Positions 1-64,000 of a stretch of 64,000 bases of DNA are shown here, piece by piece (the stretch's first letter is position 1; every line of letters starts with the position of its first letter). The stretch spans positions 11,408,001-11,472,000 of the forward strand of contig NC_043017.1 in the NCBI RefSeq assembly GCF_006345805.1, read 5' to 3'. The notes beneath the pieces were generated by a model, which saw only the letters and a list, made by a program, of their open reading frames with translations, did no database searches and had not been told where the DNA came from. The stretch comes from Octopus sinensis. Taxonomy: Eukaryota. The position numbers and the translations under genes were made by a program.

Positions 1-61
1 TGTATGTATATTTATATATATATACACATATATTATATATATATAATATACATTGTATGTG

Positions 62-96
<35 letters not shown>

Positions 97-839
97 ATGT
101 ACACTTACGTGTGCATATGGATACATACACATGAATATATATTTATGTGTGTGTGTGTATACATACACATATATACAGGTTATGTAGATTATCACGCCAA
201 TTTAACACACACACACACACACACACACATACACATACACATACACAATCAGCTCCTATCTTAGAGTTTAAACACTACTTCTTGTCCATGGATTAAAGAA
301 ACACTACAAAACAAAAAAAAAACCATCATCGTAAACAAAAATATATAAAAGTAAGCATCAATAGTGCATAAACAAACAAACAAATAAATAAGTAAATAAA
401 TAAACACATTGCATGTTGTATTAGAAGGACTCGTTTCTATTTTTGAAGCAAGAAGGAGTTTAAATAAATAAATAAATATAGAAACAAAAATATCGCTAAG
501 TAAATAAAAATGAAGGAGGAGGTTTCAGAATCTTGAGGATTCTAAGTGGGAGGGCATGGTGTTATGGATTGTCAAGCACAAAAAGCCCTATTGTTGTTAT
601 TGCTGTTGTTGTTGTTGTTGTTGTTGTGGTGGTGGTGGTGGTGGTGCATTTTCATTTTTTGAATAATTCTCTGTAGATAGAATTTGAAATGTGGATGTTG
701 TGGGTGGGTGCTTGACATGTGGGGTGAGGCAATGAGGGGGGGTGTCATGTGTGTTGTGGGTTGCATGCATGCATATATATGTATATGTATGTGTATTGGT
801 ATGTGAGTGTGCATGTGTGTATGTATACATATGTGTATG

Positions 840-870
<31 letters not shown>

Positions 871-980
871 TAATATATATATATAATATATATAATATAT
901 ATATATATTATATAATATATAGAATATATATAATAATATAGATAATATATATATATAATAATATAATAATATATATTATA

Positions 981-1013
<33 letters not shown>

Positions 1014-1261
1014 AAACAAATGGATACATATACATGTATATACATATACCCACATAAACACATCTATATCTGAATATATAGGAGGTGGTATCAAAAGGGT
1101 CCCAGAATGGTTATGTTTAATAAAAAAATTACTTATTTACCTACATTTTAACCCCATCTTTGACATAGTCACCTTGCACGGCAATACACCTTAACCACTA
1201 AGCCATACACCCTCATGAGACAACCATGTGTGTGTGTGTTTTGTATGGGTATTTATATATA

Positions 1262-1300
<39 letters not shown>

Positions 1301-2767
1301 CGTCATCATTACCGTTATTTACAGTTCCTTTTTTCATGCTGATATGGGTGGGACATTTCAACTGGAACTGACAAGGCTGATGACTATGCTAAGCTCCAAA
1401 GTCTGCTTTGGCATGGATTCTACAGATGGTTACTTTTCCTTATGCCAACCATTTTCCATATGAATTTTCAATATGATGCTAATAACAATTTTCATGAGAA
1501 ATTAACAAATAATAATAACAACAATAACAACATTAACAATTATATTAATAATAACTAAATATTTTTGTTATTCTTCATCTAATTTTTCTTCCTAATAGCA
1601 TGAATATTTATTTCTACGTATAGTTCTATATTTTTATGTCTCCTTATATATTTCTATAAATTCTGATATATCTTTTATATTTTCACAAAATTTTAAAAAA
1701 TTATTTAAAATGTGTTATTTTATTTACTTCATGTTTATTAATTTATTGTAGAAGCATTTTATACAATGTTTGTATTTAAGCATTTTATGAAATTGTACTT
1801 TTGAAGGGCTGTATATATGTTGTGTATTACATGTAATCATGTATATAATATATCTTATGTCACATATATATATATTAAGTATATATACATATATATATCA
1901 AAAGGGTCTGTTATAACACTATTCCACATATGCATAAACAGCCATAACAGCAATCCAACATACCCCCATCATCAGCTGCCACACAGATATCATTATGGTT
2001 TCGACACCTGGGCAGTACCATTCAATCCGGCAGTGTCAACAGCACTAAAAGAAGTGCTGCTTGGAAACAAACATACCTGAAAACAAAACACACAACTTTC
2101 AAACACATTTACCCTGTGTACAACAGTATTCAATCAAATATAGGCAGGATTAAACATTAATTTTAAAATTAAACTACAAGAAACACATAAATCTATGTAC
2201 ATCTGTATCGGCATTAATAGTAAACCTACAATAACTACATTATATGCTAAATAGCGACAAATCTTTATGCATTTATATTCTAAGTAAGTCATCTCTTTAT
2301 ATATTTATGAAATTTGTGCATTTATATACTGTATGTAGTTATGGATTTTGTGTATTATGTGTTTTTATATAAGTTACATATTTATGAATTTTATGTATAT
2401 TGTCTTTTTCATATATTTAGGAAATTATGTGTTGATTTATTTTATTTTTATTACATGTATGTGCGTATTTTATATACTCATATATTTTGTGTGTTTCATG
2501 TATTTATATAGTTTATTGAGGCAGCAGGTAATGCAGCTGAGGTGAGCGACATCAAACTTCCTGGCTCACCAAAAACTAGCTACAGAGGGAGCATTGTAGA
2601 CACAGTGTCAGTTCTACAGACAACACTCCAGCATGATTGCAGCTCCATTGCCTGCGATGAGTGGAGCAAAGAGTAAACATTTTAAAATATATTTTCTATA
2701 ACTGTGTATTTTACATATTTCATACATTTATTTCATTTATAAACATGTATTTACTTTGTATTTCATT

Positions 2768-2808
<41 letters not shown>

Positions 2809-2891
2809 TAAAAACGGTAAGATAACAAAAGAAAGAAGCAGACCTCAATATTATGTAAATAGAAGAAATTTATCTGTAAAATAATATGGCC

Positions 2892-2954
2892 AGATAACCG
2901 AAGAGATGGTATTGTGGATTTCCACTTTGGCATCCGAAACTCAGAGTTTTATCT
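2892..2954 (+). ncRNA. Degenerate hammerhead motif
   Basis: AGATAA / CCGAAGA (U4->C) / GATG...CATCC with inner GTGGA/TCCAC hairpin / GAAA / CTCAGAG / TT / TTATCT. Confidence 0.65.
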
Positions 2955-3094
2955 TGGCTATTGAATAATTGTCACATATTATTTTACAGATATATATATA
3001 TATAAATATACAAGGTGTAAAAATACTGAAGATTCAGTATACACCATGTGGCAAAATTATGAGTTGAAAATATGTGGAAGAAAAAAAAAATATA

Positions 3095-4177
3095 AAAAGT
3101 GGAAGAGAAATGCCTTCGTTTTATATAGTTTAATATCTTTTTATAAATATATACATGTTATATGGATGTCGTGAAATCCAACTGGTTTTTCACTATTTAA
3201 ATTAGCTTTTCAAGGGACATTGTACAGTAATCAGTTCTTGTGACATGAAATTGGACACAAACACACTAAGGACAACAAAACGTAACACCACACCTCACCT
3301 TAAATCACTCCCATACATATCAACCCACAACCCCAGAAACAATGAAGCATACAACACAATTATACAAAATCTCCCTCTGCTCACTCAAGACCCGAAAATG
3401 AACAGCATCCTATATACACACAAACTACTAAAATGCAAAAGACAAGACAAATCACTTAAGAGACTCCTAGCAAATGCAAAACTATACTCAATACATATGA
3501 TACCAATAGTTAAAAAATGCAGACGACCTAATTGTGGTACATGCCCATACCTAACTGAAGGCCCGGAATTCACATTCCAGCAAGAACAAAAATTCCCAAT
3601 TAAGACCAACTTCACATGTGCTTTCCAGAACCTTTTCTATGTCCTAACCTGCTCAGGTTGTGGTCACAATTATGTGGCCAAACGAGCCTTACTATGAGAT
3701 GCAGAGTTACGCTGCATAAAGAACAGATTAATTTCCCTCAATACAGGCAGATAGCACTGAGTGGACATATTGACAGATGCGCAAGTAATAAAATGCCGAA
3801 TTTTCATATCTTCCCATTATACCAATGCAAAGATTCAATCTCAGTACAAGAATGCCTAAACAAGGAAAACCTGTTCATACAAAAGTACAGCCCACACCTC
3901 AATATACAAATTTGATCATTTTAAAAATTATACTAAGGAGCCAGTTGTCCTTCCTGCCACCTATTGCTTCCCTTGGTTCACTCTCTAGACTCATTCTTCT
4001 TATTCTTCAAACATCCAAAATGACAAGACCCCTCTGACACGAGAACTGATTACTGTACAATGGAAAGCTAATTTAAATAGTGAAAACTGGTTGGATTTCA
4101 CGAAATCCATATAAAATGTATATATTTATAAAAAGATATTAAACTATATGAAACGAAGGCATTTCTCTTCCCCTTTT
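3095..4177 (+). mobile_element. Penelope-like element remnant: GIY-YIG endonuclease with inverted terminal arms
   Basis: 3245-3915 frameshifted KCRRPNCGTC...FTCAFQNLFYVLTCSGCGHNYV...KENLFIQKYSPHLN; 3095-3245 is the reverse complement of 4035-4177. Confidence 0.85.
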
Positions 4178-5094
4178 CCATCTATGAAATCCACTCACAA
4201 GGCTTTGGTTGGCCCGAGGCTATAGTAGAAGATACTCACCCTAGGTGCCTTGCGGTAAGACTTGAACCTGGAACCATGAGGTTGGGAAGCAAGCTTCTTA
4301 ACCACAGAACCACGCCTGCACCCATCTAAGCATTTTTAACATATGTTTGAAACTTCACGCTAAGTAAGCAGTTCTTAACTTGGAAGGTCATTAAAAGGAT
4401 TCACATTAATTAGTACAAGCTTTATTATATTACTAAATTAGTAAAGTGGGAAAGGGCAATAAATGTTTTGCGTTTTACTGATTAGTTTAATAAACATTGA
4501 CATGTAAATAACTAAAGGGAAATTAACATAACACATATTGGATTCATTAACGATGGTTGCATTATTTCATTAAGGGTAGTTGTCCTCCCTCCTCCCCTGC
4601 TTCTTCTTCTTCATCATCATCCTCATCATCATTGTTAACGTCTTCTTCGTCATCATCATCATCGTTATCGTCTTCAGTATCATCATTATCATCATCATCA
4701 TCTTCTTCTTCTTCTTCTTCTTCTTCTTCTTCTTCTTCTTCTTCTTCTTCTCCTCCTCCTTCCCCTTCCTTCTCTCCTCATCATAATTTAGAAGATTATG
4801 GTCGGAAAAATGAACAAAATAGATGTAAGTTTGACACACTCTTGCACACACACTCTTACACACACACTCTTACACACACACTCTTACACACACACACACA
4901 CACATTGACACATAAATAATAGTCTTAATAGTGAAATCCAGTGAAGTTATACCCAGCATTCCTTTTAAGATGACAATTCTCTGTGTTGCTACTCAGAGTT
5001 TCTTGCTTGATGCAAGAATACAGACATTACAAAGATTACTGAAAGGACTTGGTTTGAAACCAATGGAGAATAGTATTGTCATTGACAATCTGCT

Positions 5095-5575
5095 TACATC
5101 ATCATCATTCATCATTGTTCGACCGTGGTCGAGACAATGGAATTTACCATGCTACGCCAGACTTCACGATCCATCATGGCATTACAGAGGTCCTGTTGCT
5201 GGATGCCTGTATCCCTGGAGAACGCGATCAGAGACAGGACTCGGCAAAGCTGGGGCTGGACCTACATCCGCAGGTATACCATTAGGTCTGGTTCCCTGGG
5301 GAAGAGGAACCCTGGTGCAGTTAATTGTAAACTCCATAGTCTTTTCAAATGGCTAATAATGTGTGCGCGCGCCACTACTACACACATTGGAAAGCATTGT
5401 ACAACCAAGTACTAAAGATTATCTTTCCTCCTCCATGAAACAAAGCTGTTCCCGCTGGACGTCAACCCAGTATTTCTAAGCTACGGACCGAGTGATTTAT
5501 TGTAAGGTTATCTCCCTAGATAGATTGCCTTCACTACGGCTAAGGAGCCCTTTCTACCCCACTATCTGCTTACAC
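5095..5575 (-). mobile_element. Short RTE-derived element
   Basis: C-terminal remnant RDTGIQQQDLCNAMMDREVWR and (TGA)n tail, joined to a segment resembling RTE 5' leaders. Confidence 0.5.
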
Positions 5576-6228
5576 TTTCTTCCTCTTCATCATCATTCTT
5601 GTTCTTCTACTAATCATCATCATCGTCGTTTTAGAATCCACTTTTCTATGCTTGCAGGAGTCAGTTGACGAAGATTTTCCCACAGCTGGATGCCCTTCTT
5701 GTTGCTAACTCTTACTTATTTCCAAACAAGGTCATATTTCCTCCTATGGGCAGACAGGTATTTCATGGAGACTAGAAATTAACAACATCACCTGTAATAC
5801 TCATTTATGACCATCGTGTGGTGTTTACACGACAGACTTCTTTCAGTTTCCATTTACCAAATCTGCACCCAAAGTTTTGGTTGGCCAGGGCTATTCTAGA
5901 AGACTCTACTCCAAGAAGCAACACGGTGAGACTTGAACCCAGGAGCACATGGTTGGGAAGCAAGCTTCTTAGCCACACACCCACACCTGGTGTAACACCC
6001 TTGTTATCTCCACCTTAGTGAAGGCAAAGGTATTGTTTTCAGTCATGTTTGTTTGTTTGCTCGTTCATGGACAAGATACCTCAAGAACCACTGGATGGAT
6101 TCAAATGAAACAGGGATGTTTGCTTTTGTGACTGGCACAAGCTTCTTACCACACAGCCATCACCTGTGCCTATGGTGCCATTTCTTCAACAAAATGTTAC
6201 TCTTTAATTAAAATAGATTTTCTTTCAG

Positions 6229-6240
6229 ATTCTGTTTTAG
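6229..6240 (+). CDS. Candidate 12-nt microexon of gene A
   Basis: ttttctttcag|ATTCTGTTTTAG|gtatgt; phase 1-1 reading x-S-V-L-G joins exon 6944 in frame. Confidence 0.4.
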   Translation: MLF

Positions 6241-6421
6241 GTATGTTACCATTTTCATTAATTATTAAATCAAATTTAAATTAAATTACTGTAAATTTTA
6301 AGGACTAATGCTTTAACAAGGCTAACATTATTTACTAAAATCAAAATTATTCTACTTCATCCAATATTATTAACAAATATTAATTTTATTTCTTGACATC
6401 AATGTTATTTACTAACACCAA

Positions 6422-6459
<38 letters not shown>

Positions 6460-6943
6460 TATTATTATTATTATTATTAAGGTGGCATGCTGGCAGAATT
6501 GCTAGCACGCTAGGTGAAATACTTAGCCGTATTTTACCTGTTGCTACATTCTGGGTTCAAATTCCACTTAGGTTGACTTTGCCTGTCATTCTTTCAGGGT
6601 TGATAAATAAAGTACCAGCTTCGCACTGGGATTGATGCAATCGACTAGTCCCCTTCCCCAAAATTTCAGGCCTTGTACCTAGAGTAGAAATTATTATTAT
6701 TATTACAACAAAATGTGTCTGAATGACACACCTAACCAAAAATTACCTTGAATTTCCTTGAATTTCGCAGTATTCTGGCCTGCCAAATGGTGAGCCATGT
6801 CTCATGTGGGCTGCTTCTCAAAAAAAGTTACTTATGGTTGCACTAAAGAAACATTTATAAATTGGAAGGAAGTTCAAAGATTATAGATAAACAAACGCAG
6901 TAATTTTTTGTACTTTTGTCATTTGTTTTCATTGAAATTCCAG

Positions 6944-7147
6944 GTTCCTGCTACATTAGCCAGAGTGAAAATATTGATTTCTGGACAGACACGGGTTCCG
7001 GTGAAATAAATTTTAAAAATTATGTTCACAATTCAACTTCTATAAAGATTTCTTGTAAATTGAATTCTCGGCTGTTGAATGGAACAGTCAACAAATTTAC
7101 CTGTCTTGAAGGAGAATGGAGCCCCCATGAACCATTTTGTGAAAAGA
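6944..7147 (+). CDS. Gene A exon: divergent sushi/CCP domain
   Basis: Acceptor ttgaaattccag|GT at 6943/4, donor A|gtaag at 7147/8, 204 nt, phase 1-1. Peptide GSCYISQSEN...ISCKLNSRLLNGTVNKFTCLEGEWSPHEPFCEK has the 4 Cys and Trp of a CCP. Confidence 0.85.
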
Positions 7148-7624
7148 GTAAGTTCTGTTTTCAGAAATATTGTTTCCAATGCAACATTTCCTATAATTCT
7201 TTAAATATTTTTGTTTTCACTTTTACGTCTGTTTATCCATGTTAGCATGGGTTAGATCAGTATGTTAATGAGGCATTGTGTCACAATGGATGTCCTTCCT
7301 GATCCCATCCTTCACTTGTTTTCCAAGTAGGGGATCGCTGATTCTACTTGGTATAAAAGGTGTGGGGTGAGGGAACTGGGAAGTGCCAACAATGACACTA
7401 CTTACAGATCTGACAAACACACACACACACTCACTCACACAAATACATATATATATATATATATGTTAGTATGGTCAGTTTGGTCATAGTTTGGTCAGTT
7501 AGTGGCTGGACTTCACAACCTCATATGTTCTTAAAATTTAAATCTACATCTTTATCTGTATACCTACCTTCTCTATAATGTTACTACTTGATTTGAAAGC
7601 TTTTGTATTATTGGAAAACCTATA

Positions 7625-7717
7625 TAATTGGCTGAAGAGCACTCAGCATCTTAAATCTGCTGTAATACTTACAACTTTTAATAAAATGTTGTAGTGCGAA
7701 ACAATTGTACCAAATTA
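7625..7717 (+). ncRNA. Type I hammerhead ribozyme motif, intact core
   Basis: TAATTGG / CTGAAGA 7632-38 / stem II GCACT...AGTGC / GAAA 7698-7701 / palindromic CAATTG / TA / CCAAATTA. Confidence 0.8.
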
Positions 7718-7743
7718 CCGGAGTCATTCTTGTTGCTTATTTT

Positions 7744-7793
<50 letters not shown>

Positions 7794-8153
7794 CCAAGGT
7801 GTATTGTATTTCCTTCTGATTGTAGCTGGGTAGTAGATCTACTGAGATTATGGAAAGTCCAGTTTGATTTAATTTATTTCTCATTTGCTTCAGCTTGACA
7901 AAATTGTCTTTTTAAAGTGATTCAAACTGGATGTTTATTAAGATGAAAAAAATGGAAATACTTTTTTTCTTTTCCTCTATGATAAATCTATTAAGGCATT
8001 TTCATTTTTTTCTAAATATAAATTTACTAGTGTGAAAACTCTAACCCATTTCAATAAACACACACATGCACGAATGCCCCCCCCCCACACACTACAACAC
8101 ATAATATATGTGTATTATGTATCTATTTATATCTTTTCTTGGTGTATTTACAG

Positions 8154-8408
8154 AACCTGTAAAGGCTCCAAAACTACTTAGGACTAATCCCGTCTGCAAA
8201 CATCCAGAACAAGGAGACAATGTTGTGTTTGTCTGGGACAATGTTGATTCCAGATTCAAAGGAAACAGTTTCATTGCCAATGGAACCAGCTTCCATGCTC
8301 GTTGTACTGATGTCGGTAATTTCCAGCTGTTGGGTTCCAATTTCCTTTCATGCCAGAATGGTATATGGTATGGAAAGTTACCAGTTTGCCAAAAAACTGA
8401 AGAAGATG
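8154..8408 (+). CDS. Gene A exon: sushi/CCP domain
   Basis: Acceptor tatttacag|AA, donor G|gtaaag, 255 nt, phase 1-1. VCKHPEQG...ARCTDVGNFQLLGSNFLSCQNGIWYGKLPVCQ. Confidence 0.9.
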
Positions 8409-8513
8409 GTAAAGTATCCCCTTGAAATTCATTGGGGTTTTTCTTAAAAACTAAATACAATTTTTTTTTCTCATAAATAAGAAAAATATTATTATTAGTG
8501 GTTTTTCTTCAAA

Positions 8514-8729
8514 CTCTCTCTCTTTTACTCTTTTACTTGTTTCAGTCATTTTGACTGCGGCCATGCTGGAGCACCGCCTTTAGTCGAGCAAATCAACCCC
8601 GGGACTTATTCTTTGTAAGCCCAGTGCTTATTCTATCGGTCTCTTTTGCCAAAACGCTAAGTTACAGGGACGTAAACACACCAGCATCGGTTGTCATACA
8701 ATGCTAGGGGGACAAACACAGACACACAA

Positions 8730-8760
<31 letters not shown>

Positions 8761-8945
8761 TATATATATACATATATACGACAGGCTTCTTTCAGTTTCC
8801 GTCTACCAAATCCACTCACAAGGCATTGGTCAGCCCAGGGCTATAGCAGAAGACACTTGCCCAAGATGCCACGCAGTGGGACTGAACCCGGAACCATGTG
8901 GTTGGTTAGCAAGCTACTTACCACACAGACACTCCTGCGCCTATT
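8514..8945 (-). mobile_element. SINE family 2 (bipartite, internal TA/CA tract)
   Basis: Head GGAGTGTCTGTGTGGTAAG...GGTTCCGGGTTCAGTCCC, tail CCAGCATGGCCGCAGTCAAAATGACTGAAACAAG. Copies at about 4181, 5822, 9830, 29843, 31440, 32090, 42305, 43205, 44185, 48270, 56140. Confidence 0.8.
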
Positions 8946-10034
8946 TGTGTTTGTGTTCTGAGTTCAAATTCTGCCAAGGTTGACTTTACCTTTCATCCTT
9001 TCAGGGTCGATAAAATAAGTACCAGCTGAGTATTGGGCTTGATGTAATCGACTTAACCCCTTCTCCAAAATTTCAGGCCTTGTGCCTTTAATAGAAAGGA
9101 TTATTATTATTATTATTATGAAGGTGGCCAGCTAACAGAATCGTTCAGATACTGGACAAAATGCTTAGCAACATTTCGTTCATCTTTACATTCTCAGTTC
9201 AAATTCTCCCGAGATCGACTTTGCCTTTCATCCTTTTGGCGGGGTCGATGAAATAAATACCAGTTATGCACTGGGTTCGATGTAATTGGCTAGCCCCATC
9301 CCCCCCTCAAATTCCTAGCCTTGTACATATAATGGAAAGGATTATTATTACTATTATTAAAGGCAGCGAGCTGGCAGGATTGTTAGCACGCCGGGTGAAA
9401 TGCTTAGTGGTATTTCGTCTGCCACTATGTTCCGAGTTCAAATTCCACTGAGATCGACTTTGCCTGGGGTTGATGTAATTGACTAGCCCCCCTTCCCCCC
9501 CCCCCCCCAAAAAAAATTCTCAAGGTTTTGGGCCTAGAGAAGTAATGATTATTATTGTTATTATTATCATTATTTTGTCCAGGAAATTTGAGGATTAAGG
9601 TTTTCAGCTGCATGAATAGACATATGTTAAGATGAGCCAGTGATGATGCTCCAGCATGGTCATTTGATTTGCTAAAGATATCACCTAAGTGTCAAATCAC
9701 TTCCTACCATCTTAGCAAAACGTGGTGGTGGAATGTTTTCCATTTTAACCACCACCACCACCACCACCACCACCACCATCACAAGCAAGAAGAACATCAA
9801 ACAAACTTTATTATGTCTTCATATAAGCACAGGAGTGGCTGCGTGGTAAGAAGCTTGCTTCCTGACCACATGGTTCTGGGTTCAGTCTCAATGCATGGCA
9901 CCATGGGCAAATGTCTTCTACAATAGCGTCAGGTCATCCAAAGCCTTGTGAGTGGATTTGATAGATGGAAACTGAAAGACGCCTGTTGTATAGATACATA
10001 CATATATATATGTGTATATATATATATCATCATC

Positions 10035-10430
10035 ATCATCATCATCGTTTAACGTCCGCTTTCCATGCTAGCATGGGTTGGACGGTTCAACTGGGGTCTG
10101 GCAAGCCCGAAGGCTGCACCAGGCCAGTCAGATCTGGCAGTGTTTCTACAGCTGGATGCCCTTCCTAACGCTAACCACTCCGAGAGTGTAGTGGGTGATT
10201 TTATGTGCCACCGACACAGGTGCCAGACGAAGCTGGCAGACGGCCACGCTCGGATGGTGTTTTTTATGTGCCACCGACACAGGTGCCAGACGAGGCTGGC
10301 TGACGGCCACGCTCAGATGGTGTTTTCTTATGTGTCACCGACACAGGTGCCAGACGGGGCTGGCGGACGGCCACGCTCGGATGGTGTTTGTTATGTGCCC
10401 TCAGCACGGAGGCCAGTCGTTGCGGTACTG
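10035..10430 (-). mobile_element. RTE 3'-tail element with about 4 internal tandem subrepeats, nested in a family 2 SINE
   Basis: Matches 13200-13412; GTGCCACCGACAC subrepeats of about 60 bp. Other copies at about 29500, 31620, 36015, 56230, 57170. Confidence 0.8.
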
Positions 10431-10451
10431 GCTATATATATACATATATAT

Positions 10452-10494
<43 letters not shown>

Positions 10495-10737
10495 GCATAT
10501 AAATATGTATATATTTGTGTGTGTTTGTCCCCCACCAACCGATGTCAGTGTTTTTGCCTCCCTGTAACCTAGCAGTTCGGCAAAAGAGGGCAACAGAATA
10601 AGTAGTAGGCTTACAAAGAATAAGTCCTGGGGTTGATTTGTTCAACTAAATGTGGTGCTCCTGCATGGCCACAGTCAAATGACTGAAACAAGTAAAAGAG
10701 TAAAAGAATATATGATAAAAATTTTGTAAGGGAAGGG

Positions 10738-10830
10738 AACCATAGTACCCATAGTAACCATAGCAACCATAGTAACCAAAGTAACCATAACAACCATAGT
10801 AACCATAGCAACCATAGTAACCATAGCAAC
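10738..10830. repeat. 9-bp minisatellite (CCATAG(T/C)AA) x about 10
   Basis: Direct reading. Confidence 0.85.
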
Positions 10831-11566
10831 AATAAAATAAAGGACATTAAGAAGGCGAAATGATGTGTGTGTGTGTGTGTGTGTGTTATGGGTGATGTGT
10901 GTTTGTGTGTGTGTGTGTTTGTGTATGTGTGTGATATATGCATATGAGTGTGTGTGGTTCTGTGCGTGTGTGTGTTTGTGTGTACAAATGATGTGTTTGT
11001 GTTATTGATGATGTGTGTGTATGTGTGTGTGTGTGTGAGAGAGAGAGATAGGGGAGGGGTTTCAATGAAAAAGCAAAACAAAATACTTGAAATATTTATG
11101 TCAGGTTAAAATAGAAAAACTCCCCTGTCACCCCCCCCATACACCCCCAAAATCCATTCCAAAACAAATAAATATGGCTTATTTGCATTTTTGTTTTTAG
11201 TGGCTGTGGGAGGGGGGGAGAAAGGGTCTTGATAAGAAAATATCAAAACTAACAACAGCAAAAAAAAAGGGAAAAAAATGAGCTAAATTTAGTAAAAAAG
11301 AAGAGAACTTACACCAAAAACCAATAAAAACAATGTAAAAATGTTTAACATTTTGTTAAACAAGTTAAACTATGGAGACCTCTTTAGAAATTTGCATAAT
11401 TTATGTTTGAATTTGTGCATATATTAATGAATCTGTGTGTGTGTGTGTATAAATTTTTTTCTTTCAGAACAAGAGTTGCGGCCATGCTGGGGCACCACTG
11501 TTGACTTTGCTTCTTTTCACTAAACGTTCTCTGATTATGTGGAAAACTATGATGATGATGATGATA

Positions 11567-11618
<52 letters not shown>

Positions 11619-12125
11619 ATATATATGTATGTATGTGTGTGTGTGCATGTGTGTGTGTGTGTGGTGTGTGTGTGTGTGGTGTGTGTGTGTGTGTGTTTTG
11701 GTGTGTGCGTGCATGTGTTTGTGTCTGTGTTGTATCTGTCCTTACTGCTGCTTGAGAACAAGTGTTCACATGTTGACATCCTCATAACTTAGTGGTTCAG
11801 CAAAACGAGTCTGATAGAATAATTACCAGGCTTAAAGATAAATAACAGGGTTGATTTATTTGGCTAAAAACATTCAAGGTGGTGCCCCAGCATGGTCACA
11901 GTCCAATGAGTGTAACAAATAAAAGATAAAAGCCAGATATATATATAGGCACAGGCATGGCTGTGTCTATGTTTGTCCCTCAGTCACCACTTGACAACTG
12001 GTGTTGGTTTGTTTATGTTCCTCAGCTTAATAGACTGGAGTTGATTTGTTTCACTAAAATTCTTCAAGGCAGTAGTCCTGCATGGCTACAGTCAAATGGT
12101 TGAAATAAATAATATATATATGTGT

Positions 12126-12197
<72 letters not shown>

Positions 12198-12261
12198 ATG
12201 TATATATATATATTATATATATATATATATATAATATATATATATATATATAATATGTACC

Positions 12262-13412
12262 CAGTGTAAGCTATGGACACATAAGAGGTGCAGCAACATC
12301 AATGGAAAATTAACCAAGAAGATAGCTTTCATGTGCGGCAGATGCACAGGGGCAATAGACACCATTGATATTCAGAAAACAGATTCCATTACAATCCTGA
12401 GGGAGAAACTAGAAGTAGTTGATAGTTTCTGCTACCTAGGTGACCAAGTTAGTAGTGGGGGTGGATGCTCAGAGAGTGTTACCACTAGAATAAGAATAGT
12501 CTGGGAAAAGTTTAGAAAGCTCCTACCCCTACTGGTGACAAAGGGTCTCTCGCTCAGAGTGAAAGGTAGATTGTACAAAGCATGTGTGTGAACTGCCATG
12601 CTTCATGGTTGTGAAACATGGGCTGTGACTGCAGAGAACATGCGTAGGCTTGAAAGAAATGAAGCTAGCATGATCCGCTGGATGTGTAATGTCAGTGTGC
12701 ATACACGACAGAGTGTAAGTGCTCTGAGAAAAATGCTGGACATAAGAAGCATTGGATGTGGCATGCAAGAGAGACGTCTGCACTGGTATGGTCATGTACT
12801 ATGGATGGATGAGGAGAGATGTGTGAAGAAGTGCCACTCCTAAACAGTTGAAGGAATCCGGGGTAGAGGTAGACCCAGGAAGACATGGGATGAGATCGTC
12901 AAGCATGACCTTCGAACGTTGGGTCTCACATAGGCAATGACGAAAGACCAAGACCTCTGGAGATATGCTGTGACTGCGAAGACCTGACAAATAACATGAG
13001 TTCATGGCTGTTTCCTGCACCAGCTTCACATAGAAGCCCCAGCTCATCCAAAGTGCCTTGGATCGCAGGACGGTCTGCTGTGTTTACCTTGCTGTGCTTG
13101 AGGAGACCTGTTGAGTCAAGTACATCAACATCAAAAAATCAAATTGTAGTTGTGATACTTGTGCCGGTGGCATGTAAAAAGCACCAACCAATCATGGCTG
13201 TTGCCAGCTTCCCCTGGCATCTGTGCCGGTGGCACATAAAAAGCAGCCACTACACTCACGGAGTGGTTGGCGTTAGGAAGGGCATCCAGCTGTAGAAACA
13301 CTCGCAGATCAGACTGGAGCCTGGTGCAGCCTCCTGGCTTCCCAGACCCCAGTCGAACCGTCCAACCCATGCTAGCATGGAAAACAGACGTTAGACGATG
13401 ATGATCATGATG
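12262..13412 (+). mobile_element. 5'-truncated RTE-clade LINE with 3' UTR and (GAT)n tail
   Basis: EVVDSFCYLGD...KGRLYKACV*TAMLHGCETW...RRLHWYGHV...GRGRPRKTW; in-frame stops. Confidence 0.9.
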
Positions 13413-13533
13413 ATGATATATATATGTATATATATATGTGTGTATGTATATATAATATATATATATATATATGTGTGTATATATATGACTATGTATGTAT
13501 ACATGTAGCTATGTGTTTTTACAAATGAATATA

Positions 13534-13565
<32 letters not shown>

Positions 13566-13580
13566 GTATGTATGTATATA

Positions 13581-13613
<33 letters not shown>

Positions 13614-13628
13614 ATATATATATATATG

Positions 13629-13674
<46 letters not shown>

Positions 13675-13857
13675 TTATAAATGCCGCCAGCACATGTAGG
13701 TATGTTGTTTTGGCAGTTGCTGTAGAATTTGATATTGTTGTAGCCACAAGTGCTGTCGTTCTTGTTATTGTTGTTCACGGTGGTGGCATAAATTAAGAGA
13801 ACAACGTTGTAATAAAAACAAAAATAAAATTAAAATAAAACAAACAACAACAAAAAC

Positions 13858-13891
<34 letters not shown>

Positions 13892-14374
13892 TATAATAAC
13901 AATAATAGTATGTAGAAAAATACACGAAAACAGCGAATATATTCAATGTAAATATTTTCAATGAAAACATTGGGGATTGAATGAAATTCACCCCCTTTGG
14001 TCCCTGTGTCCCCTCATTCTCTGTTAATACACACTCCTCTCTCCTTCTCTGACTTCTTTATTTTCAATAGAAGAGGGTAGAATATAGAATGGCTGAAAGA
14101 AGGAGGGAAATTGAGTTTTGTCTTTCACTCTTTTCTCTAGTATTTTGATGTTTCGTTGTTCCGATGTATGTGTGTCTGTATGTATGTATGTGTGTGCATG
14201 CATGCATGTGTGTGTGTGTGTGTGCATGTGCATGCGTATGTGTGTGTATGTGCATGTAGATGAACTTGCACTCATGTAGTGGGTATGTATCATGTCAAGT
14301 GCGTTTGTATATGTGTGTGTGTGTGCGTGCTTGTGTGTGTGTGTGTGTTACAATCTTTTGAGACTTTTCCAGGA

Positions 14375-15130
14375 GAGACATTTATTTATTTCAAACAAGT
14401 CCCAAACTCTAATATCTTTCAAAGTAGGACCCCCCCTGACTTCAATGCACCTGTTGTGCTTCGGTCACTTCTTGAAGGCCCCATGGAAGGCTTTCAAAAT
14501 GAAATTGTGTAGCACCCTTGTCACAGACTCCTTCAGCTTCTCAAAAGCATCAAAACGACATCCCCTTAGGTTCTCCTTCGGCTTTGGGAAGCAACCAAAA
14601 GACACAGTGAGCAAGGTTTGGACTAAAAGTGAGGCACAGTTTTGATCCCCAGCTCTGTCAAGTAATTGGTTACCAGGATGGAACCGGTGTGGACTGGTGC
14701 TTTGTTCAGGGGCATGTGCCATTGACTGGAGTAGAAGAGCTCTGGCCTTTTGCAATGAAATATCTTCTTGAACTCCCTCAAAACCTTTAGAAAGTACCCT
14801 TTGTTGACCATCTCACCAAATGGAAACTAGTGAATGTAGGTGATGCCCTTGCTGTCAAAAAAAGAATCATTCTGAGCTTCCTGGTGGTCTCACCTTCTTG
14901 GATTTGCAGGAGCAAAAATGCTTCCATTGGCTACCTTATCTCTTGATCTCAGAATCATTATAGTAAATCAAACTTTCATTACTGGTCATTACTGGTCACC
15001 AAAGACTCAAATATTCTTGGATTGGCGGCAATGAGCTCAACCCTCTTCCTACTGTCATCAACATGTTTTTTCTTCTGTTTGTCACTGAGCATCCTAGGAA
15101 CAAACTTTGCACATATCCAGATCTTCACGG
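14375..15130 (-). mobile_element. Mariner transposase remnant
   Basis: YFLKVLREFKKIFHCKRPEL...NKAPVH and FPKPKENLRGCRF in broken frames. Confidence 0.75.
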
Positions 15131-15429
15131 AAAATAATTCTTTGTAAAGTTGTGTTTACGTTAGGTTCCTGTTTAAATTGGAATGTTGCACCAGTATTCT
15201 TTATTTTCAAAAGAATGGATGCTCTCTGGCTCTGGTGTGTGTTTGTTATGGTCACTGGGGCAATACTTCCTACAGCATTGTAGATGGCTTTAGCATTTTG
15301 TTTCTTCTTCAGAAATGAAATTACACTGGATATTGTAGTTATAAATATACAAAATTTTGGGAGAGTTGCAGATGCAACATCTTTGATGGTAAGTAGGCCT
15401 GCTGGATGAGATTAAGCCTGGGGGATAAA

Positions 15430-15710
15430 CCACCACCACCACCACTACCGCCACCATCACCACCACCACCATCACCACCACCACTATCACCGCCGCCACC
15501 ACACCACCACCACTACTACCGCCACCATCACCACCACCACCACCACCGCCACCACCACCACTACTACCGCCACCATCACCACCACCACCACCGCCACCAC
15601 CACCACCACAACCACCACCATCGCCACCACGACCACCACCCACCACCACCACCATCATCGCCGCCACCACGACGACGACCACCACCACCGACAACAACAA
15701 CAACAACAAT
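15430..15710. repeat. Degenerate (CAC)n tract upstream of the Ig exon acceptor
   Basis: Direct reading. Confidence 0.85.
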
Positions 15711-15753
15711 TAATCAATCAATCAGTCACCAAGACATTTTCTTTATTTACCAG

Positions 15754-16088
15754 AATCTGCGCCACCAAGAATCTACATCAACATTACAACAACATGGAGC
15801 GATGAGAGAATAAGATATGTAGTTACTGCAAATGGAAGTGTTGTGATCAACGCAGGCGACCGACTGCAACTCGGCTGTTCGCACAACCTGTACGAAACAA
15901 AAGACTTAGAATGGGTGCCGCCAAATGACAGCATTCCGGTACCTGAAAGTATCCCAGAAACTATTGCTTCCAATGTCACTGGTGTCCGCCTGCATATTTC
16001 TCATTTCACACCAAATAATGTGGGACGATATATTTGTAGAATAAAAAACTCGTCGCTATTTCATTTTGTAAAGATTATAATTTTGTGA
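15754..16088 (+). CDS. Gene A terminal exon: Ig domain then stop
   Basis: Acceptor ctttatttaccag|AA, phase 1. ESAPPRIYINI...GDRLQLGCSH...LEWV...RLHISHFTPNNVGRYICRIK...KIIIL* shows the Ig Cys/Trp/G-x-Y-x-C pattern and several N-x-S/T sequons; TGA at 16086-16088. Confidence 0.88.
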
Positions 16089-16131
16089 CCATAATAACAA
16101 CGTTTTGATAATATAGCAGAAGGAAGACAGT

Positions 16132-16137
16132 AATAAA
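16132..16137 (+). promoter_or_regulatory. Candidate polyadenylation signal of gene A
   Basis: AATAAA 44 nt after the stop; AT-rich context makes it weak evidence. Confidence 0.4.
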
Positions 16138-16384
16138 ATGTTTTGTAAAATTATTGTTTTAATAATATGGTATAAGATTGTAAAATAATGTTTTGTAGAC
16201 ATTAAAATCATGTTGTTGACAGAAATAATTTTGTTTATTTTATTCATTTCACAATACATAACGTACTTCAACCCTTCTTCAACAATATTTTCATAAACCA
16301 TTTTTTTGTTTCTGCAAATTTTTTATTTACTATCATATGCATATATATATATATATTATAGATATATATATATGTATATATAAA

Positions 16385-16442
16385 GGCTTGTCTATCTATC
16401 TGTCTATCCGTCTGTCTGACTATCTATCTATCTATCTATTTG

Positions 16443-16487
<45 letters not shown>

Positions 16488-16514
16488 TTGTCTATCTATC
16501 TGTCTGTCTATCTA

Positions 16515-16558
<44 letters not shown>

Positions 16559-16654
16559 TCTACCTATCTCTCTATCTATCTGTCCGTCCGTCCGTCCATC
16601 TATCTATCTGTCTGTCTGTCTGTCTATCTGTCTGTCTGTCTGTCTATCTGTCTG

Positions 16655-16701
<47 letters not shown>

Positions 16702-16726
16702 GTCTGTCTGTCTATCTATTTAACTG

Positions 16727-16761
<35 letters not shown>

Positions 16762-16773
16762 CTATCAATTTAA

Positions 16774-16805
<32 letters not shown>

Positions 16806-16835
16806 ATCTGTCTGTCTGGCTGTCTGTCTATCTAA
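16385..16835. repeat. Compound (TATC)/(TGTC)/(TC)n microsatellite
   Basis: Direct reading. Confidence 0.9.
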
Positions 16836-17703
16836 TGGACAGACGATAGCCACATCGACTCCGCGTAAGTTTGCTTGTTTTTGCTTTCAAAAGTGTGTCT
16901 TGTAAAATATTTTTCATGAGAAAAGTTGTCCAACAAATTGTACATTCGATCTTGCAAATTGTTTCCACAGGAAACCTGCCCTGCGTGGCGTGTTTCCTAG
17001 TTTTGTGAATTTGTTTTCAGCTAAAATTAGCCATTTTGGTTAATGTCTTTCGTGGAGGTCTTGGCGGACGGCTTTGCGACGACATCGTTGTTGTTGGTGT
17101 TGATACTGGCATTCGCTGGTGTGAAATTTCTCTCTTCCGTCTTTCTTTCATGAAGTTATGGTGTTGGGAATGTTGGAAACTCAATATCAAACGTGTCTCC
17201 AAAGAGACTGGCGTTTATTTGAAAACTGTCTTCATGACTTCAAGACGCCATTCTCAAGAGGAAAATGGACGTTTACATTTTGATCCGGAAACGAAAATCC
17301 TCCCAAAAAATATTGGAATGGGTGTAAAACAGTGGGATTTACAGCATATTACGAGGTCACAGTACAAGATTCCACGCAAAAAATCAGTTTTTTTTTTTAG
17401 TGAAAATCGTGCGGGTGTTAATCTGTAATTTTACCACAATGGGTTATATAAAAAAAATTGCGCGCAAAGCAACGGGAGGATCAGGAGAGGACTTTGGAAA
17501 ATTCACAAGATCATAACTTTTAGGAAAATGGGATTTTTTTTTCAATGAAATTTTATAGAAATACTTTTCAAACGGCATACAATACGATTATAGAGTAATT
17601 TGTGGAGAAAATCTTTTCCAAGGATTAAGGAGAGGACTTCGGAAAATTCACAAGATCCAAGTTTTTCCATCATAACTATGTATGTGTATATGTGTGTGTG
17701 TGC

Positions 17704-17741
<38 letters not shown>

Positions 17742-18223
17742 CAAATAAGAAAATGGAGGAACATTTGGATGTTCCTATTTATGTAGCTAGTAAATAAATG
17801 ATATGAATTGGTAATATCTGTAAGTCGATGATTGAAAGGAATCTGTTCCTCCATTTTCTTATTTGTATTATGAATTTGAGGTAAGATATTTTTACCTTCG
17901 CCCATCTAATACAATAAATGAATTAATTGCAATTATAAGCATTTATGTATTAGCCTTTCTGGGTACTTCACCAGCAGTATATTGGATAACTGATGTCCCA
18001 TAGTGGGTTACACTCATAACCCCTATCTCACATTGTACTATATATATATATATGTCTATATATATATATATGTCTATATATATATGTCTATATATATATA
18101 TATATGTCTATATATATATATATGTCTATATATATATATGTCTATATATATATATATCTATATATATATATATATATATATGTCTATATATATATATATA
18201 TATATATGTCTAATATATATATA

Positions 18224-18603
18224 CTAGCAGTATCACCTGGCGTTGCTCGGGTTTGTAAGGGAAATAACTATAAAGCATTTTAGAGAGTTATAGCCAAAAA
18301 ATAGCAAAAAAATGGGGAAAAAATGATGGTAAATTTTTTTTTAGTTAAAAAGGTCGAGTTGCGTCCCCTAGACAGTCTGTGGTTTGTGTTTCTGATTCTC
18401 GACCCCATGTCGAATTTATCGATTTTTTTCAGAACTGGGGGAACTTTTCAAAATTTTCGCTGCGTTAGTTTTGAATTATGACATTGGGCTATGTGTGTGT
18501 CAAGTTTCATCAGAATCGGTTGAAAGCCGTGGTCAGAGTGAGGGTACAACCTAACAGACACACAGAAACACACACAGACAAACTGCCGTTTATATAGAGA
18601 GAG
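18224..18603 (+). mobile_element. Non-autonomous Helitron-like element in a TA tract
   Basis: Starts CTAGCAGTATCACCTGGCGTTGCTCGGG, ends ACAGACAAACTGCCGTTTATATAGAGAG; CpG-rich relative to flanks. Family assignment from memory. Confidence 0.5.
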
Positions 18604-18656
18604 ATATGTCTAATATATATATATATATATGTCTAATATATATATATATATATATG

Positions 18657-18700
<44 letters not shown>

Positions 18701-19647
18701 CGATCTCTATATATAGAGAGTGATTGAGAGAGAGGGAGAGAGAAAATAATAACGAGTAACTGAGAATAACGACGAAGGGTTAAAAAAGCGTAAAAATAAT
18801 TGAAAATGAAACAAAATTGAAGGCAAAACACTAAAAATTATTGAAAGTGGGTAGAAATAAACACTTCGAAGTGTAGTAGTATGCTAGGGTATCTGTAGAA
18901 AGTTGAATATGATATCGCAATATAACGAGGAAAAATTCGGATCTTGGGAATTTTCCGAAAGTCCTCTCCCCACCTCAAGATTTTCTCCACAAATTACTTT
19001 ATAGTCATAATGTAGGCCGTTTGAAAGGTAATTCTATAAAATTTCATTGAAAAAACCCCCCATTTTCATAAACATTACGAGGGAAAAGCTCATAACCCTA
19101 ACTGTAAAACCCTAACCCTAAGTAGAAAACTTAAAAAAAATTTTTTTCAGAATCATAATTTCCGTATTTTTCCACATATTTTGAAAAAAAAAAAATTCTG
19201 AAAAACGAAGAATTTAGGGGGTGGGGAGGGGTAATTTAAAATGCAAATTTTTGCTAATTTTTTTTGCAGATTCGTATTCTCCGTAGCCAAAAAAAAAGGA
19301 GTTTGTGTAGAAAAAAAAATTAAATTAAAAAAGGGGTGTTTTGGGGGGAGGTACAAAAGAAGTCTTGGATCTTTTCCTTTTGAACGGCACTTTTCAACAC
19401 AATTTCTAGTTAACTAAACACTTTTAAACTTCGTATACTGGTAGAATGTGTTTATAAAACATCATTTTTTCTTGGCTTTATTGAGAAAATTCTATAGGTT
19501 GTAAGATATTTCGTCTGAAATTTCGAGCATTTCGGCAATTTTAACCAATCACTGGAGTCCATTTAGGTAAACAACATTCCGTGCTGTATGAATATGTCCC
19601 TCTTTAAGAAACAGAGTTGTTGTTGTTTTTGTTGCTGCTGCTGCCGC

Positions 19648-19743
<96 letters not shown>

Positions 19744-19804
19744 TGTTGTTGTTGTTGTTCAGGTCACTGCCTGGAATCAAACCACTAAGCCATATACCCA
19801 TGGG

Positions 19805-20065
19805 CATAACATGTAGTGGTTAAGAACGCGGGCTACTAACCCCAAGATTCCGAGTTCGATCCCAAGCAGTGACCTGGACAATAATAATAACATCGAAAAA
19901 TACCTTAAGAATGAGAACCCAGGTTTAAAATTTCCCCAAGACATGTGAAGAAGGCTTGGAAGGTATATCAGCCGAAACGTGTTAACAACAAACAAGATGA
20001 GGAGAAATATCCATCGAATGTGAATAATGTACATAATTCCTCATCTCTTAAATATAGAACTGTAA
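19805..20065 (+). mobile_element. tRNA-headed SINE with a hammerhead-like tail
   Basis: TAGTGGTTAAG A box, GAGTTCGATCCC B box; GTGAAGA-AGGC...GCC-GAAACGT at 19945-19980. Confidence 0.6.
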
Positions 20066-20219
20066 CACAGAAAGACATCAACATCAAAACACCAACCAAT
20101 CATATTAATCTCTGATATGAACTTGTGTCTTTGGTATAAATAAGAACTCGTTAATATTAATATTAAAATTAAATTTGTTTTATTATCATTAAGAGTATAA
20201 ACATTCAATGTATCTCCAG

Positions 20220-20220
20220 G

Positions 20221-20254
<34 letters not shown>

Positions 20255-20290
20255 GTATATATGTATATATATTGTATATATATATATATG

Positions 20291-20349
<59 letters not shown>

Positions 20350-20389
20350 ATGTATATATATATGTATATATATTGTATATATATATATG

Positions 20390-20480
<91 letters not shown>

Positions 20481-20532
20481 ATATTATATATATATATGTA
20501 TATATATATGTATATATGTATGTATATATGTG

Positions 20533-20577
<45 letters not shown>

Positions 20578-20700
20578 ATATGTATATATATATATGTATG
20601 TATATATGTATGTATATATGTGTATATATATATGTACATATATGTATGTATATATATATATATACATGCATATATATATATACATTTATATATTTATAAT
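20220..20700. repeat. Interrupted (TA)n/(TATG)n tract of about 480 bp
   Basis: Direct reading; one of dozens of such tracts. Confidence 0.9.
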
Positions 20701-20706
20701 TTCCAT

Positions 20707-20712
20707 TTTATT
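20707..20712 (-). promoter_or_regulatory. Candidate polyadenylation signal of gene B
   Basis: AATAAA on the minus strand about 130 nt after the stop, just before a long TA tract. Confidence 0.35.
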
Positions 20713-20838
20713 TTCATTACATAACATAAACTTAAAAAAGAAATCTTACAAAATATTACTTCTCATTTTTAAAGAAAAGAAAGATTCAGAGAGTAAAAAA
20801 CAAAAAAGAGAAACAGTAAACAAAAACGCAAGCGACCC

Positions 20839-21038
20839 CTATCCCATGACAAAGGCGATACATTTAGGTTTGGGGTACAACCACATAAAATTAGACGAAC
20901 AAGTTATCTTTTCCTTTCCAAATAAAGTATATCCTGGATTGCAGTAAAATGTAACAACTGTATTCAAACCAAATGAAGAATCTGATACTGCTCGGTGACC
21001 ATTTTCTGGTGTACCTGGGTCCGTACACTTTTTGGCAT
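20839..21038 (-). CDS. Gene B terminal exon, CCP8 then stop
   Basis: Acceptor tttcttccag, phase 1. [12 protein letters not shown]...[36 protein letters not shown]. No usable donor after the last Cys and no transmembrane segment. Confidence 0.9.
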
Positions 21039-21589
21039 CTGGAAGAAACAACAGTAAAATAATATTTCCGAACCAGTTGCTTACATATACACTCACTCAC
21101 ACCTACGCGTGCACACACACACACACACACACTTAAAAAAGCAATTTAAAAAATTGGGCTTATTTTTTCCTTTGTTCTTGTTTTGTTTGTTTTCCCTTGG
21201 ATTCCCCAGGCACACATAAATACATACATAGTTACAAAGACACATATACTGTTTCCTGATTTTGGTTGTATATTTGGACCTATAATTACTAATATCTTTG
21301 GATAGGTTACCAAATGTTTAAGCTGTAGAGTCCTTGAAAAATAGGGTGGAGTTCTTTACGCAATAAATAATAATAATAAAACAGAACAATATATGTTCTC
21401 CAATTTCAGTCTGTATGTAGGAAGGTAGTATATATTATATTTATCTTTTTACCATTTTACAACCATATTTTAATGAAACACACTACTTAATTGCTTTAAT
21501 TAATTTTGAAACAAAGAAATTCAAGAGGTTTAGTAAAACAAGTTTTTCATTATGAACATTTGGAACATCGCTTAAAGAAAAGGTTGTTT

Positions 21590-21830
21590 TTTATACTTTG
21601 TATTGAGAGGTCACAGTTCCTGTACTATGGACATGATTGGAATGAGTGTAGCAGGAAAGAATTGCAAGATAGATTCTTTAAGCTGAACCATCTGGTAGGA
21701 GGACATCTAGGGGTGGACCGAGGTTGAGATGGTTGAATTATATTTCCGTTGTCTCAGTTGGTCACCCTAAGGAATCCAGCCAGAAAGTGTAATGAGGGTT
21801 GCTTCTGATAGGACCCCATGGAGGGGTGGT
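21590..21830 (+). mobile_element. Decayed RTE-like 3' fragment
   Basis: IERSQFLYYGH, GGPRLRW and GIQPESVMRVASDR in broken frames. Confidence 0.45.
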
Positions 21831-23794
21831 GGTGCTTGAGGACCGTCCCCCACCATAGCCCTTCTTGGAATAGTGGATGGATGGATGTTTTTGTACAGAT
21901 GTGAATATTTTACAATGAGGAGTTTTATATAATGGAACCAAGAACTGTTTTGGGTGGGTCGACATTAAAGATTGGTTAAGATGTAGCCTGGAAAAGTGGA
22001 GCTCTCTTGGTAATGAATAAGGCAAAGGCATTTAAAATGCTCCTCTAGGCTGGGAATGGTAAAGGATTATACTGATTTTCTATTAATTATGGAATTTTTT
22101 TAAAAAAGCTGTATTTGTTGTCTTGCAAGTGGTTTGGTCTGCGATGGTATTAAAACTAATACATCACAGACGAGCCGTTCCAGCTATAAAATCACACTCA
22201 AAACGCCTTGCATAAAGTGATCCATTTGTCTTCTACACTTCCTCTGAGGCAAGAGGATTCTGTAGTCTTGCAAACTGTATGGGGACCTCACCAGGAAGTA
22301 CTAAGTCCACTCTGTAAAGTTGTTGGCATTAGAAAGGGCATCCAGCCATAGAAACCATGTCCATAACTGAGACCCTTGAGCAATGATGCACAACATGCAG
22401 TTGGCGAGACTCTGAATAGCACACCTAATAAAGAATTAACTGGAATTTTCTTATTAGTGCAGCCTAACTGATGATAAGCCATGTCTTATGTCATTGACTT
22501 CTTGAAAAAGGTTGCCCATGTCTGCATTAGAGCAAGACATAATCTATTGATTTGTTGGATCCTTCCAACCAATGACAGCATAGAAAATCAGTTGTAAAAA
22601 TTAGGGTGATGATGATTGTGGTTGAGTCATTCTAGCCATTTACTCACACAAAACAGTTAAATTGAATTTAAATTTAAATCTATTTCATGAGATGTCAAAA
22701 TGTTCATAATCTGATTGCAACCCTGTCGTTAACACAGTTCCAATGACACATTAGTGGACCTGCTCCATTGTCCAGGCTGCAGTCGTGCAACTGGGACTTG
22801 AACACCTCATGAAATAAATTGAAATTGAAATTAACAACATTATCTACTATTAAACAGGAAAATGACTCATCTCCCCTCATTGCCATTATAATCATTTCTA
22901 TGACTGTTTTCCATGCTGGCATGGGTTTGACAATTAGACAAGATCTAACAGATCAAAGGACCACATATTGTTCCAGTATCTCAGTTTTACCATGGTTTCT
23001 ACAGCTGGATGCCCCTCCTGATGTCAAACACTTTTCAGAGAGGAGTCACTAGGTGATTCTTTCATAGCACCAGCACTAGTGAGGTTTCCTTGTAGCTTGC
23101 AAGACTAAAGAGCCATATTACTTAAGAGGGAATATGGGGTGATGAGAGGTGAATGTATGATGGAAGCAGTAGAGACAGATGTGTTGAGTTGTGGAGGAGC
23201 TATGGGGGTATTATTTATGTTAAGCTCATAGAAATCTCTGGAAACACTGCAACAGGTTCTTCAGAGAGAAAAAAAAAAATACTCAGCAAAGACTGACTAA
23301 AACCATAAAAATTTTACCAGTTAATGGTACAATGAAAATCTGTAAAATATTTCAGAGATCTTCAAGAGAATTTTACAGTGGAAGCACTTACACTCACTTA
23401 GCACATATACGTCTACATACATACATGATTATTCATATATAAATATGTACCTACCATATACATACACACATACTTGCATACATAATACATGTGTACATAC
23501 ATACATGCATACATACATCCATACATACATGCAAGCACATGCACACACACATACACACAAAGCTAAAAAAAGCCGGGAGCTTTCTTGGCTCAAGGTAGAA
23601 CAGACCTTATCACCTCATTAGTAATCAAGCTTTTAATTAGTTGCTAAACAAAAAAATAGAGAAACAAAAGATACATACCTTCATAAATATGCAAATAGCT
23701 ACTTATTAACATAACTAAAAATATATATAAAGATATGTACACATAGACATATACACAGACGGATACATGCACATACATACACACATAATGCTTT

Positions 23795-24858
23795 ATGAGT
23801 TTAAAAATGAGAACTCTGCAGCTAAAGCGACTTGAAATATTCACTTAGCTTATGGAGAAGAGTGCCTGAATGAAAGAACATGCAGAAGATGATTTGTAAA
23901 ATTCAGAAGTGGAGATTTCAGCCTTGAAGATGAGGCCCAAACAGTACATCCAACTGAGTTTCATGACAAACTTGTTTTGGCAGAACTTGAAAAAGATAAT
24001 GCAGTTTCAGTTGAAGAATTGGCAAGCAAGCTTCATTCAAGACATTCAACTGTTCACTGCCATCTTCAACAGCTTGGAAAGATCCCAAAATTTGGAAAAT
24101 GGGTGCTTCATGATTTGTCTGAAGCCATTTTCAAATTCTGAGAGGACACCTGCTCTTCTCTTCATTCTTGTGAACTCACCTTGCCTTTTTTGGACAGACT
24201 GGTGACCGGTGGTGAAAACTTGGTCTTTTATCAAAATGTTAGGTATCGTAAACATTGGCTTGATGAAGGGGAAAAGGCTCAACCACAACTGAAAAGGGAA
24301 CTCCATGTGAAGAAGGTTCTTCTCTGTTTAGTGAGATAGCAAAGGAGTCATCCACTTTGTGTTGCTACCAACTAATGCAATAATCAATGCTCAGATCTAC
24401 TGTCAGCAACTAGAGCATTTGAACAGTGCTCTGAAGAAAAAAACGGCCTGTTTAGTGAATTGAAAGGGAGTGGTGTTTCATCAGGACAATACAAAATCCC
24501 ACATGGCAAAGATCATGTCACAGAAGATCGAGGAAATTGGCTGGGAGAAAATTGCACATCCACTTCATTCCCCAGGCCTTGTGCCTTCAGATTATCATTT
24601 GCTCCATAGTTTACAGAATAATTTGGATGGATTAACTCTCAAAACAACTGAGGTAGTCGAAACTGACCTTTCAGAGTTCTTCTCTTTGAAACCGAAAGAG
24701 TTTTTCACTAATGGGATTAAAAAGCTTATGAGTAGATGGAAAGATGTCATTGGTAATCACGGAAACTATATTGACGATTAAGTTTCATTAAAATATAAGA
24801 TTTGATCACTTGTTTTCTGCATTTAAAATCCGGACATTACTCATGGGATGAGCTGATA
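23795..24858 (+). mobile_element. Mariner (DD34D-type) transposase remnant
   Basis: VFHQDNTKSH...HPLHSPGLVPSDYHLLHSLQN...GIKKLMSRWKDVIGNHGNYIDD; degenerate HTH and WVLHDL upstream. Confidence 0.88.
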
Positions 24859-25585
24859 TACACAAACACACATCAAACATAACAACTGTAACAATAATAC
24901 ATATATACGCATTTATATTTACACACACACACACACATAATAGTAATGAAATGGAAAAGTGAGTTCTCAATACAGGAGAGATGGATAGACAATTTGTCTT
25001 TTAATATATTTTTTGTTATGTCCCTGGTACCTAAGTTTTCCTGTTGATAGATATCAACAGCTTTTCAACTGGGATCCAAAGTATACGAATGACACTCTGC
25101 CATGCTTGTCTGCTTTCATGGTGGTGTGTCACTTGTATTTTTAACTCTGACTGAAAAAAGTGCTGAGTCCCATTAACAGGAAACCTTAGGTGCCTTAAAT
25201 GTAACAAAAATTCTATCAAAATGTATGTACATACATACAGACATATGTACACACACACATATATATTTATTTATAATATACATGCAAATACATATATACA
25301 CTCTATGATAATAATTAAAACATAAAAGAGCAGTATATACATCTCAATAACTAATCTTCAAATATCATCTCAGATCTTTTATATTCAAATTCAAATATCA
25401 CAATGGAAAAAGAAACCAAACACGCTTGCACGCACGCAAACACACACACACACACACACACACATGTTTATGGATGTGTAAATGAGTTAATAATGGAAAG
25501 AAAATTAAAAAATAAAACATAAAAATGATAGCAGAATTCCATATCTACTTCTATTTTCTTAATCTCTCTTTCTTACTTACAGACT

Positions 25586-25645
<60 letters not shown>

Positions 25646-26365
25646 CTCTCACTTGTCTGTGAAAGAAGAAAAAAACAAAGACACAACCAATCCCAGAAAT
25701 TGTCTGCTATATACAATTGTAAGAATATCAATTAATTTACTGTATCATTAACTAATGTAATAGCATAACCATTTATCATCATTTTCATCCTTATTATCAT
25801 TATCATCATCATCCTCATCATCATCATCTCATTATTATCATTATCATACATTAAGAAGAATGCGATGTGATATGTAATAAAGTAACACACAGTCAATCCA
25901 CATTTTATCAGACGTCTCATTGCACTCCCCCCCATTTTGTATGTATCTTTCTGAATTATTACATCAATCTCCATAAATTATAATTTTTTTAATAGTTCTG
26001 TATGACAACATGAAAACGCATTAAAAGTTTTTGTTTTTTATATATGTATATATATATAAACATGTCAACCATTTTTCATCTGGAAAAACTTCTTTCATAA
26101 CCAGTTCCTGAAATATAATCTGAATAAATTCATTTGATATTATTATTATTATACAGTATGGCATTTTATTATTATAATACAGGAAGGGTGTACAGAAATA
26201 AACAAACAAAAAAAGAAAGAAAGAAAGACAGACAGACAGAAAGCATGGATGATAGCATTCAAGGTTTCATTCAAGGAAAACATTACAGATCATGGTTTGA
26301 AAGTCTCAGTGATGGGATATACAATGCAGATAGGAAAGGATATCAGATGGAGGAAAGGTTTTGCG

Positions 26366-26421
<56 letters not shown>

Positions 26422-26466
26422 ATATATATGTATTATATATATATGTATCATATATATATATATATA

Positions 26467-26547
<81 letters not shown>

Positions 26548-28388
26548 TGCGTATATATGTTTATTATATATATATGTATATATATATATATATGTGTTTA
26601 TTATATATATATATATGTATATGTGTATATATATATTATATATATATGTCTGTATGTATGTATAGGCAAATGTATATTATACATATGTATATATTATATA
26701 TATTATAGTATGTAGAAAGGGTTATAATCCAAGCTGTGCCCTCATGAAGCATGTTTGTAGATTTCAGTATTCCAAAGTATATTTCTTTATGTTATATTTC
26801 ATATGGAAGTGCTGTGGCTTAGTGGTTAGAGTGCCGGACTCATGATTATAAAATTGTGGTTTTGATTGTGTTCTTTGCAAAACACTTCATTCCACGTTGC
26901 TCCAGTCCATTCAGCTGGCAAAAGTGAGTAATTCTTATGAGGGACTAGCATCCCATCCAAGTGGAGAATATATGCACCATGGAAAGCAAGAAACTGGTCC
27001 AATGAGTCGAAACAATTCCGGAAGGATTTTTAACCTTTTTATCCTATATTTCATACGAGAGTTGAAAGTACTGAAGAATATTGTTAAATACTGGGAAATA
27101 CTTATTGTACAGTAATTACATATAAAAACAGAAAACTGGAAAAATTTTCTGGTATTATTTATTTCACATTGTTTGTCTACATATATACCTATGTAAACCC
27201 TATTAGTAATGAAACATATGTAATGCGGAATAGATTATACCACAAAAAATGTTTCCACTTTTCTGTTTCAATATTTTATATTATATATATATCTATTATA
27301 CATCTAAATTATATATGAACTGCAAAGCATAACATGTAACTGAAATTTGGGCTCTGCAGTAGATCCTATACTTTTGTATCCAGAGTGGTATGATGTGGGC
27401 ATCAAACCACGGTATAGGGTAGTGTGTGGAATATGAGCAATGTAATAGTAATAATAAAATATGGAAGACATATAGCGTTTTAAGCATACACATGTTTCAT
27501 ATATACATTTCGGCAAATTACAGTCAGGATGACATAATTGCTTGTTGAACCATAATATAATCTTGTTAATTTGTCTCTTCCATGTTTTTGGTATCTTTTC
27601 CTAAACACTGAATATCATTTGTTTCAACAAGTAATTATGTAATCCTGGCAGTAATTTGATGAAACATGTGTATGTTTTAAAATGGATAAAATAGATATAT
27701 ATTTTCTAGGTTTTATTAATACTAATATATATCTATCTATCTATCTATCTATATAATATATATAATACCATATGTACGTGTGTGTGTGTATATATATATA
27801 TATACATACATATATTTATGTATATGACACATATATATACATATTTACAAATGAGAAATACAGGTTGTGTTTTTATAAACAAAATGCAAGATTAAAAATA
27901 AAAATCTATGTAAAATGTGTTTGACTGAAGAGAGGAGGTGGGGGTAGAATGTCCAGCAAAAAATATAAGGGTAAAACAATACAGGAATTTCATAACAATA
28001 TTTAATTAACGAAGGGGGAGAGGATTGCCAAATATGGAAAGAAAGAAAGAAAATAAAAAGGCTAAGAATTTTCTGGGAGGGAGATGGTGGTGGTGGTGGT
28101 GGTGGTGGTGATGGTGATATTCTGGATGATGCAGGAGTAGGGAAGGGGTTAATTCATTGCAAATGGTTAAAATGGTACTAATATCACAGAGTCAGGAGTT
28201 TGGCATCATACAGGGTGGGCATGGCATGGAAAGGGAAAGGCAGAGGATGTTGATTATTGTTGACTTGTTGATTGAATGAAAATGAAATTACAAAGTGTTA
28301 CACATATTTATACATGCAAAAATAGAATCTAATGAATATATATATGGATGTATAAGCATGTATACATTAATATATGTATGCATATATA

Positions 28389-28437
<49 letters not shown>

Positions 28438-30009
28438 TCACACACACATATATATATGCATACATATATATGTAATATATATATATATATATACACATAC
28501 ATACTTATGTTAATAAATACTTTACAATTTTACAAGGTGTTTCAGTACTTTATATTTTCCAAAGATCATTCTCTCTCTCTCTCTCACTCGCTCTATCTCC
28601 CTCTCTCCACAGTATATATATTTATATTCAAAATTCACTAATTACACTCACTCATAACATGCAAAATAGAATGTCCCACCAATACACCTAATACCTTGCA
28701 AAGGAATTCTTATCCCATTAAATAATATATAATTTTCTCAAAACAAAAAAAAATGAAAACCTTTTCCCATTACCCCCACCTACCCACCCACAAAAAAACT
28801 AAAAGACACAATTACCTCCATTCCCCCATTAATGAATGATTTAATTGCTTAATTTCTTTTCCACAAATGAATGAAACAACCAACAGATCTGGAAGAAAGT
28901 ACTCCACATGTGTTAACGCTAACATTTAATCATAAAAAACGATCAACCCATCAAACCCTCATCATTATTTTTAACACTACACTCTCAAATCAATTCTGCT
29001 TGCTTCAGTAAGTTTCATCACTTAAAACCCATAATTTTCATGAAGAAATATTAAAAAAAAAAACACACTCATACATTCCATGAAGGGTGGCAGTAGTTTT
29101 TGTCATACCCACCCCTTTTTTTTTGAGGTGGGGTTGGGTTGTTTAAATTCCTGTTCTGGTCTTGATTATTAACAGGTTGCTGTTGTTGTTGCTGTTCTTT
29201 TTTTCTCTTCATTATTGGTCTCTTTGACATCGTCATCATCATCATCATCATGACAGTCATTTTTCCAAGCTTACATGGATCAGACAGAACTTGTTGAGGC
29301 AAGAATTTCCCTTGTTTGGTTGCCCTTCCTGTTATCAACCCTCTCCCGCTTCCGAGCGAGGGTCTATTTAATGATCTCTGTTGTTTATACATACTGATAG
29401 CCACTGAATGAAAAACATGAATGGCTGTGCAGATAAGAAATTTGCTTTGTAACAATATGGTTAATTCACTGCATCACACATTGAGCAAGTTTTTTCATCA
29501 TCCTACTATATGTAAGCACCATCCGTTTGTGTCCGTTGCCAGCCTCGCCTGGCCCCCGTGCCGGTGACACGTAAAAGCACCATCCGTTCGTGGCCGTTTG
29601 CCAACTCTGTCTGGCACCTGTGCGGGTGGCACGTAAAAAGCACCCACTACACTCACGGAGTGGTTGGCGTTAAGAAGGGCATCCAGCCGTAGAAACACTG
29701 CCAGATCTGACTGGGCCTGATGAATCCTTCCAGCTTCACAGACCCCAGTTGAACCGTCCAACCCATGCTAGCAAGGAAAACGGACGCTAAATGATGATGA
29801 TGATGATGATGATGATATATATATATATATAATATATATATATACATATGTGCAGGTGTGCTTGTGTGATAAGAAGCTTGTTTCCCAACTGCATGGTTCC
29901 ACGTTCAATTTCTCAGCATGGTACCTTGAGCAAGTGTCTTCTACTACAGCCTTGGGGCAACAAAAGCATTGTGAGTAGATTTGGTTGATGGAAACTGAAA
30001 GAAGCCTAT

Positions 30010-30068
<59 letters not shown>

Positions 30069-30453
30069 CATATACATATATGTATATCTGTGTGTATGTC
30101 TTTGTGTCTGTGCTTGTCCCCCACCACCACCACCACCACTTGACAATTGGTGTTGGTGTGTTTACATCCCTGTATCTTAGCAGTTCAATGAAAGCAACTG
30201 ATAGACTAAGTCCTGGGATGATTCATTCAATCAAAACCCTTCAAGGCAGTGCCCCAGTATGACCACAGTCTAATAGCTGACACAAGTAAAAAAATAAAAG
30301 TGTGAGACTGAAAACTCAGCAACTTGCAGCTGGCCCTACATCACAGAAACAAATGTTGTAATTTGTAATTAAGGCCTGTCTATTCCATCATCTTGTATAG
30401 ATTCATATATATATATAGATGTGTGTTTTTATATGTATATGTGTGTATAATTG

Positions 30454-30492
<39 letters not shown>

Positions 30493-31182
30493 CCACACAC
30501 ACACATTTATATGTACGTTTGTATGCGTTGGGTTTATTTCACATCTATTGGTAACTGGTGTGGATTTATTTATATTCCTGTGTCTTGGTGGGGGAGGGGA
30601 AATTTTAGCAAAAAAGAAAGACACCAACTGCATAAGTATGTGATCTAAAAATAAAAAAATATATACAGAGCTGGCATGGACGTATGGGGCGGGGGGTGCA
30701 GTCAGTCAATTTAATCTCCTAAAATATCCCTGTAGGCAGTGCTCCAGCATAGCCACACAACAATTCAACAACTGAAACAAGAATAACAGAAGCATGGAAT
30801 AACATGATAGGCTTTTAACTCAAACTAAAAATAAAACATCAAAAAATAAAATATAAAAACTTGTAAACTGTTTAGTCTGGACTTTTAACTTGTTTTTTTT
30901 TTCTTTACAAAGCACTGAAATACTCGTTAGAAGCTTAATTTTGGTAAATTCACTTTCATTCTTTTGGATTAACAAGTCAACAAATTGATTTTTAAAAATA
31001 AATAAAAGAAATAAAAAAACAAAAACAAACGGGGGCAGGGAAGAGGAGAGGTGGGGGTGATGATGCTTGTTTTCTTTTTTTTCAAAAAAAAAAAAGGGAT
31101 TGCCAAAAAATATAAATAATAATTAGGGGCCCATTCAATTAAAACCTACAACTATTTGTTGCTAGGCATTCTAGAATGTTAC

Positions 31183-31395
31183 CTGGGTAGAAGAACATAC
31201 ACCTGGGGGTATCACCTTCCCATCTGCCATTGTCACCACATCTCATTCTTTTTTTCCCATGTAGAGAATACCCAGGTTTACAAGAATATATAGCATGAGT
31301 TCCTGGTTCAATTTTGTTAGGATTGTCTGGCGTTGTCTCGAGTGTCATAAGGCCATTGACAGGTGTCAGAGGCTCCTCGCAAAATGAGGAATTGT
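31183..31395 (-). CDS. Gene B exon, CCP7
   Basis: Acceptor ttctttgcag, donor CCAG|gtaaca, 213 nt, phase 1-1. SFCEEPLTPVNG...YSCKPGYSLHGKKRMRCGDNGRWEGDTPRCMFFYP. The upstream T|gtatgt donor would remove the last Cys. Confidence 0.88.
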
Positions 31396-31946
31396 CTGCA
31401 AAGAAAATACGAGAAACAAAGTTAAAATGGAATCAAAGAAGAAGCACAGGAATGGTTGGAAAGTAAGAAGTTTGTTTCAGGTTCAGTTCCACTGCATGAC
31501 ACCTTGGGCAAGTTTCTTCTACCATAGCCTCAGGCCAACCAAAACCTTCTGAGTGGATTTGGTAGATGGAGACTGAAAGAAGCCTGTTGTATAATGTGTG
31601 TGTGTGTGTGTGTGCGTGTTGCCAGTGCTGCTGGACTGGCTCCTGTGCAGGTGGCACATAAAAAACACCAAACACCATTTGCGCGTGGCCGTTGCCAGTA
31701 CTACCTGACTGGCCCCATGCCAGTGACACATAAAAGCACCCACTACACTCTTGGAGTGGTTGGTGTTAGGAAGGGCATCCAGCTGTAGAAACTCTGCCAG
31801 ATCAAGATTGGAGCCTGGTTCGCCAGTGATCAGTCAAATCGTCCAACCCATGCTAGCATGGAAAGCGAACGTTAAACAATGATGATATATATATATATAT
31901 CATCATCATCATTGTTTTACATATATATATTTTATATAAATATATA

Positions 31947-31987
<41 letters not shown>

Positions 31988-32664
31988 GTATACATATACA
32001 TAGTGAGAATTTACAAAAAAACAAAAGAAGACGGGTATGTAAACATAGAAACAGACATATACACATAAATATATACATACATATATACGTACACAACAGG
32101 CTTCTTTTAATTTCCATCTACCAAATCCACTCACATAGCTTTAGCCAGCCCGAGGCTATAATAGAAGACACTTGCCCAAGGTGCTACACAGTGGGACTGA
32201 ACCTGGAACCATGTGGTTGGGCGGCAAGCTTCTTACCACACAGCCATGCCTGCACCTATACATACATACTATATTCATACATGGGGTGGGTGGATTTACT
32301 ATTATCATTTTGTAAGGCCTGAAACTTTAGCACTTTAATATTTTCTGTCACTTCATCACCACCAACACCACTACCATTGCTACCACCACCACCACCACCA
32401 CGATCACACTCCACAGCACCAACAGTGGCATCAAGTAGGCGTGTCGTGAGTGTGTGTGTGGGGTGGGGAGCAGGTGGGAGTGGGGATGACTAGATGGCAC
32501 CCAGTTTCTGATTTTGCTCAGTGTCTCAAAGACTTACAACAATCAACAAAGAAATTCTTGTGTGAACTGTTAAGCATTGTTGAGGAATAATGCTGAAGGA
32601 GGCAGCACCAAAACATTCCCAGATTTTGTAGATTCTTGTGTGTGTGTGTGTGTAGATTTGTATG

Positions 32665-32719
<55 letters not shown>

Positions 32720-32930
32720 ATGTAGATTTATGTGTGTGTATGTATATGTGTATCTATGTGAGTGTATGTGAATATATGTATATATGTGTATCTGTGCATG
32801 TATATGTATGTTTGTGTATATATGTATATTCAAAGTATATGTGTGAGTATGTATATTTATGTGTGTGTGTGTATATTTTTGTGGGTGGGTACAAATATTT
32901 AAGTTTGTACTTGTAATTTATTGTGGGTAG

Positions 32931-32980
<50 letters not shown>

Positions 32981-33436
32981 TATCTGTCTATGTTTATTTA
33001 TATGTGTATGCTTACATGTTTGTGTATATATATATTTAAATGTAGGAGTATTTGTGTATGAGTACGTATGTTTGTGTGTTTATGCATATTAAGTTTGTAT
33101 GCGTATTGTAAGTTTAAATGTGTGCCTGTAAGTTTATGCTTAAATTTAAGTATGCGGATGTACGTGGGTGTATATTTAAATGTATGTGTACATTAAAGAG
33201 TGTGTGTATATGTGTGTGTCTCTGTATTCATATTTAAGTGCGTGTGTGTTTTTAAGTGTGAGACTGGCTACTGAAAAATTTTACATATGATCTAGATATT
33301 TGCTTGTGTGTGTGTGTGTGTGTGTGTGTTGAGTGAGCTAATGCGTGCGTGCATTTCTGCAAGTCTGGATATACACACATATACATACAAGCACGCACAA
33401 ATACAGAATCTATTTCATGTAATTATGTGTATATAA

Positions 33437-33850
33437 GGCGGCGAGCTGGCAGAAACGTTAGCGCGCGGGGCGAAATGCTTAGTAGTATTTCGTCTGCCGT
33501 TACGTTGTGAGTTCAAATTCCGCCGAGGTCGACTTTGCCTTTCATCCTTTCAGGGTCGATAAATTAAGTACCAGTTACGCACTGGGGTCGATGTAATCGA
33601 CTTAATACCTATGTCTGTCCCTGTTTGTCCCCTCTATGTTTAGCCCCTTGTGGGTAATAAAGAAATAGGTATTTCGTCTGTCGTTACGTTCTGAGTTCAA
33701 ATTCCGCCGAGGTTGACTTTGCCTTTCATCCTTTCGGGGTCGATAAATAAAGTACCAGTTTCGCACTGGGGTCAGTGTAATCGACTTAATCCCTTTGTCT
33801 GTCCTTGTTTGTCCCCTCTATGTTTAGCCCCTTGTGGGCAGCAAAGAAAT
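33437..33850 (+). mobile_element. SINE family 1 copy with duplicated 3' portion
   Basis: Segment GTATTTCGTCTG...CCCTTGTGGG occurs twice in tandem. Confidence 0.8.
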
Positions 33851-34164
33851 ATATGTGTATATGCTTGTGTGTATGACAGCATGCCTTTACATGTGCTTGT
33901 GTGTGTGTTGTGTGTGTGTGTGTGTGTGTGTGTGAACGGGGTTATGTGTATTCATGTATGTGAGTATGAATGTATATATGAATATGCATGCTTGTGCAAA
34001 TGTGTGTGTGTGTGTGTGTGTATGTAAGAGTGTATGTGCATATATGTATGCGCATGTTTGAGTCTGTGCGTATGCAGGAATATGTATAAGAGACACGAAG
34101 AGAATGCTGAGGAATTCTGTGGGTGTTTCAGCAGATTCACACACACAAACGTGTGTGCATGTGC

Positions 34165-34199
<35 letters not shown>

Positions 34200-35257
34200 A
34201 TGGATTCTCTTGCTGTGAACAACAAATGAGGATTCAGTAAATTAAAGCGGTAATCATGTTCTATGGATGTGAATGCATCTCTTGAGGCCCACCGCTGCCT
34301 TGCAAACCTTTTGGCAAAAGGAACAAGTTGAGGACTCAGTTTGTGCATGAGGACATTCAGTATTTCTCATACAAGCTGAGAAGGGGCCAATTTTTATCTC
34401 AAGCCATCAAGCAGACAAGAGGAAAGACTGTGCTATGAAGCTTTTGAACAAACTCAAGCATCCCCTCCAACCAAACATGCTTTGGTTTTTCTCAGACGAG
34501 AAAATTTTTTGCTAGGATTAGATGCGGAACACATGTCCCTAAAACATGTACCAAGAGTGATGAAAATCAAACATCCAGTCAACATCATGGTGTTTGGAGT
34601 GATCACTAATGATGGCATTGTTATGCCTCCATTCATCTTCCCACATGGCCTCAGACTCAACATGGAGACCTGCATCAAGTGACTAGAAGAGGTAGTGCTG
34701 CCTTGGGTCAAGAAGGTGGCTACTGGAAGATCCTATGTCTGGCAACAGGACTCTGCACCATGCAACACAAGCAGGAGAACCCTGTCATGGCTGTCAGACA
34801 ATTTCTGTGACCATATCACCCCTAACATCTGGCCACCTAACTCCTCAGATAGCAACCCCTTGATTATTATGTGTGGGATGCAGTCAAGCAAGAGACCAGT
34901 AGTAGGACCATAAGGGCCAAAAGGAACAGGGCAGAGTTATGCTTCCTCATTCTGTCATGCACCTTAAACAAAAACACAGGATTCATGTTTAATCTTCACC
35001 AAACTCGTAACACCAAAGATGTACTGAAGGCAAGGATTATGGCAGCATTCACCAACTTAAACAAAGAGACCGTCCAGAGGAGTTGTAGGAGATTCTGAAG
35101 TTGTCTGGAGGCTGCGGTTGAAGCCAATGGCGATTTTATAGAATAAATTTACTCTTTAGTATTCAAAGATATTTTTATGTAATTTTGGTAAATATATCTG
35201 TTAAAATAAGATGTCAGTGTTATTTTCATTTTTGAGAAATTTAGACAACAATTTATT
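34200..35257 (+). mobile_element. maT-type (DD37D) Tc1/mariner remnant
   Basis: KHPVNIMVFGVI...PPFIFP...WQQDSAPC...WPPNS; shares its right end with the 59215 copy. Confidence 0.8.
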
Positions 35258-35284
35258 CACAGCACTCTGTGTATATGTATATAT

Positions 35285-35324
<40 letters not shown>

Positions 35325-35332
35325 TATATATG

Positions 35333-35370
<38 letters not shown>

Positions 35371-36484
35371 GGGGATGATATATATGAAAGAAAACCCCAA
35401 AATAGTTTAGCATCCTTAAGAGCATTAGTATGTTTTCAATTATTTATTTCAAGACGTCAGAAAAGCAAGAGTGGTTCCTTCCTCTCTCATTAGTACATAA
35501 ATAATGAACATTGAGATTTAATTAAGCACTAACTTTAAGTATATACTCCTCACTTCTAGTCATTCATTGTATTTCCCTATTTCAAGAATAATGGTCACTC
35601 AGGGTGAAACAATAACAATTTTTTTTTTAAAAAGGTTCAAATTCTACCAATGTCAACTTTGATCTTGTGACCTTTGCTCTTGGTGTTTGTGTTCTAAAAT
35701 TTTGGGATAACAGACTTAATTCTTTTCTCAGTTCAACAGCCCTCACCCCACCCCACTCCACCTAGCTTTTGGATGTCTTTAATGGAATTTACTCCATTAC
35801 AAGAATCCAGCCAAGGTCTCTAGATTGAGAATATCATTGTTCCTGTATCCCTTCCACCAGACACAGAGGTTCCTGAAAATGAAATTAGGAAGCTACAGGT
35901 CAAGGGTACTTCTTCCCTTCCTTCCCCTGATAAACAATAAAAAAAATTAATAAAAGATAAGATTTAAAAAGTAAAATTGCATAAATAATAATAATAATAA
36001 TCGTCTTCAATCATCATCATCATCATCGTTTAACGTCCGTTCTCCATGCTAGAATGGGTTGGACGGTTCGACCGGGGATCTGGGAAGCCAGAAAGCTGCA
36101 CCAGGCTCCGGTCTTATCTGGCAATGTTTCTACAGCTGGATGCCCTTCCTAACGCCAACCACTCCATGAGTGTAGTGGGTGCTTTTTACGTGCCACCTGC
36201 ACTGGTGCCAGGCGAGGCTGGCATCGGCCACGGTCGGATTGGTGCATTTTATGTGCCACCTGCATGGAAGCCAGTCGAGGCGGCACTGACTTCGGCCACG
36301 ATTCAGATGGTGCTTTTTACGTGCCACCGACAAAAGGATAAAAGTGAAATTTGGCTTTGGTAAGATTCAAACTCAGAACATAGCGCACTAACTCTTCTAA
36401 TAATTCTTTCTGCGAATCCCCAAAAAGGAAAGAAAAAGAAGAAAGCATGACAAAAGACAAGCAAAGCAAATGGTGTATTCTTAC

Positions 36485-36685
36485 CTTCAGTACATTTTAT
36501 ATCCCTAGTCCAAGTTCCATTGTGACACGACAATGACTTTGGCACTGACGGCCTATAACCAGGTTCACAATAGTAATTGACAGTGACTCTGTGTTTTATG
36601 GTGTCGTATGGCTTTAACCTGATCAAATTCAGGAAGTCTTGCTGGAAAATGTTAAGCCCTCGGACGTTTGGAATTGTGCATTTTG
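36485..36685 (-). CDS. Gene B exon, CCP6
   Basis: Acceptor cttttcacag, donor G|gtaaga, 201 nt, phase 1-1. KCTIPNVRG...YYCEPGYRPSVPKSLSCHNGTWTRDIKCTE. Confidence 0.9.
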
Positions 36686-36714
36686 CTGTGAAAAGAAGAA
36701 AATCCAAAGAAACA

Positions 36715-37020
36715 TCATCATCATCATCATCATTGTCATCATGGTAACTGTTGTCAACATTGTCATTCTCATCATCACTTCAGTAATCATCACTGTAACC
36801 ATCATCATCACCATTAACATAATCTTTATTATAGTTATCACTACCATCGTCGTCATCATCATCATCATCACTCTCACTTTCACTGTCAGCATCACCTTCG
36901 TTATCATCATCATCGTTATTGTCGTCATCATTATGACCATCGTTGTTGTTATTGCCATCATCACTATCGTCATTATCATCATCACTGTCATCACCATCAG
37001 TATTGTCATCATCATCATTG
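36715..37020. repeat. Degenerate (CAT)n tract
   Basis: Direct reading; lies just upstream of the CCP6 acceptor on the gene B strand. Confidence 0.85.
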
Positions 37021-37667
37021 TTCTAGTATATAATTGAGTCTATATAAACCGTCAATGCTTATTTTATCAACCTCAAGGCTGAAACACACAGGAGATCAGG
37101 ACAGAATTTGAACTAAGAACATAAAAAGGGATCTAAACGAAGGTCATGAGATATCTTGTGTGATACTGGACAACTTCTGCCATCAACTCATGGCCTTGCT
37201 TGAGGTCTTTAACCCTTTGATGGAATCAGAGGGATGCCTTGTTGAGATATGGTGTGTCTTTAGGTCATCAACACATTCGTGGATTCATGAAGAGTATTGT
37301 CTTGATACATGACATGTTTTTAGGTTCTCAACTTTTTGTTTTGATGCCTGGCAGGTCTTCGGAATTGTGTTTTATGTTGTTTTTCGACTGCCATTACCCA
37401 TATCTCGCCAGAACTGATCATAGCCAATTACTTCCAGAAAGAGAGAAAGACTGGCAGAGAGAGAACAACAAACTGGCATTTTATTTATCAACTCCAAATG
37501 GATGAAAGGCAAAGTTGATCTCAACAAGGTTTGAACTCAGAGCACTGGAATCTGTGACAATTGCCACAAAGCAATCTATTCACTGCCATAATGACTCTAC
37601 TAACGAGATACCTTCCCTGCTTGTTGTGAAGGAGGAGAAAAGAACGAAAAAGAGAGTTTTTATTTAC

Positions 37668-37756
37668 CATAACACTTGGGGGTTTCTGCTGACCAGTGAC
37701 TGTCAACACAAACTGAAGATTCTGTTATGCCTTCAAATGTTGTGTCATAATTGCAA
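37668..37756 (-). CDS. Gene B exon, C-terminal half of CCP5
   Basis: Acceptor ttttttatag, donor G|gtaaat, 89 nt, phase 2-1. (S)CNYDTTFEGITESSVCVDSHWSAETPKCY completes the domain begun at 47769. Confidence 0.88.
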
Positions 37757-37824
37757 CTATAAAAAAACAACAAGCAAAAAACAAAAAATATATGAATAAT
37801 AATAATAGTAATAATAATAATAGA

Positions 37825-37857
<33 letters not shown>

Positions 37858-38009
37858 TCTTTCTACAACAGGCACAAGACTTGAAATTTCGGAGAGGTAG
37901 TTGATGACATCACCCAGTATGCAACTGGTACTCATTTTATCGACCCTGAAGGGAGGAAAAGCAAAAGTCAACCTCAGCAGAATTTGAACTCAGAACGTAA
38001 AGCTGGATG

Positions 38010-38895
38010 AAATTTTGGCTGGCAAAAATAAAGCACTGTACAAGGACTTGAGAATGAATGAAACTGAAAATGGGTGGATAAAGAAAAGAATTCATGGACT
38101 GTTTCGTAGGGATGATGAAGATAAGACAGACAGAGAAAAAAGATGGCTATGGATGACTAAAAGTGATTTAAAACTGGAAATGGAGGCTCTAATCTGTTCT
38201 GCCCAAGAACAAATTACATCAAATACAGAATAGATAACATATCAGAAAGTGATAAGTGCAGAATTTGTGGACAAAATGGTGAAACCGTAAGGCATATTAC
38301 CAGCAAATGTATACCACTAGCCCAGAAGGAATATAAGAGATGCCATGACAATATAGCAAAGATTGTCCATTGGACACTTTGCAACAAGTATGGACTTGAC
38401 AGAGCAAAAAATTAGTACAAAGATAAACCCGAAGGCATCATTGAAAATGATAATGCAAAGGTCCTATGGGATTTTATGATTCAGTGCGACCATGAAATAG
38501 AGAATAGGAAGCTAGACAGTGTTAATTGAGAAAGAAAGCAAACAATGCTGGATCATAGATATAGCATGCCCAGCTGACAAGGTATGTGATAAGGAAGAAA
38601 GGAAAGTCGATAGGTATGACAGGTTGGCTTGGGAGGTTAAGCAGTTGTGGTTGCTGAAAAATGTGGTAGTAGCACTGATTATTGTCGGAGCCCAGGGAAC
38701 AGTGAGTAAAAATCTTGAGAAGTACATGGAACAAATAGGGGCTGCAATAAGGGTGGAGCTCTTGCAGGAAACAGCACTGCTTAGAACTGCTTGAATACTT
38801 TGGATGGTGCTTGAAAAATAAGGGGTGTTACCTTAGTTCACTGGTAGTGAACAGATGACACCTTAGTACATCTCCAGTGTTAGAAGCTGTGCAAA
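38010..38895 (+). mobile_element. R4/Dong-like non-LTR remnant (CCHC knuckle + restriction-like endonuclease)
   Basis: KCRICGQNGETVRHITSKC, HDNIAKIVHW, KVLWDFMIQCDHEIENRKLD, IIDIACP, KVDRYDRL; several stops. Confidence 0.85.
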
Positions 38896-39329
38896 GACAA
38901 TAAAATATGGTAAAGATGTCAATATTGATCATTTTGTAAAAATATCCTTCATCATAGCCAGATACATTTACTTGGATGACCCAAAAGTATTTGAGAGCAG
39001 CTGTGAGAAGGAAGAAGCCTAAGTATGGACCAAAAAATCCTGGACAAAGCGCCAAGACTCCCATGTGCCCATGTGTCACTTTTTATCCATGATTTTTTTG
39101 ACAAAGCTTAAAATGACTTTTGTTCACCAGCTATCCTACCCATTGTTCTCAAACTAAAAATCCACCCCTGAAAGGTTACCAATTTCAAATGTTAGAGAGA
39201 ATGGAACAAATTTATAAGAACTGTGCATTATCTTTGAATATGTATTCCAGAACATTCTAAGACTAGAGAAGAAAAGAGCTGTGATTAGTGTATCAACAAT
39301 AAAGGGACTCTTATGTAGAACATAGGTTT

Positions 39330-39625
39330 GATTAACACTCCTTAGCATTTAGATTATTGTTAAGTATGATGCCTATTGATTCAAAGTGAAATCAATTTGA
39401 ATCAACAGGCATTATCAATAGGCATTATCAACAGGCATTATCAACAGGCATTATCAATAGGCATTATCAATAGGCTTTATCTTGCTGTTTCAAGATTTCA
39501 GTGATGTCAGAGTATATTTTTCGAATGATATTTTATGGTAGGTGTGAGAAGCTGAATTTGGTAAGTTTGAACATTAAACTTGTAGAATATTTGGGCCAAA
39601 TACGAGTGGTTTAAATGCTAAAGGG
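39330..39625. mobile_element. MITE with TTAA-CCCT-like ends (piggyBac-like); other copies about 53358-53550 and 62790-63003
   Basis: Ends resemble TTAACCCTTTAGCATT / AATGCTAAAGGGTTAA; a 13-bp unit is repeated 6 times at 39401-39481. Confidence 0.55.
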
Positions 39626-39724
39626 TGAAGTTGTAAGGAAGCTTTAAATGAGTTTTTTAAAAAGTTTAGTTTCTTGGATAGACCCAGTATATAAAATGAG
39701 TTGGAGTTTTAGTCCAGTACATGA

Positions 39725-40200
39725 GGGGAGAGAATACAAATAAGATGGATTATAATTTCAGCCAAGAGCATGATGGGAAAAATATGAGTCATAATTGTTC
39801 TCAGGTGCATGATGGAAAAAAAAAAAAAAGTCATAATTTTAGAGTGATGCATGATGGGGGAAAAAGAAGATGGGTCATAAGTTTAGTCCATTGCATGATG
39901 GGAAAAAATTATAACAAGGTGGATTGCAGTTTTCAATCAAGAGCAAAATCGGAAAATATATAAAGAAAAAGTGGATCGTAATTTTAATGAAGTGCATTAG
40001 AGTAAAGAAAAATATTAAAAAGAAAAGAATATAGGTCACAAGCATGTCGAAAAGCATGATGGGTTATGCAAAAAAAAAAATAGGTCACAATTTCGGTCAG
40101 GAGAATGTTGAGAAAACAGGAGGAAAAAATGGGGTCATAATTTAAGAGAGGTGCATCATGGGGAAAAAAAAAAATGAGGGAATCAATAGTTTTATCTGGG
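39725..40200. repeat. Degenerate minisatellite (GCATGATGGG + A-tract + GGTCATAATTT)
   Basis: Motif recurs at about 39768, 39806, 39849, 39893, 40055, 40153. Confidence 0.6.
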
Positions 40201-41956
40201 TTAAGAAAGAAGTATGTAAGGAGAGAAGATATCAAGATGTTGAATTATTGCTGTGTAAACAATTTCATGTATATATATATTAGATACAACACAACGCAAA
40301 TGTATAATGTGGTGCTAGTGGAGTGCAATGCAACGTAACTTAATATAAGCAGTAAAATGCAGGGCAATGCAATGTAATTTAATATAAGCATAACCACATG
40401 CAGTAAAACGTAGTAAAATGCATCTTAGTTTAACACGGTTCAAGACACAAACCATCTGGATATCCACTCCTCAAAATTGTTATTGTTATAAATACATGAA
40501 ATTAAAAGAGCATGTGTACACACACACACACATGCATGTGTGTAGCTGTGAGTACATGGATATGTATTATGTGCATAAAGTATATAGATACATGTCCAAC
40601 CATCCATCCATCTCTCCATCCATCCATCTATTATAAATACATATACAAACACATACATACATATGTATATATGCATGTGGATATATACATCCCTGTTTTT
40701 CTCTATATATGTACATATTTGTGTTTGTGTATATACATACACACACATATATAAACATGTATATATGTATGCATACATATGTATGTATATATACATATAT
40801 ATATATCTTCATATGTATCTAAGTGTGTGTGGATATATACATGTGGATATATACATCTCTCTGTTTTTCTCTATATATATGTGTGTGTGTATATATATGT
40901 ACAAATATGTATGTACATATTTGTGTTTGTGTATATGCACACACACACACACACATATAAACATGTATATATATATGCATACATATGTATGTATATATAC
41001 ATATATATATATATATCTTCATATGTATCTAAGTGTGTGTGTATCACATAGTCTGGTGGGAATTCTATGTCACTGCAGAATACAAACCGAAGAATGATGC
41101 ACAGTGCAATGTTGTGTCAGGCAAGATTCAGATGGGAAAGCATTTGTTGCCGAATGCCAAGGAAGGGTCTTTATGAGAGAACACAGGGATTTGGTGTCGT
41201 TGAGATTCTTGTTGGCTGGTTTATGGGGGATGAAATGGGATAGAATGGGATGGGATGGGGCAGGACAGGACAGGATGGGATGGGATGGTACCGGACTGGG
41301 GCTGGTTTGCTTGAGGGTTGGGCTAGAAGTGTTGGAACTGAGTGAGGGTGCACGGCATGGGGTGGAGAATTGAGGCAGAGAGAGAGAGAAGAAGACGGAG
41401 GGAGAAAGTGAAAGATAAGAAGTGAGGGAGAGAGGGGAAGGAAGAGAGAGAGATGAAGAAAGTGAGGTTGAGAAAGTTTGTGATTTGTGAAATGGCTTCA
41501 AGAGGAGAAAGAGAAAAGAAGAGAGAAAGGGAAGAAAGAAGGGGTGGGAAAGAGAGAGAGAGGGGCGGGGTTGAGAAATCATCTTATGAATATCATTTAC
41601 ACACACGCATAACTAATGCCTTGTACATACATGCACACACACCCAGGCACACATACATGCGTACACACATAAATACATACATACATGCATACACACACAG
41701 ATGCATACACATGTAGACACACACCCGTGCAAAGTGTCTTGTTCCTGTTGCTAACAAATTGTCTCAAAACCCTCACCAATGCGCTGCCTCCATCCCACCC
41801 CCCAACATATGCCATGAATCTGTCAACTTTAAATGAACAGGAATTTTAATAAGGAGTAAATGATAGCTACAATGATGATGATGATGATGATGATGATGAT
41901 GGGAATGCTGGTGGTGGTGGTGGCAGTGGTGATACTGCAAGCTCACTGCCTTAATA

Positions 41957-42001
<45 letters not shown>

Positions 42002-42152
42002 CAATAATAATAATTATAACAATGGTTTCAAATTTTGGCACAAGGCCAGCAATTTTGGGGGAGGTGCTAAGTTGATTACATCAACCTCACTACATAACTG
42101 GTATTTATTTTATTGATCCCAAAAGGATGAAAGTTAAAGTCAATCATGGTGC

Positions 42153-42198
<46 letters not shown>

Positions 42199-42580
42199 TC
42201 ATATTTTGGCACAATTTTTGATGGAAGAAGGAAGTTGATTGTATCAGCCCTGATACTCGGCTGATACCTATTTTATTCTTCAATTAGTATCTGTAATTAT
42301 TAGGTACAGGCATGGCTGTGTAGTAAGAAGTTTGCTTTCCACACACATGGTTCCAGTTTCAGTCCCACTGTGTGGCCTCTTGGCTAAGTACCTTCTGTAA
42401 TAGTCCTTGGCTGACCAAAGCCTTGGGAGGTCAGCTTGAAAAATTGTTAAGACACAAGGACGATATTTTCCCACTTTTCTGAACATGAAACCAATAGTAG
42501 CGTTAATTTACAAATAAAGAAATTATATCCACAAATGCAGTGCTGAGCACTCATTTTCAATGTTGGACAGTTACTGGTAT

Positions 42581-42646
<66 letters not shown>

Positions 42647-43109
42647 CACACACACACACACTATATAAATATATGCAAATATACATGCATATATGTACAT
42701 ACCTACATATATATGTATATATACATGCATATATGGGTACAGGACATCAAAAAAACGTTGAAGACAATGAGAAACGAAAACAAAAACATAGAAACAAACT
42801 TTTTTTCAAATAACGAAAAAAACAGAGTACAAGACATGCAACACAAGAAATATTCCCCTTCTTCATCTACTCCGCATTTCGACGGTAAAGACAAGATGCA
42901 ACTTTATTGAAACAGTCCTTCCCACAAAGCAAATTAAATAATATTTGGGATTTTTTGCGGAGGGTAAAAGTGGTAACAAGAACAGATCAAAACAGTAAAA
43001 ACAATAAAAAATTTCAAATAGTAAAAGACAGAACAATGAACAAAACAGTAAAAACAAATGATGAGGTCTGTTAAGCCAAGATGATAGAAAAATTTTTCTG
43101 AACGCTTTT

Positions 43110-43125
<16 letters not shown>

Positions 43126-43147
<22 letters not shown>

Positions 43148-45070
43148 GATAGATATATTTTATTTTATAGAAGGAGCTTCTACAGGACTAGAACTGTTTC
43201 AGATATATATAGATGTGTGTGTGTGTATGTATCTATGTGTGTCATTGTCCCCTACCATTGCTTGACAACCAGTGTTAGTTTGTTTACATCCCTGTAACTT
43301 AGCAGTTCAGCAAGAGAGACTGATAGAATAAGTACCAGGCTTAAAAAAGATTAATAAGTAACTAGAGTTAATTTGTTCAACCAAAACCCTTCAAGGCAGT
43401 GCCCCAGCATGGCCACAGTCCAATAACTGAGACCAGCAAAAAGTGAAAAGTAAGATCCTTTTCCCACTCAATTTATTTTTCTTCTCACAAAGGTCAGCTT
43501 AGGGTTAGGGTCCTCATCAGCCTCCATCCAGTCCTCATCCTTACAGTGGCAGCTGTTCAGATTTAGAGCTTTCGTTATGATTCCTTCGTCTGGAACTTTC
43601 TTCATATTTTCATTCTTTTTCTTCCTTTTCATTCTTTTTTTGTGGTTCTTTTATTTTTTTCTTTTACATCTTTATCTTTTTTTATTTATATTTCTTGATT
43701 TCTCTTTCTTTTTCTACCTTCTTACATCTTCATCTATTTTCTTCTTTTTCTTTGCAAGGCTGTCATTTATCAACTTGCTCTTCCATTCCCCTCTCTCACT
43801 GTTCTTTCCTCTCTTCATATCCTCCTTCTCCTCCCCCTCCTCCTGTCAAAACTTTAACTCTAATATATGTTAATTCAAACATCTTCCAGACCATTCTAAT
43901 AATGCTATCATATTTACTCCGAACTTAACATTATATCAGGCCACAAATATTTATAATTCTCTGTCTGTCAGCCTACCTGTTGCTTGTCTGTCTGTCTGTC
44001 TTTCACTCTCTCTCTCTCTCTCTCTCTCTGCTCTTCTTACTTATTTTCATCTCTCTTTCTAGCTATCTCTGCCTCTTTCCTATTCATACTTTATATATAT
44101 ATATATATAATATATATATATATAGATAGATATATTTTATTTTATAGAAGGAGCTTCTACAGGACTAGAACTGTTTCAGATATATATAGATGTGTGTGTG
44201 TGTGTATGTATCTATGTGTGTCATTGTCCCCTACCATTGCTTGACAACCAGTGTTAGTTTGTTTACATCCCTGTAACTTAGCAGTTCAGCAAGAGAGACT
44301 GATAGAATAAGTACCAGGCTTAAAAAAGATTAATAAGTAACTAGAGTTAATTTGTTCAACCAAAACCCTTCAAGGCAGTGCCCCAGCATGGCCACAGTCC
44401 AATAACTGAGACCAGCAAAAAGTGAAAAGTAAGATCCTTTTCCCACTCAATTTATTTTTCTTCTCACAAAGGTCAGCTTAGGGTTAGGGTCCTCATCAGC
44501 CTCCATCCAGTCCTCATCCTTACAGTGGCAGCTGTTCAGATTTAGAGCTTTCGTTATGATTCCTTCGTCTGGAACTTTCTTCATATTTTCATTCTTTTTC
44601 TTCCTTTTCATTCTTTTTTTGTGGTTCTTTTATTTTTTTCTTTTACATCTTTATCTTTTTTTATTTATATTTCTTGATTTCTCTTTCTTTTTCTACCTTC
44701 TTACATCTTCATCTATTTTCTTCTTTTTCTTTGCAAGGCTGTCATTTATCAACTTGCTCTTCCATTCCCCTCTCTCACTGTTCTTTCCTCTCTTCATATC
44801 CTCCTTCTCCTCCCCCTCCTCCTGTCAAAACTTTAACTCTAATATATGTTAATTCAAACATCTTCCAGACCATTCTAATAATGCTATCATATTTACTCCG
44901 AACTTAACATTATATCAGGCCACAAATATTTATAATTCTCTGTCTGTCAGCCTACCTGTTGCTTGTCTGTCTGTCTGTCTTTCACTCTCTCTCTCTCTCT
45001 CTCTCTCTGCTCTTCTTACTTATTTTCATCTCTCTTTCTAGCTATCTCTGCCTCTTTCCTATTCATACTT

Positions 45071-45092
<22 letters not shown>
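43126..45092. repeat. Near-identical tandem duplication, unit about 979 bp
   Basis: Identical ORFs at 43577/44556, 43695/44674 and 43984/44963; boundaries in TA tracts. Confidence 0.92.
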
Positions 45093-45103
<11 letters not shown>

Positions 45104-45105
<2 letters not shown>

Positions 45106-45458
45106 AAAGAAGAATGCAAGCTGGGTTAAAAATTCACAACAGCTGTTTCAGCAGCATTTTATTGATGTCTTCTTAGATTACAGCATGGCAAAAGAAAAAC
45201 CCCAGCAGCATTAGGTAAATTTAAACATATAAACAGATAAGTCAGAAACAGATGATGACCAGTTCACCACTAGCCTTAGTGGAACAAACATTTGACTTGT
45301 TCCACCAAGGCTGGTGGTGAACTGGTCATATATTTTTGCCTTACCTGTTTATCTGATGCTGGTGGGCTTTTTGCCATGCTGTAACCTAAGTATGCACCAA
45401 TAAAATGATGCCAAAACAGCTGTTGTGAATTTTTAACCCCACTTGTGTTCTTCTTTAT
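45104..45458. mobile_element. Foldback element of about 355 bp
   Basis: ATAAAGAAGAA...GGGTTAAAAATTCACAACAGCTGTT mirrored at the right end; inner arms TGACCAGTTCACCAC...GGAACAA. Confidence 0.75.
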
Positions 45459-46026
45459 GTGTGTGCTTGCATGTGTGTATGTATTATATATATGCTAGCA
45501 TGGAAAGCGGACGCTAAATGATGATAAATGATGATACATATATACACACTCATATGTATACATACATACATACATACATACGTATACATACATACGTAAT
45601 GATTTCACTTAGGCATATCAATGCTAATAGTCTGTTCTTAGCACTCAGAATACTTATGCTTCTGCATAAAGAATAAAATTGGTTATGTAATTCTTCTTCT
45701 TCATTTGCCAGTCCATGAATTTTATATATATACACACATGCATTAAAGCAGTCCACTCTGAAACAAAAGTTGACCACTTCAAGCACAAATATAGCATTAG
45801 CTCCTCAAGTGAAAACAAATTTAGCCTTTGAACCCAGAGACTCTCTTGAAAAAAACGTTTCCACAAATGTTGCAAATGCATCTCAGTTCTGAATTTGTTA
45901 TTTCTTTGTGTTTTTTGTGCATGTTTACTTGTCTCTCCAGAACTCCGGAGGATTTCCTCACCTTTTGACAAAAATAACACTGAAGAGCATTGTCTTGTAT
46001 AAGGCAATGGTATTAGGGGTTAATAA

Positions 46027-46260
46027 GGCGGCGAGCTGGCAGAAACGTTAGCACGCCGGGCGAAATGCTTAGCGGTATTTCGTCTGCGTTACGTTGTGAG
46101 TTCAAATTCCGCCGAGGTCGACTTTGCCTTTCATCCTTTCGGGGTCGATAAATTAAGTACCAGTTACGCACTGGGGTCGATGTAATCGACTTAATACCTA
46201 TGTCTGCCCTTGTTTGTCCCCTCTGTGTTTATCCCCTTGTGGGTAATAAAGAAATAGGTA
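46027..46260 (+). mobile_element. tRNA-derived SINE family 1 (GGCGGCGAGCTGGCAG head)
   Basis: GAGTTCAAATTCC B box and GTCGACTTTGCCTTTCATCCTTTCGGGGTCGATAAA core. Other copies at about 6481, 8957, 9121, 9361, 33437 (+) and 37855, 42030, 50040 (-). Confidence 0.85.
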
Positions 46261-46269
46261 TTAGGGGTT

Positions 46270-46760
46270 AATGTTGTTCTTGTGTGACCGTAAATTAAAT
46301 TTTGGACCAGCTTTTGAGAGGCAGATCCAGCTACAAACTTTGCACACTTGTCCTGAGGTGTTGGAAAACTCCCCTTTTTGCTTTCCCGTTTTCTTTTCAA
46401 TTCACACTGCTCAATTTATTTGCTCTTAAAGGCTCGCACACTTGTCCAAATATTTTCCTGCCATAATTTCCTGTCAATTGCAAGAGATTCAATTTGTTTA
46501 GCTGGAACGTTGACTTGTCCAAGGTAAGATTTTATGTTGTCTCTGAATGTTTTCAGGGGTTTGCTATTTTGTGGGTCTCCAGCACAAGTTCACCATACAG
46601 AGGTTGTTTGGGAATACATTTATTGTCCATATCCTGTCCATCATGATTGGTTCCTCATGAGAAGTGATTCATGTGAGAAAGAATCCCAGTTTGGTTAAGA
46701 ACACCTATATGTGGACTTTTTGATTTCCAGCTTATTTTTCAGATGTGTTTAAACATATAA
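46270..46760 (-). mobile_element. RTE/BovB-like LINE C-terminal remnant
   Basis: IPKQPLYGEL, LAIDRKLW and CKVCSWICLSKAG...RSH zinc-finger-like tail in broken frames. Confidence 0.65.
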
Positions 46761-47500
46761 ACATGAATGCAGATCAGTGATCAGGTTCTTATGCTTGAAA
46801 GGTCATACACCAAAAGAGACTTTCGATGAAATGAAAGAAGTTTATGGTGACGATGCCCCATCATACAACATAGTCAAGTGCTGACACTGCCAGTTCAAAT
46901 GTGGTCGGACATCAGTGGAAACTGCTCCTATTCCTGGATAACCACATTCCGCCAAAAAAAAGCTCATGTCCAACTCTCAGCAGGCAAGGTGACACCATCC
47001 ATAAAGTGGGAGCCACCATTTTGGAAGATTGTCGTATAACTATTTGGCAATAATACATTTCTAAATCTCTCAGAGTGATAGTATGTTGTCAACTTAATGT
47101 GCCAGTCCCATGAAAGGGAAGAGTGCTACTGTTATTTAGCCCAAAGAAACACCGTTTCCTGTTGGAAACATATCAAGTCCAACAGGAAACAGTGTTTCCT
47201 AGGGCTAAATAACAGTAACATTCATCCATTTCATGGGACTACCACATTAAGTTGACAACATACTATCACTTTAACTATTTGGCAACTATCCCAAGATGTG
47301 AAGGTAAGTGTAGGATTTGTGGAAAAAAAATCATTCACAACCATCTGCACATGCGAAAGTTGTCTTCATGATGGATTCCCCAGATGCTCACACCTTTTTA
47401 GAAGCAGGAACGAGTCAATTGCTCCCAGGCTCGCTTGGCAATGTGCCAAGAAAGCAAGGAGGGCTTTTATATCAGGCGTATCACACTGGATGAAACAACC
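46760..47500 (+). mobile_element. Mariner N-terminal remnant interrupted by a foldback insertion
   Basis: ECRSVIRFLCLKG...EMKEVYGDDAPSY, WIPQMLT, ITLDET. Confidence 0.75.
47051..47271. mobile_element. Foldback insertion with 14-bp flanking direct repeat
   Basis: Imperfect palindrome 47074-47270; TAACTATTTGGCAA at 47037-47050 and 47272-47285. Confidence 0.8.
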
Positions 47501-47684
47501 ATACAGCCATGCCAGCCCCTACTGAACAGAATGAAGAAAGACCAGGAAAAAAAAAAAAGGAAAAAGACAAAAGTAATTAGAGGTGGGAAGGAAGAGAAAA
47601 AATATGTAGAAGCACACAGAAGTACGTAGAAAATGGGAAGAAGAAGAAGGAAAGATATTAGCAAAATAAAATCTGTTTCCTTAC

Positions 47685-47769
47685 CTGAAAAATATAATAG
47701 ATCCTGCTTTATAACTTGATCCTGATATGGTTCCCAACCATAATGGTTCTGGTGCCTTACAACCAGTTT
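47685..47769 (-). CDS. Gene B exon, N-terminal half of CCP5
   Basis: Acceptor tatttttacag, donor AG|gtaagg, 85 nt, phase 1-2. ETGCKAPEPLWLGTISGSSYKAGSIIFF(S). Not in the ORF track in this frame. Confidence 0.88.
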
Positions 47770-48589
47770 CTGTAAAAATACAGAGAATTTAGCAATGAAG
47801 AGACTGGTTAAAGTAGAAAAGCAAGAAATCAATAAGTAATATATTGAGTGATTGATTAATAATGAGGTGGGGTGGTCAAGGTAAATATGCTGGAAGAGTA
47901 GATATGTATGCTTATATACATACACAAATGTGTGTGTGTGTGTGTATATACACATACGCATGCATGTTTACTTGATTTCATCCATGTTTTTCCATTCCAG
48001 TATGAGTTAGATGGATATATTGGAGCATTTTTTTATAGCTGGGTGCTCTTCCTGTCACTAATCCTAACCTTATCGCACATCCTTGAAAGTCTGAAGTGAG
48101 CAGCTGATTTGTTGACCGAAATGACAACCACTCTGCTTATAGGTTATAATTTTTGCAGAATGCAATTGTAAACAAATACACAGACAGAGAAACACACATG
48201 CATGTGTGTATATATGGGTGTATACATACATACATACATACATACATACATACACACATACACACACTATGAGCTTCTTTCAGTTCTTTTCCTATCACTT
48301 TCACTCAAGTGACTTTGATCAACCTAATCCCTACAGTAAAAAAAAACAATTGTTCAAGATGGCACACAGCGAGACTGAATCCCAAACCACATGGTTAGGA
48401 AGCAAATTTCTTCACTACACATCCGTGTGGGTGATGATATAATAAACTTTGTATATAAAATAAAACTGTTTTGTATATACTTAATGTCTGTAGCCACTTC
48501 CGAAACATGGCTTCATGATAGAATTCTGGAATTTAGAGATAGCAGTTATCTGCAAAACAAGTGCGTTGTGCTGTTTAGATAATATTACA

Positions 48590-49000
48590 TACTGCAAATG
48601 TGAAATAAAGCATATGCTTTTATCCCAGGTACTGCCTTTATCCCAGGTACTGCCTTTATCCCAGGTACTGCTTTTATCTCAGGCACTCAGCTGCAAGCAC
48701 CAAAATCAATTCATCTGATGGTATCCCAAAGAAATATATGGGACCCACAGTCACTAACTTCAATGAAAATTTCATTTAACACATACACTCCTTCAAGTCC
48801 AGAGACATGGAAAATTCCACCTCCCTGTTCCTGGAGACTGTGAGACCTGGTAAATATTCTGCCTAATATAACCTAGATCATACTCTACAAACCTACTTCT
48901 GACTTACCAGGAGTGTGTATCTGCAGTCTTTGTTTATGTGAGAAGCTACACATATTGCAATGTTTCCCTACTAACAAGAAGACTAAACTTTCATACAACT
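48590..49000 (+). mobile_element. Penelope-like GIY-YIG remnant
   Basis: CKCEIKH, KKYMGPTVTNF...HIHSFK and CSLCLCEKLHI in broken frames; contains an 18-bp tandem repeat at about 48617-48690. Confidence 0.6.
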
Positions 49001-49977
49001 GCCACCAATGGAGCTCCAAGTTAGTAGTTGTTGACACTATTCTATAATTTTTACAGAAATTTTTCGTTTCACTAGAATTTCGAACAAAAGCAAGGGGGAC
49101 TCAAATTATTTATTGTGCCAGAAGTGTTCTCTCACCTACCATTCTAAAGCTGTCCAGCGATTGCTACAACAACTAGAAATTATCTAACTAGTGGTTCTGC
49201 CTTCTGATTCAAACTGTTAACAGCAACAAACTTCACTCATCATCGAATGGCAATCAGTCTTAGTTAGGAGGAGGAGGAGGAAATTTGAGAAAGAATACTG
49301 AAGAAATAAAGGAAAACTGGCTTGAAAGAAAAATAAGATGGAAGAAGAGAACCAACATAAGTAGAATAAGCCAAACTAGAATGAGGGAAGAAGACAACAA
49401 AGAGATGAAGAAGAAGAAGAAAAAGAAGAATAAAGAAGATGAAAACAGAGAACAACTGTGTGAAGAACACCAGACTTAGCAGGAGTTTGATAGATTACAA
49501 CGCCAAAACAACTGGTGTTTCTTCCACACAAATATAAAAGTTGGCAGAACTTCACAAAAAATTGGTAACTTTATAAGCTGGATTTATATTATTTATATTA
49601 ACTTTGGTTGCTATAGCAACATGTTATAAAATCTTTATCTTCAATTTAACAATATCATTTGTGTTTTTTTTTTTTTTTGGATAGTTATTTGTTTATCAGA
49701 TAAAAAATGTTTGTGTTCTTGCTCTTACCAATACATTGTGGTTCTGTTCCTGTCCATGTTTCGTCTTCTCGGCACCGTCTTGAAGAGGGTCCTTGTAATT
49801 CAAAACCAATGTAGCAGGAATAATTTGCCAAACTATTCACAGAATATTCTGCAACAACGTGACCATTGGCTGGTGGTCTGAGAGTTCGACACTGGAATGC
49901 TGAGAATAATAATAAAAATAAATAACATAAATAAAAATCTTAATATTAATATTAAAATAGTAGTAGTGGTAGTATTG

Positions 49978-50019
<42 letters not shown>

Positions 50020-50298
50020 ACAATAATAATAATCCACTGTTATAGGTACAAAACCCGAAATTTTAGCAGGAGGGGCAAGTCAATTACATCGACCAGCACT
50101 TGACTGGTACTTTGTTTTATTGATCCTGCAAAGATGAAAAGCAAAGTTGACCACGGCTGAATTTGAACTCAGAATGTAAAGCCAAAAGAAGTTCGGCTAA
50201 ACAATTTTGTCTGGCATGCTAATGACACTACCACCTCTCTGCCTTAATAATAATAATAATGATAATAACAATGATAATAATAATCCTTTCTACTATAG

Positions 50299-50575
50299 GC
50301 ACATCCATACAGTGTAAAGAGAGGAATTGTTCAGGGCCTAAAACACCGAGCAATGAATATAAGTAGCGATCGCGATATCCACCACAAAGAAATGATCAAG
50401 CTCAGTAACAATCTATTAAGCAACAACTACCCCAAAAGCATACTCTCCACTCCAATTACGAAGAAAAGAGAGGATGAAACCGATAAACCGTCCACAGTCT
50501 GTCTACCCTATGTGAAAGGACTCTCCGAAAAGATACAAAAGATATGTGGCCCATATGACATCAGGATAGTGACGG
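50299..50575 (+). mobile_element. Penelope-like RT thumb remnant
   Basis: HPYSVKRGIVQGLKHRA...NNYPKSIL...VCLPYVKGLSEKIQKIC. Confidence 0.75.
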
Positions 50576-50836
50576 AGGAGAAGGAAGAGAAATGGAAGAG
50601 GAGAAGGAGGAGGTGTCTGCCTGTGTGAGTGTTTGGGGTTACTGTAACCCCTCCCACACCGTCCAACCGATTTTAATGATTTTTGGCACATAGGTAGATC
50701 GCATGCCCTGAAGTTCAAATAAGGCCAGAATTTTTCAAAAACTTGAATATATATATCATCATCATCATCATCATCATATGACCCAGCAAAGTCAAGGCTG
50801 TGTGGAATTTTCAGGACATTGACAAAGAGAAAGTTA

Positions 50837-50884
50837 GTCTTACAGCTGTTTCTGAGATATTAGGGATATCCCTCCATCAGAGAC
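50837..50884 (-). ncRNA. Decayed hammerhead motif in Penelope-like repeat
   Basis: Minus strand: GTCT / CTGATGG (A9->G) / GGGATA...TATCTC / GAAA / CAGCTG / TA / AGAC. Confidence 0.6.
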
Positions 50885-51147
50885 GATGTGAGATGGTTAA
50901 ATAGCAGGAAATATTAGAGTTCAATATAAGGAATTATTTTGGAAAAGGAAGGAAATAAGGCGAATGAATGTAGAAATAAAAATAAAAATATATAAAGATG
51001 GTATAGTTGCAGTACCATTATCCAAAAAAAGTGGTGTGTAGAAGTGGTAGAAATGCTTCCTATATACTATATCCTTTCTTTCTCTCTTTTTTTTTCTCTC
51101 TCCTTTTTTTCTCTCCTTGTTTCTCTCCTTGTTTTTTTTCTGTGTCC

Positions 51148-51184
51148 CTTTCTGTAGAAGAGCGTAGGCTCGAAACGTAAAAGA
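51148..51184 (+). ncRNA. Minimal hammerhead-like motif, variant core
   Basis: CTTT / CTGTAGA(A) (A6->U) / GAGC-GTAG-GCTC / GAAA / CG / TA / AAAG. Confidence 0.55.
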
Positions 51185-51707
51185 CTTTTTTAAATCTTGA
51201 GCGTTATACTAATACATCTGTTTGTTTTGTACACCACCTATCTTCGTCTTTTGTTTTTTTCGTGAACTCTCCCTATATATATATATATATGTGTGTGTGT
51301 GTATTATATATATATATGATAATTGAATTATATAATATGCATTTTATTGTGCTTAGTAATATACATTATCCCTGATTCATGGGAAAAAAACTGCCTTGCA
51401 TGGAACCAGTCTGTGCTGCAAAGAAAGGTGGTGACTGCTGTGATAGAGGGACAAAGGCCAAGAGTCTTGCTTTAGGGGATACAGAAGGTGACCCTGATCA
51501 TAATAAAGATGGATGGGAGTAACTGGAATGAGGATAAAGATAATGGTGACTAGAAGAGGAGCAACTGAAAATAGAAGATATGTGTTTCCATACTTAGTAT
51601 TTGCCAACAGAAACACAGGATTAGTTCATAGATCTCCCAGATTCTACATTTCTATTGTGACAAACAGACAGACAGTCCCATGATATGTAATCAAAAACTC
51701 AACTTAC

Positions 51708-51878
51708 CAACACATTTCGGTTGTGAGCCTGTCCACGTGAGGTTCTCCGTACACCTACGTTCTACATCGCCAACCAATTTGAAGCCACTGTAACAGACAT
51801 ACTTTGTCACATCATTGTATTTATTGCTGCCAAACTTGCCACCATTCTCTGGTTTCTCCAAGACGGGACACACTTCAC
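51708..51878 (-). CDS. Gene B exon, CCP4
   Basis: Acceptor catatttcag, donor G|gtaagt, 171 nt, phase 1-1. EVCPVLEKPENG...YVCYSGFKLVGDVERRCTENLTWTGSQPKCV. Confidence 0.93.
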
Positions 51879-52243
51879 CTGAAATATGATAAGATATGAA
51901 ATTCAGTTATATGTGTTTATTATATCAACATCATTTAATGTCCACCTGCGATGGGTTGGACAGTTTAACAGGAGCTGGTAAGCCAGCGGACTGCGTCATG
52001 CTCTACTGCCTGTCTATGTGTGTGTGTGTGTGTGTATTCAGGTATGTATTTCTCTGTGCACGTATGAATTCATTAATGTACATACATTTATAAATGCATA
52101 TGTTTGTGTATATGTGTGTATATATGTATATATATATATACAAAATTAATATAAACAACAGGTTGCAATGTTTCACCAAAAAAACGAGAATTATAATTGT
52201 CACTAAATGTGACTAGAATATTATAAAAAACCTATATTGCTAG

Positions 52244-52279
<36 letters not shown>

Positions 52280-52787
52280 GAGTAAATGTAATGACAAGCA
52301 AGTTAGGCAAGTCGATTTACACACAATATTCAATACATTTAACAGAAAAAAAAATATACATTCCATCTTTAAACTCCATCCTGTCTACACCTGAAATGTA
52401 AAATTCTCTCCTGAAGACGGAAGTGGCATTATCCAATAATGGATCCAAGTAACTGTTATTATTCCAGACCACCAAGCTCGCAGAAACAGCTGTTCAACTT
52501 GTAAAACTCTACTCATTTAACTCCTGATATCATTTATATTTTCTAAGTTGGACTATTTCATATCCGTACACATCATATACATTTTCTGCCATTAAATGTA
52601 ATATTCTGTGTAAATTGATTTGCTTAACTTACTTCTCATTACATTTACTCATCTGCTGGCTCAAGTTCAAATCTCTTGAATACTTCCTAGTGTATTCTAT
52701 ATAGAGAACACCTGTTTCTAATCTATAAACCACACACACACACATAAGTGTGTATATGTGTATACATAATATATATATAAATAATAT

Positions 52788-52882
52788 AATAACAATGATT
52801 CTAGAATGGAATTTATAAATATTTAATACATCATAGAGATGTATTAAATATTTATAACTTCCATCCTAGAATTATTGTTATT
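52788..52882. repeat. Palindrome with arms of about 45 bp
   Basis: AATAACAATGATTCTAGAATGGAATTTATAAATATTTAATACATC / GATGTATTAAATATTTATAACTTCCATCCTAGAATTATTGTTATT. Confidence 0.85.
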
Positions 52883-53157
52883 TTTATATTTATCCTACAT
52901 TATATCGGTATAACCATGATGCAACCCTGAAAGACTAACTCACTAGTCAGTATCATTAGACGGTAGCCAGCATAATGAAATAGGAGCTTCATTTGCATAC
53001 CTTTGATGTTACCATAAATGAATTTAAAAGCTATAAATAATATATATATTACCAGAATAAGCACATAAATGCAAAACATGATGGAAAAAAAATAGTACTC
53101 GAATACCGAATGTAGAGTAATATGCTTTTTTTATCAAAGCTGCAAAAACATCACCAA

Positions 53158-53199
53158 AGCTGTTACTCAGAGTTTCATGTATCTGTTTGTCAGACAGCT
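53158..53199 (-). ncRNA. Decayed hammerhead motif
   Basis: Minus strand: AGCTGT / CTGACAA (G8->A) / ACAGATACAT / GAAA / CTCTGAG / TA / ACAGCT. Confidence 0.6.
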
Positions 53200-53659
53200 G
53201 TGATCAAGACTGGTCACAAGTGTCCAATCAGTTGATAATCTGGAGTTGTTTTTCTTTTGAAATATTGATTGTTTGAAAAGCAGACTTGGTTTTCCAGCTG
53301 ACAATCAGAAACCAGTAACTCTGAGAACTGGATATTGGAGTCTTTTAGCTACAATGGATAAGCACTTTAGCATTTAAACTGGCCATGTTCTACTTGTAAT
53401 ATGTTCAAACTGGTCAGATCTAGCCACTCACACCTACCCTACAATGTCATTCTAAAAATATACAATCGCATTTTCAAAATATCAAAGCTACAAGATAATA
53501 CATAATTAAGTCAAAACAATATGAATAAACATTACATTTGACATGGCAACCTGAATGCTAAAGGATTAAGGAATACTCTACATCTATACTGAGTTTTGTA
53601 ATTTACCACATCTGGTGAATCAACCGATATATTTATGTATATATATATACCATTATCAT

Positions 53660-54235
53660 CATCATTTAACGTCCATTGTTCATGCTGGCATAGACTGGAT
53701 GGTTTGACCAGGGCTAGCAAGCTGGGTGCTTTGACGTGCCACTGGCACAGGTGCCATTTGTGTGACACCAGTATCTGCCATGACTGATTTTACTTGGCTT
53801 GATGGGTTTTCTTCTCAAGTCTTTCAATAATGCTATGGTCTCAGTCATTTGTCATTGCCTCCATGAGGCCCAAAACTCAAAAAGAGCTTTTCTATGTGCC
53901 ACCGGCATCAGCCACTTTGCCTCTGTGAGGCCCAAAACTCAAAAGGAGCTTTTCTATGTGCCACCGGCATCAGCCACTTTGCCTCCATGAGGCCCAATGC
54001 TTGAAAGCTGCTTTTTGTGCACCAGTTACATGATACCAGCATCATCCACAACTACAATTTCACTTGGCTTCACAGATCTTCTCAAGCACAGCATATCGCC
54101 AAAGGTCTCGGTCACTAGTCATTGCCTTTGTGCAGCTCAAAGTTCAAAGACCATGTTTCACCACCCGTCCCATGTCTTCCTGGGTCTACCTCTACCACAG
54201 GTTCCCTCCACAGTTAGAGAACAGCACTTTTTTAC
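53660..54235 (-). mobile_element. RTE LINE 3' end, same family as 12262-13412
   Basis: TVEGTCGRGRPRKTW on minus plus shared 3' UTR; internal tandem duplication of about 60 bp at 53857-53995. Confidence 0.75.
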
Positions 54236-55545
54236 ACACACATATACACACATATATAAAATGTGGAAACGGATGGGTTAGTGGTGAGGGTGCTGCATTC
54301 ATGATCATAAGATTGTGGTTTCAATTTCTGAACTGGCTGATGCATTGTGTTCTTGACCAAAATACTCCATTTCACATTGTTCCAGTCCATTCAACTGGGA
54401 AAAGGGAGTTATCCTGTGATGGACAAGCTTCCCATCCAGGTGGACAATACATACACCACAGAATCCAGGAAAGACGTCTTAAGAGATCCGATGGCTTGGC
54501 AAGGATATGATTGCAATGATGTTTTGTCTTGATACCAAGAAACACAAAAGAATGGAGAATTATATACTTTTAGTCCTTTTTTTAATCAGCTGATTAAAAA
54601 TGTATAATCCTCTTTTGTTTTGTGTTTTTCTACTGCACTCAGTGACCTTAAACTAAATTTATTCATCATATGAACATTGGATTTACAAATTGCACAGGGA
54701 GTGGAAGAAAATTTTGGGGATTACATAGATTATATCTATCAGCCCCATCTGTCCGTACGTCCATGTATATTTGGGCATTGTGGTACATTTGAGGGTTGGG
54801 CGTTAGCATTGGCATTATAGTTCTAGTTATGAGGGTTAGTTTTGTTAAGGAGGTCAGCTGGAGCAATGGGTTTATATGTATGGAGTTGACGGTTATGTTG
54901 AATAAATTTACTAGGGTGGGGTAAGCCATTGGTGGGGACACACACAACAATCCCCTCACAAGCTCATTGTGTGTGTGTGTGTGTTTGTATGTTTGTTTTT
55001 TTACCCCCACAACTGATTTAGAATCAATGTTGCTTTGTTTATGTCCCTGCAACTCAACAGTTCAGGAAAAGTAACTGACTGAATAAGTACCAGACTTAAG
55101 GAAAAAAAAAACTAGAGGGGGTGGGGTGTGAGGATGGTGGGAGAGGAGGTGATTTGTTTGACTAGAAACCTTTCAAGGCATTGCCCCAGAATGGTCACAG
55201 TCCAATGACTGAAACAAGGAGAAGATGAAAAATAAAAGTGTAAAAAAGAAATCTAGGTTAAAATAAGTTTAAAACAATTGCAGAGACTCGACCTAAACTC
55301 TCTGAAAAAGCATAAATGTTTTAGAAAAACATCAAAGATTAACAGAAATACGAGAATAAAAATAAAGAAACAGTAGTAGTAGTAGTAGTAATAGTAGTAG
55401 TAGTTGTAGTAGTATCTCCATATCTCAAGAGAGTGATTGCGCATGTAGTTGTTGCTTGGAACATATGATGATGATGGTGGTAGTTATTTCTTTCATTGGA
55501 CATATGAGCTCGAGACATTGGGGACTATAATAGTAGTTGTAGTAG

Positions 55546-55580
<35 letters not shown>

Positions 55581-56600
55581 ATAATAATATCTCCCCAACT
55601 CAAGAGAGTGGTTACCCATGTATTCATTGCTTGGAACTTATACTGACAACAATAACAACAACAACTACAGTGTTAATTATTGAAGAAAACTGAGACAATG
55701 TTCTCTGATTCCGGTCGCTAATAGTTTGGTAAAAATAATAATCTGAACTTGTTAAACTGTGTAAACTAATAGTAAACCATTTACTTATCCCACTGTGTTT
55801 TGTTCGATATCGGTTCATCTAAGAAGGTGGGGCTGCACTTAGAAACATCTCAAGCTTTTTCTATACGGAATGGGTGGGTGCAGGAAATTTGGTAAAAGTC
55901 TAAGGATTTGTTTGTGAATAACTTAAATTCTTTGCACAAACAACTTTCCCTGTTATCGTTTTAGTGTCCACTTTTTCCATGCTTGCGTGGGTCAGATGGA
56001 ATTTGTTGTGGCAGATTTTCTCTACAGCTGGATGCCCTTCCTGTCACCAACCCTTTCCTGTTTCCAGACAAAATAATATTCACCCATGACCAAACATGTT
56101 TCCATGGAAACAGATGACACTGCTTGTATGATGGTGACACTCGGGCTGACCAAAGCCTGGTGAGTGGATTTAGTAGATGGAAACTGAAAGATGCCCATCG
56201 TATATATATATGTGTGTGTGTGTGTGTGTATATATCATCATCATCATCGTTTAGCGTCTGCTTTCCATGCTAACATGGGTTGGACAGTTCAACTGGGGTC
56301 TGGGAAGCCAGAAGGCTGCACCACCCCAGTCTGATCTGGCAATATTTCTACGGCTGGATGCCCTTCCTAATGCCAACTACTCCATGAGTGAAGTGAGTGC
56401 TTTCTACGTGCCACTGGTACAGGTGCCAGACGAGGCTGGCAAACGGCCACGATCGGATGGTGCTTTTTACGTGCCACCGGCACGAGGCCAGTCGGGGCGG
56501 CGCTGGCAACGGCCACGTTCGGGTGGTTCTCTTACGTACCACCGGCACTGGTATCACAGCTGCAATTTCCATTGATGTTGATCGATTTCGATTTTGATTT

Positions 56601-56641
<41 letters not shown>

Positions 56642-56870
56642 GTGTGTGTATGTATGTATGTATGTATGTATTTGTGTGTCTATGTTTGTCCCAACCACCA
56701 CCCACCATCGCTTTTAGCTCCTGTTAAAGTAATCATATCATTTAAACTCACTAGCAGATGCTCTTGCTTCGTTTTTCAATATATTACACACTCACAAATG
56801 TATTAAACAAATTTGCATATACACATATATGTGTATATATAAAGTGGTTGCAAGGGTGGATGAGTGAGAA

Positions 56871-56911
<41 letters not shown>

Positions 56912-56969
56912 TTAGGGGGAGTTAAGGGCCGGGTGGAGTTGTAATTATTTGTATTTTGAGAATAAATTT

Positions 56970-58135
56970 AGTGTCTGGTGTTTTCAGGTGAATATCATAC
57001 AGCTGCATTCATTGAGATGGTCTGTGGATTGCAAAATAGCCATGAACTCAGCTGTGCAGAGATCACACTTGTTATTATATCCGCTGTAAGGTTTGGTGTG
57101 GGTGACTATGGACCACTTGAGAGTGTAAGGGATTGAATCAAGTGTTAGTTTACTGATAAGTTGAGATAACGATGTACGTCTGGCACGTAAAAAGCACTCA
57201 CTACACTCATGGAGTAGTTGGCATTAGGAAAGGCCCCAACTGGCCTCGTGCCAGTGGCACGTAAAAAGCACCATCTGATTGTGGCCGTTTGCCAGCCTCG
57301 TCTGGCACGTAAAAAGCACTCACTACACTCATGGAGTAGTTGGCATTAGGAAAGGCATCCAGCCGTAGAAACATTGCCAGATCAGACTGGGCCTGGTGCA
57401 GCCTTCTGGCTTCCCAGACCCCAGTGGAACCGTTTGGGGTTTGAAGCTAGAGTAGTGATTGCTCACTCTAGCATTGAAAGTGGTGCTACATGGGCCAATG
57501 TAAATATAAATTTACATAGGGTCTTCCAGCAGCTACCCTCTTCACCCAGGGCAGAACTACCTCCTCCAGACACTTGATGTAGGCTTCCATGTTGAGTCTG
57601 AGGCTGTGTGGGAAGATGAATGGAGGCATAACGTCACCATCACTAGTGATCATTCCAAACACCATGATGTTGACTGGATGTTTGATTTTTATCCCTCTTG
57701 GTTGTTAGCTGATATTATGCACTTGTAAACTATGTTTTTAGTGAGACTGGTTATTTATAGGACAGGAGGTTGGGCAGCTGAAGCTGCATAGGTTTGTAGG
57801 GGGTGGTCCAGATGAGCTTGTAAGGGGATTGTTATTTAGTGAGGAATTGGTGTTCAGTTCATTATTATAGTTGGTGCTAAAGTTATCATTTGATAAGGAG
57901 TTCAGGATGGTGTTGTTGGGTTGTATGGTATGATAATTATTGTGTTTGGTGGTATCCTCTGGGATGTTCTCTGTTATGACAGGAGGTAAATTTGGGCATT
58001 GTGGTACATTTAAGGGTCAGGTGTTAGCATTGGCATTATAGTTGTAATTATGAGTGTTAGTGTTGTTAAGGGGGCCAGTTGGTGCATTGGGTTTATATGT
58101 ATGGAGCTGGGGTTATGTTGAATAAATTTACTGGG
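56970..58135 (-). mobile_element. Penelope-like endonuclease remnant split by nested insertions
   Basis: Pieces KNIVYKCII (about 57700-57760), YIGPCSTTFNARVSNHYSSF (57430-57525) and LKWSIV...KCDLCTAE (56970-57180). A related piece lies at about 54750-54935. Confidence 0.65.
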
Positions 58136-58992
58136 TAAGCCACTGGTGGACACACACACACACACGTTTATAGTTCAGGTGTACAAAAACCTGACGGCAG
58201 AGACAAGTGAGGGAGCCACAAATAAGGTGGATTAGTTTGATGCTCAGGAAAAATGGAAGAAGTCTTTGATGTTTTGAGACAAGTTCTTCTACAGAAAGGA
58301 ACGAGAAAAGAAAATGGAAAGAGTAAATATATTTATATATATATATATTATATTTGTGTGTATGTGTGTGTGAAGGCACATGGCTCAGTGGTTATAGTAT
58401 TGAGCTTATGATTGTGAGGTTGTGAGTTCGATTCCTGGACTGGGCTGCATGTTGTGTTCCTGAGCAAGACACTTTATTCCACGTTGCTCCAGTTCACTCA
58501 GCTGTAGAAATGAGTTGCGATGTCACTGGTGCCAAGCTGTATTGGCCCCTTTGCTTTTCCCTTGGATAACATCGGTGGTGTGGAGAGGGGGAGGTTGCTA
58601 TGCATAGGTGACAGCTGGTCTTCCATAAAAACAACCCTAGATTGTGCATTCACCAGTGAGGCGACTTTCTGCCCAGACTTGTACCCCAAAAGGGAAGCTC
58701 TTAGGTGCATCCAGGGTCATTTGTGACCGAGAGAGTTGAGTTTGAGAGTTCTATATATATGTACATTGCTTAAAGTCAGATAAATGAGAAGGGAGTGCTC
58801 AATACATTTTGAAGAGGATATAGTTTCTATTTAAAACTGAAGCTGAGAATTTGTCTTGCAACTCAAGTTTCATATCCTTGCAATTATCAGTGAAGTGAAG
58901 CAAGATGTGAGACAAACTTTCAGCTTTATTTTAAATAAATGCCATATATATATGTATATATATATATATATATATATAAGTTAGATAAGGCT

Positions 58993-59059
58993 GGTTTATG
59001 GGATTACCTTAGATTTCACGACCATAAAGGGCTTAGCTTTATCATCAGATCCCAAAACC
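58993..59059 (-). ncRNA. Hammerhead motif with damaged stem II
   Basis: Minus strand: GGTTTTGGGAT / CTGATGA / TAAAG-loop-CTTTATGGTCGT / GAAA / TCTAAGG / TA / ATCCCATAAACC; stem I 11 bp with one bulge. Confidence 0.7.
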
Positions 59060-59088
59060 TGTTGGCTTAAGGCATCTCTTGCAAGTGG

Positions 59089-59133
<45 letters not shown>

Positions 59134-59160
59134 ATCTATCTATCTATCTATATCTATCTA

Positions 59161-59208
<48 letters not shown>

Positions 59209-59214
59209 GCGGAC

Positions 59215-59977
59215 AGTGGTGGACTGGATCTAAAAATAAAGCAATTCACTCTGCCAGAAATTTGGAAACAACATGCTGAACTGCTTGGTATTTGTGCCAA
59301 AAGCTCCAATACAAACATTACAAAGTGTTTGAGTGTTAATCTGAGGACATGTACCAAGAGTGATAAAAATCAAACATCCAGTCAACATCATGGTGTTTGG
59401 AATGATCACTGATGGTGGTGATGTTATGCCTCCATTCATCTTCCCACACAGCCTCAGACTCAACATGAAGGCCTACATCAAGTGTCTGGAGGAGGTAATT
59501 CTGCCCTGGGTGAAGAGGGTAGCTGCTGGAATACCCTATGTCTGGCAATAGGACTCTGCACCATGCCACACAAGCAGGAGAACCAAGTCGTGGCTGTCAG
59601 ACAATTTCTGCGACCACATAATCCCAAACATCTGGCCACCCAACTCCCCAGACTGCAACCCCCTTGATTATTATGTGTGGGGTGCAGTCAAGTGAGAGAC
59701 CAACAAAACTCCCTTGTAACAGCAAAGATGAGCTGAGGGCAAGGATTATGATACCATTCACTAACTTAAACAAGGAGACCATCCAGAAGAGTTGCAGGAG
59801 ATTCCAAAGTGGTCTGGAGGTCGTGGTTGAAGCCAATGGCGATTTTATTGAATAAATTTACTCTTTAGTATTTCAAGATATTTTTATGTAATTTTGGTAA
59901 ATATATTTGTTAAAATGAGATGTCAGTGTTATTTTCATTTTTGCATAATTTAGACAACAGTTTGTTCACTGCACCCT
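59215..59977 (+). mobile_element. maT-type (DD37D) remnant
   Basis: Same family; 37 residues between the Asp of QDSAP and the Asp of NPLD. A further minus-strand fragment lies at 57525-57692. Confidence 0.8.
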
Positions 59978-60180
59978 GTATGTACTGCATACACACACAT
60001 TTATATGCTTACATATGTATATACATATAAATATATATATATATATATATATGTAGGTCCTGGGTTGAGTCGGGGTTAACCACAGTAAATAAGGTACTCA
60101 ATACATAGCAGAGTAAATTAATTTATTTTATAGAAGGAGCTTCTACAGGACTAGAACTGTTTCATTCAAAAGAAATCAAC

Positions 60181-60237
60181 AGGAGCTTCCTGATGATTTC
60201 TTTTGAATGAAACAGTTCTAGTCCTGTAGAAGCTCCT
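60181..60237 (+). ncRNA. Type I hammerhead ribozyme motif in a palindrome
   Basis: 9-bp stem I AGGAGCTTC/GAAGCTCCT, CTGATGA 60190-96, weak stem II (U.U then TTC/GAA), GAAA, stem III CAG/CTG, GUA triplet. Confidence 0.8.
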
Positions 60238-60245
60238 TCTATAAA

Positions 60246-60286
<41 letters not shown>

Positions 60287-60457
60287 TACATACATACATA
60301 TACACATACATACACAGTATGTATACACCCACACATACCTGATACACATGCTCACATATACACATACACTGAATTTGAAATAGGACAAAATATGGAAATG
60401 TGCTCACGATAGCATAAAAGGAAAGAAGGCAAAAAATTCCTCGAACAATCTACTCAC

Positions 60458-60631
60458 GTTGGCAAGTGGACATTGGCCCGTCCCAGTTACCGTCTTCTTG
60501 GCACACTCGAAACTTCTGACCAATCAACTTGTGTCCAATGTCACAGTGGAAGAATATTTTCGACATGTACGTGTATTTACTTCCTTCGATTCGTCCACCT
60601 GAAATCTCACCTGGAGGACTGCAATGCATTG
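60458..60631 (-). CDS. Gene B exon, CCP3
   Basis: Acceptor ctgtttccag, donor C|gtgagt, 174 nt, phase 1-1. MHCSPPGEISGG...FHCDIGHKLIGQKFRVCQEDGNWDGPMSTCQ. Confidence 0.93.
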
Positions 60632-61379
60632 CTGGAAACAGAAACACAGACTATGCAATTGTGGAAATGGGATGTTGTGATATTCATACTTTTCCAGACA
60701 TGATCACAATCAGTAAAATTTATGTTTTCTCAGTGAATGCAATTGAAACTGCTTCAAATTAAAATCGTTATCTGTGTTTCTTACTAAATATATGTACACC
60801 ATTGAAAGGCATGAAGCTGTAGTATTTGTCTGAGATAAAATCTCTACATAGGTTTGTTTGTTTAAAAACAGAATAACACAGTAACTCACAAGAATGACAG
60901 AGATATTTTGCCTTTGTTAAGGCTTATCAGTGCTATGCATATGATTAGTTGCTTATTTTCAGCTAAATTTGGAAACAGTAATACATTCACTGGTATTGGG
61001 AAAGCTTGCTGGATTAATACAAATGAAACAGTATTATATTAAAATTACTATCTGTATATCATACTAAATGTATTAGCACTCTTTTAAGACATGATACTGT
61101 GGTTATTGTGTGAGATAAAATTTCATCATAAACTTATATTAAAACACTATATATGTCATTGTGATCATATGAACAATAAACGTTTTATCGTACTAGGGTT
61201 TGTGAAAAGGGTTCCAAGTAGGACAAAATGCATCTGCCATTCTTGATTTGTCAACTAAACCCTTCAAGGTGGTGCCCCAACTTGGCCACAGTCAAATGAC
61301 TGGAACAAATAAAAGATAAAGAATTAAAAGATAAAATAAAAAAATAAAAGATTATAGTATTTGAAACTGAAATACTCAC

Positions 61380-61574
61380 GTTCACATTTCATAGTAAGAT
61401 CTTTCCAGCTTGCCGTAGTGCCATCACACCTTGCTATGGTGTTACCAACATGGAAATAACCAGGAATACAACTGTACAAGAGGGCACTGCCATGAGGAAA
61501 TGCTGGTCGGACTAAAGAAGCATTGTGCCGAGCTTCCAGAATGGCAGGAGGTTTGCCACAGAAACTTGGTTTCA
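61380..61574 (-). CDS. Gene B exon, CCP2
   Basis: Acceptor caattgcag, donor C|gtgagt, 195 nt, phase 1-1. FCGKPPAILEARHN...YSCIPGYFHVGNTIARCDGTTASWKDLTMKCE. Confidence 0.92.
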
Positions 61575-61823
61575 CTGCAATTGAAAAAAAAATATTCCTT
61601 AAAAAAATTCAGTAAAGCAAAATTCTTACTCATTTCAAAAATTCATTAACAGCTTATAAAAAATTTATTAAAAATATTTCCAAAAAATTAATTTTAAAAA
61701 ATATGACTCATTTTTGCTGGCTGAGAAGACTGGAACAATGAGGAATAAAGTGTGTTGCTCAAGGACACAGCATGCTTCTAGGAATTGAACTCATGAACTT
61801 ATGATCCCCAGTTGACTACATTA

Positions 61824-62209
61824 GGAGGAAGCACTCCGTCGGTTATGACGACGAGGGTTCCGGTTGATCCGATCAACGGAACAGCCTGCTCGTGAAATTA
61901 ACGTGTAAGTGACTGAGCACTCCACAGACACGTGTACCCTTAACGTAGTTCTCGGGGATATTCAGCGTGACACAGAGAGTGACAAGGCCGGCCCTTTGAA
62001 ATACAGGTACAACAGAAACAGGAAGTAAGAGTGAGAGAAAGTTGTGGTGAAAGAGTACAGCAGGGATCACCACCATCCCTGCCGGAGCCTCATGGAGCTT
62101 TAGGTGTTTTTGCTCAATAAACACTCACAACGCCCGGTCTGGGAATCGAAACCGCGATCCTACGACCGCGAGTCCGCTGCCCTAACCACTGGGCCATTGC
62201 GCCTCCACT
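61824..62209 (-). mobile_element. Young tRNA-derived SINE with 13-bp TSD
   Basis: A box TGGCCCAGTGG, B box GGTTTCGATTCC; GTTGACTACATTA at 61811-61823 and 62210-62222. Related older copies at about 58375-58740 and 62470-62790. Confidence 0.9.
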
Positions 62210-63791
62210 GTTGACTACATTAACCACTAAGCCACAAGCCTCATTTGACAATGGGGATTGAGTTACCTGTTCAACTGGATGGACTGCTTCTGGATTAACA
62301 TGGCTGAGTATTCCAGAGGTATGTGTACCTTCACGTAATTCACAGGTAATATTAATCTGACACAGTGTGTAACAAGACAGTACTTTTTTCAATTACAGGT
62401 AAAACCCACCTGATGGGTCTCTCTACACCTGACATTTACTTCCTTTAACCCTCCTTCAGCATTTAAAGGCATCTGGTTTAACAATTAGGGCTCGTGAGTG
62501 TAAAGTTCTGACTTCCATACTCAGGGGTGCACTGTGTCCTTCAGCAAGACACTTCATTTCACTTTATTGCTCCAGTCAACTCAGCTGGCAAAAATGAGTT
62601 GTACCTGTAATTCAAAGGGCCAGCCTTGTCACATTTTGCGTCACACTGGATCTCCCCAGGAACTACATTAAGGATATGTGTATTTGTGGAATGTCTGGCC
62701 ACTTGGACGTTAATCTCTTGAGCAGGTTATTCCATTGATCGGATCACCTGAACCCTTGATGTAACTGATGGAGAGCCAGTCTAGCATTGAAACCAGCCAT
62801 ATCTGGCCTACATGTTCCATTTGTCTTCTGTTCATACAAGCCATATCTGGCCCCTTACACTTACCCTGAAATGTCATTCTAGAAATAAGCAAACACATCA
62901 CTGAAATCTCAAAGTTATTAGATTATGCATGATTAATCCAAAACAAAATGAGTAAATAAGCAAGATATTTGTTGACAGAATAATTTGAATGCTAAAGGGT
63001 CAAACCCTTTAATCCCTACATAGCACAGGCCATCAATGACTTTTCTCTTCTTGACTTGGGGACTTCCTTTTCTGCCCCTCTCCAATTGGATTCCTGCTTT
63101 TCCTTACAGTTTCTTTTCCAATTTCCCTAAGGGGAGGAGGCTGCCTTCCTCTCCCAGGTCTTGATGGTTTTGAATTGTCATCAATGCTTCTAGAACTTTC
63201 CTTTTTTATCTTGGTTGAGGTAGGTACTGGTGCTACACAAACCTATTTTTACCTCTGAGTGTGTGGCCTCTATCCTTTGACCTGTCCAGCATGGGAGTGT
63301 AGGGGTGAGAGCAGGGGCTACCAGGAGCTGGCACTCTACTAGCATAATCTCAGGGTCACTGAGATATACAAACCACAACACCACAAGGACTGGACAAAAT
63401 TTCACACAGAAGTTGCAGGTTGACCCTTGACCCAAAGCTATAAAAAAATCATACTGCTGCCCCAAATGCAGCATTATGGGTTTGAACCAATGTCCTCATG
63501 GTTGCAAAGCAAACTTCTTAACCATTTGACTATACATGCACCGATACCTAACAATAAAATGGAAGGAAAATCATCAACATCATCATCACCATCATCATAA
63601 TTGTTTTAACCTTTAAAACATTTACGTGCATGTATGGAGTGGACAGAATTTTGCTGAGCCAAATTTTTCCATGACTGGATGCCTTACCTGTCACAAACCT
63701 TCACCTGTTTCCATGCAAGGTAATTCCCCATAACCAGATATATTTTCACAGAAGATTAGATATGAATGTAATCGAAAATAATCATACTTAC

Positions 63792-63980
63792 ATAAACACC
63801 TTGGCGGTTCATTATCCCAGACACCCCTGGCTTGGCAATTCAGAGTTGCAGATCCGATAAGCTTCATGCCATCGGCGCAGGAATAAATCACATGACGAAC
63901 TGGTTCGTCTCGTATTCGCGCTTCTCCGTTCTCAATTTCAGGAGGTGCCCCACACAACTCGTTCAGTTTTTCTCGACTCA
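63792..63980 (-). CDS. Gene B (LEV-9/Hasp-like CCP array) exon, CCP1 in window
   Basis: Acceptor tttttattag, donor T|gtaagt, 189 nt, phase 1-1. LCGAPPEIENG...YSCADGMKLIGSATLNCQARGVWDNEPPRCL. Confidence 0.92.
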
Positions 63981-64000
63981 CTAATAAAAATAAACAAGGA

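What the first reader, a model, noticed from the sequence alone, without database searches (positions are those of the whole stretch)
6944..63980. Two LEV-9/Hasp/Hig-type CCP genes tail-to-tail, or one gene broken by an inversion
Seen: 8 CCPs on minus ending in a stop at 20839, and CCP-CCP-Ig on plus ending in a stop at 16088, with phase-1 junctions between domains and no transmembrane segment. Known: C. elegans LEV-9 (WAP + 8 CCP) and Drosophila Hasp (WAP + CCPs) and Hig (Ig + CCPs) are secreted organisers of cholinergic synapses. From memory, both CCP2-CCP6 of gene B and the CCP-Ig pair of gene A resemble parts of arthropod LEV-9/Hasp-like proteins. I found no start or signal exon for gene A in the window. 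Flipping the gene A block would put its exons in spliceable order behind gene B as an alternative 3' end (CCP7 donor to the 6944 acceptor, both phase 1). Options: linked paralogues, a true inversion/fission, a mis-oriented contig, or, least likely, trans-splicing between strands.
Basis: partly seen in the sequence, partly recalled or inferred. Interest (0 to 1): 0.7.

Follow-up and report, generated by a model that had tools for sequence, protein, structure and literature searches.

The report
Two annotated convergent octopus CCP genes
The window holds the 3' ends of two separate octopus genes for multi-CCP (sushi) proteins that point at each other; both are already annotated, the arrangement is conserved across cephalopods, and nothing is broken or inverted.

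Summary
The window is Octopus sinensis CM016879.1:11408001-11472000. Gene B (minus strand) gives residues 215-775 of XP_029649017.1, which is a signal peptide plus 12 CCPs with no WAP domain. Gene A (plus strand) gives residues 450-712 of XP_029648920.2, which is a divergent CCP array ending in an Ig domain.

The window therefore holds 9 CCPs of gene B, not 8.

Gene A shows no start exon only because the window cuts it. Seven more coding exons lie to the left, the nearest 970 bp outside the window.

The tail-to-tail layout recurs in O. vulgaris, O. bimaculoides, Argonauta and a cuttlefish. Squid or cuttlefish mRNAs end gene B after CCP12. A cuttlefish mRNA joins gene A's tail to its own upstream CCPs. 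This rules out an inversion, a mis-oriented contig and trans-splicing.

The LEV-9/Hasp/Hig label is not established:
- Gene B has no WAP domain.
- Gene A's Ig domain is C-terminal, unlike Hig.
- Similarity to a mussel 'lev-9-like' protein is no stronger overall than to an unrelated CCP protein, with only partial domain collinearity.

This is an ordinary, already annotated locus of unknown function.

The parts
63792..63980 (-). Gene B exon, CCP4 of 12 (first gene B exon inside the window); phase 1-1
   Evidence: AG/GT boundaries, and part of a spliced peptide identical to P0053 residues 215-775.
61380..61574 (-). Gene B exon, CCP5; phase 1-1
60458..60631 (-). Gene B exon, CCP6; phase 1-1
51708..51878 (-). 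Gene B exon, CCP7; phase 1-1
49729..49899 (-). Gene B exon, CCP8; phase 1-1
47685..47769 (-).
   Evidence: tblastn of P0001 against the window, sequence read, exact splice check.
37668..37756 (-).
36485..36685 (-). Gene B exon, CCP10 (long, atypical CCP); phase 1-1
31183..31395 (-).
20839..21038 (-). Gene B last coding exon, CCP12 plus stop codon (20839-20841)
   Evidence: The octopus orthologues end with nearly the same C-terminal peptide, and the Argonauta, squid and cuttlefish proteins also end a few residues after CCP12.
16089..20838 (.). 4750-bp interval between the two stop codons (3' UTRs and intergenic DNA of the convergent pair)
   Evidence: The spacing matches the RefSeq gene ends in L002 exactly. 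Poly(A)-signal hexamers occur on both strands.
6944..7147 (+). Gene A exon, CCP (third-from-last coding exon); phase 1-1
   Evidence: Pfam Sushi. Identical to P0049. Conserved in O. bimaculoides, O. vulgaris and Argonauta.
8154..8408 (+). Gene A exon, linker plus divergent CCP; phase 1-1
15754..16088 (+). Gene A last coding exon, Ig domain plus stop codon (16086-16088)
   Evidence: Pfam ig, Ig_3 and I-set. Representative search found P0017 at 93% identity. PDB matches to CEA and DIP-alpha Ig domains. Identical to P0049.

Best explanation
The window covers the 3' parts of two independent, convergently transcribed protein-coding genes of Octopus sinensis. Both are already RefSeq models.

Gene B is XP_029649017.1 (auto-named 'SVEP1'), 775 aa, made of a signal peptide and 12 CCP modules. 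It has no WAP domain and no transmembrane segment. CCP4 to CCP12 lie in the window, in 10 exons.

Gene A is XP_029648920.2 (auto-named 'complement factor H-like'), 712 aa. It is an array of roughly nine divergent CCP-like modules followed by one C-terminal Ig domain. Only its last three coding exons lie in the window, because the window boundary cuts the gene.

Shown here: exon structure, identity to the RefSeq models, conserved convergent synteny, purifying selection, transcript support in decapodiform relatives, and gene B's secreted architecture.

Inferred: both proteins are extracellular binding or scaffold proteins built from CCP modules. A synaptic-matrix role like that of LEV-9/Hasp is possible for gene B but is untested.
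For: - The window is identical to CM016879.1 from position 11408001.
- The spliced window exons equal P0053 residues 215-775 and P0049 residues 450-712 exactly, with AG/GT at every junction.
- Gene A has seven further coding exons at window positions -15665 to -970.
- A convergent neighbour gene with Sushi and Ig hits sits next to the gene B orthologue in four other assemblies: O. bimaculoides, O. vulgaris, Argonauta and Acanthosepion pharaonis.
- Full-length mRNA contigs encode 779 aa and stop after CCP12.
- A cuttlefish mRNA contig carries gene A's upstream CCPs and the CCP-Ig tail in one frame.
- dN/dS is 0.31 for the gene A tail and 0.38 for gene B against O. bimaculoides, and lower against Argonauta.
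- Pfam finds 12 Sushi repeats and nothing else in the gene B orthologues P0001 and P0003.
- The hydropathy scan shows only an N-terminal signal peptide in gene B.
Against: - Gene A's annotated start is not a real N-terminus. The Met lies inside a CCP exon that has an upstream phase-1 acceptor, and no signal peptide is present. Gene A's secretion and true 5' end are therefore not shown.
- A third same-strand CCP gene ends 6.6 kb upstream of gene A in O. bimaculoides. Gene A could be an alternative 3' part of that gene rather than a stand-alone gene.
- I examined no octopus RNA data directly. The transcript support comes from decapodiform relatives and from the RefSeq models.
- The function is purely inferred.
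Confidence: 0.93

Rival explanations
1. Gene B is the cephalopod orthologue of LEV-9/Hasp with the WAP domain lost. Gene A is a Hig-like Ig plus CCP partner. Both act as secreted organisers of cholinergic synaptic clefts.
For: - Gene B is a secreted pure CCP array.
- Its best non-cephalopod hit is a Mytilus protein that NCBI names 'lev-9-like'.
- The CCP-by-CCP matrix shows partial collinearity with that protein, including the two atypical modules (octopus CCP 5, 7, 9, 10 to Mytilus 2, 6, 7, 8). Two control CCP proteins show none.
- The WAP domain is dispensable for LEV-9 function (PMC9083331).
- Gene A combines CCPs with a single Ig, as Hig does.
Against: - There is no WAP domain in octopus, squid or cuttlefish proteins or mRNAs.
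- The Mytilus N-terminal Cys-rich module is itself not recognised as WAP by Pfam.
- The overall BLASTP score to Mytilus 'lev-9-like' (179 bits, 27% identity) does not exceed that to an unrelated lectin-CCP-TM protein (189 bits).
- PDB hits are generic complement regulators.
- Gene A ends in the Ig domain, whereas leafhopper Hig is laid out CCP-Ig-CCPs with C-terminal CCPs (PMC7180231).
- Two searches found no non-cephalopod relative of gene A.
- No LEV-9, Hasp or Hig sequence could be retrieved for a direct test.
Confidence: 0.2
2. This is one ancestral gene broken by an inversion or fission. Gene A's CCP-CCP-Ig block was once, or still is, an alternative 3' end of gene B.
For: Only that the 31183 donor and the 6944 acceptor are both phase 1, and that gene A lacks a start exon in the window.
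Against: - All CCP exons here are phase 1-1, so phase compatibility is generic.
- Gene A has seven upstream exons of its own.
- Gene B ends after CCP12 in octopods, squid and cuttlefish alike, including in mRNA contigs.
- The convergent layout predates the octopod-decapod split.
- Gene A and gene B CCPs are only 21-24% identical.
Confidence: 0.02
3. An assembly artefact: the 1-20 kb block is mis-oriented in this contig.
Against: The same orientation, with similar spacing (about 2.7 to 9 kb between gene ends), appears in five independently assembled genomes of five species. The window has no N gaps.
Confidence: 0.01
4. Gene A is not a stand-alone gene but the distal part of the upstream same-strand CCP gene (878-aa product). 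That would give a much longer CCP protein with alternative 3' ends.
For: - Gene A's first annotated exon starts with a phase-1 acceptor, and its ORF extends upstream of the annotated Met. The model has no signal peptide.
- The upstream gene lies on the same strand, 6.6 kb away in O. bimaculoides, and is also built of CCP exons.
Against: - The upstream gene has its own terminal CCP exon with a conserved stop codon in two species.
- Three annotation pipelines keep the two genes separate.
- The cuttlefish mRNA contig does not reach far enough 5' to decide.
Confidence: 0.15

Closest known systems
RefSeq models XP_029649017.1 (gene B) and XP_029648920.2 (gene A) of Octopus sinensis, with their orthologues in O. 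bimaculoides, O. vulgaris, Argonauta and Acanthosepion
   Same: The spliced window exons match them exactly. The gene order, orientation and C-termini are the same.
   Different: Nothing differs: the finding is these two genes. Their automatic names ('SVEP1', 'complement factor H-like', 'CSMD') do not fit the domain content, which is Sushi only, or Sushi plus one Ig.
C. elegans LEV-9 and Drosophila Hasp (secreted WAP plus CCP-array organisers of cholinergic synapses)
   Same: Gene B is a secreted protein made of a long uninterrupted CCP array (12, against 8 in LEV-9 and up to 17 in Hasp) with no TM segment. A mussel relative with partial domain collinearity is named 'lev-9-like' by NCBI.
   Different: Gene B has no WAP domain. 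Orthology could not be tested because the reference sequences were not retrievable. Overall similarity is no higher than to unrelated CCP proteins. No data on localisation or function exist.
Drosophila and insect Hig (hikaru genki): one Ig plus five CCPs
   Same: Gene A combines CCP modules with a single Ig domain and has no TM segment.
   Different: Gene A has about nine CCP-like modules rather than five. Its Ig is the very C-terminal domain, whereas leafhopper Hig is CCP-Ig-CCPs with C-terminal CCPs. No signal peptide is present in the current models. No detectable non-cephalopod homologue was found.
Vertebrate regulators of complement activation (CR1, CR2, factor H, DAF)
   Same: These are the best solved-structure matches of gene B (CR1 E 8e-131, CR2 and CFH E 1e-60 to 1e-70). 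Like gene B, they are arrays of CCP modules.
   Different: The similarity is at the level of generic repeats (about 25% identity, with many register-shifted alignments). CR1 and CR2 are membrane proteins. A role in complement regulation is not implied.

Membership tests
LEV-9/Hasp | N-terminal WAP (four-disulfide core) domain between the signal peptide and the first CCP | tested here: not met
   Pfam on P0001 and P0003 finds only Sushi. In P0053 residues 1-94 the signal peptide runs straight into CCP1. Full-length squid or cuttlefish mRNAs show the same.
LEV-9/Hasp | Secreted protein: signal peptide and no transmembrane segment | tested here: met
   The hydropathy scan finds only the N-terminal hydrophobic stretch, residues 9-27. 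No dedicated signal-peptide predictor was available.
LEV-9/Hasp | Uninterrupted array of CCP domains (8 in LEV-9, up to 17 in Hasp; PMC9083331) | tested here: met
   12 Sushi repeats and no other domain. This feature is generic and shared with many other families.
LEV-9/Hasp | Sequence orthology to C. elegans LEV-9 or Drosophila Hasp | tested here: inconclusive
   The reference sequences were never retrieved. The proxy is Mytilus 'lev-9-like': 27% identity, 179 bits, no better than an unrelated CCP protein at 189 bits, but with partial module collinearity that the controls lack.
LEV-9/Hasp | Localisation at cholinergic synapses and a requirement for AChR clustering | not testable with these tools
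   This needs expression and localisation data and genetics.
Hig (hikaru genki) | One Ig-like domain plus five CCPs, with CCPs C-terminal to the Ig | tested here: not met
   Gene A has about nine CCP-like modules, and the Ig domain is followed directly by the stop codon. NcHig is laid out CCP1-IG-CCP2 with CCPs at residues 396-631 of 636.
Hig (hikaru genki) | Detectable sequence homology to insect Hig | tested here: inconclusive
   Word-index and full-HMMER searches returned only cephalopod relatives and generic Ig-repeat proteins. No Hig sequence was in hand for a direct comparison.
SVEP1 (RefSeq name of gene B) | vWA, EGF, pentraxin and HYR domains in addition to CCPs | tested here: not met
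   Pfam finds Sushi only.
CSMD (name given to the cuttlefish orthologue) | Alternating CUB and sushi domains plus a transmembrane segment | tested here: not met
   No CUB hit and no TM segment.
Complement factor H (RefSeq name of gene A) | 20 canonical CCPs and no other domain | tested here: not met
   Gene A has divergent CCPs, of which Pfam detects only 3 stretches, plus a C-terminal Ig domain.

The most novel reading that the evidence does not exclude
Gene B is the cephalopod LEV-9/Hasp counterpart with the WAP domain lost. Gene A is a lineage-specific CCP plus Ig partner that plays a Hig-like role. Their tail-to-tail linkage, kept since before the octopod-decapod split, reflects coupled regulation of a two-component synaptic-cleft matrix for cholinergic synapses in cephalopod brains.
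Probability: 0.08. Interest if true: 0.45.

Novelty: already known. Interest (0 to 1): 0.1.

Why it matters
As it stands, it matters little. Both genes are already predicted in public annotations, and the puzzling 'headless' gene A is an effect of the window edge.

The useful by-products are annotation notes:
- The automatic names (SVEP1, CFH-like, CSMD) are misleading.
- Gene A's 5' end and signal peptide are missing from all the gene A models read here (O. sinensis, O. bimaculoides, O. vulgaris).
- The O. vulgaris model drops the Ig exon.
- The pair sits in a small, conserved cluster of CCP genes.

If gene B proved to be a true LEV-9/Hasp orthologue, it would be a candidate for studying how cholinergic synapses are organised in cephalopods. 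That remains a hypothesis.

Tried and rejected
- The word-index homologue search with the spliced gene A peptide found nothing. This was a miss by the index, not absence: XP_029648920.2 and its orthologues are in the collection.
I used the Ig exon alone instead.
- A profile of gene B and gene A relatives plus Mytilus 'lev-9-like', meant to pull in LEV-9, Hasp or Hig, returned only generic vertebrate and invertebrate CCP proteins. It did not even re-list Mytilus. All three searches of that kind are now used.
- Nakayama et al. 2016 (PMC6602034) is not held.
- A search of papers for the SRA run numbers and XP accessions found nothing.
- Pfam did not confirm the transposon-like ORFs in the introns.
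- The older O. bimaculoides 946-aa model (P0073) looked like a possible fusion. It is gene B with spurious low-complexity exons.
- The O. vulgaris extra 5' exon of gene A is not conserved in O. bimaculoides and has no signal peptide.
- A Mytilus neighbour search found no CCP-Ig gene within 10 kb of the 'lev-9-like' gene.


Full report
**What is in the sequence**

A six-frame scan finds CCP-type open frames (four Cys plus one Trp) on the minus strand near 63.9, 61.5, 60.6, 51.8, 49.9, 36.6, 31.3 and 21.0 kb. On the plus strand there are two CCP-like frames near 6.9 and 8.2 kb and an Ig-like frame ending at 16088. Each frame is bounded by a pyrimidine-rich AG acceptor and a GT donor in phase 1.

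The three plus-strand exons give 263 aa with Sushi at E 2.4e-5 and weak Ig hits at E 2e-5 to 1e-4.

**Identity of the locus**

The gene B peptide hits an Octopus bimaculoides protein of 775 aa, with further relatives in Argonauta, two decapodiforms and Mytilus. Cluster look-up gave the O. sinensis and O. vulgaris members.

The gene A peptide found nothing in the word-index search. A full HMMER search with the Ig exon then found a 709-aa O. bimaculoides protein at 93% identity. Its O. sinensis cluster-mate is XP_029648920.2, 712 aa.

Fetching the genomic locus of that protein showed that the window is O. sinensis CM016879.1 from position 11408001, base for base.

The spliced window exons reproduce residues 215-775 of XP_029649017.1 (gene B) and residues 450-712 of XP_029648920.2 (gene A) exactly.

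**Correction to the observation**

In the window it is split by a phase-2 intron into exons 47769-47685 and 37756-37668. The window therefore holds nine CCPs of gene B (CCP4 to CCP12 of 12) in ten exons.

**Is gene A headless?**

It is not. XP_029648920.2 is encoded by ten exons over 31.7 kb. Seven of them lie left of the window, at window coordinates -15665 to -970. The window simply cuts the gene 970 bp after its seventh exon.

Every inter-domain junction in both genes is phase 1, as is usual for CCP modules, so it carries no information.

**Inversion, mis-orientation or trans-splicing?**

The same convergent pair appears in four other assemblies, as well as in O. sinensis itself. In each, a gene B orthologue is followed by a gene on the opposite strand that ends in the orthologous Ig exon.

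- O. bimaculoides: about 2.7 kb between gene ends.
- O. vulgaris: consecutive accessions.
- Argonauta: about 3.6 kb.
- The cuttlefish Acanthosepion pharaonis: about 9 kb.

The arrangement therefore predates the split between octopods and decapodiforms.

Transcript evidence agrees. Logan mRNA contigs of 3.5-4.3 kb carry a complete 779-aa gene B ORF that stops after CCP12. Cuttlefish mRNA contigs carry gene A's upstream CCPs and its CCP-Ig tail on one strand and in one frame, interrupted only by a roughly 150-nt stretch with two stops that looks like a retained intron.

Both genes are under purifying selection. Against O. bimaculoides, dN/dS is 0.31 for the gene A tail and 0.38 for gene B. The values are lower against Argonauta. 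No stop codons occur.

Gene A and gene B are only 21-24% identical, so they are not recent duplicates.

**What the proteins are**

Gene B has a hydrophobic N-terminal signal sequence followed directly by 12 CCPs. It has no other Pfam domain and no TM segment.

Gene A has about nine divergent CCP-like modules, of which Pfam recognises only three stretches, and one C-terminal Ig domain. It has no hydrophobic segment at all.

Gene A's annotated Met sits inside a CCP exon whose frame continues upstream to a phase-1 acceptor. The true 5' end, including any signal peptide, is therefore unannotated.

**Family call**

A review defines LEV-9 as WAP plus 8 CCPs, Hasp as WAP plus up to 17 CCPs, and Hig as 5 CCPs plus 1 Ig (PMC9083331). 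Leafhopper Hig is laid out as CCP-Ig-CCPs, with the CCPs at the C-terminus (PMC7180231).

Gene B lacks WAP. Gene A ends in its Ig domain.

I could not retrieve LEV-9, Hasp or Hig sequences, because searches returned only generic CCP proteins. The only proxy is a Mytilus protein that NCBI names 'lev-9-like'.

- Its BLASTP score to gene B (179 bits, 27% identity) is no higher than that of an unrelated lectin-CCP-TM insect protein (189 bits).
- A module-by-module score matrix is perfectly diagonal for octopus against squid.
- For octopus against Mytilus it is partly collinear, including the two atypical modules CCP9 and CCP10. Two control proteins show no collinearity.
- The Mytilus N-terminal Cys-rich module is not recognised as WAP by Pfam.
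- The solved-structure matches of gene B are generic complement regulators.

My conclusion is that a shared molluscan orthogroup is plausible. Membership in LEV-9/Hasp or Hig is unproven, and each family fails one architectural criterion.

**Verdict**

This is an ordinary, already annotated pair of convergent CCP genes. The 'broken gene' reading is an artefact of the window boundary. The proposed function as extracellular CCP scaffolds, possibly synaptic, is inference only.

Noticed in passing
L002 about 9900-10147 (O. sinensis, about 15.7 kb left of the window): Gene A's RefSeq start codon lies inside a CCP exon. The frame stays open upstream to a phase-1 AG acceptor (…VGCQKLRNSKY-MTVSV…), and the model has no signal peptide. 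The 5' end of the gene is unannotated.
   Followed up: partly
L003 3200-3418 (O. bimaculoides); L004 80-298 (O. vulgaris): A third CCP gene (878-aa product) lies on the same strand as gene A. It ends with its own CCP exon and a TGA stop, 6.6 kb upstream of the gene A model in O. bimaculoides and 9.7 kb upstream in O. vulgaris. The locus is a small CCP gene cluster. Whether this gene supplies gene A's missing 5' exons is untested.
   Followed up: partly
L004 43172-43504 (O. vulgaris): The O. vulgaris gene A model CAI9738440.1 ends in a spurious peptide and omits the Ig exon. That exon is intact in the genome, at 99% amino-acid identity.
   Followed up: yes
window 43133-43502 and 44110-44481: A tandem duplication of about 979 bp (two copies, 95-99% identical) lies inside the long gene B intron between the exons at 47.7 and 37.7 kb. 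It also produces duplicated spurious ORFs at 43577-43873 and 44556-44852.
   Followed up: yes
window 10029-10343, 13162-13414, 29537-29810, 31623-31886, 36010-36332, 56234-56547, 57233-57433: An interspersed SINE-like repeat of about 320 bp has at least seven copies at 76-87% identity on both strands, all intronic or intergenic. One copy lies directly downstream of the CCP10 exon.
   Followed up: partly
window 3245-3697, 12331-12843, 24470-24781, 34482-35098, 38015-38800, 57486-57665, 59360-59855: ORF fragments that look by eye like transposable-element remnants: mariner/Tc1-type transposase, a reverse-transcriptase tail, and a GIY-YIG-like fragment. Pfam confirmed only a weak zf-RVT hit at 38167-38412.
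   Followed up: partly
L005 about 1150-1300 (cuttlefish mRNA contig, Logan SRR7369732): The gene A-like transcript has two in-frame stops in a stretch of about 150 nt between the upstream CCPs and the tail. This is probably a retained intron or an alternative exon.
   Followed up: no
whole window: Microsatellites of TA/CA/TATG type are very dense. They produce dozens of long spurious 'YIYIYI' and 'HTHTHT' ORFs on both strands. G+C content is 26-45%.
   Followed up: no
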